This document shows positions 1 through 64,000 of a stretch of DNA of 64,000 nt, piece by piece. Location: positions 62,001 to 126,000 of the forward strand of contig QPGO01000181.1 in the NCBI GenBank assembly GCA_008632985.1, given 5' to 3'. Source of the DNA: Psammoneis japonica (Eukaryota). The position numbers were made by a program, and so were the translations under genes. A model generated the notes under the pieces. That model was not told where the DNA came from. It did not search any database and saw only the letters and a list, made by a program, of their open reading frames with translations. Positions within the stretch are counted from its first letter, which is position 1, and each line of letters starts with the position of its first letter.

Positions 1-537
1 GGTGTGGAGAACATCACACAAGTCTTGCACTTTGGACTTGCCAAGACAAAGAAGGAAAACTTTGAGATGGAGCTGAAAGCTGTCATTGGAAGCTGCAGGT
101 CCATGGCCTTGGCACAATGCCCCAGAGTTTGCTTAAGTTTTGATCGCACAATTGCCAGGTTGCAGAATTTGACCCGATTTGTGTTCTTGCAGGAACACTT
201 GAAGGTGGAGTGGAGCTCACGTTCCACCAACTCTTGGCATTTTTGTGCCACACCTTTCTCCAAGGCACACAAGTGTCGATGCAAGCCTTGACACATTCCA
301 GATGTTCAGCAAGGATCTTCTTGGTAACCTTCCCATCCTTCAACTTCTGCTGCATGTTCATCAGGGTCAAAACATTGTCACAAAACAGCACAAACTGCTT
401 CCTCTTTTTGCAGCCAGAAAAAACAATGGTGGACCAGTGGCAAAAATTACCATGCTCTTTATGGACGTGAGGCAGAAAGCAACAGTCCGTTGTGGCAGCA
501 GCGATGCTCAGGCATTGTGCAAAAAAAATCCAACTTG

Positions 538-761
538 GATGTGAAGCTGGTGATCTGCAGGAAGCAAGGGTCCTTGCCAAGTCAATCATGCACTGTCATC
601 TTGCACAAATCATTGATGATTGCACAGAGATTTTTGCCAAATTGGAAAAGATGTGAAGCTGGTGATCTGCAGGAAGCAAGGGTCCTTGCCAAGTCAATCA
701 TGCACTGTCATCTTGCATAAATCATTGATGATTGCACAGAGATTTTTGCCAAATTGGAAAA
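538..761. repeat. Tandem duplication, 2 x 112 bp (538-649, 650-761)
   Basis: Direct read: 'gatgtgaagctggtgatctgcagg...ttggaaaa' occurs twice; the one difference seen is gcacaa vs gcataa (CA vs TA). Confidence 0.9.
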
Positions 762-1273
762 GATTGGAAAAGGATTCGGCCAGCTTGCGGTGCTCTAGAA
801 CACACCTCCCATCTCAATGGTGAAAACACAACCAGCAACAACTTTTTGAATGATGAAAGCAATCTTTGTACCCAAGAGAATGGGTGACTGTGTCATCAAC
901 CATCAACACTTCCATGAAGAAAATGGGAGGCTTGATTCTGGTGGTTGTAACAAACAAAGGGGAGAGCAATGAGATCAGCAGAGGGAGTCCACACTCGGAA
1001 GTCTCAAGAAAGTGCTGATGGTGTAGCTGTGTCTCAATGATTTTTTTTTTAAATTGAGCCTTGGTCTTACAGGCGCTGCCAACACCATCAGTGCACACTT
1101 CAGCTTGGTTGTCAAGCACAGAACCATCGCTTCCATCAAAAGAATCATCATCTGCATTGTTTTCGTCAGAAAAAGAAAGATCACTGGCATGACCATCAAG
1201 GTCTCTGGATGCATGCGGCATCCTGGCATGAGATTTGCTTTGGCTGGTCAAGTTGTTGCCATCGGAGTCGTCA

Positions 1274-1518
1274 TGACAGAATTTGAACAAGATTTTAGTT
1301 TATCACACATGATTATGTGTGCTCTTAGTTCCGCGCGTGTCACGAGATGTAGTTTGCTTTCGAGCCACACGGCTCACAAGAACAATGACAGTAGTGCCGA
1401 CATCACGACACCAGTCTTTCAGCTCCTGCAATGGTCTCTGCACGGAGACTCATCTGCCATTTAGACAGCAGCAAGGAGTTGTTGTTTTCTTCCACCCAGT
1501 CATCTTCATTTTCTGTCA
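1274..1518 (+). repeat. 5' LTR of Copia B1
   Basis: Aligns to 12690-12934 with ~15 substitutions; TG...CA termini. Confidence 0.95.
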
Positions 1519-2310
1519 GATTAACAGTCTTGCTCTTTATTGTCCATTGAGCGTTCATCATCGTCATCGAGAAATTTTCGACGATGCGCACCGTTGGCGG
1601 TGGAAGTACATGTCTACCTTCTTCACTGCTGGATGCTGGATTAAATCTACACATTTGGATTTATCCAACACCTCCCATCATTGCATGTGTTTGTTCAACG
1701 GACATTTGTTTGGTCAGGAATTCCCGAATTCTCAGAAATCTGAGATTCCGGATTCCCCGCAGCAGATTCTGCCCTGGTTGGCAGACAGACCAATCCATCT
1801 GCTCGTGCTCATGTGCGCACGACATGAGCCCTTGACTCTGGCCCTGCTTCGCACATGCCAAGTCCACCACCTTGCATCTGCACCGGATTGCTGGTCTTCT
1901 GCAGTCCTGCAAGGTCCACGAACATTGGGGCAAGGGCACAGTTCCCGCGTTTGTTCGTCCCTCCACAGTGCCAAATTTGGCCGGCCTGATCGGGTCATCC
2001 AACCAACACAAAATGAGAACGGTTCGGAGGTCTTGTCCACCTCCAGCTGGCTTGTCAGCAGGGGTTTTTAACCCATTGCTCCACTCTCAAGCAACCCAAA
2101 TTGTCACCAGCTGCGGGTTCGGACGTGCCGGTACAACTCTGCGGACCGGATGGGAAGCTTGGCACTTAACTATGAACAGGACATCACAGCCCGGCGGCTT
2201 CTGACTCTTGAGATAGTCCAAGACATCAAGTCAAGATTCAAGTCAAGTTTCAAGTTATTACAAGCTCACCCTCCAACTCTAGCTAGTTCCGACATCCACC
2301 TAGTTGCAAC

Positions 2311-3435
2311 ATGGTTCTCACCAGGCAACAACAAATCGATGGCCTCGAGCACATTCTAGGCACTGTTCTGAATCAAGCCTCAGACAGTCCATTGCGCTCT
2401 GCTCTCAACATTGATGGAACCGATTTGCACCAAGACCTTTTCACTTTTACTCCGATGCAATTGGATGCCCTTGTGTACAACGACGGAACCAATCAAATGC
2501 CTTTGCCACGTGGTTACAAAGCACAGATGGCTGCATTGATTAACCTGTACACAGTAAAAGCGCGTGGTTGCGTGGATGTTAGCAATGACCCTCAATTGTT
2601 CACACGAGAGGAGTTCACCAACCATCGTCTTAGTCCTGAGTGTGCAGCGTCCCTCTCCATGGGCACAGCACCATCTGCTCCCACTCCTGGCTCATTGCCA
2701 CCCAAACCACGTGATCCCGTGCGTGACTTTAAACGAGGCATCAAACGTGACCCACTTGCCTTCGCGCTTCTCAAGTCTGACAAACAGTGGCACACGTGGC
2801 ACACCTCCATCATCGCACAGGCCCGCTCCCAAGACATCGCACGCATTCTTGACCCGACGTACAAGCCCTCTGCAGCTTAGGACAAGGCCCTGTTTGCTGA
2901 ACAACAGAAGTGCATGTTCGCCGCATTCAAACGGATCTTGCAGAAAGACAAAGGCAAGGCTCTTGTTCGTCAACATGTCGGCTCCTCTGATGCTCAAGCG
3001 GTGTATTGTGACCTTTTCCAAGCATGCCCTCACTTCCACTCGCGCATCCCTGGAGTCCTCGACTCTTCTCACATACCTCACCACTGCTCGCCTTGGTGAT
3101 GGCACCTGGAAAGGTTCCACTCATGCCTTCATGCGCCACTGGCAGGACCAGCTCGGCAAGTGTGAAGCTCTTATCCTGGGTGCGGACCATTTTCTGCTGG
3201 CCAGAAACGTGTCATGCTTGAGAACGCCGTACATCCTGTCGAGGAACTCCATTCAGTGAAGAATCAGGCCGATCAGTTCCGCACGCAGAATGGAAAGGGA
3301 CTCTCTTATGAAGAGCACTGTGGACTCCTGCTTTCTGCTGCAGCACAGCACAACAGCACGTTCACCCCCAAGATGGCTCCTCGCACTCCGCGCCGTGCCA
3401 TCTACGAACATCACCTGGTCCCTGACGACCCTGAT
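2311..3435 (+). pseudogene. Gag of Copia B1 (stop at 2878-2880, frameshifts); interrupted by nested element
   Basis: MVLTRQQQ...RDFKRGIKRDP...KQWHTWH homologous to the gag at 4651; reading PDDPD|DDVFFDIDSDVD resumes at 10547. Confidence 0.9.
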
Positions 3436-3711
3436 TGACAGGATTTGAACAGGATTTAGGTGCGCGCGAAGTATCGCGCGCTGTTTAGTTTACCGTGCAC
3501 AGTTTTGTGTGCTTTAGTTCCGCGCGTTCACGCGCGATGTAGTTTGCTTTCGAGCCACAAGGCTCACAAGAATAATAACAGTAGCCCGATTATACCGACT
3601 TACACGTCTTTCGGCTCCTGTGACGGTCTCTGAGCGGAGACTCATCTGCTATTTAGACAGCAGTAAGGAGTTATTGTTTGAATTCTTGCCATTTGCCTTC
3701 AATTTCTGTCA
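3436..3711 (+). repeat. 5' LTR of Copia A1
   Basis: TGACA...TGTCA; 274/276 identical to 3' LTR. Confidence 0.97.
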
Positions 3712-3722
3712 GATTAACAGTC
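3712..3722 (+). promoter_or_regulatory. Primer-binding site GATTAACAGTC (complementary to tRNA-Asn(GUU) anticodon arm)
   Basis: Directly after 5' LTR; identical at 1519-1529 and 62268-62278; reverse complement GACTGTTAATC. Confidence 0.75.
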
Positions 3723-4650
3723 TTGCTCATTGTCAACCCATTGAGCAACCGCCATCGTCGTCGTTGATTTACCAACGACGCTATTTCAATTCTACGTGGA
3801 CCTCCGTATATATCCTACATACATCGGCAAGTCTACGCGCATTCAATACCAGGGCATCGGCAGGAAGTTAACGTCACCGTCAAGTCTCCTTACCGCTGGA
3901 TATCTGGATTGATTATACTACCTTTGATCGCTGAAGACATACATTCAACGGTCATATCCAAGTCTATCCTTGATCCTCATCCCTTGATATACCTATTCAT
4001 CGGTTAACGGTCAAGAACCCTACATATTCAAGGATCTTCGTCGCTGAAGACATATATATATATACATATCTTCACGGCCAAGAACCTGTACCCACTCTTC
4101 GGACTACGGTTTTGCTGCCACTCTACAAGCACACCGAGTCCATTGTACCTGATCTACCCCGGACTACTGGTGCTCTACAGTTCTACTAGGTCCACGAGGA
4201 CGACTGTGAGAGCAAGTAGCCGTGATTACAGTCTACGTTGGGGCGAGGGTGCTTTCCCGCGTTTGTTCGTTCGTCCACAGCGCCTAACGCCTACGTCAAC
4301 TGGCCAGCCTGATCGGGAAATCCAACCGATATAAAATAAGAACGGTTCGGGGGTCTTGTCCACCTCTAGTCAGCTTACCTGCAGGGGTTTACAACCCGCT
4401 ACTCCGCTCGTAAGCAACCCAAAGTGCCACTAGCTGCGGGTTCGGACGTGCCGGCACAACTCTACGGACCGGATAGGAAGTTTAGCACTTAACAACGAAC
4501 GGGATAACAAAGCCCGGCGACTTCTGATTTTAAGATAGTTCAAGATTTCAAGTCAAGTCTGTTTCAAGTCAAGTCTATTCTCACCCAAGTTTCGAGTCTA
4601 CCTTCGCTTCCCAACCAGAATTGATTGTCCTGACACCACTTTTGTCTACC

Positions 4651-7600
4651 ATGGTTCTCACTCGTCAGCAACAAACCGATGGTTTCGAGCACGTGGTTGG
4701 AACCGTGCTTGCCCAAGGTGCTGGGAGTCCTCTTCATTTGGCTTTGGCCCAAGACGGCACGGACTCGCATCAGGAACTATTCACGTTCATACCGTCCCAA
4801 ATCGACTCGCTTGAGTACGACAACGGCACTAATGTAATCCCTTTGCCCCGTGGTTATAAGAACATGTTAGCAGCACTAGTCAGTCTGTACATTGTCAAAG
4901 CACACAAAGGTCTTGACGTTGCCAACGACTCCTCTTTGTTCATGCATGACGAGTTCCTTGCCTACCGCCTCAGCCCCGACTACATGTCTTCTGTGTCCAT
5001 CGGCAGCTCACCCCTTGCACCTCCACATGTCACCAACCCGACCAAGGCACGCGACCCGGTGCGGGACTTCAAGCGAGGCATCAAGCGTGATCCCACCGCT
5101 TTCACGGCTCTCAAATCCGACAAGCAGTGGCACACTTGGCACACCTCACTTGTGGCACAAGCCCGTGCCCAAGACGTCGAGTGCATTCTAGACTCGTCGT
5201 ACAAACCGACCAGCCCCGAAGACAAACTGCTCTTTGCTGAACAGCAAAAGTACATGTTCGCCGTCTTCGAACGCATCCTTCTCACCGACAAGGGCAAGGC
5301 TCTCATTCGCGAAAATGTGGGGTCTTCTGACGCACAGACCGTCTACCGTGCCTTGTCTGAGTACGCGCTTGCCTCCACCCGCGCATCTATCGAGTCCTCC
5401 ACCCTGCTCACGTACCTCACCACCGCGCGTCTTGGTGATGGCACTTGGAAAGGTCCGACCCACGGGTTCATCCTTCATTGGCAAGATCAGTTGCACAAGT
5501 ACGAGGCACTCATCCCGGCCAGTGACCACTTCTCTGAAGGACAGAAGCGCGTCATGCTCGAGAATGCCGTGCACCCTGTCGAGGAACTCCGTGCTGTCAA
5601 GAACCAAGCTGATCAGCATCGTACGCAGAGTGGCAAGAGCCTCACATACGATCAACACTGTGGCTTGCTCCTCTCCGCGGCAGCTCAGTACGACAGCACG
5701 TTTCAACCCAAGACGACACCTCGAGCTCCCCGACGCGCCATATACGCACACGACGTCTACTCCGAGGAACCGTCCGACGATGTGTTCTACGACATTGACA
5801 GCGACGTTGACGTCCTCCAAGCCAATGCTGCCTACACCCGCGGTCCCAGCCTCACCGGTGTCCAATGGAGACGTCTCCCTCCCGACCACCAACGGCTCTG
5901 GGATTCGTTGCCCGATTCCTCCAAGGCGATCATCCTTGAGCATTCTCGTCCACCTCCCCGCAACCCGCGAGCCAGCAACTACCATGAGTCTGTTACGGCC
6001 AACCTTCACGACCAACGCCTTGGGAGTGACGGTGATGTCAACTTGTCCAACACGACTCCTGCTGACTCTGGTGACTCCGCTCCACATGTGGACGCCACTT
6101 CGGATAATCCCATCCTGGCGCACCTCACCAAGCGCAAGCCACTGCCACCCGGTGATCTGCAACGTCTGTTGTCTCCTAACCAAGCCCCCAATGCCAGTCG
6201 ACCGGGGCCATCCGCCGCTTCCTCTACCCCGCCAGCTTCTGCAGATGACATAGAACTTAACGGCCGCACTTGCCGCCGCGTTAACAACCACAATGTCATT
6301 TACTCTGCCTCTGCTCATCGCTCCACACGCACTGGCGCTCTAGTCGATCGTGGGGCCAACGGCGGCATTGCTGGCGACGACGTTCGCGTCATTGCACGCA
6401 CCTCTCGCCAAGTCGACGTTCAGGGCATTGACGATCATCAATTGGTGGACATCCCCATTGTCACCGCTGGTGCCGTTATTGAGACCCAGCGTGGTCCCGT
6501 CATCGCCATCCTCCATCAGTGCGCGTGCACGGGCAAGGGCAAGACCATCCATTCCTGCGGCCAACTCGAATGGTACAACCAGGATGTCAACGATCGCTCT
6601 GTCAAGGTGCCCAACGGCTTGCAACGTATTGCCACTCCTGATGGCTATGTCATCCCCATTGACATCAAGGCTGGCCTGCCCTATGTTGCCATGCGACCTT
6701 ACACTGACGCCGAATGGGACACCCTGCCCCATGTCATCCTCACCGGTGATGACACATGGGACCCTTCCGTCCTCGATCACTCTGTCACTGACGACGACCA
6801 GTGGTACGACGCGATCTCTGACCTACAGGACGATCCCACTGCCAACCTATTTGACGAATACGGCAACTACCGTCATCGTGTCGTTGTCAACGAGACCATC
6901 ATGTCCGCTTCCTTGTCTGCCGATCACGCGTCCGCCCTCGATGATCACCTCATTCCGAACGACGACGTGTTCTACGAGTGTCATCTGCATGCGATTGACC
7001 CCCAGGGCGATGACGTTCCACCTCCGGAGCGCACTGTACAGCCCAAGGACCCCCCCTTCGAGTCTCTTCGGCCTTGCTTTGGCTTCCTACCTGCCGATGC
7101 GGTCCGTCGTACTTTTGACTGCACCACGCAGTGCGCCCGCATGCCCGCCGGCACACACCTTCGCAAGGCCTGCAAATCACCCAACCCCGCCCTTAATGTG
7201 CACCGCCGCAACGAGCCTGTCGCCACTGACACCGTTTGTGCCGACACCCCGGCCGTCGACTCTGGTTGCACCAGCGCCCAACTGTTTGTTGGCACCGAGT
7301 CTACCGTCACTGACGTCTGCGGCACTAAGACGGACAAAGAGTTTGTCAACACACTCGAGGATCAGATCCGTGAACGTGGTGCCCCATCCAAACTCATTAG
7401 CGACCGTGCTCAAGTTGAGATCAGCAACAAAGTGCTCGGGATCCTGCGCGCCCTCTTCATCTCTAGCTGGCAAAGTGAGCCTCACCAGCAACACCAAAAC
7501 TTTGCCGAGCGTCGCTACCAGACCGTGAAGCGCATGGCGAACACTGTCATGGATCGTTTTGGTTCGCCCGCCCACACATGGCTGCTGGCGCTCATGTACG

Positions 7601-10318
7601 TGTGCTTCATACTCAACCATGCAGCGTCCCCACGTCTCCACTGGCGCACGCCCCTCGAGACTCTCACTGGCTCCACCCCGGACATCAGCCCCTTGCTTCG
7701 CTTTCACTGGTGGGAACCCGTGTACTTCCACCTCGATGACTCCGATTGGCCGTCCGAATCCCGTGAGTTGCGTGGACGCTTCGTTGGCATTGCTGAGCAC
7801 GTCGGCCACCAGATGACCTTCAAGATTCTATCTGACGAGACTCAGAAGATCCTCTGCCGGTCCAACGTCCGCTCCGCTACCCCCGATCCTGCCGTTCGAA
7901 ACCTGCGTCTTGATCCTCCTGATGGGGAGCCACCTGAACCCATCATCAAATCTCGCCATGACGACAACCCCGTCGACTCTCCTGATGGGGAGATCAGGAC
8001 ACCCAAGATGCCAGTTTTCGATCCGCAAGACATCATTGGACGTACCTTCCTCATGCAGCCACAAGAGGACGGACAACGCCACAGAGCTCGCATCGTCAAG
8101 GCCGTCGAAGACCACGAATGGAAAGTGAACGGCAATCCCGAGCTCACTAAGTTCGTCTGCTCTGTCAACAATGACGAATACGAGGAAGTCCTTGCCTGCA
8201 ATGACATCATGAATCACATTGAGCAAGAAGACGAAGACACCACTGTTTGGAAATTTCGACGCATCGTGTCACACGAAGGACCTCTGAAGCCTCACGACCC
8301 AACCTGGAAAGGCTCCAGCTACAACATCATGCTTGAATGGGAAAGTGGGGAGATCACGTCCGAGCCTCTTGCCATCATCGCCAAGGACGACCCCGTCACC
8401 TGTGCCATCTATGCACGAGAGAACGGACTCCTCGACACGGATGGCTGGAAGCGGTTCCGCACCATCGCGAGGCGCCAAAAGAAGCTGTTTCGCATGGCCA
8501 ACCAAGCCAAGCTTCGCTCCTTCCGCACTGCACCTCGCTACAAGTGTGGATACGAAGTTCCCCGGAACTGCAAACACGCCATGTCACTAGACGAACGCAA
8601 CGGCAACCGCAAGTGGGGAGACGCAACTAATCTCGAGATGGACCAACTCGACGAATACGAAGTCTTCCATGACTGCGGGCCCTTCAAGTCTTCCACTCCT
8701 CCTGCGGGACACAAGAAGATCCGAGTGCACCTAGTGTGCGACGTGAAACACGACGGTCGCCACAAGGCACGACTCGTAGCCGACGGGCACCTCACGGACG
8801 TACCCATCGACAGTGTCTACTCCGGAGTAGTCTCCCTCCGTGGCCTTCGGCTGATGATTTTCCTGGCCGAACTCAACGAGTTGGAGACATGGGCCACCGA
8901 CATTGGCAATGCCTACCTTGAAGCCACCACCAAGGAGAAGCTTTACATTGTAGCTGGACCCGAGTTCGGCAAACTCGAAGGACACATCCTTGTCATCCAC
9001 AAGGCACTGTATGGACTGCGCAGCTCCGGTCTCCGCTGGAACGAGCGCTTCGCCGACTGCCTGCGAGCTGAAGGCTTCTTCCCCTGCCGCGCCGAACCCG
9101 ACATTTGGATGCGCAGGAACGGCGACCACTATGAATACATTGCCTTTTATGTGGATGACCTCGCCATTGCCATGAAGGACCCTCAATCTTTCGTCGACAC
9201 TCTCACGGAAAAGCACAAGTTCAAGCTCAAGGGTACGGGACCCATTGAGTTCCATCTGGGTTGCGACTTTTCCCGGGAACCCGACGGAACCTTGTGCCTG
9301 TCTCCGCGCAAGTACATCGAGCGCATGGTCGACAGCTGTGCCCGACTGTTTGGGGAGAAACCTACCACCAACGCCCTGTCACCTCTAGAGAAGGGTGACC
9401 ACCCCGAACTGGACACTTCGAACTGCTGGGACCCGATGGCATTCACAATTCCAGTCTCTTGTTGGTTCACTCCAATGGGCAGTGTCCCTTGGTCGAATTG
9501 ACATTGCCACGGCCGTCATGTCACTCTCTAGCTTCCGAGCTGCGCCCCGTCAAGGCCACTTGGATCGTGCCAAACGCGTCTGTGGGTACCTCTCCAAGAT
9601 GCGACACGGTGCTCTCCGCGTTCGCACGGAAGAGCCCGACTGTTCGGATCTCCCTGCTCCGGCCTATGAATGGATGCATTCCGTGTATGGTGAAGCAGAA
9701 GAGATGATCCCGAAGGACGCTCCACCGCCCCTTGGCAAGTTCGTCACTACCACCCACTACGTCGATGCAAACTTGTACCATTGCATGCTCACCGGACGCT
9801 CTGTCATGGGAATGCTCCACTTCCTCAACAAATTCCCGGCTGATTGGTTCTCTAAGAAACAAGCCACCGTGGAGACTGCGACCTACGGGTCTGAATTTGT
9901 TGCCGCAAGGACTTGTGTTGAGCAGATTGTCGACCTGCGCATCACCCTGCGCTACCTTGGCGTCCCGATCCGTAACGTTAGTTACATGTTCGGTGACAAC
10001 AAGTCGGTTGTAGACAGTGCCACCATCCCGCACTCCAAGTTACACAAGCGACACACCGCACTATCGTTCCACCGTGTGCGTGAGGCAATTGCCTCTGGTT
10101 ACCTTGAGTTCCACTTCATCGAAGGCTCCCGCAACCCTGCTGACATTCTCAGCAAGCATTGGGGTTACTCCCAAATCTGGGACCTTCTCCGCCCCCTCAT
10201 GTTCTGGAACTTCATTCCATCCGAAGTCGAATCTGTTTCTGTGGCTCCTCAAGCAAACTGGGGAGTGACAGGATTTGAACAGGATTTAGGTGCGCGCGAA
10301 GTGTCGCGCGCTGTTTAG
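4651..10318 (+). CDS. Copia Gag-Pol polyprotein (Gag, aspartic protease, integrase, chromo-like segment, RT, RNase H); frame broken near 9420-9446
   Basis: ATG at 4651; protease ALVDRGANGG (~6337); integrase core ISDRAQVE / SEPHQQHQNFAE; RT DIGNAYL, KALYGL, YVDD (9148-9159); RNase H YVDAN, ETATYGSEF, FGDN, NPADILSK. Two apparent 1-bp deletions separate ORFs 4621-9501 and 9395-10318. Many expected Tyr read Cys/His. Confidence 0.92.
10255..10265 (+). promoter_or_regulatory. Polypurine tract
   Basis: aaactggggag abutting 3' LTR; same motif precedes LTRs at 12690, 36474, 39462. Confidence 0.8.
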
Positions 10319-10541
10319 TTTACCGTGCACAGTTTTGTGTGCTTTAGTTCCGCGCGTTCACGCGCGATGTAGTTTGCTTTCGAGCCACAAGGCTCACAAG
10401 AACAATAACAGTAGCCCGATTATACCGACTTACACGTCTTTCGGCTCCTGTGACGGTCTCTGAGCGGAGACTCATCTGCTATTTAGACAGCAGTAAGGAG
10501 TTATTGTTTGAATTCTTGCCATTTGCCTTCAATTTCTGTCA
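10266..10541 (+). repeat. 3' LTR of Copia A1
   Basis: Matches 3436-3711; followed by TSD CTGAT. Confidence 0.97.
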
Positions 10542-10546
10542 CTGAT

Positions 10547-12689
10547 GACGATGTATTCTTCGACATCGACAGTGATGTTGACGTCATCCAAGCTCATGCT
10601 GTGCAAACTCATGGCAATTCCCTCACCAAGGAACAATGGCGTCGCATTCCGCCCGGACCATCAGCGCATTTGGGACACCTTGCCCCAGTCCACCAAGGCC
10701 ATCATTCTTGGCTCGCGCACCGCCCACACCGGCAACTGCCATGACTTGACGGCGGTCAACCTGCACGACCTCCGCATTGGCAGCAATGGCGATGTCAACT
10801 TGTCCGCCAACACTCACGATCTTGCGTCAGCCTTCGCACAATCTGACGCCACAGCCGATGCAGCCGACACTAACCCCATTCTGGCTCATCTCACCAGGCG
10901 CAAGCCCCTGCCACCCGGCAACTTGCAATGTCTCCTGGCCCCCTGAACGGCCTCCTTCCACCTGTTCTGGTGAGAAACCGCCTGGATCTGCACCTTCTGT
11001 CCGCTCCGACGCTAAGCCCAATGACATTGACGTCCAAGGTGTCGATGATGATCAACTGGCAGACATTCCCATTGTCACTGCTGGTGGTGTCATCCACACG
11101 CAACGTGGCCCTGCCATTGCCATCCTTCACCAGTGCACCTACACTGAAAAGGGGAAGACAATACACTCTTGCGGCCAGCTCGAGTGGTACAAAGACGAGG
11201 TCAACGATCGGTCCATCAAGGTCCCCGACGGTCTGCAGCACATCACCACTGTTGATGGATGCGTCATTCCCATTGACATTAAAGCCGGCCTCCCGTACAT
11301 CGTCGAGCACGTTGGTCACCAAATGACATTCAAGATTCTTTCTGTTGACACTCAGAAGATTCTCTGCAGTTCCAACATGCGCTTCGCCCGTGATCCGTCT
11401 GCTCCAAACCTGCATCTTGATCCTCCTGATAAGAAATCTGCTGAAACTGTCATTAAATCCCGCCATGACTCCGAGGATTTGCCAGATTCACCAGATGGGG
11501 AGGCGATCAGGATGCCCAAAATGCCGGTCTTTGACCCCGAGGACATCACAGGATGCACCTTCCTCATGAAGCCACAAGAGGATGGACAACGCCACAGAGC
11601 CCGCATCGTCAAAGTCGTTGAGGACTACGACTGGAAAATCGGAGACAATCCTGAACTGGTCAAGTTCATTTGCTCGGTCAACAATGATGAATGCGAGGAA
11701 GTCCTAGCCTGCAATGACATCATGCACCACATTGAGCAAGAAGACGAGGACACCACCCTCTGGAAGTTCCGACGCATCGCATCACACGAAGGACCATTGC
11801 AACCCCATGATCCCTCTTGGAAAGGCTCAAGCTACAACGTCATGCTTGAATGGGAGAATGGGGAGATCACGTCTGAACCCCTTGCCATCATTGCCAAGGA
11901 CAACCCCGTCACCTGTGCTGTCTACGTGCATGAGCACGGCCTTCTAGAAACCGAAGGATGGAGACGCTTTCGCAAGATAGCCCTTCGTCAGAAGAAGCTA
12001 TTCCGCATGGCCAACCAAGCCAAGTTACGCTCCTTTCGTACTGCGCCACGATGCAAGTGCGGGTGTGAAGTGCCATGGGACTACAGGCATGCCATGGCCC
12101 TTGATGAGCGCAACGGCAACCGCAAGTGGGGAGACGCAACGGACCTCGAGATGACTCAGCTTGATGAGTACGAGGTCTTCCACGACTGCGGACACCACAA
12201 TGATTCCAGTGCTCCATCAGGACACAAGAAGATCCGGGTACATCTCATCTATGACGTCAAACATGACGGACGGCACAAAGCAAGGCTTGTTGCCAATGGA
12301 CATCTCACAGACGTGCCCGTCGACAGTGTCTACATTGATCTTCGCATCACTTTACGTTACCTTGGCGTTCCCATTCATGAAACATGTTACATGTTTGGGG
12401 ACAACAAGTCGGTTGTGGACAGTGCTACCATCCCGCACTCCAAGTTACACAAGCGACACACCACCCTCTCATTCCATCGTGTACGTGAGGTGATTGCCTC
12501 CGGTTTCCTCGAGTTTCATTTTATCGAAGGCTCCCGCAACCCGGCTGACATCCTCAGCAAGCATTGGGATCATTGCTCCCAAAGCTGGAACCTCCTTCGT
12601 CCTCTAATGTTTTGGAACTTTGATCACAAGGCTTTCAACCAATCCGACTTTGAATCTATCGCTGTTGACCCCTCAAGCAAACTGGGGAG
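10547..12689 (+). pseudogene. Deleted pol of Copia B1 (lacks protease active site, integrase core and most of RT)
   Basis: Junctions relative to A1: ...KAGLPY|IVEHVGHQ (~11298) and ...VDSVY|IDLRITLRY (~12333). Confidence 0.88.
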
Positions 12690-12934
12690 TGACAGGATTT
12701 GAACAAGATTTTAGTTTATCACACATAATTATGTGTGCTCTTAGTTCCGCGCGCGTCGCGCGATGTAGTTTGCTTTCGAGCCACACGGCTCACAAGAATA
12801 ATGACAGTAGTACCGATATCACGACACCAGTCTTTCGGCTCCTGTAATGGTCTCTGCACGGAGACTCATCAGCTATTTAGACAGCAGTAAGGAGTTATTG
12901 TTTACTTCCACCCAGTCATCTTCATTTTCTGTCA
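12690..12934 (+). repeat. 3' LTR of Copia B1
   Basis: Matches 1274-1518; preceded by PPT, followed by TSD CGTCA. Confidence 0.95.
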
Positions 12935-14770
12935 CGTCATTTGAGCTGACGTTGACATCTGGAATGCCGCCGGCTGGCTTGTCCTTCCCCCAGAGGACAC
13001 TGACGCCGCCTTGCCAGATGCAGAATTGACCTCTTCTTGATCAACAGCACCCTTCGCATCCTCCTTGGGCAACAAGTTTGCAAAGGATGCCAGAGAGTCA
13101 CCGACATCAAAGACACCATCAGAGAGGCTTGCCGCCACATTGGAGAGTGACAAAACATCAAGCAATGAACCGTCATGGTCCAGAGACGTGACAAAGCAAG
13201 CCACGATGCTGGTTTCACATTTGGTGTTATTCTCAAATACATCAGAGCGAGAAGAGAGATGTTGCTTTTGCTTGGGTGTGACTTTGAGGTGGGGCATGAT
13301 CACAATGGTGAGAGAGGCAAACCGCCATGGGCGATCGTGGTGCAAACAGTGGACGTGGAATCCTGCGGACTCTTTGTCACACTGCTTTCATGCTTCTGCA
13401 CTGATTCACCAGAAACACAGGGGATTAGATCTGCAGATCACAAGCAGAAGGGAGAAATGCCCCATGCATGATTGGTCTGGCAAATGGTGCAAACAAGATT
13501 CCTGAGCAGAAAAAGGTGAAAATTTTGCAGAATGATTGACATCTGTCATGAGGACGGAAGTGTAGAACTTTCAACAAAAATGCCACATGCAATGTGAAAA
13601 TGAATGTTTTTGAGTTGGAACAAAATGCAGTTGTTCAGAATTCAGGGAATGATGCAGTCATGTGAGACTTGGCATGTTGGCATTCAAGTCAACAAGTGCA
13701 CATTAAATCACATGCATCTGGGAGCAACAAGTGCAAACTGCACCAGTCAGGATGGTAGAAAAAAATAAAAATGTTGCACTCCCAACAAGCAAATGTCAAT
13801 TTCAATCTGGAGGGGGTCAACAAACATTGGCGAAGGTGCGCACAACATGAGATGGTGGAGTTCAATGACCTGTCACTCATGGCCCTTTCCATGGGTCTCT
13901 GATGTTGGGCTCTTGGGGCAAGGGAGAAAGAACCAAAATGGCCAAGCACTGGAGACTTCAAATGTCAAAGAGGAAATTTCCAAAGCAATTGAGGGATTGT
14001 GGACTTGTGCATGAAGCTGAGCTGTTGTTGAAAATGGCAAGAGCTTGTGATTGCCCAACCAGATGTGAAAAGGCAACAGGACAAATGCCAGAGGCAGGAG
14101 TTACCGACTGCCGGCATGAGGGACAATCTAACAGACATCTGGGACAGATGACAATCGTGCACTAGATGAGAAAGAAAGTGAGCAAAGGAGAGATCATCGG
14201 ATCTCTCCATGCTGTCCATGCCAGTCTGTCTGACACAAGGGAGTGTGCTCCCTGTCTTGGATGTCTGTCACCCTCCCCTGATGAGCAATGCAATGCTCAT
14301 CAAGAAAGAAAGAGACGATCCGAGTGTAAAGAGAGGAGACCAGAATGGCAGAAACAAAGAAAAGGAACCAAAAGAAAAAATGCAATGCACATCAAGAAAA
14401 AAAAAAGACAATCCGAACATAAAGAGAGAACCAAAATGGCAGAAACAAAGAAAAGAAACCAAAAGAAATGACCAAGACTTGGTCCGCAAACATGACAACA
14501 ATCAATGACAACATCCCATCAAGTGATGAGCATGTCGGGAATGAAGCACCCAACCTGCAGTCAGTGCATTGGTCTTCAACAAAAAATGTCAAAGGCAGTT
14601 CCCAACAAATTTTTTGGAGAAATTGAGTTGTGCACCAAAGAACACTTTCGTCAATCCCCATGAACAATCACCCGCAATGGGACATTCTGGCGAGTCATGC
14701 CATTGCCAAAACTCATCCCAAGAGATGGGGCCAAAAAAATGGAAATCCACCATGGCAGATGACACGGTGA
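12935..14770. repeat. Segmental duplication copy 1 (partner 39707-41543)
   Basis: ~1.84 kb, roughly 13 differences; identical ORF translations in the track (e.g. MHHDRPWRF..., MGNKFAKD...). Confidence 0.95.
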
Positions 14771-17700
14771 AATTGAAGCAATGGCAATCCACCTGACAAA
14801 CCAACACTTCTGCCAATGGTTGTGTCGCCCCTGAAAAACATGTTGGACAAACAAAGTGCATCGTAAACTTGCTCAATGTTGGAAGAACAGTGACGTGTCA
14901 TTGGTGAGCACCGCACGGCATTCAAAATGTGATCATCAAGCAAGGTGTCTTGGTTGAAGGTTGAACTCTCAACAGCCTTGTGTGCTTCCTCTGCACCACA
15001 GGAATCCCTCCCCTGATTAAAAAGCACAGGATCATCATTGGGGATGGTCAACAAGTCGGGAGTGCCAGGAAAAACACCACTCGACACCACAACAGTCTTG
15101 GCAGCCGAAGGAAAGAGGCAACATGCTGGAAGAGTTGGTGTGATTTTCAATCTTGCACACTTCCTTTGCATGATGTTGCTCCCTCCCTTGATCAGAAAAT
15201 GAAGGATCATCATCAGTGATGGTGGACAGGTCCAGAGTGCCAGCATGAAAAGTGCAAACAGACTCGACAACGGTCCTGACAATGGAGGAAAGAGATGTGA
15301 CAGCAGAAGGCAGCAAGACTCCGTGGCCCTCTTTCATAACTGCCCTGCTTCCATTGGTCTTGTTGGACACTTTTCGATGTCAGCTACATGCCCTCAGCTT
15401 CTACGTGGGTTTCTACGTACCTTCTTGCACTGATGTCGCCCTTCTCAGACGGTGTTGATTTGGCTCCAACAAGCCCATTCTGTCCACGTTACCAATGGCA
15501 CATCCTTGTTGCAGCATGATGAGCAAAGTTCATCAGTGGAAAACGACGAGAGTTCCGGCCTTTTGGTTCATATGCTGGTTGTCATTTCTTGTAATTTTCT
15601 GTTGTCTCAGAAAATTTTCTACACAGGTTCTAGTGCAAATTCTACGCGGATCCGCAGATGCTGCTGATCATCTACATGTCACTTCCCCAGCCTGCTTTTA
15701 TCCTTGCGAATCCGTTCTCAACATTGCTTCTTTTCCTTGCTGTGCAATCAAGTCTTTCACTCTTTTGGTGCAAGTGCTGCCACTGTTGTGGCCCTTTTCA
15801 GCAAGAACATTGGTCATTCTTTGGAGTCATTTGATTGTCATTGATTTGCCACTCCCATCGGTCTTTCCACGCAAGATCTGGTGTTGTTTCTACATGTCAC
15901 CTCTGACAGTCTGCATGTCACTTCTCCAGACTGCTTTTGTCCTTGCCAATCAGTCTTCAACCTCTCTTCTTTTCTCTGCCATGCAATCAAGCACTTCACT
16001 CTTTGTGGTGAATGTGCTGCTTCTTTTGTGGCCCTTTTCAGCAAGAATGCAAGTCATCCTGTGGTGCCATTTGATGGTCTTTGGTTTGCTGCTCTCATTG
16101 GCTTTTCTGCGCAAGACTCAGCATTGTTTCTACGTGTCAAGAATGTTTTCTCCTATGATCTGCTTGTCTTGTCTTCAAGGCTCCTTTTGTGGACTATTTT
16201 AAAAACCCATCTGAATGCAATTGTCGATTGCAGTTGTGGTGTGCCTTCTGTGGCTGTCATCAACAAGCATGCAATAAATCCCTCATGTGAATCATTCCTT
16301 TTCAGTATCTTGGTGGGGTGTCACCTTCTGGTGACGCCCATTCCGGCTGATCCCGTGCAAGCTCCTGCCGTGCTTGACTGTGTGCTGGGAGTGTGGGTCA
16401 GCCAGCACCGGCCTGGCTGGCAAAGGAGTGATGGCACTTAAAAAATGTGTCTGTTTTTTTTTTGGTCTTGTTCGGACAATGGAGGAATGGCGGCACACTG
16501 CACATCCAAAATTGACAACGGCCGAACCAAAAATCCAAATGCAAATCAACTTGACAACCAACAGAGCACTGGCAGCATCCGCAAGCATCAGATGACAGCG
16601 GCACACAGGTGGCAGGCAGCTTGGGTGTAACCTTGGCAACAGAGGGCAGCCATCCTGGAGGTGAATGTGACCATCTTTGCATGGAACAATGGACAAGCAC
16701 AGACATCAGCGGGCAGTGCTGCCAATTGGCAGGAATTGCAAGGGATCCAGCATCAATGTCTGTAGATGGCTTGCCCAGGTTCCACAACAGAGTGGACTTG
16801 ACATTCAAGGAATTGGCATCCACAGGGTCCATCCGAGTGTCCATGGCGAGTGCATCTGCAACATGAGATGCAACAGCAGCACCAGTGTTGCATGCAGGAG
16901 ACCCAGCAACTGGGCCCAACTTGGATGCCGTGAGCTCATGAGGATGTGAAAGATAGATCACAGATGCAGCAGAAATCACAGCAGCTTTCTCACATCTGTC
17001 ACGGTCAATGGAAGCATCTTGATCACAATGAGCTGGTGCATCTGCATGGAGTCCTTTGTGATTGAAGGTGTGCATGGCATTGGCTGAGTCAAAGTCACGG
17101 CAGGAGGCTCAGAAGAGAGGAGGTGGAGCAGTGTTCTTCAATGCATTAGTCACAGCATGCTCGCACTCTTTTGGACCGGGTCAATGAGTGGCTAAGACCT
17201 TGGCAAGATCTTCAGGAGTTGGTCCTGCAGCAGCAGCCGGTGGAGGTGCAGGACTTGAGGAACAGATGATTTGGGTGGGACATCAGATGTGTTCCAACAT
17301 CAAATGTTGAAAAGTGGGACAGAAATGGAAATGCAGCAGAGTCTCAACATGTGCTTTTGTGGCATCCTCATTCTCGGAGATTGCTTTGATCACAGTCTTC
17401 TGAAGATTGCTGAGGTTCAGACAAACAGAGAACCTTGAGGGCAGCCACAAAGAGAGGAGCCTTGTCAATGATTGGTCCAATTCATGCAAGATCCTCAGTT
17501 GGCACAGCTTGAAGGATGACAAGGTCCTGAATGATCTTGTGATGGAGAACAGCAACAGTGTCGCTCTTGAGTCCTTGAGGGGTAAATCCATCCAAAAGAT
17601 CTTCAGGAGCAGGGATCTTGTCAGAACAAAGGGCATTCAGGAAAACATGGGCATCGGGCAAGCAATTGTGTGGGTTGAATTCAACCAGTGTCGACTTGAT

Positions 17701-18111
17701 CCTGGTCAAATCGACGGCATTTGGGGTTTTGTTCACCATGGTTGCGTGGGAAAAAAATCAAATTCCTGCACAGAGCTCTGGCATGTGTTCTACAGTGGTT
17801 GTTTGATCACAAATCGAGAGGCAAAAAAAACAGCTGTGACAATGATGACGATTTCAACGAAGAAAGATCGCCAAATCACACTGTGGGCATTGCAACGGAG
17901 CAGCACAGAGGAAGACAAACAGCGCACTGCTGCTCACAACCCTTGTGGACTACCGGTGTGAGGGACAATCTAACAGATGTCTGGGACAGATGACAATCGT
18001 GCACTAGATGAGAAAGAAAGTGAGCAAGGAGAGATCATTGGATCTCTCCATGCAGTCTGTGCTGGTCTGTCTGACACCAGGGAGTGTGCTCCCCATCTCG
18101 GATTTCTGTCA
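14117..18111 (-). mobile_element. Degenerate LTR element (family C) with ~153-bp LTRs
   Basis: Direct repeats 14117-14270 and 17959-18111 (minus strand TGACAGA...CCCTCA); purine tract aggggaggg precedes the left LTR on minus strand; possible TSD AGAGG (14090-14094 / 18112-18116); host integrase reading TGQMPE...EHLDF resumes after it. Internal coding not assignable. Confidence 0.65.
15390..16200 (-). repeat. Unclassified repeat with ~245-bp internal tandem units, related to 30907-32227
   Basis: 15660-15900 resembles 15905-16150; minus-strand peptide TPSEKGDISARRYVETHVE matches TPSEKGDICTRAYVEKHVE at ~30935-30995. Confidence 0.5.
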
Positions 18112-20700
18112 AGAGGAGAACATCTGGATTTCAGATTCTTCTGTGATTTAGTCTGGTGGTGGGATGGGCCGGACTCCAAGCCATGTGCAGTTGAAGACCC
18201 AAAGAGACTCAGACATTGGCTGGGTGTGTCACACAAAGTCAGCACAGACCTGTGCTGTTGGGTCATTGCTCAGAGTGGCAAAATTGGCACTCCAATGCTT
18301 CAGCGATGCAGGCTGTGGAGGTTGATTGTGTTGAGCCAGAGGAAAGGAAGCAGATTGATGATTAAAGCTGGGCTGATGAAATGGCTGGACAACACAAACT
18401 TTATCCTCAAAGGCAACAAGGCTGTGCCACTGTTTTGTTTGGATGATTTCACTGTGGATGGCAATTCTGGAGTTTGTCATGGAGGGGGAGCAACACCCAA
18501 AAACAAAGAACATGCAGACATGTCATGTGGTGATGTGCAATCTGAGGACAACAATGAGCAAGCTGCAGATAAATGTCCTAGCATGGAACTGATTTTTCAT
18601 GATGGAGCTGAAGGAGAGAGATGCAACGCAGTGAACAAAATGAGCTTGGGGACATGATGGAAGGGCAACAAGTCAAAAACAGCAGAATCTGCTGTTTGAC
18701 ACCAGAGAGCACAAAGTCACAATGATGGATGGCACAACAGATGAGCACACTGCAAATGTCATGGCTGAGAACATGTTTGCCCAGGTTGACCATGAAGGGC
18801 GCCAGTGTTCTACTTTGCATGAAATTCAGGATCACTGGAACTCTGGGGATGTGATGTCAAAGGAAGACTGCATGATTGGAGAGACTGGTGGAAGTCAGAG
18901 TTGGAGGAAGATCACAATGAAAGGTTGGGAACTGTCAGTCAAATGGAAGGATGATGGGAGCATGGATTGGGTCAAGTCAGAGGACATCAAGAGCTCTAAC
19001 CTGATTGAACCAGCTGAGCATGCATCGGCAAACTGAGCTGCAGATGAGTCAGCATTTGCTTGGTGGGTGTGCCCAAAGTGCCAAGGAAATAGAACCACAT
19101 TGTGTCAAAGGCTAAGTTGAAGCATTGGATGACAATGCACAAGTTTGGGGTGAAATTTTCAAAGAGCATGGACAAGGCATGGCAGGTTGACCAAGAGATG
19201 GGGACAGACTGCTGGGCTGGAGGGATTGACAAGGAAATGAGTGACTCAAAAGTGCTTGGGAAAAGCGTGAAGAGGTGAGACCCCCCAACATGTGCAGAAA
19301 GGCAAAAGTGAGCAGTTGTGAGGCTGTCAAGAGATGCAGTGTTACATGGTGTTGGACGGCAAGATGGATTTTACAAGAAAGGCAAGATTTGAGGCATGTG
19401 GTTGCACAGTGAAAGCACCAAATTCAATTGCATGCTCAAGTGTCATGTGAAGGGACAGTGCATGGATTGTTTGTGTGTTGGCAGCTTTAAATGGAGTTGA
19501 TGTCACAGCAATCAATTTGGGAAATGCTTGCTTGAATGCTCCATGTGCCAAGAAAACATGGTTTGAAGGCAGTGCAGAATGTGACAAATTTAAAGGGTGC
19601 ACATTGGTTGTCACAATGGCATTGTGTGGCTCAAAGAGTGTGGGTTTCTCTTGGCAGTCAGCATTTGCATCTGCTCTGTGAGACACAGGCTTTCAACGAA
19701 TGCCAGTGGATCCCAATGCACACCCATGTGCAGCAGCTTGCAAAGATGGGGATGAGCATTGTGAGATGCCACCTGTGTATGTGGATGATGCATTGATTGA
19801 GTCACATCTAGGCAAGGCAGTGATCAAATCCATTTCTAAGTCCCACAAGGTTGAGAGCCTGAGAGTGAAGGTGAACCCCAGACACATCTGCGGGCAATGA
19901 TTGACAAGATGCAGACCAAAGACAGTGGCATGATTGATTGAGGATGGAAATGGTGCAATCTTGAAGAACAAAGCTGAGGAACCTTTGCCACCAAATTGCA
20001 AGCCTGAGTTGGATGTGTTGGATGCATTGGGTCCTGAGTTGATGTCACAGCACTTGCAATTGATTGGCATTGTGCATTGGGCAACAGAGCTTGGTCACAG
20101 TGACATTTTGCTTAAAGCTTTGTGTCACGTCTTTGTGCACATGAAGAAGCACCTGAACATGGGAGGAGTTGGCTGTGTTCCCAAGAGTTCTGGGATTGAT
20201 GAGTCAGTGCTTGACTTGATGGCAGACTGGACTGAGTTTTGTGGCAAGGTTGAAGTTTAGTTGCCGCCCAGGATGCCCAAACCGGATGAGAATCTGGCAA
20301 CTACACATGCTTTTGTTGACACGCAGGGAACATTGCAACTTGCACTCTGGTGTCATCACCTTTGTGAACAATGCTCCAGCTGTGCAGAATGTGGTGAAGT
20401 CATCAATGTTTGGCAGTGAATTGGTTGTGATGCAAATTTGCAAGGATGTGATTGTTGCTTTGCACCACAAACCATGCATGTTTGGAGCTCCGCTTGATGG
20501 ACCGGCAAATGTTTTTTGTGACAATCATGGAGAGTTGTGAAAAATGTCAGCATTCTTGAGTCTGTGTTGCACAAGAAGCACAATGCAATTGACTGTCATG
20601 TGGCATGAGAAGCAGTTGCTGCTGGGACTGTGAGAGTTGGAAAAGAGTGTGCAGATGCAATTTTGGCAGATTGGTTGATGAAAGTCGTGAAAGGCAACAA
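18112..20700 (+). pseudogene. Decayed Copia pol (family D): integrase C-terminus, RT, RNase H
   Basis: EHLDF..DLVWWWD..HWLGVSHKV; DGTTDEHTANVMAENMFAQVD; KGWELSVKWKD; NLGNACLNAPC; VYVDD; SSMFGSEL; NVFCDN. 5' part probably lies at ~13600-14094. Confidence 0.85.
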
Positions 20701-20890
20701 ACAATGGCAGTTGTGTTCACAGGTCCAGGGCTTGCAGCTTGCACTCATGCTTTGCATGCAACCTCCTGGCAGCTTAATTTGGGATCCATGTTTTGTCTCT
20801 GAGAGAATGTTTCAAGAAGATGAGTTGAGATCATTGCATCAACTCATGGGGACCAAGCAAAGAGAAGAACAGCAGCATGATCTTTGCAGA

Positions 20891-22152
20891 GAGCACATGC
20901 ACAAGTTGTTGAAACCAAGTCAAGCCACACAGCAAAGTGAGGATGCTGCAACAGGAGTCAAAGCTCCACATTGTCATTTGTTCAACAGGAGTGTTTGTGT
21001 TGATGGCCAGAGGCAACTCTTCATCATCTCTGGATTCATTTCCACCAACAGGTTGGCACTCACATTGCAAACTTGATGCAATTGTCAGACTGGCATCTTT
21101 TCCTTTCCAACATGAAATTGTCAGGAAGCACATGGTGTGAGCAACAAGCTAAAGAGCTCTCCACAAACCAGCAACAATGGGCAACACATGTGCCAGTGAG
21201 AAAGAGTGAGAGAAGATCTCAGAGTCTGACCATCATCAACACAGTCTGAACATGTGCAGCAGACCCAGTCAGCTGGCACCCTCTTTTGATCCAGCACATC
21301 TAAAGCACAGACAATGTAGATCACAGACAGAACAAAAGGAGAAGGTGACAATCAACCAAAAGGAATGCATGCAGACCAAACTGAATGACTCTTGAGTGAG
21401 TTGGGCACAACAAAACAAAAAAGGGCAATTCTGCAAATGCCAAACAGGCAGAACAGTGAACTCAACAGCAGTGTCCCATCATCAAACAGGCACGGCAGGC
21501 ATGCAGCATTGATCCAAGAGCAGGGAGCACATGCACAAGTTGTTGAAACCAAGTCAAGCCACACAGCAAGGGTGACAATGCTGCAACAGGAGCCAAAGCT
21601 CCACATCATCATTTGTTCAACAGGAGTGTTTGTGTTGATGGCTGGAGACAATTCTTCATCATCTCTGGATTCATTTCCACCAACGGGTTGGCATTCACAT
21701 TGCAAACTTGACACAATTGACAGACTGGCATCTTTTCCTTGTCAACGTGAAATTGTCAGGAAGCAGATGGTGTGAGCAACAAGCTAAAGAGCTCCTCACA
21801 AGCTGGCAACAATGCAACACATGTGCCAGTGAGAAAGAGGGAGAGAGAAGATCTCAGAGTCTGACCATCATCAGCACAGTCTGGCCATGTGCAGCAGACC
21901 CAGTCAGCTGGCGCCCTCTTTTGATCTAGCACATCTAAAGCACAGGGCAATGTAGATCACAGACAGAACAAAAGGGGAGGGTGACAATCAACCAAAAGGA
22001 ATGCGGACCAAACTGAATGACTCTTGAGTGAGTTGGGCACAACAAAACAAAAAAGGGCAATTCTGTGAATGCCAAAAAGGCAGAACAGCAAACTCCATGG
22101 CAGTGTCCCATCATCAAACAGGCATGGCAGGCATGCAGCATTGATCCAAGAG
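20891..22152. repeat. Tandem duplication, ~634-bp unit, of the 3' end of a minus-strand Copia
   Basis: 'gagcacatgcacaagttgttgaaaccaagtc...' starts at 20891 and 21525; units diverged largely by transitions. Confidence 0.85.
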
Positions 22153-22650
22153 CTTTGGCAAGGTGGTTGCTTGGGCCAACAATGCCAGGAACATGTCCAG
22201 TTACAACAAAACTGGCTTCCTTCCAATCCTCATGGGCAAACCAGTGGACATCAATGTGGCACAAGCATTTCTTGGTTGAGATTGGATTGTTGAGGATGTC
22301 AACAACAGAAAAAATTGTTTGTGTGTGACAGAGCAGAACTTTCTTGAGGAAACCTGAGTTCCCTGATTGTGGAGTGAAAGCAACAAACCCATTTGGCAGC
22401 AGCACCAGCAGTGCATGGAATTTAGCCTTGGCAGAACTTGCAGAAGCAACAGCTTGCATCTTGTGGCAAAACATTGGAGTGATGGTTGCATGAATCATTG
22501 CCATGTGCAGCTTCCAAGAAAGCTTGCAGTTAGGTTTGAGTGAGTCAGGAGATGGGAATCATCACAGGGATTCATCTGACTCAAGCCATGCACAAGGACA
22601 TGAAGGCAAAAAGGGGTCCTTGGTGGGTTTCTTGCAGTTGACATGCCAGC
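22090..22650 (-). pseudogene. Copia RNase H remnant (family E)
   Basis: KMQAVASASSAKAKF (cf. KTQ..ATSSTEAEF); CHIDVHWF; HVPGIVGPSNHLAKALG. Confidence 0.7.
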
Positions 22651-22654
22651 ACTT

Positions 22655-25397
22655 TGCAGGGGTCAACAGCGATGGATTTGAGGTCAGATGGGTTGAAAGC
22701 CTTGGGATCGAAGTTCCAAAACATCAGAGGATGAAGGAGGTTCCAGATTTGGGAGTAACCCCAATGCTTGCTGAGGATGTCAGCTGGGTTGCAGGCACTT
22801 TTGATGAAATGAAACTCAAGGAAACCGGAGGCAATCGCCTCATGTGCATGATGGAATGAGAGGGCGGTGTGTCGCTTGTGTAACTTGGAGTGCGTGATGG
22901 TGGCACTGTCCACAACAAACTTGTTGTCCCCAAACATGTAACATGTTTCACGAATGGGGACGCCAAGGTGACGTAAAGTGATGTGCAGACTGTCAATGGG
23001 TGCCTCTGTGAGGTGTCCATCAGCAACAAGTTGCTTCTTGTGCCATCCATCATGTTTGACATCGCAGATGAGATGCACCCCAATCTTCTTGTGTCCTGCT
23101 TGGGCACTGGAGTCCTTGCAGTGTCCACAGTCACAGAGACCCTTGCACTCACCTAGCTGAGTCATCTTGAGGTCTGTTGCGTCTCCCCACTTGTGGTTGC
23201 TGTTGCGTTCATCAAGGGCCAAGGCATGCTTGCAGTGCCAGGGCACTTTGTACCCATGCTTGCATCATGGTGCAGCATGAAAGGAGCGCAACTTGGCTTG
23301 ATTGGCCATGCGGAATAGCTTCTTCTGGCGCAGCGCTACAGTCCGGAAGCATTTCCAGCCATCAGTCTCAAGCAAACCGTGCTCGCATGTGCAAATGGCA
23401 CAGGTGATGGGATCATCCTTGTCAATGATGGCAAGGGGTTCAGACGTGATCTCCCCATTCTCCCATTCAAGCATGATGTTGTAGCTTGAGCCTTTCCAAG
23501 TGGGATCATGAGGTTGCAATGGTCCTTCATGCAATGAGATGCATCAGAACTTCCAAATGAACTTGACTGGTTTGGGGTTGTCTCTGATTTTCCAGTCATG
23601 TTCTTCAATGGCTTTGATGATGCGGGGGCTCTGTGGCATTGTCCATCCTCTTGTGGCTTCATGAGGAAGGTGCGTCCAATGACATCCTTGGGGTCAAAGA
23701 CAGGCATTTTGTGAATCCTGATCCCCTCCCCATCTGGTGAATCCGGGGAGTCCTGGGAGTCATGTCAGGATTTAATGACGGGTTCAGCAGATTCTGCATC
23801 AGGAGGGTCAAGACGCAGGGTTTGGGGTGGACGGATCATGGGCAGAACGCACCTTTGAGTGGCAGAGAATCTTCTGAGTGTCGTCAGAGTGAGAGGATCT
23901 TGAACATCATCTGATGAATGACGTGTTCGGCAATGCCAATGAAGCGACCATGCAACTCGCGGGATTCGGACGGCCAGTCGGAATCATCAAGGTGGCAGTG
24001 CACGGGTTCCCACCATTGAATGCGAAGGAGTGGACTGACATTGGGCAAGAGAAGATGCTGCAGGTCACTGGGTGGCAGAGGCTTGCACTTCGTGACATTT
24101 GCCAGGATGAGGTTGTTGTCCATTTTGTCATGTGCATCAGCAGGTGGTGCAGTGGTTGAGGCAAGATCATGAGTGTTGGTGCACAAATCGACGTCGCCAT
24201 CACTTCCAAGATAGAGGTCATGGAGGCTGACAGCTTCCGACTTGTGGCAGTTGCTGGAACAGGGGGTGTGCGATCCAAGGATGGAGGCCTTGGCAAACTG
24301 CAGCAGGCTGTCCCAAATGCGCTGGTGGTCTGGCGAAATGTGGCACCACTGTTCCCCGGTGAGAGAAGAACTGTGGGACTGACAATGTCGAAGAATGCAT
24401 CATCATCAGGGTCGTCGGGAGCCAGGTCATGTTTGTAGATGGCATGGCGTGGGGGGCGTGGAGCCGTCTTGGGGGTGAACGTGCTGTTGCACTGTGCGGC
24501 TGCTGAAAGCAGGAGCCCACAGTGCTGTTCATGTGAAAGACCCGTGCCGTTGATCAATCTGATTCTTGACAGATCGGAGTTCTTCAACAGGATGAACAGC
24601 ATTCTCAAGCATGATGCATTTCTGGCCATCAGAGAAGTGGTCTGTGCCCTTGACAAGAGCTTCGTGCCTGCAAAACTGGTCTCCTGCCAGTGAAGTGTGA
24701 AGGCATGGGTGGATCCTTTCCAGGTGCCATCACCAAGGTGAGCAGTGGTGAGGCACTTGAGAATCGTCGAGGACTCCAGGGATGCGCGAGTGGATGCAAG
24801 GGCACACTTGGACAGGTCACAATACACTGCTTGAGCATCAGAGGAGCTGACATGTTCATGAACAAGTGCCTTGCCTTTGTCATTCTGCAAGATGCATTCG
24901 AATGTGGCAAACATGTGCTTCTGTTGTTCATCGAACAGGGCCTTGTCCTAAGCTGTAGAGGGCTGGCATGTTGGATCGAGAATGCGGTCGACATCCTGGG
25001 AGCGGGCCTGTGCGACGACAGAGGTGTGCCACGTGTGCCACTGTTTGTCAGACTTGAGAGTCGTGAAGGTGAGTGGATCACGTTTGATTCCTCATTTAAA
25101 GCAAAGCACAGGGTCACATGGTTTTGGTGGCAACAAGCCAGGAGTGGGAGCAGATGGCACTGTGCCCATGGAGAGGGACACTGCATGCTTGGGACTGAGA
25201 TGACAGTCAGTGCACTCTGCACGTGTGAACAAGTGGGGGTCATTGCCAACATTGGCGGCGCCACACGATTTTACCATGTGCAGACTAATCAGCACAGCTG
25301 TCTGTGCTTTGTAGCCACGTGGCAAGGGCATTTGATTGGTGCTGTCATTGAACTTGAATCTTGACTTGAATCTTGACTTGAAGTCTTGAACCATCTT
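22655..25397 (-). mobile_element. Multiply deleted Copia subfamily B copy (B3), no LTRs visible
   Basis: Minus-strand homology to leader repeat, gag, WWEP, EWENGEITSEPL, HLICDVKHDG and RNase H. Confidence 0.88.
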
Positions 25398-26141
25398 ACC
25401 CGATGACAGTCAAGTCTATTTTTGCACAAATTGTGTGAACACAACAGCTTCAGTGCAAAAACGTGTAGATTCTACAAGCGTCCACAATCATTTTATGCTT
25501 TTTGCGTCACGGGTCATTTTTGAAAGATTCCCATTGCTGTGTGTTTGGATTGATCCAACACCTTGCGTCATTGCACATGTCAATTCAACGGACATTTGTT
25601 CCGTCAGGAATTCCCGAACTCTCAGACATGCAAGATTCTGGATTCCCTGCAACGGATTCTAACCTGGTTGGCAGACAGACCAATCCATCCGCACGCATTG
25701 ACGCGCGCACGACACAATCGTCTGACTCTGGCCCTGGTGCACGCACGCCAAGTCAACTGCCTCGTATCTGCACCGGATTGCTGGTCTTCTGCTGTCCGAC
25801 AAGGTCCACAAGGACAACTGTGAGAGGAAGCAGTTCGTGATTGCAGCCTGCATTGGGGCGAGGGTGCATTTCCCACGTTTGTTCATCCCTCCACAGCACC
25901 AAATTTGGCCGGCCTGATCGGGTTGTCCAACCGACATAAAATGAGAACGGTTCAGAGGTCTTGTCCACCTCTGGCCAGCTTGTCAGCAGGGGTTTTTAAC
26001 CAGTTGCTCCACTCTCAGGCAACCCAAAGTGTCGCCAGCTGTGGGTTCGGATGTGCCAGCACAACTCTGCAGACCGGACAGGAAGCTCAGCACTCAACTA
26101 TGAACAGGACAGCACAGCCCAGCGGCTTCTGACTCTCAAGT

Positions 26142-27470
26142 GGGCGCACCACAGTTCTCGGCCCGTTCATTTTCTACGTGGCCTGGTGCAACCCAAATCT
26201 GTGTAGATTCAGTACATTTTGCCCTGTAGAACAGTTTTTGGGAGTGTTTTCTGGCTCACGACGCAAAATAACACGCAAAATAACACGGACAATGGCATTT
26301 CGCCGATTTCAAAAATACAGTTGTTTCTGAGGTGCTTTGTAGTGTACTCTCAACGGAGTGTCTTACGTTGTGGCATAAGGCATGTGACAAGCTCGAGAGC
26401 ACACAGGTTCACATGGGCAGCTGATGGTGAAAATTCTCACTGAAGGTTCGCGTTGACAGCGTCACTTCTGTTGCATCACGACCGACCTTGTGCATCACCA
26501 TTCATGCTGTGTGTTTCGTTGAGGCTTTATACATTAACACCCATTTGACTTGCATGTGTTGTCTCTTTCTACATTGTTCTTTTGTTCTGCAGGGTCTCCG
26601 TCATCGCAAGGCATCCCAGAAACACTTTTCCTCGTCAAGAATGTCAATTCTGCAATGCGATGGCCGTGGCAATTCCAAAACGAGGCAAAGTCACAGACAC
26701 AGCATCAGGCTGACTTCACAAAAAATGTGGTGATTTGGGGCTATGGTGTCAAAAGCTGGATAAGCTCTCAAGAGCTCAGATCCATCACAGTGCATTTTTG
26801 ACAATGGTTCTCCCCACCTCCACTTGGTGATGCGGAGTTTGATTCGGCAGACCAGTGCATCATGGCTGTTCTGAAGGTTTAGATTGCTTCTTTTGGCTGC
26901 AAGGTAGTTTATAAGCTAGAAATGTGTGGCTTACTTGCCCAATTTGTTGGCCAATGAAACAAACTTAGAGGGTGACAGCCGGGGCAGATGATCATTTTGT
27001 CAAGTCTAAAAAGCAGCTAAAGATTGTATGCCAACAAGAAGAACTAGCTTTAAAATTTATCATGGGGGTGTAGACTTTATTTTATTGGGGTGTCACGTCT
27101 CCATTGTTGTTCTAGAGTGAACATTAACTGGTGTTGTTACCGCCAACGTGCGAGTTCGCCTTGACAATCGGTTGCACTGTATTCTGAGATTTTGGAATAA
27201 AAAACAACTTTTGTTTACATTGCTCTGTTATAAGAGAAAGCTTGTTAGCTTCCCCTGGCCCTTTTGGAGCAATCGGGTAAGTGAAAGAGGAGCTGCAGAA
27301 AGATGCGGACGATGCCATTTTGATGCGTTGTCGTCAGGTGGTGTCGTCGTGAGGTCGCGTGATGGAGTGCCATGCTTTCTGTTTTGTACTGTGTCTGCGT
27401 AGGAATGTACGTGATTGGCTCTCTGGTAGTTTCTACGTAAAAAGTGTACCAGGCGATCTCTGGACCGCCC
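26142..27470. mobile_element. Non-autonomous TIR-type insertion, ~1.33 kb
   Basis: Interrupts the B2 leader; imperfect TIR GGGCG...CGCCC; ~8-bp degenerate TSD tctcaagt / tcttaaga. Confidence 0.6.
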
Positions 27471-27489
27471 TCTTAAGATGGTTCAAGGC

Positions 27490-27603
27490 TTCAAGTCAAG
27501 ATTCAAGTCAAGATTCAAGTCAAGATTCAAGTCAAGATTCAAGTCAAGATTCAAGTCAAGATTCAAGTCAAGATTCAAGTCAAGATTCAAGTCAAGATTC
27601 AAG
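27490..27603. repeat. Perfect 12-bp minisatellite (TTCAAGTCAAGA) x 9.5
   Basis: Direct read; expansion of a 2-3 unit motif in the Copia leader (2226-2254, 4546-4576, 25349-25392 minus, 63096-63126). Confidence 0.95.
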
Positions 27604-27635
27604 TTGTTTCAAGCTCATGCTCCAACTCTAGCCAG

Positions 27636-29836
27636 GACACGCTCCAGCTCTGGGTGGGACCTCGTGCTGTTGAACTGTGACATCAACAGTTTTTTGGATC
27701 GCGTCACATGTCACACATGCACATTTCCATTTGTGACATTCTACGAAATGGTTTCATGCTCACTGTTTTGTGAAACCAAAGGCTTTCCATTTTTGACATT
27801 TGTGAGAACCAAAATGCACTGGGCATGTTCTTTAATGTCTGTGGAACACACCTGGGCAAACTGTTGATGATGTGCTCCAAGTGTGGAGGAGGAGATACGT
27901 TCGTAAAATTGCCTCTTTTTCTGTTGGCAATCATTTGTGTTTTCATTGCTTGGCTCTTTGTTTGCCGTTGCAGATCACTGCAGATTTTTTTCGCGTGTTG
28001 GGACGCATGAAAATCTTCTCGCCATGACCCACCACGCACCACATAATTTCTCGGCAACGCTGAGAGCCAGAACGCATTGTCCAAACTGTTGTCATGGAGG
28101 ACACACTGTTGTAAAACATCACTCTTCATTTGGGAAGAACTTTGGCAGTGTTGAATTGTGGATGGGGACGAGTGGAAAAAGAGCACGCAAGCTTTTGTTT
28201 CGGGATCAACGTGCGAGCATTTTATGTTGTTGTCTCTTGCATTGCCATGTGTTGCTTGCTGCATTTTGTGTGATGCCTTCACATTAAATGCCAACCCATC
28301 GTTTCTGTCTTTACCTTTGTTCGTTGCATCAGAATTCATTGACAGTGCCGATGATTGCATCACGTCGCCATGCTGCAGAATTGCTTTTGCTCGGATTCAG
28401 ACACTGGTGCCAAGCTGCAGGAATTGTGAGCATGCACACGGACAACAAAAATGTGCTTCATCATTCAGAAGCAATGTTTGGAAACAGGCACAGTGTTTGA
28501 GAGATGCTTTGAATTTGGATGAGGGGCAAAAAAGATGCAGCTGGCAGCCAAGCTTTGTTTGCACATGTCAAAGCAAGTTATGTTGTCTGTTGCATTGCAA
28601 TTCATCACTCACTGGATTTTGTGCAGTGCAAGTTGGAGGGAACAGGAAGAAACAAAACACTGCTTTCTGCAATGAGAAGAGTCCTTGTCAATCTAAGCTG
28701 GAGCATGGAGCAGTGCACATGCTTCTGCAAATGACAGACAAGCACATTGACAATGAAAACCAGCAGTTGTTGTTGTGCTTGTTGCACTCAGCACACATTT
28801 TGGATGCATCAACAACAACACCCATAAAATGCAGTGCAAAAATTGGTCATCTGCTCAAAGTTTTGTTCTTGTTGTCTAAGACAGCCTCGTCTGCCTGGAC
28901 ATCTCCCTTGCTGCCCAAGCGACTTCTTTGTCAAGGCACTCTGATCGTGATGCTGCAGCAGTGTGTGCTTTGCGGGGTGTGCGTGAGCTTGTAAATGAGC
29001 AAGAGAGAAAAGTGTTTTCAGAGGACAAACAGCAAATGGATGGTCTCCTGCAAAAGGATGCACAAATGAGATCAGTGGAAGCTCACCTCATTTTCTTTCA
29101 TCTGACATGCACAAGAAGCAACGGGTGAAACAGTCGCAATCACTGATGGCACAGGAGGTAAAACAGCAGCTGCGGGAGCCACCCAAAACTTCAAATCAGC
29201 ATCATCCATGGCAGTGTCGAGGGAACTGAAGGCAAGCATAGAGATGTGCTTGTCATTGTCTGCATTCATCATGCCCACACCACAAACAACCGTGATTTTG
29301 TACTGAAAACCATGAAAAAGCAGAATGACAAGTGAGGGTCAGCTGAGGCATCACAACACATGAAAAAAGACACTCCAATGTAACACAACAACAGCACAGT
29401 GTTGTGTGCTTGCCTGTTCATTTCGTGCTCCACCAGATTCTGTCGTGCAGACATCAAAAACAACAACACCGACTCTGTTGGTGTCCGTCGTTCGCGCATG
29501 TTGCAATGCAAGAAATGCCGACACGAGAGACAGCCAGTGAGTCACAAAGCGGTGACAAGACAACAACAACACAACAAACCAATCCAAGCCACCACAATGC
29601 ATTTTGCCATGTTGATGATCACTCCACATGGTGTCGGGGCGTGGTTGTTCATAACAAATCTGAACGGCGATGTGCCATGATGATTGCAATGCTTGTTGGT
29701 GACTGTGTTGCACCAAAAAGAAAACGTGCACATGTTGCTGTGGCAAACAAAGAGTTAACAAATTTACTGCGGAGCTCACACGTAGAATTCTGCGGGCAAA
29801 TGTCACACAGAGTCCCACCTGGGACTGGAACCCGTC
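27636..29836. mobile_element. TIR DNA transposon remnant, 2.2 kb, 4-bp TSD
   Basis: Ends gacacgctccagctctgggtgggac / gtcccacctgggactggaacccgtc are imperfect inverted repeats; TSD CCAG (27632-27635, 29837-29840; CTAG in uninterrupted B1). Confidence 0.8.
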
Positions 29837-30906
29837 CCAGTCCTGACACCCACCTAGTTGCAACATGGTTCTGACCAGGCAGCAACAAATCAATGGCCTC
29901 AAGCACATTCTGGGCACTGTTCTGAATCAAGCCGCAGACAGTCCATTGCACTCTGCCCTCAGCATTGATGGCACTGACTCACACCAGGATCTCTTCACTT
30001 TTACTCCGACCCAACTGGATGCCCAAGTTTACAATGACAGCACCAATCAAATGCCCTTGACACGTGGCTACAAAGTGCAGACAGCTGCACTGATTAGTCT
30101 GTACATGGTAAAAGCACGCGGCGGCACCGATGTCAGCAATGACCCCGACTTGTTCACACTTGAGGAGCACACTGACTGTCATCTTGGTCCCAAGCACACA
30201 GCGTCCCTCTCCATGGGTGCAGCACCATCTGCTCCCACTCCTGGCTTGTTGCCACCAAAACCACATGACCCCGTGCATGACTTTAAAAGAGGCATCAAAC
30301 GTGATCCACTTGCCTTCACGACTCTCAAGTCTGACAAACAGTGGCACACATGGCACACCTCTGTCGTGGCACAGGCCCACCATCAGGACATCAGCCACAT
30401 TCCTCTCGATCCAACGTACAAGCCCTCTACAGCTGAGGACAAGGTCCTGTTTGATGAACAACAGAAGCACATTTTTGCCATCTTTGAACGCATCTTACAG
30501 AATGACAAAGGCAAGGCACTTGTTCGTGAACATGTCGGCTCTTCTCTGATGCTCAAGCAGTGTGTCGTGACCTGTCCAAGTGTGCCCTTGCATCTGCTCG
30601 TGCACCCCTGGAGTCCTTGACCCTTCTCACGTACCTCACCACTGCTCGCCTTGGTGATGGCACCTGCAAAGGCTCCACCCATGCCTTCACACTTCACTGG
30701 CAGGACCAGCTTTGCAAGTGTGAAGCCCTTGTTCCAAGTGCGGACCACTTCTCTGCTGGCTAGAAATGCGTCATGCTTGAGAATGCCATTCATCCTGCCA
30801 AAGAACTTTGTTCAGTAAAGAATCAAGCCCACCAGTTTTGCATGCAGAATGGCAGAGGCCTTTCACACGAACAATGCTGTGGGCTCCTGCTTTCTGCAGC
30901 GGCACA

Positions 30907-32227
30907 CAATTCTGCCTTTGTTTCATCTCCACACCCTCTACGTGTTTTTCTACGTAAGCTCTGGTGCAGATGTCGCCTTTTTCTGATGGTGTGATGATGG
31001 TTCTTACCTGCCTGTTCAGACGTGTTCTTTTATCAACATGCCATTGTTCTGTGATCATCGGCAATTTCATGCAGTGGAAAATGAATTGCATCAAGCTCTC
31101 GTGGCTCATTTGCTCAACGTTCTTCTCGGCATTTTTTGTTGTCATGTGCAAAGTTTCTACAAAGGTCTCAGCACAAATTCTATGTGTTGTGCAAGTCATT
31201 TCAGATGGACGACTCGTCAAACTGCTGATTGCTCTCTTTCCATGCCTCTCAAGTGTCAACGACCCCCCTTCTCTCCACTGTCTGTTCAAGTTTCCTGCGT
31301 CATGTGGTGAACATTTTCCTGTCATTGCTGTTTTCAGAAGTTTGAAGAAAAGACCAATTCTGTGCATGTTGGCAATCCTTCTGCATGCCGACAAGTCTGC
31401 ACAAGTTTCAGTAAAAATTCTATGTGTCATGGAAATGTTTTCAAATGGCTGATCTCCTAATCTCTCGACTGCTCTCTGTCCACACCTGGCAAGCTCCAAA
31501 GACTCCCCCTTCACCTGCTGTCCTTTTAAGTTCTCTGCTTTATGTGGTGAACACCCTTCCATCCTTGCTGCTGCCAGAAGTGTGAATTCGAGATCAACTT
31601 GGCTTGATTTGGTTTTTCGCCTGTTTGCCAATGCTTCCTGCCAAGTTCCTACGCAAGACTCAGCACAAGTTCTACGTGTCATGAAAACATTTTCTGATGG
31701 CCTGTCTCCTGATCATCCCATGGCTCTCTATCCACACCTGCCAAGCTCCAATGACCCCCCCTTTCCTCAATGCCTTTTTAAGTTCTCTGCTCTATGTGAT
31801 GAACTCCCTTTTGTTGTTGCTGCTGCCAGAAGTTTGATTGTGAGACCAACTCGGTGGTTGGTGATGTTTTGGTCCTTGGTTGTGACATTTACAGTGTTTG
31901 CTCTGTTTCAGATCCTTTCTTGCTTTGGAATGTTCCAAGATGGCTTGCTTCAGTGGAATGATCAGATCCAGTCACAAGAAACAAGCCATTCCATTGCTGT
32001 GGTTTCAAGTGCTTTGAAGGTGACAAATCAATTTGCTGTTGCTGTTCACAACACCATTCCCAACTGTTCCCAGCAGGCATCATTGTTTGTCAGTGACACC
32101 CATCCAGGCCAATCGCAATACATTCCTGCCGCACCATTGGTGCACTGGGGGTGTGGGTTGGCTTGTTGCCTGAGTTGCAGGGTGGAAGCATGGCAGCACT
32201 TTAAGCACAGAATTTTGGTTTTGTTTG
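30907..32227. mobile_element. Unclassified 1.32-kb insertion with 16-bp TSD (non-LTR-type signature)
   Basis: tttctgcagcggcaca duplicated at 30891-30906 and 32228-32243; internal ~255-bp tandem units; T-rich right end. Confidence 0.7.
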
Positions 32228-33480
32228 TTTCTGCAGCGGCACAGCATGACAGTGTGTTCACCCCCAAGATGGCTCCAAGTGCTCCACGCCATGCCATCTG
32301 CCAACATGACCTGGCTCCCAACGACCCTGATGATGACGCATTCTTTGATGTCGACAGTGATGTTGACATCATTCAAGCCTGCACTGCACAGACTTGCAGC
32401 ACCTCCCTCACCAAGGAACAATGGCGTCGCATTCCGCCAGACCACCAGCGCATCTGGGACACCTTGCCTCAGTCCACCAAGGCCATCATCCTTGGTTTGC
32501 GCACTGCCCACACCAGCAACTGTCATGAATCAACCGCAGTCAACCTGCACAACCTCCATCTTGGCAGCGACGGCAATGTCAACTTGTCCGCCAGCACCCA
32601 TGATCTTGCGTCAGCCCCTGAACCACCTGATGCTGCGGCCAACTCAGCAGGTGCTAACCCCATCCTGGCTCATCTCACCAGGCACAAGCCTTTGCCACCT
32701 CGCGACTTGCAATGTCTCCTGGCACCTGAACGGCCTCCTGCTGCCCGCTCTGGCAAGAAACCCCCCAGATCTGTGCCTCCCAATGGATCCACATCTTTCT
32801 GCAACACCGATGCTGACATTGAGATCAACGGTCACAAATGCCATTGTGTCAACAATCACAATGTTGTCTGCTCTGCATCGACCCAAAACTTGACTCACAA
32901 GGGTGCTCTCGTGGATCGCAGTGCAAACTGTGGTGTCGCCAGTGATGATGTTTGTGCTGTTGCCTGCACTGATCATCAGGTCGACGTCCAAGGTGTTGAC
33001 AACCATCAGCTTGTCGACATTCCTGTTGTCACTGCCGGCAGTGTCATCCACACACAATGCGGACCTGCCATTGCCATTCTTCACCAGCATGCCTGCAATG
33101 GAAAAGGGAAGACTGTGCACTCTTGTGGTCAACTGGAGTGGTGCAAGCACGACTTCAACGATTGGTCCATCAAGGTCCCCAATGGTCTGCAGTGCATCAC
33201 CACCATTGATGGATGCGTCATTCCCATTAACATCAAAGGCGGCCTTCCGTACATTGCCATGCGTCCACACACTGATGCCAAATGGGACACCCTGCCACAT
33301 GTCGTCCTCACTGGTGATGACACTTGGGACCCATCTGTCCTTGGCCACCAGTTCACCAACGATGAGATGTGGCATGATGCCATGTCTGACCTCCAAGATG
33401 ACCCAACTGCCAACCTCTTTGATGAGTTCAGCAACTGTCATCACCCTCATGTCATCAACAATGCCATGCTTACAGACTCC

Positions 33481-34298
33481 ATCCTTGATGACCACCTGCT
33501 CCCGATGTCTCATTTCTTCTACGAATGCCACAAGCGCAAGATCAATCCCAAGGACCCTGTTTTTGAGTTGCTGCACCCTCATTTTGGCTTTCTCCCAAAG
33601 GACACTGTTTGCCGCACTTTTGATTGCCTGACACAGTGTGCCCACATGCCTGCCAACACACACTTGAAAAAGGTGCACAAGTTGCCTAACTTGGCTCTCA
33701 CAATGTCAACCGCCACAATGACCCCATTGCCACTGACACGGTGCACTCTGACACCCCTGCCTTTGACTCTGGCTGCATCAATGCACAGCTCTTTGTCAGC
33801 ATGGAATCTCTTGTCATGGACATGTGCAGAACCAAAACTGACAAGGAATTTGTCAACACGCTCGAAAACAACATCCATGATCGTGGTGCATCCTTGATGA
33901 CCACCTGCTCCCAACGTCCGATTTTTTCTACGAAAGCCATGAGCGCAAGATCAATCCAAAGGATCCAGACTTTGAGTCTCTGCGCCCTCATTTTGGCTTC
34001 CTTCCAAAGGACACCATCTGCCACACTTTTGATTGCATGATGCAATGTGCTGGCATGCCCACCAGGATGCACTTGGAAAAGGCGTGCAAGTCGCCCAACC
34101 TGGCTCTCAACGTCCACCAACACAACGAACCCGTTGCCACCAACATGGTGTGCTCTGACACCCCTGCTGTTGTCTCTGGCTGCACCAGCACCCAGCTCTT
34201 TGTTGGCACTGAATCCCTTGTCATGGATGCATGCAGAACCATGACCAACAAGGAATTCATCAACATGCTTGAGAACAACATTCACAATCGTGGTGCCC
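33481..34298. repeat. 409-bp tandem duplication within B2 integrase
   Basis: 'atccttgatgaccacctgctccc' at 33481 and 33890; both units encode DTPA.DSGC...TDKEF.N.LEN. Confidence 0.88.
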
Positions 34299-34611
34299 CG
34301 TCCAAGCATCCTTCGTGCCCTCTTCATCTCTAGTTGGCACAAAGCGAGCCTCACCAACAGCATCAGAAATTTGCTTGGCATCGCTGCCAAACTGTGAAGA
34401 CCATGGCCAACACCATCATGGATTGCTTCAAATCCCTGTGACAGGATTTGAACAGGATTTAGGTGCGCGCAAAATGTCACGCACTGTTTAGTTTACCGTG
34501 CACAGTTTTGTGTGCTTTAGTTCCGCGCGTTCGGGCGTGATGTAGTTTGCTTTCGAGCCACAAGGCTCACAAGAATGACAACAGTAGCCCGATCACACCG
34601 ACTTAAAAAAA

Positions 34612-36397
34612 AAAAAAAAACATGAGGAGACAAGAAAGGATCAAGATCCAAGAGCAATGTTGCATTCTCCAAGTGGGTCATCTTGAGATGAGCTGCGTCT
34701 CCCCAATTGCAGATGCTGTTGTGCTTTTCAAAGCTCAAGGCACACTTGGGATCTTCTGGGATTCCACATCCGCACTTGCAATGGAAGGAGCAAAGCTTGG
34801 TCTGGTTGACAATGTTGAACGGCGGGGCAACATTGCAGGCGGCATGGCGTTTGCACGACTCGGGGAACAGAGCAAGCATGAGTTCATAGGCACAAGCGGT
34901 GGTTTTGTGTTCCACCAATCCGATTGCAAGCTCAGCTGCATCTCCAGAGAGACTGATCCAATTGGAGAAACGAGTCTCAAGGTGCAAGCCTTCAGGGATC
35001 GGATTGGAGCAAGACATCTTGTGGTGCAAGGCTGCAGATGTCTGATTGGGGCAACCAGTCCCGTGCTGCAAGACTTCTGGGATCCAAAAGGACTTGCCAG
35101 TCTTGTGACACGAGTCTTCGGGGATCCAATCAGGAGGCCAAGTCTTGAGGTGCGAGACTTGGGGGATCCAATCAGGAGGCCGAGTCTCGTGGTGCAAGAC
35201 TTGAGGGATCCAATCCGGAGGCCGAGTCTTGAGGTATGAGATGTGGAGGATCCAATTGGGAGGCCCGGTCTCGAGGCACAAGACGTGGAGAGTCCAGTTG
35301 GGAGGCCTGGTCTCAAGGCACGAGACTTGGGGCATCCGATCAGGAGGCCCAGTCTCGATGTATGACACTTGGGGCATCCAATCAGGAGGCCCAGTCTCGA
35401 GGTACGAGACTTGAGGCATCCAATCAGGAGGCCTGGAGTCGAGGTACGAGACTTGAGGCATCCAATCAGGAGGCCCAGTCTCGAGGTGTGAGACTTGGAG
35501 CATCCAGTCAGGAGGCCTGGTCTCATGGTGCGATGCTTGGAGGATCCGAAGACAATGAAGCTGCTTGGATGTCCTGAACTCCCCATCTGATGAACCGGTT
35601 GAACTGTTGTGAACAGATTCAATGACGGGAAAAGGAGGCTCCCCATCAGGAGATGCGAGAAGCAAGTTGTCATCTCCATCACTTCCCAAACGAAGACTGT
35701 GAAGGGTGACAGTGGTCGACACCTTTCTTGTGCCTCGAGACCGGGCCTCCCAATTGGATCCTCCACATCTCATGCCTCAAGACTCGGCCTCCGGATTGGA
35801 TCCCTCAAGTCTTGCGCCACGAGACTCGGCCTCCTGATTGGATCCCCCAAGTCTCGCACCTCAAGACTTGGCCTCCTGATTGGATCCCCGAAGACTCGTG
35901 TCACAAGACTGGCAAGTCCTTTTGGATCCCAGAAGTCTTGCAGCACGGGACTGGTTGCCCCAATCAGACATCTGCAGCCTTGCACCACAAGATGTCTTGC
36001 TCCAATCCGATCCCCGAAGGCTTGCACCTTGAGACTCGTTTCTCCAATTGGATCAGTCTCTCAGGAGATGCAGCTGAGCTTGCAATCGGATTGGTGGAAC
36101 ACAAAACCACCGCTTGTGCCTTTGAACTCATGCTTGCTCTGTTCCCCGAGTCGTGCAAACGCCATGCCGCCTGCAATGTTGCCCCGCCGTTCAACATTGT
36201 CAACCAGACCAAGCTTTGCTCCTTCCATTGCAAGTGCAGATGTGGAATCCCAGAAGATCCCAAGTGTGCCTTGAGCTTTGAAAAGCACAACGGCATCTGC
36301 AATTGGGGAGACGCAGCTCATCTCAAGATGACCCACTTGGAGAATGCAACGTTGCTCTTGGATCTTGATCCTTTCTTGTCTCCTCATGTTTTTTTTT
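34612..36397. repeat. Inverted repeat, ~670-bp arms (34612-35283, 35726-36397), ~440-bp spacer
   Basis: ORFs 34517-35773(-) and 35728-36423(+) translate nearly identically over the arm. Confidence 0.93.
35120..35540 (-). repeat. 42-bp tandem repeat, 10 clear units plus ~4 degenerate
   Basis: Unit ~ggcatccaatcaggaggcccagtctcgaggtacgagacttg; translates on minus strand as ETGPPDWMPQVSYL. Confidence 0.9.
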
Positions 36398-36754
36398 GGT
36401 GCTTTGACTCCAAAGTTCTTTAGTCAATCCAAAGTCGAATCTGTTTCTGTGGCTCCTCAAGCAAACTGGGGAGTGACAGGATTTGAACAGGATTTAGGTG
36501 GGCGCGAAATGTCGCGCGCTGTTTAGTTTGCCGCGCACAGTTTTGTGTGCTTTAGTTCCACGCGTTCGCGCACGATGTAGTTTGCTTTCGAGCCACAAGG
36601 CTCACAAGAATAATGACAGTAGCCCGATTGCACCGACTTGCATGTCTTTCGGCTCCTGCAACGGTCTCTGAGCGGAGACTCATCTGCCATTTAGACAGCA
36701 GTGAGGAGTTGTTGTTTGAATTCTTGCCATTTGCCTTCAATTTCTGTCACCCTG

Positions 36755-39461
36755 GCCCACACTTGGCCACTGGCCCTGATGCACATGTGCTTTGTGCTCA
36801 ACCATGTGGCATCTGCCAAGCTTCACTGGCGTGCTCCCACCAAAGTGCTGTCCAGCTCCACCCCCAACATCAGCCCACTCCTGTGCTTTCAATGGTGAGA
36901 ACCCGTGTGCTGCCACCTTGATGATTCCGACTGGCCGTCTGAATCCCACGAATTGTGTGGTCAATTCGTTGGCATTGCCAAACACGTCGGTCATCAGATG
37001 ATGTTCAAGATCCTCTCTGACGACACTCTGAAGATTCTCTGCTGCTCGAACCTACATTCCGCCCGTGATCCGTCTGCCCCAAACCGGCATCTTGACCCTC
37101 CTGACAACGAATTTGCTGAACCCATCATTCAATCCTGCCATGACTCCAAGGATTCACCAGATTCACCAGATGGGGGAGGGGATCAGGATGGCCAAAATGC
37201 TGGTCTTTGACCCCGAGGACATCATTGGATGCACCTTCCTCATGAAGCCACAAGAGGATGAACAACGCATCATCAAAGCCATTGAAGACCATGACTGGAA
37301 AATCAGAGACAACCCTGAACCAGTCAAGTTCATTTGCTCCACCAACAATGATGAACACAAGGAAGTCCTCGCCTGCAACGACATCATGCACCACATCAAG
37401 CAAGAAAACAAGGACACCACCCTCTGGAAGTTCCAATGCATCCCATCGCACGAAGGACCATTGCAACCTCATGATCCCTCTTGGAAAGGCTCAAGCTACA
37501 ATGTCATGCTTGAATGGGAGAATGGGGAGATTGTGTCTGAACCCCTTGCCATCATTGCCAAGGATGATCCCGTCACCTGTGCCATCTACACATGTCAGCA
37601 CGGCCTCCTTGAAACTGAAGGATGGAAACATTTCCTCAAGACAGCTCTGCATCAGATGAAGCCATTCCAAATGGCCAATCAAGCCAAGTTGCGTTCCTTT
37701 TGCACTGCACCACGACACAAGCATGGGTGTGAAGTGCCCCGTGACTGCAGGCACGCCTTGGCCCTCGAAGAGCGCAATGGCAACTGGGAGTGGGGAGACA
37801 CAACGGACCTCAAGATGACTCAGCTTGATGAGTGTGAGGTCTTCCACGACTGCAGACATTTCAAAGATTCCAGCGCTCCATCAGGACACAAGAAGATTTA
37901 GGTGCATCTCATCTGTGATGTCAAACATGACGAACAGCAAAAAGCAAGGCTTGTTGCCAATGGACACCTCACAGACGTACCTGTTGACAGTGTCCATTCC
38001 AGAGCAGTGTCTCTCTGCGGCCTGCAAATGATGATCTTCCTGGCCAAGCTCAATGAACTAGAGACTTGGGCCACTGACATTGGGAATGCCTGTCTTGAAT
38101 CTGCGACCAAGGAGAAACTGTACATCACAGCAGGCCCTGAATTCGGCAAGCTGGAAGGACACATCCTTGTCATCCACAAGGCCTTGTATGGACTCCACAG
38201 CTCCAGCCTCCGATGGCATGAACGCTTTGCCAATTGCTTGCATGCCAAAGGTTTCTTCCCATGCAAAGCCAAACCCGACATCTGGCTGCGCAGGAATGGT
38301 GACCACTGCGAATGCATGGCAGTGTGTGTGGATGACCTGGCCTTTGCCATGAAGGACCCCCAGGCTTTTGCAGACACTCTCATGGAGAAATGCAAGTTCA
38401 AGCTCAAGGGCACTGGACCATTGGAATTCCATCTTGGTTGCAACTTCACCCGTGATCCAGATGGCACCCTGTGCCTTGCTCCTTGCAAGCACATTGAGCA
38501 CATGGTTGACAACTGCACACGCCTCTTTGGGGAGAAACCCTGCACTGATGTGCTTTCACCCCTTGACAAATGAGACCAGCCTGAGCTTGATGCCTCTGAA
38601 TTACTCAAACTGGAGGGCATCCACCAATTCTAATCCTTGATTGGCTCCCTGCAATGGGCTGCATCTCTCGGTTGCATTGACACTGCTGCAGCTGTCATGT
38701 CTCTGTCTAGCTTCAGTGCACAGTGCCCCATCAAGGCCACCTAGACGGTGCCGAACGCATCTGCGGATTCCTCTCCAAGATGCGTCATGGTGCTCTCCGA
38801 GTGTGCACCAAGGAGCCCAACCATTCGGACTTTCCCAAGCCTGTGTGTGACTGGCCCAATTGGTGCATGGGGAGGCAGAAGAGCTGCTCCCACAAGACGC
38901 GCCCAAGCCACTTGGCAAGTTCATTGCCATGACACACCACATTGATGCAAACTTGTTCCATTGCATGCTCACTGGACGCTCTGTCACTGGCATCCTCCAT
39001 TTCCTCAACAAGTTTCCGGCTGATTGGTTCTCTAAGAAACAAGCAACAGTCGAGACTGCTGCGCATGGATCCAAGTTTGTTGCTGCAAGGATGTGGGTTG
39101 AGCAGATCATTGATCTACACATCACTTTACGTTGCCTCAGTGTCCCCATTCATGAAGCATGTTACATGTTTGGGGACAACAAGTTGGTTGTGGACAGTGC
39201 TGCCATCCCACACTCCAAGTTACACAAGCGACACACCGACCTCTTGTTCCATCGTGTACGTGAGGCAATTGCCTCCGGTTTCCTTGAGTTTCATTTCATC
39301 GAAGGCTCCCACAACCCAGCTGACATCCTCAGCAAGCATTGGGGTTGCTCCCAAATCTGAAACCTCCTTTGTCCTCTAATGTTTTGGAACTTCAATCCCG
39401 AGGCTTTCAACCAATCTGACCTTGAATCTGTTGCTGTTGACCCCTCAAGCAAACTGGGGAG
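36755..39461 (+). pseudogene. IN(3')-RT-RNase H of Copia B2, with stops
   Basis: DIGNACL, KALYGL, CVDD (38325-38336), ETAAHGSKF, NPADILSK. Confidence 0.92.
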
Positions 39462-41543
39462 TAACAGGATTTGAACAAGATTTTAGTTTGTCACACATGA
39501 TCATGTGTGCTCTTAGTTCCACGTGCGTTGCACGATGTAGTTTGCTTTCGAGCCACACGGCTCACAAGAACAATGACAGCAGCACCGATGTCACGACACC
39601 AGTCTTTCGGCTCCTGCAACGGTCTCTGCACGGAGACTCATCTGCCATTTAGACAGCAGTGAGGAGTTATTGTTCACTTCCACCCAGTCATCTTCATTTT
39701 CTGTCACGTCATTTGAGCTGACGTTGACATCTGGAATGCCGCCGGCTGGCTTGTCCTTCCCCCAGAGGACACTGACGCCGCCTTGCCAGATGCAGAATTG
39801 ACCTCTTCTTGATCAACAGCACCCTTCGCATCCTCCTTGGGCAACAAGTTTGCAAAGGATGCCAGAGAGTCACCGACATCAAAGACACCATCAGAGAGGC
39901 TTGCCGCCACATTGGAGAGTGACAAAACATCAAGCAATGAACCGTCATGGTCCAGAGACGTGACAAAGCAAGCCACGATGCTGGTTTCACATTTGGTGTT
40001 ATTCTCAAATACATCAGAGCGAGAAGAGAGATGTTGCTTTTGCTTGGGTGTGACTTTGAGGTGGGGCATGATCACAATGGTGAGAGAGGCAAACCGCCAT
40101 GGGCGATCGTGGTGCAAACAGTGGACGTGGAATCCTGCGGACTCTTTGTCACACTGCTTTCATGCTTCTGCACTGATTCACCAGAAACACAGGGGATTAG
40201 ATCTGCAGATCACAAGCAGAAGGGAGAAATGCCCCATGCATGATTGGTCTGGCAAATGGTGCAAACAAGATTCCTGAGCAGAAAAAGGTGAAAATTTTGC
40301 AGAATGATTGACATCCGTCATGAGGACGGAAGTGTAGAACTTTCAACAAAAATGCCACATGCAATGTGAAAATGAATGTTTTTGAGTTGGAACAAAATGC
40401 AGTTGTTCAGAATTCAGGGAATGATGCAGTCATGTGAGACTTGGCATGTTGGCATTCAAGTCAACAAGTGCACATTAAATCACATGCATCTGGGAGCAAC
40501 AAGTGCAAACTGCATGAGTCAGGATGGTGGAAAAAAAATAAAAATGTTGCACTCCCAACAAGCAAATGTCAATTTCAATCTGGAGGGGGTCAACAAACAT
40601 TGGCGAAGGTGCGCACAACATGAGATGGTGGAGTTCAATGACCTGTCACTCATGGCCCTTTCCATGGGTCTCTGATGTTGGGCTCTTGGGGCAAGGGAGA
40701 AAGAACCAAAATGGCCAAGCACTGGAGACTTCAAATGTCAAAGAGGAAATTTCCAAAGCAATTGTGGGATTGTGGACTTGTGCATGAAGCTGAGCTGTTG
40801 TTGAAAATGGCAAGAGCTTGTGATTGCCCAACCAGATGTGAAAAGGCAACAGGACAAATGCCAGAGGCAGGAGTTACCGACTGCCGGCATGAGGGACAAT
40901 CTAACAGACATCTGGGACAGATGACAATCATGCACTAGATGAGAAAGAAAGTGAGCAAAGGAGAGATCATCGGATCTCTCCATGCTGTCCATGCCAGTCT
41001 GTCTGACACAAGGGAGTGTGCTCCCCATCTTGGATGTCTGTCACCCTCCCCTGATGAGCAATGCAATGCTCATCAAGAAAGAAAGAGACGATCCGAGTGT
41101 AAAGAGAGGAGACCAGAATGGCAGAAACAAAGAAAAGGAACCAAAAGAAAAAATGCAATGCACATCAAGAAAAAAAAAAGACAATCCGAACATAAAGAGA
41201 GAACCAAAATGGCAGAAACAAAGAAAAGAAACCAAAAGAAATGACCAAGACTTGGTCCGCAAACATGACAACAATCAATGACAACATCCCATCAAGTGAT
41301 GAGCATGTCGGGAATGAAGCACCCAACCTGCAGTCAGTGCATTGGTCTTCAACAAAAAATGTCAAAGGCAGTTCCCAACAAATCTTTTGGAGAAATTGAG
41401 TCGTGCACCAAAGAACACTTTCGTCAATCCCCATGAACAATCACCCGCAATGGGACATTCTGGCGAGTCATGCCATTGCCAAAGCTCATCCCAAGAGATG
41501 GGGCCAAAAAAATGGAAATCCACCATGGCGGATGACACGGTGA
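39462..41543. repeat. 3' LTR of B2 (39462-39706) plus segmental duplication copy 2 (39707-41543)
   Basis: LTR followed by the same CGTCA and the same 1.84-kb flank as B1. Confidence 0.93.
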
Positions 41544-44500
41544 GGTTCTCAACAAACTGCTTTTTAGTGCACTCAGACATGTGAGCTGGAGATGTGCACT
41601 CATTCTTGGTGGCTCTTGTCAAAACTTGGAGCACTTGGTGTTCTTGACCAAAACAGTCATCTCATGGTCATCATCCAAAGATGAGTCAGTGTCAAAAATG
41701 AGCATGCAAAGCCACAAAAAATCCTTGTAAAGCATGCGGCAGTCTGTGACAGACAGGTCTCTTTGCTTGGGGCAAGAGACCACTGATCCCAGTGCTTCCT
41801 TGCAGAATGCTGGATGGACTTGAGAAAAAGAATCTGCTTCAGGGCATTGCAGCTGTTGCTGCAGCAAGAGGCAACAATGTGGTGCAGGCCACTGTTCTTG
41901 GGCACAAGAGTGGTGGGTCATCTGTGGAGACTTTTCCAATTGCAAAGCCCCAATCACCACCATGGTTTTGCTTAAAATGCCACAAAGGGTGCACACAGCA
42001 GCCACAATCAGTGGCATGTTGCTGGAAGTTGAGATGCTGTTGACAAATGCCATGCAAAAGAGTCATCATGGCATGCACTCAGTTCACAAAATAAAGCTTT
42101 ATGATCCGGAGTCAGATTCATTGCAAAAAAAAAGAACCACCAGATTCATGACAAAAGAGAACTGCCAGACAGTCTGAGCCATCTAAATGGCACACATGGC
42201 TGCTGGAGCACTTGATGAGTGATTTCTGTGAGGTCACCTTGTCAATTGCTTTTTTGGATCAAAATGTTCATGTTCATCCTTGTGTTGAATAAGCACTTGG
42301 ATGACAATGACGATGGAGGTGTCTCGCTGCTTAAAGTGCCAGTTGATGAAGGTGCCCTTGCAGCATCACAGTTGTTGTTCAGGGCATCAATCACAACAAA
42401 GATTGTGAGAGAGCCTGAAGCAGCAGATGATGCCAATGAAGTCTTGGGGGTGTCTTTCAGCAGATGTGCAGCTCTCTGGGAGTTGTGATCTTAAGGTTCT
42501 GCTTCTTAAAGAGTGACACTGTGGGTGGTTCATTGGCGGGGTCAAGGGTTTCAACAATGTGTCCTTGGCTTGTGCATGGCATGTGTTGTCCAAAAAATGA
42601 TCCAACTCAATGACAACTCCTTGCGAACGTTGTTGAAAGACAACAGGAACCTCCTTAAGAGAGTCAAAAAGGGGCTTCTTGGGGGTCAAATGTGATAAAA
42701 TTTTTGGTCATGAACATTTGGAAGTGCAGCGCTATTCTGCGGAGCCTGTGCACTGATGAAAAAACACTTCCAGGATAAAAAATGTGGCAGGCTTGTCTGG
42801 CTCACAAACCACCACATGAGACTCAATGGGATTTGCAATGCACAAGAATGTGCAACCTGATGAGGCCACAACCTGTCATGATGCCAATGGCATTAGTGAC
42901 AAGACAAAGAGCTCTGCAGAAAGTGGTGACAGTGGATGACACATTTGCCAAAAGAGCGTGACCATTGTCCATGCACAGTCTGGCTGCACACAGCAGACCC
43001 AGTCAGCTGACAGAAATCTGTGAAAGCACAAAACTTCACTCATCTTCATGACAACATTTCCTCACTTGGATCCACTGGCAGGCAGGACAGACAATGGCTC
43101 ATGTCTGTTGATCTCACCAAAGTTCACTTGTTCAATTGTTTGACAGACATTGAGATGAACACTGCACCAACAATTTTGCCAAGGAGTCCTCCATTTCTGT
43201 GTGTGGAAACATTTCCTTTGTTGATGCTTCAAGGTCAGGCAATGTTTGCTCTTTCTCCATCACCAAGGATGTGCTTGCCAACTCTCCATCTCTCCAAGTG
43301 ATCTCAATGTGGTGCCCATGTTGCACTCTGCTGAATGACAATGGTTGTTGCTGTGCTCCTCTCCACCTGTGGGATGACATTGTGTCCCATTTGTCAAAAG
43401 GCAGGCTGGCAGCACATTCAAGGCAGGCTTTCAATTTCATCATGGAAAGAATCTCACACAGACTCTCCCAAAACATTTCCCCACCCAAACAGCAAGACCC
43501 CACATTCTTGTCACCATGGAAAAGTCCACAAGAGGATGCCTCCTCATCAGAAAACATTCTTGCTTCCCTGGTTGAATTTTGTAAAAGTTTGAAAAACATT
43601 TTGTTGGACACTCACAGTGGGTGGACAAACTTTTCTTTTGCAAACTCAGATGACCTGCTCTGAATGTGTGAGGCCAAGGGTCCCCAGGACAAGTGCACTT
43701 AGCCTGTGAGTGGTGCAAACAGACTTGCAATGCACCAAAGTGACTGACCCCCTCAAGCATTTCCTGGAACATTTGGTTGTGCACATGGACAAAATGTGGA
43801 GAAGTGCTTGATGTGACAGTCATGCAACATGCCAAGCACTGTAACTTCAGCTTGTGTTGCATTCAAGGAATGGCTGGACAAGGGCAAGTGGAGGGCTGTC
43901 TGATGTGCTTCTGACTTGGAAAAGTTGACACTTCTCTGGCTGGCAAACAACCCATCAAAATGCAAAAAATGGTGGAGAAGAACTGCAGCCTCTGCAATTG
44001 CCACAAGGTGTTGACAACAATCATGCAGCTGCTGTTTGATGCAATGGAACAGGGTGGGTTTCAGTGTTGGGTGTGTGAGGGGTTGGCAGGATGAGCTTTC
44101 TCCATGTCATGCCCACAATTGTTGTCATTGTGGGTGTTGCCAAGAGCAGCAACTGCATGGCCAACTGTTGCAGCATGAAGAACTGATGACAGGGCTGTTG
44201 CAGGTTTTTTGAATGGCTGGATTAAATGACCTGGACAACCCTTGGAAAGAACTGTGAGCTTGTCCACAGGGATGACTTGATCAATGTTCAAAAAGATGCT
44301 GACCACAAATGTCTCAGAGAGAAGGAGCATTGACTCCAGGAGAACCAACTTTGGCATCACACTGTCTCACCTTCACCAGCTCAGAGCTGCTGGACAATTG
44401 AATCAGCAACACACATGGACAGCAGTGCAAATTGTGGCACCATTGTAAAACTGTCAGAAGAGCAAAAAGTGACATGGGAGGAAGTGACAATGATGGCAAG

Positions 44501-47490
44501 ACCTTTGATGATGATGTGCTGGGGTTTTCTCATCAACCAGACAAATCCAAAAACAATGAGGAGGATGAGGAGAAGGAGGGTGACACAGATGGACAGGCCA
44601 TGGCTGCCTGTTCCAGACAAACACAGAAATGAATTCCCACAGCAATTCCCACAGTGAATTTGTCACTTCTTTTAAAAAAAGTTGGAGAAATTTGTGTGGT
44701 GGTTCATTCCTGCTTGTGTCAAGTGACAAATGGCAAAAAGGTTGCTGCTGCATGTGCCAACCTTTTGAGCCATTGACAGACAGATCAAACCAGGAACCAC
44801 ACCTGCTGATGCGCCAAACTGCTGTTTGCTTCCCAAAGTTGTTCTTGGCACCAATTGATGTGCTGTTGGAGATGGTGTGTTGGTTTGTGAGGAGCAGCCT
44901 TAGAGGCATTGTGAGGCATGTAAAAAAGCTTTGCATGTTTGGGCAATTGAAGAAGAAGAAGAAGAGCACAAATGGTCAAAGCTGCTCCACACAGCAACAG
45001 AGGACTTTTGGAAATAAAACCTGTCTGTCAAAGATGCAGCAAGAGACATTGATGCAAAGGATGCATGCATGAGGAGGGACAACACACCCCACTCACCAAA
45101 CTTGAACAACAAACTGCTCCCCAAACTTGAGCAATGAACCAAAGTCAAAAACTCCTTCTTGGGCAACAGCTGGCAACAAGTCCATTGAAAAGAAATGAAC
45201 TTCATGGACTTGACACTTGGAGTCATTTTGAAGAGGAAAAGCACAGAGATGCCTTCATGGCCTCAGAGCAACAGTTGTTGATGCCCTTTTCTGTCACACT
45301 GTGATGCACTTCTTTCTCATTTGAAGGTTTCCCAGCCATTCTTGCTGGCAGAAACAACTTGTTGAATGTGAAGCAAGGAAAATGCTTGCTTTCACCATGG
45401 CTTGTTTCTCACTGAGGAACCAAAGTCCAATGTTGTGCTAACCCTTGTGTCAGTGACTGCAGGTTGAACAGCACAATGCAAACTTCCTTGAGTGCAACCA
45501 TGTTGCAGTGATTGTCTGGAATGAGAATGGAAAGCATGTGTTGCAGATTTTCCCAGAAGAAGTGTGTGCCAAAAGTCATGTTGTGCCATTCCTGCACTGT
45601 GCCCAGCAGTGGTTGAGGTGGACATGAGCAAACCCAGAACTTTCGAAATCAGCGCAAGTGCCAAATTTATGCACTGCCCCTTTGAGACAAAATTTGTTGC
45701 AGTTGAGGTTGCTCTGATTGCTTTGGAGGGGCACAGTGTTCACAACCTTTCATTGTTGAAAATGCTCCTCAACAACTCTGCACCAAGCCTTGTCTTTTCA
45801 ACAATCAAAAGACAACTTGCTTGCCCACTTTTTCAGGTCTGGTCATCCTGAGCCAAAGGATGTGATTGTTGGTGTGCCTTGTTGTTGATGACCAGGAAAG
45901 CAGGGAAATTGTGAAAAGTGCCAGTCTGTGCATCATTTTGGCAGCAGTTCAAAGGAGAAAAGGAGAGGTGGTTTGAAAGTTGCCCATTTGCACTGCCATC
46001 TGCCTTGACTGCTTTGTGGTGAGGACATTTTGACCAGATCCCAGACCTTTGAACATGCAGTTGTGATCAATTGTCATGACCTGAATGTCAGAACTTTTGC
46101 AAGGAGAACCCTCTCCATGTCTCTCACCCAACTCCTCACTCTCATGCTCCGGGGTCATTCTCTCATGCAAGAGAAGGATGTGTTCCAAATCTCTGAGCTC
46201 CAGTTTCTCCATGGTGCCTGGCTTTGTGAAATGCACACAAAATTATTCAGAAAAGGACAGCCTGCAACAACCACAGCACCAAGAGCAAGTGTTTGGGCCA
46301 CAAGCATCAGTCTGGGCTCTGAGAAGTCAATGTTGTTCTTCTTGGCCCATTTGGTGCACAAATCTCAACAATGCTGGTGTTCATCTTAGGCTGCACACAC
46401 CATCAAAGTCAATGTCATCTTGCCAATCAACAGAGTGTCAGAGATCTTGTCAACCTCAACAGAAAATGGACCATCAGCCTTGCTCTTGTTGTTGGCATCT
46501 AAGAACACCTTGGCAGTGAGTCAGTCAAGTTGGTGGGGCCATCATGTTGGATTTGCTTGTCATAAAAATGTGACACCAAACTCTTTCATTGACAGTTGTC
46601 AGAGTGGGACAGAAGCACCATTTTTGTTACATGACACACAAGGCAAGCACTTGCTGCAAATGCAGTAAAAACACCTCCGCAAAATGTTCCCTTGAAACAA
46701 TGCATGAGGGCAGCTGGTGCAGAGAGCTGAGTCTGTGCATCTCACTGGGCAAGCTTGCACATTGATCTCCTTTCCATGCATGCAAGAGGACATGCTGGTG
46801 TCCACCCCTCTGCTGCCAATGATGACAGATTCCCATGCACATGAGTCATCCAGGGGGAACCAAATTTGCTTGAAATTCTTGGAGGTGAGCTGATCCTTTG
46901 CACGAGCCAGACCATGATGCTCTGGGTCCTGGTCTTGCAAGAGCAAGAGATGCAAGTGAGCACAGCATGGTTGTTGCATTTGGTGTGTGCAAGCACTGGT
47001 GTGGTGCATCAAACAAGTTGTTGCAGAAACTGCCAATTGCTTTTTTCTGTAAAAAAGAGCACTGCCCCCTGCCCCAAGATTGTTTTGCTTGCCACAACCA
47101 GCCATCAGAACAGCTCACAAATGTTTGTCGAAGATTGTGCCACACATTGCACAATTGGTTTCAGGCTGTTCAACAAGCATGCCTTTTTGCACCAAGAAAG
47201 CTGCAGAAAAAGCACGCCACCCAAGAAACTGGCTGGCCATCTTTAAGCAGCTCACAGCAATGTGCAAGAGAATGTGCTTTGTGTGTTTGTGCCTCTCAGA
47301 AGTCTTGCTTGCCTTTTGCGATTGAGCCATGGCAGCATCATTGAAAGGTTGAGATGGGGCACATTCCAAAGTCCTTGGATTGTTGAAGTGTGTGAAACTT
47401 CTCCCTGCTGATGCAAAACGCAGGGATGCTTTGTGGCATCATGGCTTCATTAAGATGATTCAACAGCTGGTCACCAACAAGCATTGCAAC
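41544..47490. other. Heavily eroded, TpA/CpG-depleted sequence, probably old transposon remnants
   Basis: About 35 TpA and about 20 CpG seen in ~6 kb; no confidently assignable domain. Confidence 0.5.
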
Positions 47491-47824
47491 TACAACTGAG
47501 CTCACCCTCATGCTCATGATTCGAATTATGTCTAGTGATTGTAATCGAAACACATTGAAGTTGGATCAAGCTGTCAAGTGGATTTCACTTTGCACAACCA
47601 AAATTTAAAAACTTTATTGCAGATACCTCATAGCCAGCAGCAACCCATTGCAGAACATTGATTTGCGATTAGAAAACGAATTATCCCACGAAGGCTGCAT
47701 AATTCCCGATGGCTCTCACAGCGGGCGTTTTAGAAACTTAGTTATCACGTCCTACAAGTTGCTCCAATCTTTTGCTTCACTACTGCTCATTTTCCCCAAC
47801 ATGAGCGAGCAGAACTTGCATCCA

Positions 47825-49984
47825 TCATCTGTTTGCGCCGACATCCTCTGTCGGCACAGCAAGTAGTGCAGACTGCATCGGAGTCTGGTCAATCGGGCAT
47901 TTCGGCTGGCCTAGAGGAGTCTGTAGACTTGGTTTCAAACATCGTTTGTGGAACATGTGACCACAAGGACGCAATTGAGTATCAACGTTTACGCTGTGGC
48001 AAAGGGCGCACTTTGTTGCTGAAGGGACTTCAACTGATGAATTGGACGACGTTGGGTCTGACAGAGACGCCAGAGTGCCAGACACACTTGGGAAAAGATG
48101 TTGTTGATCACTCTCTGATGACTGCATCACTGGATTTTGACCAGGATTCTGGCCGGGATATTGCTGAGACCGTTGTCCAACACCTGCAGACTGATCACTA
48201 GAACGGGAGGCAGAAGGGGGTAAACCAAATTGTCCAAATTGAGGTGACTGAGCCCGACCTTGAGGATGTAAGTACTCCTGGGACAATGTTCGCTGCATCT
48301 TCACCGGCAAGGCAAGATCGGAGAGCTTTTCCGAACTGCGACTCACTGAAATCAAACCTTTGGCGGCAAGAGCATCATCATACGCCCGTTTCATTTTGCC
48401 ACCATCGTCTAAGCCCGACTTCTCTTCATTACTTGGTAGTAACGAGGCATCCGGTGGGCAGACTACAGCAGGGGAATCACTCGTGCACGGCATCACACTG
48501 GTTTTGTGAACGTTTGCGGAAGGCGACTCATCAGCATCTAATGACAGACCTACGTCATTATCTTCCTCGCGCTCCCGTTTAAGGCCTCGCTGTTCCTTGC
48601 AGCCAAGCACCACACCATTCGCGTTGCGGTCACCAAAAAAGACTTCTAAAAAGGCATACGAGTCATTCCGGCCCTATTCGAAAGGAAAGAAGAAACAGCA
48701 GCGCATCCATTTTTAATCACGGCGGAGTTGGCGAGGCGCAGCATTCAATCGTACTCTCGCCACATCGTACATACCATATTCTCAAAGCTTTTCACTTGCG
48801 CCAGGTTACCCATTTTATTCAAATTCCCCTGGCTTGCCAGGTCTGCGCCACTAAGACTAGTTATACTCTTCACCCCCGTCATGGACCCCAGATTGTTCAA
48901 CGACGAAATGCTAGAGAAATGCGGCCAAGAGTTCAGGGCTGGAACGCTCCCAAGTCTTCCCCCTTGCGAAACCGGCTTTACCGATTGTTGACTTTGGAGT
49001 GCAGCTGGCTGTGTTGGGTATTGTTCCCCTCCCGCCACTTTCGCAGCAGCCTTTAGCTTTGCAGATTCCGTGGCTTGTCTGACGAGGTCCTGGTCTCGTG
49101 CAAACAATTCCATGAGTACGGCATGGCTATCTGTCTTGTTCATATGGCTGCCGGTAACTATCTGATTCCCAGAGGGCGCCGCCATCGGTGGTAATGACCC
49201 AATAGAGCTGCTAGCGGCAATAGGAGCTGAACCAGGAGAAACACTAGGTCCACCAGAGCCTTGTGTTCTGTACTGCTGAGCTGAGTAGAACTTCGGATTC
49301 GCGTACTGCTGCGCTCCCGACTGTACTGCTCCCGGGTGGTTGGGCTGTTGCTGACCACTGCTTATGAACGAACTACTAGTATAAGTTTCACGACTCTATT
49401 AAAGCACAGCCGTGACGGAATTGTGAGCAACAACTGAGAAACCTGAAAGTCATAGCTCAAGAGAACGGGACATGTTCGCCTCGTACCTGTTGCTGCACAG
49501 CTTGTTGGTAGTGCGCGTGCATCGTCTGTACGGGATGCTGATTATCTGTATTGCCGGCCAAATCGGTTGCAGGGCTTGACCCCGTTCCTGCAGAAACTCC
49601 TGAGGGCACTGAAGGTACCATGAGTCCCGGAACAACACCTGGCACTGCTACACCACCTCCTCCAGCTCCAGTCGCGGCAAGCTTTCCCTGTTCAAGCTGC
49701 TTCTTAAGCATCGGTTTCCAGATCCTTCGGCGTGCATTGGTAAACCAGTTTTTCAGTTGCTTCTTGTCTATCCCTGTCTTCTGCATAAGCATCACCTGGT
49801 CCTGCGGCGTCGGATAGGGGTGTGTGAAATGCTCTGGAGACAAAAGCCACGCTTTCAGAGTAGACACAGCTCCTGCAGGTAGTTCCCGGCGCGACTTTCC
49901 AGATACCTTTCCGCTATCTTTTGCTTCTTCTTCATGCTCATCATCAGATCCATTGACGGTAGGATCATTTTTTTGCTCCGCCAT
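47825..49984 (-). CDS. TALE-class (KN/TGIF-like) homeodomain protein with C-terminal RING finger, ~655 aa, 3 exons (49984-49487, 49395-48775, 48673-47825)
   Basis: RRELPAGAVSTLKAWL..HFTHPYPT..KQLKNWFTNARRRIWKP; RING CALC..PCGHMFHKRC..KCPID; two phase-0 GT-AG introns of 91 and 101 bp join the ORFs in frame; normal TpA/CpG content. Confidence 0.88.
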
Positions 49985-50414
49985 GCTCTATTTCACGAGT
50001 CTTCAAGACTGACCGCCGGCTGTCCCATTCAAGAACGACACCCTTAACTACGGCGCAGATGTTGTTGCAACAATAAGATCTTGGCTGAAGATCGGTGCTG
50101 GTTACGGAACTATGATGCAATATCCGTGTCGTCGGATAACGTATTCATATGCCAAGGTGGAATGCTGGGCTTGATCGGTGTCAACAGTTGACACCACCGT
50201 TGTCACGCACTCGAAGGAAATTCGTACATACAGTACATTACATACATAGGCCCTGCGTACGGAGTGTGGTAGGGCCTACCGTAAGAGCTACACGTATGAC
50301 ACTAATACCAGGTAAATCGTATGTAGAATTTCACTGATACCCGTACAGCGAATCGGAAAATCGGTCACACTGCACTGGACCACACGCCTTTGTGGTCAAT
50401 CAAAATAATATGAG

Positions 50415-50693
50415 TTAGCCGGGTAGGGCTAGTTGGTCGCGCACGTTTGGGTTCGATGCAGCCGTGCAACTAGCCATACCCTGCAGGAAGAGCTGTTGGT
50501 GGCGCGCGAGCAGAAGCAACAAAGCACAGAACACGGCGTGGGTCAAAACGTTGTAAAATGACGCAACAACAAGCAGCGAGAAGAAACCCAACTTGACCCA
50601 TGAATACAGCGCATACATATTGTCCAACCACTTCAATAGTATCTCGTATTCCCAGCTTGTAGATGAGGGGACGGCGTTCGCGTTTCTCGCCAT
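50415..50693 (-). CDS. Possible small membrane protein, 92 aa
   Basis: ATG in good context (caacaccATGG), two hydrophobic stretches, within the unmutated island; no recognised family. Confidence 0.35.
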   Translation of the reverse strand: MARNANAVPSSTSWEYEILLKWLDNMYALYSWVKLGFFSLLVVASFYNVLTHAVFCALLLLLARHQQLFLQGMASCTAASNPNVRDQLALPG

Positions 50694-51219
50694 GGTGTTG
50701 TTGTGCGTTATCGTGTTGTTTGCGCGCGAAGAACACGGGATCTATTTATCCGATAGTGACTCTGTTTTGCTAATAGTAGATGTTCTACTATATCCAATCT
50801 GTACATATTTTGAGAAGCGCTTCGGGGAAACCCTGTTCGGACCGTTAAATAGAAAATTTTTTTATCCAGATTCCAGAGTTCTTTTGGGGTGTTCTGTAAG
50901 ATTTTTGAATTGCTACATGTACATATTGAAAGCATAACAAAATTTTATAATATGTAAAAGCTTCAGAGACCAACATAAATTTATGTTCCATGTAGACCGC
51001 GTAGATTGTGTACCGGCGGAAAATCCACCGCCTGTCAACTCATCAGTAGTAATTCTACGTATATTCTACTTACACCTCACACACGCACACACGCCTACAC
51101 AGTCTAATAACCGCGCACACGTGCGCGAGATAAAACAAGAAATAGCTCGTACATTTGCATTAATTAAAAAAAACCGTTACGAGGTCTGAACACTAACAAT
51201 GTTGTGTGCTGTTTTCGGC

Positions 51220-54200
51220 TTATCAACTTGCCTGTCTTGGCGCTGTCTGGTGGTGATGCATCAATTTTGAAACATGCATCCTTGATGCATCTTGTTGCTG
51301 ATCCCTCTTTCATTTTCGGTTGTCATCCCCAAGCCCAGGTGCTGCTTCAAACCCACGGCTTTCCCCAGATGTTTCTTCTGCATCTGGCACACAAGATCAC
51401 ATCACAATTCCCAAAGATTCCCTTTTTTACAAAGTTCTGATGTTGTGTGAAGGCACTGTCACAAGGCATGACATGCATGGCATTGATGAGTTTAGTGTGG
51501 CACATGTGCAAGAACAGAGCAATGGATTGTTGGCAATCCACTGGCGCCATTGTTGTTGCTTCTTGCTCATCTGGGGCAACACTTTCATTCAAGCTCAGAC
51601 CACACCCCACTTTTGTTGCAGGGTGTTCTTGCCTCTAACCCCAGAGTCAATCTTGTTTTTTGATTTTATTTTGTTGTTTCTCTGGCAAATGTCATGCTTT
51701 ATTTGGTGCAGCCACTTGAACTGATTTGTCTCACATTGCATGTTGCAGTTGCTTTTAGTTGGTTTAAAAGCACCGCCCCAACTGGCCACCCAGGTTTGTT
51801 TAAAAATTGTGCTCCATTTCAACTTGATGTTTTTGCCTTGTTTTAGATTTTAACTGCCACTGCACAAATTTTGCTCAAACACTGGTTTGCTTCATCCCAT
51901 TTGCGTTGCTGCTGCTTCTCCAGCACTGGCAGTTGGCAGCTTCAAAGGCAGGTCATCTCCCAATGGTGTGTCCCACCCTTCCTCTCTCTCTCTTTCCTCA
52001 CCTCACCTCATCTCTTTTTTATTTCTTTTCTGCTTGCCTGGACAAGTTTTTGCCTTTTCTTGCCTCCGCTCCTGCTGGAACCATGGGCTGCAACCTGGGT
52101 TGTTTTCTCTGTCCTCCTGCTTTGCCCACATGCACAGCTGATTGCATTTTTGCATTCCCTCTTTACACCATCCCTGACTCTGCTTCACCAATTTACCACT
52201 TCCTGGGGTGGTGGTGCACTTCACATCCTTTGCATCTTCCACAGTCAGTTTTTTCTGCCTTGCAATGTCATCACCCTTCTCCAATTTTTCAGCTGTGTTG
52301 CAAGAAGCCTTGTCACAGAAGTTCAAGCACACCAACATGGCAAAATGCCTCAGATGAAACTGTCAGCTGTTCTTCTGGCAAGTCAGTGGTGCTTCTGCCA
52401 AATTGTGTTTGGCCTGCCACTGTTGGCACAATGTTTTCCAGGAACTATGCACACGGGTCCCCCAGCAAGCTCCGCATTCTTCAGGTCTTTGCACTCTGCC
52501 AGTGTGACAGAAATTGAAGAAATTGGTGGAAGAAAACAACAACTCCTTGCTGCTGTCTAAATGGCTGATGATTTTCCATGTAGAGACAATTGCATGAGCT
52601 GAAAGACGTGTGTTGTGATGTCAGTGCTGCTGTCATTGTTCTTGTGAGCCATGTGGCTCAAGAGCAAACTGCATCACGCAGTCACACAGACGTGACCTGG
52701 TTGCTGAATTGCTGTGACCCTCTGGAGCCAGAATTTTTTCTCCCATGACAAAACCACAGCCTCTGAGCACCTCCTCTTTTGACATTGCTGCTGTTCAACA
52801 AGATGCCATCTCTTCCCGACACCACTTGCACTCTTAACAATGGAAACCAAGAGCCTTGTGTTGGGCAATTCACATCCTTTATTTTGTGCTTTGTGCTTTC
52901 CATGGGCTCAGGAAGCATTGACACTGACCTGTTTTTCTTTCCTCAAGCTCCCATTGCAGTTTGGCCCATCATGCCTCGCTCAAATGCACATCTCCATTGC
53001 TGTCAACAGCAGCCCATCACCACCGGCGCATCTGTTGGCTTTGGTGTTCCTCTGCTGCCTCTGGTGGTGATGATGGTCAAATCATCCACACCCTCACCCA
53101 TGCACAAGCCAGATCCTCAGAGGAACCATCACAATGGCATCCAATTGTGCCTTTGCATCTGCTGCTGTGACAAAGAGGAATGCAAACAAAGCATGGAGGA
53201 CTTTGTTGATGCTGCTGATCAAAAGAGGTGTGGTCATTGTCATCTTCCTTGTGCCAGCAAGAGGAGACCGTATGGAAGTGGCAATGTGAAGAGCAACAGC
53301 ATGAGAGAGGTGTCCTGCTGTCCTGCCATCACCTTTTTGGGAACTCTTGCACACTGCCTGAATCTCCTGCCAACTGCAAATGCATTGGTTTCAACCATTT
53401 CCATCCTTCCATTTTAAAGGATGACAACAGGGGTCCTTTGGACAGTGTGGATTCTGAGACAACAGTTGCTTCCACTGAAGCAACATTGAGGATTGGAAGA
53501 ACAAAGACAAGACTGTTTGCTGCCGGCACTTGGTGCTGACCTGCATGAAGACCAATTGCCTTTGAGATGCCAAGTCAGCCCATGCATCATTGGATCCCAT
53601 TGGATCACACCTTGATGATGACGGTGACACAAGGGACACACCTTGTCCACCACCAAACATCCAAAAAGCAGCAGAAGTGCAAAGGCTTGTGGCATTTGAT
53701 CTAGATGGAGCAGGAAAGGAGAACATTTGGCTGAGAGAAGAAATTGAGAGAATAAAACAATTGCTTCACAATGCTTCCCATGCTGTCAATGAACTAAAAG
53801 CACAGCTGAAAGACAAGGCCAAACAGTTGGAAGACTGCATGGCATGGGAAGACGAGATTGCAGGGAAGGGTGGACTGAGCCAGGAGAACCCAACAAGCAG
53901 CAAGAGGCATGAAGACCACAGCTGGATTGCATGCCAGTGGATGTTGCATCGTGCATCAAAGTGCCTCATTGTAGCACCAGTAATCCTCCTCAATGCACAT
54001 CATGCATCATGGCGACTGTGCCTAAAAAGTTCAAAGACAGGGGGCATAAAAGAATTGTGGTGATTGTTGACAGCAAAACATTTATGACAGACACCGTGTG
54101 AGTCTGCACTGCTGTTGGTTGCTTGCTGTGCAGTGCAGTGAGGCAACTGATTCAAGTGGCAGCCTTCACATGACATGGTCAGCTCCAACCAGTTTAGCAT

Positions 54201-55089
54201 TTGAGCACACAGGACTCTGCTTTGGATGATGCCCTGAGAACAAAATAACAGAACTGTTGGGAATGGTTGACCCTGACCAAATTTTGTTTGGGAGCAAGCC
54301 ACACCAGCACCAGTGCTGGTAAAAGATGAAGTGAGCACACATGATGACACACATTGTGAGCAGCAGTCAGCCAGACTCTTTTCCCTCTGTGATTTTTTAT
54401 AGATCTGCAACTTTCTCCTTTGCTCTGTCATCCCAAGCGGTCACTTTTCTCTTTCGAGCAGCCATTTTCTTTTCTTCAAATGTTCAAAGTGAGATTTGTT
54501 GCCTGGAGTCACAAAGCCTGCAGGTGCGTGCACTTTCCGTGGTCTTCCAGTGTGTCACTTGGATGTCCACTCCAAGATGACACCTCCAACCAGCAGAGGG
54601 TGAGCAGAGACTCTGCACTGTTGAGCAGCAATGTGGCATTTAGTCAAGAGTGTTTCACAGAAACACAGCTGACTAAATTTTGAGTTGTCTAGACCAAAAT
54701 CTGGTGAGTGCAACCAGACAACTCACAGTGCAAAAATCCACACTGTCTGGTGCACCGGAGGAGTTGCCAAGTTCTCAACAATCAATCATGCATCCACAAG
54801 AACCAAACTGGGCCTTGTGACACTCACAGCACATGGTTGTTGTTGAGCCATGAGCTCCAACAATGTGATCCAAAGTGGCGGGAAGATTCTACAAGGATAA
54901 ACAGACAGACACAAAGTAGATTGCTGGACAGATGATCCACGACTCTCCCTCTAATTCACAGATTTGATCATCAACAAACAAAAATTCTTCAGAGACAAGC
55001 TGATGCTTACACAATTGGCACAAGTTCAGAGCAATGCTCCTGCATCTTGACCAAACTACAACATGTGACAAACAAACAAATGTCCCAAC
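51220..55089. other. Heavily eroded TpA/CpG-depleted sequence, probable transposon remnants
   Basis: Same composition as other decayed repeats; no firm domain call. Confidence 0.45.
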
Positions 55090-55093
55090 AATT

Positions 55094-55492
55094 GACGCAT
55101 TCCAGCTCCTCTGGGTGGGACCTCGCACTGCTGAACTGTGACATCAACAGTTTTTTGGATTGCGTCGTATCTCGTGCACGCACATTTCTGCATGTGACAC
55201 ATTACGAAATTGTTTCACACTCCCTGTTTTGCAAAGCCAAAGGCTTTCTATTTTCAACATTTACAAGAATGAAAACATGCTGGGTGCATTCTTTAATGTC
55301 TGCAGAATGCACCCGGGCAGACTGTCAATGATGCACTCCAAGTGTGAAGGAGGAGATGCATTCGTAAAATTGCCTCTTTTTTGTTGGCAATCATTTGTAT
55401 TTTCATTGCTTGACAAATTTACTGTGGAGCTTGCACACAGAATTCTGCAGGCCAAATGTCACACAGAGTCCCACCCAGGACTGGAACCCATC
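55094..55492. mobile_element. MITE, internal-deletion relative of 27636-29836
   Basis: Matches 27636-~27950 and ~29755-29836; TSD AATT (55090-55093, 55493-55496). Confidence 0.85.
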
Positions 55493-55495
55493 AAT

Positions 55496-58330
55496 TTACC
55501 AACCCTGAACCTTCTTCCTGTTGGCAAGAAAGAGCTCTCTTGTCAGAGGCTTGTTGAGGAAATCCATGAGCTGATCTGCCAACTCCACCTTGACAACAAC
55601 AAACGCATGGCTGTGGGACCAGAACCAATGCCACTTGACCAGAAAACACTTGGCATGGTTGGCAATGCGGTGGTCAGTCGCAAGGAAGAAGGCACCTTGG
55701 TTGTCCTCAAACACGCATGCACAAATCAACGTGGAGAGGTCACGGTGAGCATTGAGAGTCAATGCAATCTCCTGTGGGATCCTCTTTAAGGGCAAGATGG
55801 TCCCAAGGGTGCAGGAGGTGGCTTGGTGCTCGGCTTCAAGGGCAGAGCAGGACAAAGCCATCTGGAGTTGGGATTTCTAGACCAAAAAGCATGTGTTGAG
55901 GGTGACAAGATAGCCAGTGCAAGAGCAAACCAAGTTTGGATCAGAGTCTGGCTCCTGATGGAATGGACCAGCGGAATGGGCGTCCACCCACAAATCAAGG
56001 TCCAAAGCACCCACATGAGACAAGAACACCCCACCAGCACGGGTCTTCTTGAGGTGGTGGATGAGGGTCTTGACAGCAGTGGCATGAGACTTCTTGAGAG
56101 CTGAATTGAAGTGGGCAACTTGGCTGGCAGCGAAAGCAATGTCAGAGCGAGTGTTGGCAGAGAGACACAAAAGCATGCCAATGATGGAGGGGTGGCTCCA
56201 AGCCTTGTCCATGGGTGCAGGCAAGATGTTGGGTTTGCAGTTTTGCAAGCCAGCAGCAGCAAGAATCTTGTCAATCAACCCAGACTGCAACAACTTGATG
56301 GTGCCATTGTCCAACTTTTTGAACTTGACACCCGGGAACCAGGTGACACCACCTTCCTTGGTCAACTCAAATCCTTTCTCGTGCAGTCCTTTGATGACCT
56401 GATCAATGGCAGACTCGTGTGCTGTGCTGATCCCACAGCTGTGGACAAACAGACAGATCACACAATCATGATGGAGGAAAAGGAAGGGATTAAACTTGCT
56501 CTGGATAAATCCCAGATCCAAAAAGGCTTGAAGGCAGTGCTTGCACCACAAATTTGGGGCAGAGGAGAGTCCATGCAGACTCTTGTTGAGCTTCAAACAA
56601 ATCTTGGTGGGCCCAAGAGAAGACCTGTGTCCTTGAGGCAAATGGATCCACACTGGTTCATCCATTGGAAGAGCAGCTTGCACAAACACAAACTGAAAAT
56701 CCACCAACACAGTGATCCAACCCATGATGAGACTGAAGCCGAGGAACAACTGAATGGCACTCCAAGCCATGACCGGAGCACAGGTGTCTAAAATGCCATC
56801 TTGCAAATCTCTGCAACAGCAGCAGCAAGCCTTGCATTTCTTGATTTCTCCAGATGGCGAGCGCTTGCAACAGAATGCCCAAGTGCCAGGAAGTGTCCTG
56901 GACTTGGCATTGGATGTCACAACTTTGGTCCAAGTGCCTTGCTTCTCACAAGGGCAGTGATTTCCACTTCAGCTGATTGCAACCATTTTTTGCATTTCAA
57001 GCTTTGCATGGCTTTGTTCCAAGACAAAGCATCTGGGTCCTTGGCCTTTTGCAATGTCTTGCACACCAAAGGGGCAGTCACAGTGATGGTGCAGCTGTGA
57101 TTGAATGCATGGGCATGAAGAAGGTTGGCAAAACGAGCCAAACAGCTCCTTGGGAACCATCAAAACCAACACATTGGGGAGGAGCTCAAGTTCCAGTGGA
57201 GCATCTGAGGCCGGCAGCAGCAGGTGTTGGCTCCCTCTGTTGGCCTGCAGAAGAAGGCTCCCTCTTTTGACTGAAATGGGGTGATAAATTTTGGGGAGTC
57301 AGAGGGTCCCATTGCAGACTGGCATCAATGCTTGGCAGTGGCTGCAGAGCTGTCTTCCTCTGAGGTGAAACCGGGACAGCAGGACCATGGGGAGACTCTT
57401 TTGGGGCTGTGGATGGAGGAGGAGGCACTGGAGACATTGCCAGAGGACTCAAAGAAGCCGCAGGAGGAGAGTCCAAGGGTTGAACCACCAGAGGAGGAGC
57501 CACATTCAACAGAGCCAGAGGCAGTCATGACTTGGTGGTGGCTTGGACTTCACACAGCCAGCAATGACATTTGTCATGTTCTTGCACAGTGCCATCTTTC
57601 TCCTTGTCTTCTTTGTCCATGGCATGCTGGCAGATGCTGTCTTCAAAGAGAGACTGTTATTTTGGGGTGTCAACAGCCGGCAAATCATCTTGATCTGAAT
57701 TGACAGCAGCAAACCAGTCATCAAAAATGACATGAAATTGTGGGGTGAACATGCCTGAGTCAAGGCCAAGCACTGACGGGACTGAGGATGCATGCTCAGT
57801 GCTGACAAGCAAATCTTGATAGAGTGGTCTGTCTTGGTCAGTGTGTGGGAAATGAGCAGGCAGAACAGGTTGGGAAGCCTGATTGAGACAGGGCAAGAGT
57901 GTTGTGGCATGAGCCGCAGCATCACATCACTCTGTTTGTTTGCTTTGTTAGAGCTGCGGTCCATTGTTGAGCATCCAAGTGCAATGAAATTGTCATCGTA
58001 TGGGCATGACACAAAATGACATGTGTGGTCATTCATTGCTGTGAAGAACCACATGGGTGTCAGCTGCAGAAACAGTGCTGGGTCCTGCCTGTGCATGCAT
58101 TGTGCAACATTGCGATTTTGGCAATGATGCAAACCATGAAACTCACTCCTGCAGTTGAGACGGCATCACACTTGCAAATCAATTGGTTTTCGACATGCGC
58201 AACAGGTGCCAAACACAGCAGTGTGGGGCAGCATGCCCAGAGCATGTGCTCACCCAGACAAAATGGCATGGGGTGGCCTCTCATTGCCAGTTGACTGTGT
58301 GGACCTGTTGCCATGGCACTGGCAGAGTGT
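55496..58330 (-). pseudogene. Decayed Copia pol (family F): integrase, RT, RNase H
   Basis: PQFHVIFDDWF; LPGTWAF..KR.P.GEIKK; DTCAPV; KLNKSLHGL; DQLMDFLNKPL...RKKVQGW. Confidence 0.88.
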
Positions 58331-58439
58331 TTAGTCTCCCGTCCATGCCCATTGTGAGAGTCTCACAGCCACTGCAATTTGATTGTCTTTGTGACACAGG
58401 AGACATGGCAGCAGCAGCAGTTTAGGCTCTAGCAGCATT

Positions 58440-59370
58440 GGTGCTGGCAGTGGACGTTGACAATGTTCTACAGACATGTGGCATTGCCAATGTCAATGCA
58501 AGAGCCGGTTTGGTGCATTGTGATGGATTTGTGACTTTGGAAGACATTGCAGTTGTGGAAGGTGACTCGGACATGGAAGACATGGCAAACAGAGGGAGTT
58601 GGTCATCACACTGACCAGGATGGGAGAGCGACACTTGGCACTGTCAAAATTAAGAATTTGCAAGCTTTGGTCTGGTGGCTTTGTGATCATCAGAAGCACA
58701 ACCTTGCATTGGATGCAGCACTGTTTTATCAGGCAGCACTGGTTGATGCTTGCCAGAAGAAGCATGTTGAAAAGGACATGGTTGAATCAGAAGTGTCCGT
58801 CAGCTCCTTGTTGGCATTTAAGTTGGAAGATTTTGATGTGATGGAGGATGCATTTTTGAACCTCTTGTCACAGAAGATTGGGGTGTTGAAAGAACCATTG
58901 CGTCATGTGGCAAGGCCAGCAGTGGTTCCGGCCACATTTGTTGAGACACTGTAGAGGAGCGTGCATTTCAATTGAGTTTGAATGGGATGGCATTCGATCA
59001 GGACAATCGCACTGTGTGTTGTCTGTTGAAAGCTCACCTGGTGAATGCAGAAGTGGCAACTTGGATTGAAGCCCACAATGACACAGAGAATGGGAGAGAT
59101 GCCTTTTGGGCATGGGCAGACCATTGCAATGGACAGGGAGAGCTTGGCAAGCACACTCAGTTGGTGTTGGCAAACATCAGGTCATTGCATTGTGAGAGCA
59201 TTGCTTGTCATTTGAATGGTGCACAGCAAACTCACCAGTGCATTTGCAACCTTGACAAAGGATCAGGACAAGTGTAAGACAGACAAGCAGAAAGTTGAGA
59301 TTCTCCAATGGGGGATTAAGACCGATGATGTTTGGCTGCAAAAGCTTGCATCCCTGTGATCAGTCAGCAG
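58440..59370 (+). pseudogene. Decayed Copia-type gag fragment
   Basis: GTVKIKNLQALVWW; AFLNLL..IGVLKEPLRHV; F.QDNRTV..LLK; NGRDAF...DHCNGQG resemble diatom Copia Gag. Confidence 0.65.
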
Positions 59371-59379
59371 CATCCTCAT

Positions 59380-61989
59380 GACTTTCCTGGCGCATGTGCA
59401 CTCTTTTCCGCTGAAGTTTCTTGTTTGCATGGTGCATCTGATGCAGCCTCTCAATTGCTGTTTGCTCAAACCTGAGCCACTGTCATTCATGAGATGCGAC
59501 AGCAATGTCACATTCAATGTTTTGCATTTCAAATTCCCTCAGTGTTCAAATGGACTGTGTTGTCTCAATTCCACAAATCTTGCACTTTGGAAGGGTGGCA
59601 CATCTCTGAAGAACACATCGAGTTCACATCCATGGGTGATGCCATTGACTGTTCCACTGCATTCATGATCGGATTCCATGCAGGAGTCACAGGGGCGAAA
59701 GTTTCTGTTGACATCCTTCGACGGCCTCAAATGAAACCACCATCCATTGCTCAACATCTGTGCAAACCCTTCAACTCCAATTACTTTGCAATGTCTGCCT
59801 TGCCCGATGCTGCAAACTCCAAAGCCAATGATGACAAGTTTGTTTTGGAGACAGTCAACCCAGTTCAACCACCAACACCACTCGCATCTCTGATGACAGC
59901 ACGCTTGATCGAAAAAGGCCCTTTGCCCTCCAATTTGTGTGGTGCATGGAGGTGTGCGATGTTGACCATCCTGCTCCACCTGTCAGCCCATTCAATGACA
60001 ACGCATTCAATCAAGTCTTTGGTGTCCTTTGCAAGGATGAAGATTCCAAGACAAGAACCCACTGTGTCTCCAAGTGTGAGCACACATCTTGCTGGGGCAT
60101 GGAACGCAACCTGACTTGCAAGCCATGTGCGGATCCCCATCATCTCAGTCTGCTGGCAAATGGTGTACCTGGAAAGACAAGTCATGTGATCATCCAATGC
60201 ATCCACAACAAACTCACCGATGTCCAGCTGTCATCCGTCGAGCTTGTTGATGCCTCACAGGAAACTGCTCCAGCAGCAACCACTCAAGCATTTCTTGATG
60301 GTTCCACATCCACCCTGTCTCCCAAGCCATCACACTTGGATCAAAGAACATTCTCATGATCCCGAGACAAAACTCCTTGTGGACATGACATCCAATCTGT
60401 TGCTGATCATCAAAGATGATCTTAAGAAAATCCACTTCCACTGTTGGCAACCCATGTGTGCAGGGAACATCGTCATCAAAAATGACTTTGTGGTTCTCTG
60501 AAAATCAGTTGACTCTGCATGGAACTTCGCCAAGCTGCACATCACACCAAAGACTCTTTGGAATGTCATTTTCATCACATTTCACACAAACCCCATCGGC
60601 AGTCATTTCAGCATCTGTTGCACATTCCATCACATTCAACTTCATCACTTTTGGCCCAACATGTGAAAGCACATTGCATGACAGATCAACAAATGCCCAG
60701 GATGTACCCTGGCCAATGCTTGGCACCAAAAGAAATCTGAACTTGTGCACTCATTTCTGGCAGACAAATGTTGAGTTGATGCACACAGATGTGCACAACA
60801 TCGGCCATCAACAAGAGGATTCCATGGTGAGAAATGATGCATGATTGCAGTTGATGGCCTCATCACATTTGCAGTGTCCGAAGAAATCCACGGCAAAGTC
60901 AACGCAGACAGCTTCAGCAGAGCCATCATGAAAATTCTCCTAAACCACCGCATGTGTCATGCCATTGTCATTGACAAAGAGTTTAAATTTTGTGGAGCAT
61001 TCATCCAAGCAGCAGCCCTGTCAGGACTCAACCTTCACCAAGCCTCAGGAGGAAATGACAATCCAGTGTTGACCAAATGTTGTCATGCATTCCTCAACAA
61101 ATCCCTCCAAATCTTTTGCAATGAACAAGATTCAGTCTGCACCAATGCCGAAGGTGTCCACCTTGCAGCACATGCGTGGAATTCTGCCCCAGTCATCGCA
61201 CAGACTTGAGCCGATCCTCAGTTGCCATTGGTCAAGAACGTCAGTTCCCAATTGATTGCACCAATTCAAAATGCATCAACTTGCACCCAATGACCAAATC
61301 AGTTGAGAACCATGCACCAAGCAATTGTGCAATCTTCTCCCAAAATGTCAGGAGGCATTTAAAATCCTTGTCTAAGAGCACCAAGCCATGCTCCACAAGT
61401 GCATCAACAGCAATCACCTAGATCCTCTGGTGCATTCAGTCGGAGACTTTGTCTTCATCAGGCAAGCCATCAAATCAGACACCCAATGTGGTCGAGTCAA
61501 CAAAATTGTGTTTTGCCATGCTGGCCCATGGAAGATCATTGAAAGGCCACCAGGAGCCTCACACTGTGTCCGTCACTGCAAGACTAAAGCAGAAGACAAA
61601 AAGCATGCTTCTCATGTTTCCCCATGTCCCATGGAGCTAATTCCTTTCCCTCCTCTCACAGGACCAGATGGCTCCTGCAAACAAATCAACCAATCAATCA
61701 AGAAGCACCCCTTTTTAGAAGCCAGCTTTGACTCCTGCATGCCACTCCAACCCTGGAAACTTGCCAACACTGGCAATGTGCCATCATCTCAATCTCTGCT
61801 GTCTCCAGCTAACTTGGCATGTGTTGAATCTGCTGTGCACTTTCCCAACACTTGCTGAACTCAATGATGAACTTGACCGATTGCACACCACAGACGGATT
61901 CCTGCCAGAAATGACAGATCATCTTAAACCCTCATCAAATCCCATTTGCATTGAGGTGCTCGAAAGCATCAATGCAAACACAAACAATT
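59380..61989 (+). pseudogene. Decayed Ty3/Gypsy pol 3' part with integrase
   Basis: Zn-binding FHTNPIGSH...FWPNM...CPGC (~60580-60710); core LMHTD, IVIDK; GDFVF...AGPWKII (GPY/F-like). Confidence 0.75.
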
Positions 61990-64000
61990 TGACAGGATTT
62001 GAACAGGATTTAGGTGCGCGTGAAATGTCGCGCGCTATTTAGTTCACCGTGCACAGTTTTGTGTGCTCTTTAGTTCCGCGCGCACGCGCGCGATGTAGTT
62101 TGCTTTCGAGCCACAAGGCTCACAAGAATAACAACAGCAGCCCGATTATACCGACTTACACGTCTTTCGGCTCCTGTGACGGTCTCTGAGCGGAGACTCA
62201 TCTGCCATTTAGACAGCAGTAAGGAGTTGTTGTTTGAATTCTTGCCATTTGCCTTCAATTTCTGTCAGATTAACAGTCTTGCTCATTGTCAACCCATTGA
62301 GCAACCGCCATCGTCGTCGTTGATTTACCGACGACGCTATTTCAATTCTGCGTGGACCTCCGTATATATTCTACGTGTACATCGGCAAGTCTACGCGCAT
62401 TCAATACCAGGCATCGGCAGGAATTTAACGTCACCGTCAAGTCTCCTTAACGCTGTATATCTGGATTGATTATACTACCTTTTATCGCTGAAGACATACA
62501 TTCAACGGTTATATCCAAGTCTATCCTTGATCCTCATCCCTTCATATACCCATTCAACGGTTAACGGTCAAGAACCCTACATATTCAAAGATCTTCGTCG
62601 CTGAAGACATATATATATCTTCACGGCCGAGAACTTGAACCCACTCTTTGGACTACGGCTTTGCTACCACTCTACAAGCACACCGAGTCTATTGTACCTG
62701 ATCTACCCCGGACTACTGGTGCTCTACAGTTCTACTAGGTCCACAAGGACGACTGTGAGAGCAAGTGGCCGTGATTGCAGCCTACGTTGGGGCGAGGGTG
62801 TTTTCCCGCGTTTGTTCGTTTGTCCACAGCGCCTAACGCCTACGTCAACTGGCCAGCCTGATCGGGAAATCCAACCGATATAAAATAAGAACGGTTCGGG
62901 GGTCTTGTCCACCTCCAGTCAGCTCACCTGCAGGGGTTTACAACCCGCTACTCCGCTCGTAAGCAACCCAAAGCGCCACTGGCTGCGGGTTTGGACGTGC
63001 CGGCACAACTCTACGGACCGGATGGGAAGTTTAGCACTTAACAACGAACGGGACAGCACACCCCGGCGACTTCTGATTTTAAGATAGTTCAAGATTTCAA
63101 GTCAAGTCCATTTCAAGTCAAGTCCATTCCCACTCAAGTTTCAAGTCTACCTCCGCGTCCTAACAAGAATCACTTGCCCTGACACCGCTTTTGTCCACCA
63201 TGGTTCTCACTCGTCAGCAACAAACCGATGGTTTCAAGCACGTTGTTGGAACCGTGCTTGCCCAAGGTGCTGGAAGCCCTCTTCGTTTGGCTTTGACCCA
63301 CGATGGCACGGACTCGCACCAAGAACTGTTCACGTTCATGCCTTCCCAAATCAACTCGCTTGAGTGCGACAACGGCACCAATGTGATCCCATTGCCCCGA
63401 GGTTGCAAGAACATGTTAGCAGCTCTAGTTAGCCTGTACATTGTCAAAGCACACAAGGGCCTTGATGTTGCCAATGACTGTTCGTTGTTCACGCATGATG
63501 AGTTCCTTGCCTGCCGCCTCAGTCCCGACTGCATGTCTTCTGTGTCCGTCAGCAGCTCACCTCTTGCACCTCCGCACGTCACCAACTCGACCAAGGCACA
63601 CGACCCAGTGCGAGAATTCAAGCGAGGCATCAAGCGTGACCCCACTGCTTTCACGGCTCTCAAATCTGACAAACAGTGGCACACTTGGCACACCTCACTT
63701 GTGGCACAAGCCCGTGCCCAAGAGGTCGAGTGCATTCTAGACTCATCGTACAAACCGACCAGCCCCGAAGACAAACTGCTCTTTGCTGAACAGCAAAAGC
63801 ACATGTTCGCCGTCTTCGAATGCATCCTTCTCACTGACAAGGGCAAATCTCTCATTTGTGAAAATGTGGGGTCTTCTGATGCCCAGACCGTCTGCCGCGC
63901 CTTGTCCGAGCATGCGCTCACCTCCACCCGTGCATCTATCGAGTCCTCCACCTTGCTCACGCACCTCACCACCACACGCCTTGGTGATGGCACTTGGAAA
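61990..64000 (+). mobile_element. Copia subfamily A copy A2, 5' part (LTR 61990-62267, PBS, leader, gag from ATG 63200), runs off window
   Basis: High similarity to 3436-5450; expected TSD CAATT (61985-61989). Confidence 0.95.

Follow-up and report, generated by a model that had tools for sequence, protein, structure and literature searches.

TpA-specific hypermutation has so far been reported in one alga only, the chlorarachniophyte Bigelowiella natans, in which integrated viral DNA is described as undergoing A/T>G/C changes at TpA alone (Mettrop et al., bioRxiv 10.64898/2026.01.13.699255). According to that preprint, new mutations followed through mutation-accumulation lines were A>G or T>C in 210 of 211 cases in one viral insert and in 20 of 20 in another, all of these A>G/T>C changes lay on TpA, and TpA-poor coding sequences are enriched in reverse transcriptase (RT) and DDE-endonuclease domains; a homolog of ADAT2 is proposed as the agent, DNA activity of amphioxus ADAT2 is cited, and a 5'-U preference is stated for ADAR (bioRxiv 10.64898/2026.01.13.699255). 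Other described processes are similar in part. Fungal RIP makes CpA>TpA changes (RIPCAL abstract), animal deaminases (APOBEC3, G>A; ADAR, A>G hyperediting) use editing as a defense against retroelements, and the TadA/ADAT2 tRNA deaminases and TadA-derived adenine base editors, which offer a mechanistic analogy only, convert A to I at an A after U/T. In diatoms, CpG methylation of transposons is described as DNMT5a-dependent (PMC9998398).

The window, the 64-kb stretch of DNA analyzed here, comes from a diatom, a stramenopile unrelated to B. natans, and would add a second host lineage to this phenomenon; a preliminary description of it had known of no system of this kind, a statement superseded by the B. 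natans preprint. Across the window, observed/expected ratios were 0.23 for TA, 0.49 for CG, 1.58 for CA and 1.61 for TG. The depleted sequence, 41.2 kb in total, holds 306 TA (0.11 of expectation), with ratios of 0.28 for CpG and about 1.75 for CpA/TpG, versus 326 TA (0.83) in 5.96 kb of normal composition. The ratio for TA was 0.15 or lower in 34 of the 64 1-kb windows, and 46 of the 64 fell within the cut-offs given in the B. natans preprint. The depletion is far beyond chance, and the original observation was confirmed as real and stronger than first stated.

The affected sequence lies in contiguous blocks, the longest of about 15 kb (32001-47250), which have the look of a domain of chromatin or methylation. 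Depletion runs unbroken across element borders and through DNA without a repeat in the window. The left flank (1-1250) is heavily depleted, its 250-bp bins containing 1-3 TA and 1-4 CG against 46-60 CA+TG. Ratios of 0.05-0.22 for TA and 0.07-0.46 for CG were found at 13001-25000, a block that includes a tandem duplicate (20886-22153) and the old copia copy B3, while that at 51251-61950 contains a second, more distant copia-type RT remnant on the minus strand (55880-56968; RVT_2, E=1.7e-21). The most extreme block spans 39707-47250, with values of 0.04-0.09 for TA, 0.00-0.05 for CG and 1.65-1.96 for CA/TG at 43001-47000, and no recognisable protein domain was found in it by Pfam-type domain and tblastn searches. 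Normal composition was seen in the youngest LTR/UTR segments and in a 3.75-kb island (47500-51250; TA 0.73, CG 0.90), the borders of which are sharper than 250 bp, each falling inside one 250-bp bin near 47500 and 51250. This island carries an intact host gene on the minus strand, with three exons (~50035-49466, 49350-48775 and 48673-47840) encoding a TALE homeobox (KN) and RING protein (Pfam Homeobox_KN, 7.9e-17; RING-finger matches under the Pfam cut-off, except zf-C3HC4 with 22.4 bits versus a cut-off of 21) that is collinear over its full length with diatom proteins in tblastn. The single-copy host DNA within the window is thus spared, and the TpA process is limited to domains that stop sharply at the host gene.

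CpG loss is as strong as TpA loss and is the source of much of the TpG/CpA excess. The preliminary description had set CpG aside, correctly in so far as CpG deamination is not the cause of the TpA loss, but CpG>TpG/CpA decay shares the domain and its borders. Deamination of 5mC in CpG-methylated transposons accounts for this half of the pattern and for its restriction to transposon domains, whereas it cannot give TpA loss, which here comes before CpG decay and can occur without it: 1-kb windows with low TA and normal CG were found inside the young element A1 only, and the reverse combination in 0 of 64. Biased repair, in which a T:G-mismatch glycosylase (TDG/MBD4-like) guarding methylated CpG would also resolve replication T:G mispairs at TpA to G:C, would link the TpA effect to a methylated domain, and the second-best context of TDG is a G preceded by T. 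Such repair should, however, restore or create CpG from TpG, whereas CpG is nearly extinct at 43-47 kb and A1 loses TpA without a sign of CpG change. The rates in B. natans, given in the preprint as about 1000 times background, also argue against it, and we consider this explanation very unlikely.

A1 is a young Ty1/copia element on the plus strand (3436-10541; RVT_2, E=1.2e-28), with 276-bp LTRs of the TG..CA type (3436-3711 and 10266-10541) that show only two differences, and a 5-bp target-site duplication, CTGAT (3431-3435 and 10542-10546). Its gag-pol frame occupies 4534-9501, and the RNase H part lies in another frame (9389-10318), a probable frameshift, as homology to the relative P0002 goes on in another frame at 9443-10222 (tblastn). 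The ORF has ratios of 0.40 for TA and 0.98 for CG; at conserved columns, 7 of 22 Tyr have become Cys or His and 28 of 28 Arg are kept, and 120 relatives carry Cys or His at the conserved Tyr columns 0 times (100 relatives), once (19) or twice (1). A1 is therefore not pristine, because it is itself TpA-mutated and frameshifted. Both LTR differences have TA in the 5' LTR versus TG and CA in the 3' LTR, one of them of ambiguous polarity, with TG at that site in three other LTRs, and 0 of 20 CG sites differ. Because the ORF is hit and yet the LTRs are nearly identical, many of the ORF hits would predate the insertion of A1.

A second element of this kind, A2 (61990-64000, plus strand), is cut by the window end after its 5' LTR (61990-62267), UTR and gag start, and is 92.5% identical to A1. 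As the preliminary description had reported, A2 has Cys or His at 8 of the first 10 in-frame gag Tyr codons of A1; over the whole overlap the count is 9 of 11. The first of the A1 codons counted, at 4576, is upstream of the probable start codon. Element X (34439-36749, plus strand; 5-bp target-site duplication CCCTG) consists of an A-type LTR pair, the 5' LTR running from 34439 to about 34604, where it is truncated at a poly-A run, and the 3' LTR at 36474-36749, around a rearranged interior in which one segment is duplicated in inverted orientation (34612-35283 / 35726-36397) and a 42-bp unit forms a tandem array (34974-35603). The X LTRs differ from those of A1 mostly at TA and CG sites, and the LTR word at 3571 did prove to be changed from TA to CA or TG, at differing TA sites, in the four other LTR copies.

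Three older copia copies were delimited by self-BLAST and tblastn. B1 (plus strand) is interrupted by the A1 insertion into a 5' part (gag region, 1654-3435; 71% to A1 4235-5750, 82% to B2, P0002 match at 2311-3420 by tblastn) and a 3' part (10547-12934) with PR/IN/RT remnants and a 3' LTR, whose end motif ends at 12934, and without the region matching A1 8820-9932. B2, also on the plus strand, consists of a 5' part (gag-PR-IN, 29839-34438) up to the X insertion and a 3' part (IN-RT-RNase H and 3' LTR, 36755-39706) that is 75% identical to A1 7570-10542, with an RVT_2 match at 37902-38570 (E=1.4e-18). B3 is a fragmentary copy on the minus strand (22658-25356; tblastn 22695-25325). The Tyr replacements first described are present: the YVDD codon TAT at 9148 in A1 is TGT in B2 ("MAVCVDDLA", near 38325), and GNAYL versus GNACL reflects codon 1461 (at 8914), for which A1 has TAC and B2 has TGT. 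Conserved Tyr is kept at 7 of 35 positions in B2 (Cys 16, His 9) and 3 of 18 in B3 (Cys 7, His 6), and conserved Arg at 12 of 41 in B2 (His 10, Cys 10, Gln 3).

Changes in B1-B3 were polarised by alignment to 24 outgroup proteins. Outgroup-conserved Tyr had become Cys (28) or His (20) in 48 of 74 cases, versus 7 of 538 for ten matched classes of A>G or T>C change outside TpA (N>S, K>R, D>G, E>G, H>R, Q>R, F>L, S>P, C>R and W>R); as B1-B3 share ancestry, these pooled counts include non-independent events. The comparison of A>G at TpA with other NpA contexts after polarisation, on which the preliminary description had staked its claim, gave 28/74 for TpA and values near zero elsewhere (ApA 0/35 and 3/96, GpA 1/117 and 0/57, CpA 0/52 and 0/36), and did not refute it. 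By strict parsimony the figures were 8/55 for TpA, 7/315 for ApA, 11/461 for GpA and 35/641 for CpA. TA>TG and TA>CA were balanced in every copy (A2 15/15, B1 15/13, B2 22/21, B3 12/14), and sites that read TG in one of the copies but CA in a second show independent hits on one TA. These comparisons show a directional process confined to TpA, without further sequence context and equal on both strands. Action on integrated DNA is shown by the two LTR differences of A1 and by the 97.3% duplicate described below. With strand equality and changes after integration, this is a DNA-level, TpA-specific A:T>G:C process in repeat-rich sequence, much as originally proposed.

Strand symmetry also bears on a route in which transposon RNA is edited from A to I (in an ADAR-like manner, or as in fungal ADAT-type mRNA editing with a 5'-U preference) and then reverse-transcribed, by which copies would be born mutated. 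To our knowledge, ADARs are confined to animals. The TpA (UpA) preference is that of known RNA editors, according to the B. natans preprint, and hits in the A1 ORF older than its insertion would fit. Editing of RNA would nevertheless pass on sense-strand A>G only, and is already contradicted by the equality of TA>CA and TA>TG; changes also go on after integration and in non-element flank, so that this route is scarcely credible. Animal deaminases likewise act on cDNA minus strand or RNA and leave a strand-asymmetric footprint in new copies, whereas that of the diatom is symmetric and builds up in DNA already resident.

The locus shares with fungal RIP dinucleotide-specific transition hypermutation, degradation of transposon copies on both strands and a strong compositional footprint. 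The direction is opposite, and RIP fails to explain the TpA loss, as CpG deamination does: RIP creates stop codons, whereas the diatom process removes them. Since in-frame stops are never created and TAA/TAG are destroyed, hit copies keep long false open frames in which conserved Tyr has become Cys or His. RIP moreover depends on sequence duplication and on a premeiotic stage. A homology trigger, the "reverse RIP" of the preliminary description, would have duplicates recognised and mutated in the fungal manner, but from A:T to G:C at TpA. Every recognisable target is indeed a repeated transposon, and the gag part of A2, also present in the B copies, is more heavily hit than its LTR/UTR (18 of 30 versus 12 of 67 TA changed; TA ratios of 0.25 at 63001-64000 and 0.95 at 62001-63000). 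The LTR and UTR repeats of A1 and A2 (>1 kb, about 92.5-95% identical), together with three further LTR copies, nevertheless keep normal TpA (0.7-0.95), the depletion crosses into DNA without a repeat in the window, and the hypermutated giant-virus insert of B. natans is single-copy according to the preprint. With high-identity repeats spared and the affected sequence in contiguous blocks, the trigger was not upheld, and we regard it as improbable.

A segment from the element 3' end into already depleted flank (12333-14770, plus strand) is duplicated at 39108-41543 with 97.3% identity. Its 63 substitution columns comprise 21 CG<>TG/CA, 17 TA<>TG/CA, 10 in five TG<>CA pairs and 15 others, the 17 arising though just 23-37 TA are left in 2.4 kb. 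That the base calls are real rests on internal consistency. Systematic miscalling of modified heterochromatin bases (5mC, 6mA, 5hmU) in a long-read-only assembly would be expected to give sharp domains in which CG and TA are lost together, yet strand-specific miscalls should leave a consensus mixture including TA and CG instead of near-absence. Mutated states are common to copies in a tree-like pattern, 300 bp of depleted DNA are 100% identical in both duplicates, copies differ also by transversions and indels like real old copies, the A1 ORF is hit with its LTR/UTR 1 kb away spared, and the preprint proves the process with Illumina data in B. natans. Such an artefact is most unlikely.

Taken as a whole, the window is probably best explained as a transposon-rich diatom region, likely silenced and CpG-methylated, in which two transition processes, each specific for a dinucleotide, are nearly complete. 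One converts TpA to TpG or CpA (on either strand, the A of TpA undergoes A:T>G:C), and the other is CpG>TpG/CpA decay of the ordinary kind that 5mC should cause in methylated transposons of diatoms. The first may be the diatom counterpart of the B. natans process, is presumably enzymatic and could work as a mutagenic genome defense. Tentatively, its most likely agent would be an ADAT2/TadA-like deaminase that acts on adenine in DNA, prefers a 5' T and is brought to silent chromatin, the inosine being read as G at replication. Lightly hit A1 and A2 might still be mobilisable, which would explain TA-rich cis-acting LTR/UTR beside eroding coding parts. A different chemistry with the same footprint, in which silent chromatin would carry a modified T (5-hydroxymethyluracil, base-J-like) or A (N6-methyl) at TpA that is then mispaired or misrepaired, is less likely than deamination, though a serious competitor. 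A palindromic target, strand symmetry and an extent shared with the CpG-decay domain would suit an epigenetic mark that is maintained no less than a deaminase, and a mark on both strands fits the A1>A2 changes, in which no strand-coordinated runs were found (16 runs versus 16.0 expected). Runs of that sort might be expected from a deaminase working processively on single strands, and their absence counts somewhat against one. Dinoflagellate 5hmU favors TpA; we know of no TET/JBP or TpA-specific adenine methylase in diatoms. The sole paper on the phenomenon, the B. natans preprint, proposes deamination.

The locus agrees with the B. natans preprint in its restriction to A>G and T>C changes at TpA, found on both strands, in foreign or transposon-like DNA with the remaining genome normal, here seen within 64 kb, and in a long-term footprint of scarce TpA and abundant CpA+TpG in clustered 1-kb windows. 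It differs in its targets, LTR retrotransposons and their surroundings, in its depth (TA 0.04-0.15 over tens of kb versus 0.45 in the B. natans viral insert) and in that the process was measured there in mutation-accumulation lines and is deduced here from sequence. The agreement is limited to the TpA changes, because the hypermutated inserts described in the preprint are without CpG decay, which coincides here. In relatives from other hosts, CpG-only decay was found (loci L002, L004 and L005; CG 0.15-0.24, TA 0.60-0.67), which indicates that TpA loss is lineage-specific. The relative P0055 has Arg changed at 10 of 28 columns, and of the 22 conserved Tyr columns it keeps Tyr at 19, with one His and no Cys.

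Across the whole window, observed/expected dinucleotide ratios were 0.23 for TA, 0.49 for CG, 1.58 for CA and 1.61 for TG, and the 1-kb profile was bimodal, with TA at or below 0.15 in 34 of 64 windows; the cut-offs of a preprint on TpA hypermutation in B. natans (bioRxiv 10.64898/2026.01.13.699255) were passed by 46 of them. The pooled depleted sequence (41.2 kb) showed values of 0.11 (TA), 0.28 (CG), 1.73 (CA) and 1.76 (TG), versus 0.83, 1.00, 1.19 and 1.07, respectively, in 5.96 kb of normal sequence with the same G+C content (0.48), a set made up of the LTRs and UTRs of elements A1 and A2 and of an island around a host gene. The share of YpR dinucleotides stayed constant at 24-25% (arithmetic from the pooled counts), TA and CG being simply redistributed into TG and CA. 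All ten NTAN classes were depleted, to 0.002-0.055 of their own YpR family, and no extended context beyond TpA itself was detected around the mutated TA sites, with rates of 0.18-0.31 whatever the flanks. In a short repeat pair of an unclassified family (27648-27952 and 55109-55412, 82% identical), TG faces CA at 15 homologous dinucleotides, the strongest concentration of evidence that shared ancestral TA or CG sites were converted independently in the two copies.

The host gene lies on the minus strand at about 50035-47840 and contains three exons separated by two introns, each only about 100 bp long, encoding a TALE (KN) homeodomain and a C-terminal RING finger. The whole length of its product aligns collinearly with diatom proteins (best match 78% identical), and its named relatives all come from diatoms or diatom-carrying samples, among them Seminavis, Pseudo-nitzschia, Nitzschia, Cylindrotheca, Skeletonema, Epithemia and Chaetoceros. 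The TALE homeodomain-RING architecture is common to many diatom proteins of 600-770 aa. The window is thus eukaryotic DNA whose host is a diatom and not Bigelowiella natans. ESM Atlas matches hinted only weakly at Oomycota and Bacillariophyta, and a dinoflagellate origin drew no support from a spliced-leader fragment, which matched twice at three mismatches versus 3.6 matches expected by chance. The island has a TA ratio of 0.73, and each of its borders, at about 47,500 and 51,250, falls within one 250-bp bin, TA and CG switching jointly at both. Depletion is thus local, affecting mobile DNA and leaving normal the only host gene in the window.

The mobile DNA includes nested copies of a single Ty1/copia LTR-retrotransposon family. 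The youngest, A1 (3436-10541), has 276-bp TG..CA LTRs, a 5-bp target-site duplication (CTGAT) and an open frame of 1655 codons that encodes an RVT_2 domain, and is inserted within an older copy, B1. Its assignment to Ty1/copia follows from the RVT_2 domain, the LTR termini, the 5-bp duplication and collinearity with copia-type relatives of 1850 aa, although Pfam did not call an integrase in the mutated A1 protein. A second old copy, B2 (29839-39706), is split by X, an LTR-bounded insert with target-site duplication CCCTG; a third, B3 (22658-25356), lies on the minus strand; and A2, 92.5% identical to A1, runs from 61990 to the window end. Copia-like protein matches span 19,866 of the 64,000 bases. 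Six-frame translation gave 113 ORFs of 130 aa or more; with the A1 gag-pol ORF and eight frames overlapping it set aside, a Pfam search of the other 104 returned only two RVT_2 matches and the host gene, the other depleted DNA giving no domain. A more distant copia-type reverse transcriptase remnant was found on the minus strand at 55880-56968 (RVT_2, E=1.7e-21), about 22% identical to the relative protein P0002; it too lies in sequence that is fully depleted, which brings the number of affected retrotransposon families to two or more.

To establish the direction of change, the A1 protein was aligned to 24 full-length metagenome relatives (60-70% identical), residues shared by 70% or more of these were taken as ancestral, and the aligned triplets of each copy were read. 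Conserved Tyr was kept at 7 of 35 positions in B2 (16 Cys, 9 His), 10 of 21 in B1 (5 Cys, 5 His) and 3 of 18 in B3 (7 Cys, 6 His), giving a pooled 48/74 changes to Cys or His and six other changes, counts that do not represent 74 independent events, as the B copies share ancestry. Ten control classes, in which the same two transitions would fall in other contexts, changed at only 7 of 538 positions in B1-B3: for A>G at codon position 2, N>S 0/35, K>R 3/96, D>G 1/117, E>G 0/57, H>R 0/52 and Q>R 0/36; for T>C at codon position 1, F>L 1/49, S>P 1/46, C>R 0/9 and W>R 1/41. Expressed by context, polarised A>G changes occurred at 28/74 TpA, 3/131 ApA, 1/174 GpA and 0/88 CpA sites, and T>C changes at 20/74 sites before A versus 3/145 before T, C or G. 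The preliminary description had made its proposal of a repeat-targeted TpA hypermutation depend on such an excess over other NpA contexts, which is clearly present, and every example that it had put forward (YVDD/CVDD, GNAYL/GNACL, the gag Tyr codons and the variants of an LTR word) could be verified.

At the nucleotide level, 43 of 82 ancestral TA sites in B2 have become TG or CA, 18 are kept and 21 are in other states. At many codon sites one copy reads TGY where another reads CAY, indicating independent hits on one TA. Strict singleton parsimony gave A>G at 8/55 TpA versus 2-5% elsewhere, a weak test that offered just 55 TA opportunities, several copies being mutated at most TA sites, and one that overstates CpA>CpG through parallel CpG loss. 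The pattern is the opposite of fungal RIP, in which C>T changes at CpA generate an excess of TpA and a deficit of CpA and TpG: here outgroups place TA as the ancestral state, and it is TA that is scarce (0.11) and CA/TG that are abundant (1.73-1.76). RIP also acts on duplicated sequence, whereas the high-identity LTR/UTR repeats are spared here, so that a RIP-like trigger by homology is not supported. The earlier interpretation therefore holds as regards a TpA-specific, strand-symmetric A:T>G:C process acting on DNA and distinct from RIP, and lacks support as regards targeting through repetition.

Both strands were affected equally, with TA>TG and TA>CA counts of 15 and 15 in A2, 15 and 13 in B1, 22 and 21 in B2, and 12 and 14 in B3. 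A test for strand-coordinated runs of one or the other change detected none in A2 (P=0.58), B2 or B3 and gave a marginal result for B1 (P=0.045); a version pooled over all YR sites, which mixes two processes, was disregarded. Changes were also found in resident DNA. The two LTRs of an element are identical at integration; those of A1 differ at 2 of 276 positions, with TA in the 5' LTR and TG and CA in the 3' LTR (the polarity of one difference being uncertain, as the other three LTRs carry TG there), and at 0 of 20 CG sites. In addition, a 2.4-kb duplicate, 97.3% identical, spans the 3' end of an element together with flanking DNA, and its 63 differing columns comprise 17 TA<>TG/CA, 21 CG<>TG/CA, 10 in five TG<>CA pairs and 15 others; 23-37 TA remain, so the 17 changes fall on an estimated ~40 ancestral TA, versus 15 other changes in 2,435 aligned bases. 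RNA editing followed by retrotransposition would leave A>G changes on the sense strand only, fixed at the birth of each copy, and is excluded as the main source by changes that are symmetric and postdate integration. A base-calling artefact is likewise unlikely: miscalls tied to one strand would be expected to let TA and CG survive in the consensus, the mutated states are common to copies in a tree-like way, a 300-bp depleted stretch is identical in both duplicates, and transversions and indels separate the copies as well.

In the old copies CpG has been lost as thoroughly as TpA: B2 keeps 57 of the 284 CG sites of A1, 171 of which are now TG or CA, and conserved Arg has become His, Cys, Gln or Trp at 39 of 97 positions in B1-B3. 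The substitution pattern is that of CpG decay by 5mC deamination, the fate that would be expected of CpG-methylated diatom transposons, for which a study of DNMT5a methylation provides the background (PMC9998398). CpG changes were asymmetric with respect to the element sense strand (CG>TG/CG>CA: B1 63/26, B2 104/67, B3 63/49, A2 17/10), whereas TpA changes were symmetric; transcription-linked deamination or repair, or an artefact of polarity, are possible causes. The near extinction of CpG speaks against biased repair of T:G mismatches as a source of the A:T>G:C changes, since such repair should regenerate CpG.

The two losses can be separated and ordered. Low TA (0.34-0.44) with normal CG (about 1.0) occurred only inside A1, and none of the 64 1-kb windows showed the reverse. 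Among 22 Tyr columns conserved in 120 relatives, A1 has Cys or His at seven, versus none in 100 of the relatives, one in 19 and two in 1, and the conserved Arg columns of A1 are intact (28/28). The DNA of the closest relative (metagenome locus L001, 70% protein identity) has a TA ratio of 0.84, versus 0.40 for the A1 ORF; when metagenomes were searched with the A1 pol protein, six loci were obtained, none of them TpA-depleted (TA 0.60-0.84), and a scan of viral contigs with the mutated B2 reverse transcriptase peptide detected no relative. Relatives from other, environmental hosts have undergone CpG decay only: loci L002, L004 and L005 have CG at 0.15-0.24 and TA at 0.60-0.67, and the relative protein P0055 has Arg replaced by Cys, His, Gln or Trp at 10 of 28 columns, with Tyr kept at 19 of 22 (1 His, 0 Cys). 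These relatives are a natural control for host specificity, and together with the state of A1 they indicate that TpA loss is specific to this host lineage and precedes CpG decay.

By the genetic code, TA>TG/CA changes cannot make stops from sense codons, and they destroy TAA and TAG; fungal RIP, by contrast, creates stops. On both strands, TAA and TAG triplets dropped from 23.3 and 24.8 per kb in normal sequence to 6.0 and 3.9 per kb in depleted sequence, and 48 stop-to-stop frames in the window reach 200 codons or more, many of which overlap one another on both strands. Dead copies thus keep kilobase-long ORFs in several frames, misleading gene callers and counts of "intact elements", and the replacement of Tyr by Cys/His and of Arg by Cys/His/Gln conceals them from domain searches. 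A1 is a case in point. Its almost identical LTRs denote a recent insertion, but the long frame is no proof of integrity given the Tyr losses, the removal of stops and the location of its RNase H part in another frame, which makes the element defective. Homology to P0002 (1859 aa; residues 1589-1848, 80% identity) runs on at 9443-10222, within 9389-10318, in a frame different from that of the 4534-9501 ORF, the pol frameshift being assigned to 9389-10318 and 9440-9500. TA ratios in LTR/UTR sequence are 0.7-0.95, and 18 of 30 TA sites in gag, versus 12 of 67 in LTR/UTR, differ between A1 and A2. The simplest reading would be that partly mutated copies are still mobilized, perhaps in trans, with selection acting on the cis-acting LTR/UTR alone, which would explain both the TA-rich LTR/UTR next to eroded coding parts and the contrast between gag and LTR in A2.

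The observations show a TpA-specific, strand-symmetric A:T>G:C process that operates at the DNA level, in domains that exclude the host gene, and ahead of CpG decay. We infer that it is enzymatic. Its most likely agent would be adenine deamination with a preference for a 5' T, recruited by a silent-chromatin state, and a deaminase of this class is our leading, if tentative, candidate for the enzyme. An identical footprint would be left by a base modified specifically at TpA (5hmU-, J- or 6mA-like) that then mispairs, an alternative that we regard as rather unlikely; that one dual-specificity deaminase accounts for the CpG changes as well as those at TpA is a bolder and quite improbable proposal.

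To our knowledge, targeted A:T>G:C hypermutation of DNA had no natural example before one 2026 chlorarachniophyte preprint, the one directly relevant paper recovered in our literature search, which returned none on diatoms. According to that source, two integrated viral regions in mutation-accumulation lines of B. natans mutate at about 1000 times the rate of the remaining genome, in some lines only; A>G or T>C changes, every one of them on TpA, made up 210 of 211 and 20 of 20 new mutations; RT and DDE domains are enriched in TpA-poor CDS; and an ADAT2-like DNA adenine deaminase is proposed (bioRxiv 10.64898/2026.01.13.699255). The belief voiced in the preliminary description that no system of this kind had been described is therefore superseded. 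Both cases combine A:T>G:C transitions restricted to TpA, on both strands, with sparing of host sequence (a single gene here), but the present one lies in another lineage, is far more complete, affects LTR retrotransposons and is spatially coupled to CpG decay. It extends TpA hypermutation, a kind of process described only in 2026, to diatoms and retrotransposons. At a confidence a little short of even, we propose a dedicated, chromatin-guided DNA editing defence of the diatom lineage, which would erase TpA from newly silenced mobile DNA, ahead of and independently of 5mC-driven CpG decay, would be homologous to the B. natans system and hence an old and widespread defence of SAR algae, and would have stayed hidden behind "intact-looking" ORFs because no stops are made.

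In diatoms, a major group of phytoplankton, a second, clearer case would show that the process is no single-species curiosity, adding retrotransposons to its targets. The enzyme could be sought by contrasting diatoms with and without the footprint, the relatives from other hosts having CpG decay only, and gene knockouts have been made in Phaeodactylum tricornutum (PMC9998398). A natural TpA-specific DNA adenine editor, if confirmed, would be of interest for base editing.

Two further features of the nested copies were observed. The insert X (34439-36749) is bounded by a pair of A-type LTRs, of which the 5' one is truncated at a poly-A run (34605), and its interior of only about 1.8 kb holds an inverted duplicate (34612-35283 and 35726-36397, 98.8% identical) along with a tandem array (34974-35603) comprising at least 11 units of 42 bp; X may be a non-autonomous or rearranged derivative. 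B1 and B2 (11308-14770 and 36983-41543) are 85% identical as far as 12330/37994; B1 then has a 1.1-kb deletion, beyond which, from 12333/39108 into the shared flank, the two are 97% identical, so B1 looks like a chimera produced by conversion or ectopic recombination involving the B2 locus.

Follow-up and report, generated by a model that had tools for sequence, protein, structure and literature searches.

Patchy loss of TpA, accompanied by loss of CpG, in LTR retrotransposons and other repeats of the diatom Psammoneis japonica

Do the differences between the two LTRs of a single retrotransposon insertion in Psammoneis japonica record a mutational process that acts on chromosomal DNA after integration, and is that process directed at TpA? 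We analysed a window of 64,000 nucleotides (contig QPGO01000181.1, positions 62,001 to 126,000, forward strand), in which an element here called A1 is nested within another, B1. Both are Ty1/copia-type LTR retrotransposons, as shown by their TG...CA LTRs and target-site duplications and, in A1, by an RVT_2 domain; A1 is the young element, inserted in its older relative. The empty-site form of A1, with position 3430 joined to 10542, occurs in two contigs (run X1). The features of the two elements are as follows.

3436-3711, + strand: A1 5' LTR, 276 bp, TG...CA, with TA retained at the variable sites 3473 and 3573
10266-10541, + strand: A1 3' LTR, 276 bp, with TG at 10303 and CA at 10403
3431-3435 and 10542-10546: A1 target-site duplication CTGAT, 5 bp
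4534-9501, + strand: A1 gag-pol open frame, 1655 aa, with RVT_2 at residues 1390-1601
9389-10318, + strand: remainder of A1 pol, in another frame
1274-1518, + strand: B1 5' LTR, 245 bp, the mutated twin, which has lost 8 TA and 3 CG and has 3-4 further changes
12690-12934, + strand: B1 3' LTR, 245 bp, the spared twin, with TA O/E 0.85 and CG O/E 1.10
1269-1273 and 12935-12939: B1 target-site duplication CGTCA

RVT_2 (PF07727, E = 1.2e-28) is the only Pfam match in the A1 frame at E <= 0.01. No integrase model matched upstream of it, where copia gene order would place one; the region aligns over its full length with relatives. These number 1530 at E <= 1e-20, with top identities of 54-66%.

The A1 LTRs align without gaps and differ at 2 of 276 sites, 3473 A against 10303 G (TA vs TG) and 3573 T against 10403 C (TA vs CA), while all 20 CG in each LTR are intact. 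An earlier note on this DNA, made from sequence alone, had reported the same two sites and about 20 unchanged CpGs and had read the pair as TA erosion. That reading holds at 3573/10403, where outgroups polarise the change as TA to CA, but not at 3473/10303: all three other A-family LTRs have TG, so that by parsimony 3473 is a change from TG to TA in the A1 5' LTR. The polarity of this site is ambiguous and looks like a gain of TA. For a random substitution, the probability of being a transition that makes or breaks a TA is 0.08-0.16, giving p = 0.006-0.025 for two in succession; by itself the A1 pair is thin evidence for TA targeting and too small to carry the argument.

The B1 LTRs differ at 15 of 245 sites, comprising eight TA-class differences (three TG, five CA), three CG-class differences (CG against TG or CA), three transversions and one other transition, which reproduces the original tally of about 15 (8 TA, 3 CG and 4 other). 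The 3' LTR retains the TA or CG at 11 of 11 TA- and CG-class sites, a split of 11:0 (two-sided binomial p = 0.001), so that all 11 are derived in the 5' LTR, as had been claimed. Given this split and the single target duplication common to both LTRs, the proposal that the changes in the B1 5' LTR postdate integration is supported.

Further copies in the window allow the same comparison to be made elsewhere.

12333-14770, + strand: first copy of a duplicated block, comprising the last 602 bp of B1 and 1836 bp of flank
39108-41543, + strand: B2 copy of the block, a duplicate of 12333-14770
61990-64000, + strand: A2, a second A-family element, truncated by the window end
52504-52679: B-family solo LTR

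The two copies of the block differ at 51 positions in the element part and at 12 in the flank. Dense differences run up to 12903, shortly before the LTR ends (12934), and the next one is at 13544. In its element part the B2 copy has lost 15 of 26 TA and 14 of 32 CG, and in its flank 1 of 12 TA and 1 of 36 CG; TA losses are split 16:1 between the two copies. The 3' LTRs of B1 and B2 (B1_3 and B2_3) are unlike at 12 of 17 TA, 5 of 14 CG and 1 of 183 other sites. These counts support change of the B2 copy after the duplication. A2 has likewise lost more than A1 (TA 30 vs 6; CG 27 vs 12), its TA losses being clustered (runs test p = 0.019) with CG losses in the same bins. Where A1 has TA, A2 has TG or CA at 15 of 23 sites; where A1 has TG or CA, A2 has TA at 2 of 146. 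The one-copy splits in B1 (11:0), the duplicated block (16:1) and A1/A2 (30:6) show that the action is irregular and not constitutive.

For B1, the alternative is that the 3' end (12333-12934) was renewed from an unmutated member of the family, by ectopic gene conversion or recombination, in which case the B1 pair and the duplicated block would overstate post-integration change. The block differences do stop where homology ends, at the LTR end, and the B1 3' segment starts at the junction of an internal deletion (12330/12333), B2 and A1 being about 1.1 kb longer at this point. A transversion at 12871 is common to B1_3 and the solo LTR, and divergence outside TA and CG is 10/475 in the element part against 5/1738 in the flank, with nine of these differences in the internal 357 bp and one in the LTR, unlike a clean single burst. 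We nevertheless consider conversion unlikely. At TA sites changed in both B1_5 (the B1 5' LTR) and B2_3, the two agree at four and disagree (TG vs CA) at three, as for independent hits; four TA and three CG losses in B1_5 are missing from B2_3; and the A2 losses are clustered in the same way along a single copy.

We then compared rates across site classes. In same-locus pairs, 28 of 70 TA sites and 29 of 126 CG sites are changed (p = 0.014), as against 21 of 3226 nt at other positions, so that TA-class changes number 28 per 140 nt compared with 21 per 3226 nt outside TA and CG sites (Fisher p = 3e-27). Four LTR comparisons, which partly overlap, reuse two LTRs and are non-independent, give 29 of 65 TA lost against 10 of 67 CG (p = 0.0002). 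Per site, TA loss is about 1.5-3.5 times as fast as CG loss and 20-30 times as fast as change at other bases. The earlier idea that TpA erodes before CpG thus stands as a difference in speed but not as an order of events, since CG is co-lost and catches up: old copies retain 14-20% of TA and of CG alike, and the copies and tracts that lose TA lose CG as well, not strictly later.

TA-class differences make up 10 of 17 in the A1 and B1 LTR pairs, compared with 10 of 80 in eight LTR-like pairs of related elements on other contigs, each of which may join different copies (p = 0.0001). On this comparison with eight outside pairs, specificity of the TA-class excess to this genome is supported. The outside set leaves out eight terminal matches (100% identity, 103-127 bp) and the long duplications L012 and L048 (100% and 99.98%), all of which look like assembly overlaps, as well as four partial L034 matches. 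The predicted inflation of LTR dating is borne out, at 2.9-fold for the B1 pair and 13-fold for B1_3 vs B2_3; because hits occur in patches and on a single copy, LTR-divergence ages here are inflated 3-13 fold and do not behave as a clock.

The direction of change is from TA to TG or CA. Seven LTR alignment columns contain TA, TG and CA together, two contain CG, TG and CA, and none mixes TA and CG; these three-state columns, the replacement of Tyr by Cys or His described below and the TA O/E of old repeats relative to a spared gene island support this polarity. A RIP-like process in reverse, making TA by C->T at CpA/TpG in the TA-rich copies, could be entertained insofar as pairwise differences alone carry no direction and 3473 looks like TG->TA. 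We give it practically no chance, in view of the three-state columns, of Tyr being the outside consensus where copies have Cys or His, and of TA being poorest in the oldest DNA of the window; the outgroup tests refute it.

Both strands are affected. TG and CA products are split 4:6 in the LTR pairs and 57:64 in aligned copies at A1 TA sites, which supports the earlier contention of a DNA-level process as opposed to one-strand RNA editing; a pattern confined to one strand was not seen among the aligned copies. A reading by transcription strand, suggested by a tally of 40 Cys to 19 His, was dropped, as that tally is inflated by shared ancestry and the count over all phases is the 57:64 just given. 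Contigs of one sample compared with the region (run X1) show A>G at 122 places, T>C at 85, C>T at 50 and G>A at 44, and 23 of the 40 listed variable places (of 338) fall at a TA of the window; the four sequencing runs are contigs of this one sample, probably the assembly source, and are not independent of the region. The extended context of changed TA sites showed nothing clear: C follows the A in 56% of mutated and 44% of unmutated sites (p = 0.18), and the base preceding T gives p = 0.046. The tRNA-like T-A-C preference that we take to be expected of a TadA-type enzyme is therefore not demonstrated.

The composition of the window separates repeats from a host gene island.

47501-51500, - strand: spared island with host gene, TA O/E 0.37-1.09, CG O/E 0.68-1.25
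49457-49987, - strand: KN/TALE homeobox frame, in the island
47825-48673, - strand: RING finger frame, in the island

Taxonomic leads for the homeobox frame were Oomycota and Bacillariophyta, while most entries for pol had no recorded taxon. TA and CG O/E shift in step, within 500 bp, near 47500 and 51500, dropping to 0.1-0.2, and TA O/E on either side of the island is 0.03-0.23. Old repeats have TA O/E of 0.05-0.12 with CA/TG up to 1.6-2.0, and similar TA values are found in the flanks 1-1273 and 12935-14770 (0.10-0.12) and in 2-kb windows over a tandem array (0.11-0.12). The process is confined to repeats, and the neighbouring gene island is spared. Most genomes and coding sequences are short of TpA, and the host gene (TA O/E 0.60) and the A1 gag-pol frame (0.40) are moderately TA-poor, as a genome-wide context bias in mutation or selection against TpA, acting irrespective of repeats, would have it. 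Such a bias is nonetheless very improbable as the explanation: non-coding DNA next to the host gene is at 0.8-1.1 and the untranslated leader of A1 at 1.16, adjoining repeats fall to 0.03-0.16 across sharp borders, and twins at different places split 11:0 and 16:1.

Tyrosine codons in the element frames preserve an older layer of the same signature. A1, described in the earlier note as CpG-rich with many Tyr-to-Cys changes, indeed has a gag-pol CG O/E of 0.98 and carries Cys or His at 11 of 46 Tyr columns (8 Cys to 3 His), a share that ranks second among 121 proteins (median of the 120 relatives 1.9%). Of the motifs then named, HQCAC (residue 663, Tyr in 39 of 39 relatives), VLACN (residue 1222, Tyr in 40 of 40) and TTQCA (consensus TTQYA) are such changes, but HLVCD is not, its consensus residue being Phe. 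At 35 columns with Tyr in at least 80% of 40 outside relatives, Y/C/H counts are 24/6/2 in A1 and 5/18/7 (of 35) in the B2/A3 zone; over the 19 columns covered in each, they are 7/5/4 in B1 and 2/5/5 in B3. Other copies have the alternative residue at four of eight changed A1 positions (375, 663, 1338, 1393). B1 carries the identical residue at all five of the changed A1 positions that it covers, so the A1 changes were inherited from the common A/B ancestor and, contrary to the first interpretation, did not arise after integration.

This inheritance, from an ancestor that was still transposing, bears on whether the genomic RNA or cDNA of the element was edited before integration (ADAR/ADAT-like A-to-I with a 5' U preference), with no mutation of the chromosome. 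The A1 scars lean to the sense strand (8:3), and A>G exceeds T>C in the sample contigs (122 vs 85). Editing of this kind is highly unlikely to account for the pattern as a whole. The LTRs of a single insertion differ by such changes, the aligned copies are even between strands, the duplicated block diverged by TA-class changes after its duplication, and TA-poor DNA extends beyond LTR-element transcripts into the flanks and tandem array; moreover, the Cys:His counts reflect common descent, not a series of independent events. The inherited Tyr changes may leave room for a minor contribution from RNA editing.

The reading that we prefer, with a probability of roughly 0.75 for its signature, direction, action after insertion and duplication, two-strand symmetry, patchiness and restriction to repeats, is that repeat DNA would undergo chromosomal, two-stranded, TpA-directed A:T->G:C hypermutation, turning TA into TG or CA. 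Loss of CpG to TpG/CpA would accompany it in the same copies and stretches, in patches between a few hundred bases and a few kilobases long, such that one LTR or duplicate loses at least half of its TA and its twin keeps all. Changes of TA to TG or CA create no stop codon from any sense codon (0, all 5-mers tried), so mutated copies retain long open frames and a partly hit A/B ancestor could remain mobile; it would have gone on transposing and handed down its Tyr->Cys/His scars.

A process of this type has already been described once, in the unrelated alga Bigelowiella natans, to which the present case would add a second group. In that study, 230 of 231 mutations in mutation-accumulation lines were A->G or T->C, all of them located at TpA within two integrated viral regions, and an ADAT2-type deaminase was argued by homology (Mettrop et al., bioRxiv 10.64898/2026.01.13.699255). 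The resemblances are TpA->TpG/CpA on both strands (there in giant-virus and virophage inserts), restriction to foreign or repeat DNA with normal neighbours, uneven action (between lines there, between copies here) and a lasting trace of TA-poor, CA+TG-rich clusters. TA-poor genes of B. natans are also enriched in reverse-transcriptase and DDE domains, and LTR retrotransposons are the elements hit here. The differences are that B. natans is a rhizarian alga and the present host a stramenopile; that mutation was measured directly there and is deduced from LTR pairs and duplicates here; that the targets there, viral inserts spanning 25-186 kb, have TA O/E of about 0.45, whereas here they are retrotransposons and nearly all repeats, at 0.05-0.12; and that no CpG component is reported for B. 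natans, whereas here CG is lost in the same copies and tracts.

As to chemistry, adenine deamination in DNA by a candidate TadA/ADAT2-type deaminase, recruited to silenced repeats, is plausible at somewhat less than even odds. Amphioxus BjADAT2/3 deaminate both A and C in DNA, although the sites reported as preferred in E. coli DNA are TCG, GAA and hairpin loops, not TpA (PMC10354150); DNA activity of trypanosome ADAT2 is cited in Mettrop et al. (10.64898/2026.01.13.699255). Deamination of A and C by the ADAT2/ADAT3 family would give A->G and C->T, both of which are seen here. The CG loss could come from the same machinery or from decay of 5-methylcytosine in the same silenced chromatin; as hypermutation in B. 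natans had no CpG component, it may also be an unrelated process.

The damage could instead start on the other base of the pair, a modified thymine at TpA (5-hydroxymethyl- or 5-formyluracil) mispairing with G to give T->C. Oxidised thymines are able to mispair, and as TpA is self-complementary, A->G cannot be told from T->C on the opposite strand, so the 57:64 split fits either base. We regard this thymine route as improbable, the sole described precedent favouring, by homology only, an ADAT2-type deaminase.

A more specific version of the deaminase reading, which we hold to be a doubtful but real candidate, has one repeat-directed machinery, guided by homology or small RNAs, write short tracts that would contain both A->G at TpA and C->T at CpG and would end where recognisable transposon sequence ends. 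Such a machinery would be to a diatom what RIP is to fungi, with a dual deaminase chemistry. In Neurospora and other ascomycetes, RIP changes C to T mainly at CpA, raises TpA and creates stop codons. The process here shares with RIP an inactivating, DNA-level transition hypermutation of repeated and mobile DNA that leaves a dinucleotide skew; unlike RIP, it runs from A:T to G:C, strips TpA and can make no stops. Two further kinds of context-specific transition, the decay of CpG in methylated transposons and the APOBEC/ADAR scars of vertebrate LTR elements, likewise raise LTR divergence and label retroelements as silenced or restricted. They concern CpG, or one strand of cDNA or RNA before integration, whereas the TA-class changes here are two-stranded and chromosomal. 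Full-text literature searches gave no paper on TpA-directed mutation in diatoms among the matches listed; the one 'TpA' match, from work on diatom chromatin (PMC4504042), proved to be the word Tpase.

A mutator of DNA that rids mobile elements of TpA would amount to a form of genome defence with chemistry opposite to that of RIP, and its occurrence in a second, unrelated and ecologically dominant group, at much greater depth, suggests wide spread among protists. Long open frames in repeats are here no sign of intact or young elements. Were the dual-chemistry version true, open frames and LTR identity would both be unreliable as markers of youth, and transposon lineages would survive hits and bear scars, like the A/B ancestor. 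Given a full genome, LTR pairs and recent duplicates provide an internal clock for TA, CG and background rates. Tyr->Cys/His scars combined with TA depletion offer a way of recognising hit copies in genomes and metagenomes; of 78 related environmental loci, two show these marks.

The window is repeat-rich eukaryotic DNA, with overall observed/expected ratios (O/E) of 0.23 for TA, 0.49 for CG, 1.58 for CA and 1.61 for TG. It contains the following elements and host frames:

1274-12934: B1, older relative enclosing A1, 245-bp LTRs, target duplication CGTCA
3436-10541: A1, young LTR element, two 276-bp LTRs with TG...CA ends, 5-bp target duplication CTGAT
47825-48673, minus strand: weak RING finger frame (E 3e-5 to 6e-3 for several RING models, mostly short of their cut-offs)
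49457-49987, minus strand: KN/TALE homeobox frame, in the spared gene island (47501-51500)

We reproduced the LTR differences listed in the earlier note. The A1 LTRs differ at 2/276 positions, 3473/10303 (TA vs TG) and 3573/10403 (TA vs CA), with 20/20 CpGs intact. Those of B1 differ at 15/245: eight TA vs TG/CA changes (TA-class), three CG vs TG/CA changes (CG-class), three transversions and one other transition, and the changed state lies in the 5' LTR at all 11 TA- or CG-class sites. When same-locus pairs were pooled (two LTR pairs, the duplicated block in two parts and one inverted duplicate), 28 of 70 available TA sites had changed, 29 of 126 CG sites and 21 of 3226 other nucleotides. Counted per nucleotide (28 changes over 140 nt against 21 over 3226), the TA-class rate is ~30 times background (p = 3e-27). 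As an outside control, eight LTR-like pairs of termini were taken from related elements of other metagenome contigs; TA-class changes made up 10 of their 80 differences, compared with 10 of 17 here (p = 0.0001).

Pairwise differences give no direction, so direction was tested against outgroups in three ways. In an alignment of nine A/B-family LTR copies, seven columns hold TA, TG and CA together and two hold CG, TG and CA; a single change leads from TA, or from CG, to either TG or CA, but two are needed between TG and CA. At 35 columns where 80% or more of 40 outside relatives have Tyr, this residue gives way step by step to Cys (TGY) and His (CAY) across the copies, from 24 Y, 6 C and 2 H in A1, through 7 Y, 5 C and 4 H of 19 in B1, to 2 Y, 5 C and 5 H of 19 in the copy B3 and 5 Y, 18 C and 7 H of 35 in the B2/A3 zone. 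The flux between A1 and the A-family element A2 (61990-64000) is one-way: TA in A1 is TG or CA in A2 at 15/23 sites, whereas TG or CA in A1 is TA in A2 at 2/146. For the B1 LTR changes, 10 of 11 have outgroup or three-state support for the derived state in the 5' LTR; at the exception, 12727, the only other copy aligned without gaps (the B2 3' LTR) likewise has TG. Same-sample contigs differ from the region most often by A>G, at 122 places, and by T>C, at 85, compared with 50 and 44 for the reverse C>T and G>A, and 23 of 40 variable places shown fall at a TA of the window. TA O/E in old repeat DNA is 0.05-0.12.

The change is at the DNA level and on two strands, as had been proposed, with 4 TG to 6 CA in LTR pairs and 57 TG to 64 CA in aligned copies; one-strand RNA editing is therefore not the main source. 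The process is chromosomal, two-strand, TA-specific, A:T->G:C and linked to repeats. Within block 12333-14770 and its copy at 39108-41543 (B2), 51 differences fall in 599 aligned element columns and 12 in the 1836-bp flank; those of the element stop just inside the LTR end (last at 12903, next at 13544). In the B2 copy 15/26 TA and 14/32 CG sites are gone from the element part, compared with 1/12 and 1/36 from the flank (p = 0.005 for TA and 5e-5 for CG). Around the spared island, TA depletion and CG depletion both break off sharply at ~47.5 and ~51.5 kb; the non-coding DNA of the island has a TA O/E of 0.8-1.1.

The claim that TpA erodes before CpG holds in that TA runs ahead of CG, not as strict precedence: the two losses go together.

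TA and CG sites changed in five comparisons
A1 LTR pair: TA 2/16, CG 0/20
A1 vs A2 LTR: TA 7/17, CG 2/21
B1 LTR pair: TA 8/15, CG 3/12
B1 vs B2 3' LTRs: TA 12/17, CG 5/14
A2 coding part: TA 15/23, CG 24/59

Pooling the four LTR comparisons, which overlap because two LTRs are reused, gave TA 29/65 vs CG 10/67 (p = 0.0002). Older copies retain 11-16% of TA and 14-20% of CG, and in the oldest DNA O/E is 0.05 for TA and 0.03 for CG. Outside the window, the 2766-bp locus L069 has three TA left over its whole length (TA O/E 0.02, CG O/E 0.44); its low TA with remaining CG fits TA going first. At 18 conserved Tyr positions L069 has 1 Tyr, 8 His, 4 Cys and 5 Phe; L056 (2759 bp, TA O/E 0.31) has 10 Tyr, 6 Cys, 4 His and 1 Arg at 21. 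Of the 78 related copia loci, all on other metagenome contigs, these two bear the scars; the remaining 76 have a median TA O/E of 0.68.

Losses are unevenly shared between twin copies: 11:0 in the B1 LTRs, TA 16:1 and CG 15:6 in the duplicated block, and TA 30:6 and CG 27:12 for A1 vs A2. The losses form clusters along A2 (p = 0.019, runs test), where TA and CG losses share 250-bp bins. For B1, an unlikely alternative to such patchy hits is that ectopic conversion by an unmutated copy refreshed its 3' end. The spared 3' end starts at an internal deletion junction and has one transversion in common with another B-family LTR, B1 and B2 show nine non-TA/CG differences in 357 internal bases vs one in the LTR, and conversion could explain why block differences end where homology ends. 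On the other hand, TA sites changed in both the B1 5' LTR and the B2 3' LTR agree at four and disagree at three, as with independent hits, the B1 5' LTR retains private losses, and the clustering in A2 lies within a single copy. B1 lacks ~1.1 kb at 12330/12333 that B2 (37994-39108) and A1 have; B1/B2 likeness jumps there from 85% on the left to 97% on the right, so both loci are mosaics and not simple duplicates.

Patchy mutation also bears on dating. LTR divergence is inflated, as had been anticipated, 2.9-fold for B1 (6.1%, but 2.1% when TA/CG sites are excluded) and 13-fold between the B1 and B2 3' LTRs, and because hits occur in patches it is no clock at all here. TA->TG/CA change yields no stop codon (0 cases, all 5-mers), which explains the 814-aa open frame at 31453-33897 (+), in copia remnant DNA with a TA O/E of 0.08, and the survival of a hit mobile lineage. 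In this DNA an open frame says little about whether a copy is intact.

The signature agrees with that of the TpA hypermutation of integrated viral DNA in mutation-accumulation lines of Bigelowiella natans (bioRxiv 10.64898/2026.01.13.699255). The present case differs in host group, in its targets, which comprise LTR retrotransposons and almost the whole of the repeat DNA, in the depth of depletion and in the CG loss that accompanies TA loss. None of the literature matches listed described TpA-directed mutation in diatoms. The window contributes polarity tests, inherited scars of an active lineage, a TA:CG rate ratio and the finding that TA and CG are lost in the same places, as well as the outside control and the conversion caveat.

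The mechanism would plausibly be a TadA/ADAT2-type enzyme that deaminates adenine in DNA. Such an enzyme was proposed for B. natans by Mettrop et al. from homology alone (bioRxiv 10.64898/2026.01.13.699255). Amphioxus ADAT2/3 can deaminate A and C in DNA, and such double activity would account for joint TA and CG loss, but the sites reported for it are TCG and GAA (PMC10354150). We looked for extended context around hit TA sites and found none beyond TA. Since TpA is self-complementary, a thymine-modification route could have acted instead of adenine deamination. Alternatively, the CG loss may come from the usual decay of 5-methylcytosine in the silenced chromatin where TA is lost; diatom transposons are known to be methylated. 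CpG decay is uneven with respect to element orientation (CG->TG 269 vs CG->CA 151, summed over copies 1519-3435, 10542-12689, 22654-25358, 29865-34435, 36755-38597 and 63083-64000 aligned to window 4534-9498), and the skew holds in the minus-strand copy B3 (61 vs 40); third-codon-position selection during the active phase could be its cause.

Taken alone, the A1 LTR pair is weak evidence. Its differences had been read as TA erosion, which stands at 3573: three other A-family LTRs and the B1 3' LTR have TA there, so the A1 3' LTR changed TA->CA. At 3473, where 3/3 other A-family LTRs have TG, TA in the A1 5' LTR is by parsimony the derived state. The A1 Tyr-to-Cys excess is real, with Cys or His at 11/46 Tyr columns, which ranks A1 second among 121 proteins (median 1.9%), and an ordinary 6.4% change at other conserved columns. 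As a set of post-integration events it fails, because B1 has the A1 residue at 5/5 covered positions (375, 663, 1222, 1338 and 1393). Other copies have His where A1 has Cys (663, 1338) and Cys where A1 has His (375, 1393), so the family was ancestrally Tyr at these positions. The common A/B ancestor was therefore hit at these Tyr codons, remained mobile and transmitted the changes. One example named as Tyr-to-Cys, HLVCD, was mistaken, the consensus residue there being Phe. Among 120 relatives, only P0102, a full-length public-database protein, resembles A1 in its Cys/His excess (14/53 Tyr columns); it is probably another hit-but-open copy.

The A1 gag-pol frame spans 1655 aa and includes a reverse transcriptase of the copia type (RVT_2, E = 1.2e-28), and the final part of pol lies in a different frame, the change falling within 9389-9501. 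In same-sample contigs, many of the other copies have an additional base following 9418 or 9448. Although its LTRs are nearly identical, A1 is therefore probably frameshifted and non-autonomous. Two same-sample contigs run from 3430 directly to 10542, as expected of a locus lacking A1. Elsewhere, a 42-bp tandem array of at least 11 units (34974-35603) has an inverted duplicate on either side (34612-35283 and 35726-36397, 98.8% identity), and A-family LTR pieces (34438-34605 and 36474-36749) flank the region 34612-36397. The closest atlas clusters to the KN-type homeobox frame are in Oomycota and Bacillariophyta, a lead that points to a stramenopile, probably a diatom, as the host. The homeobox and RING frames (47825-49987) may be exons of one host gene.
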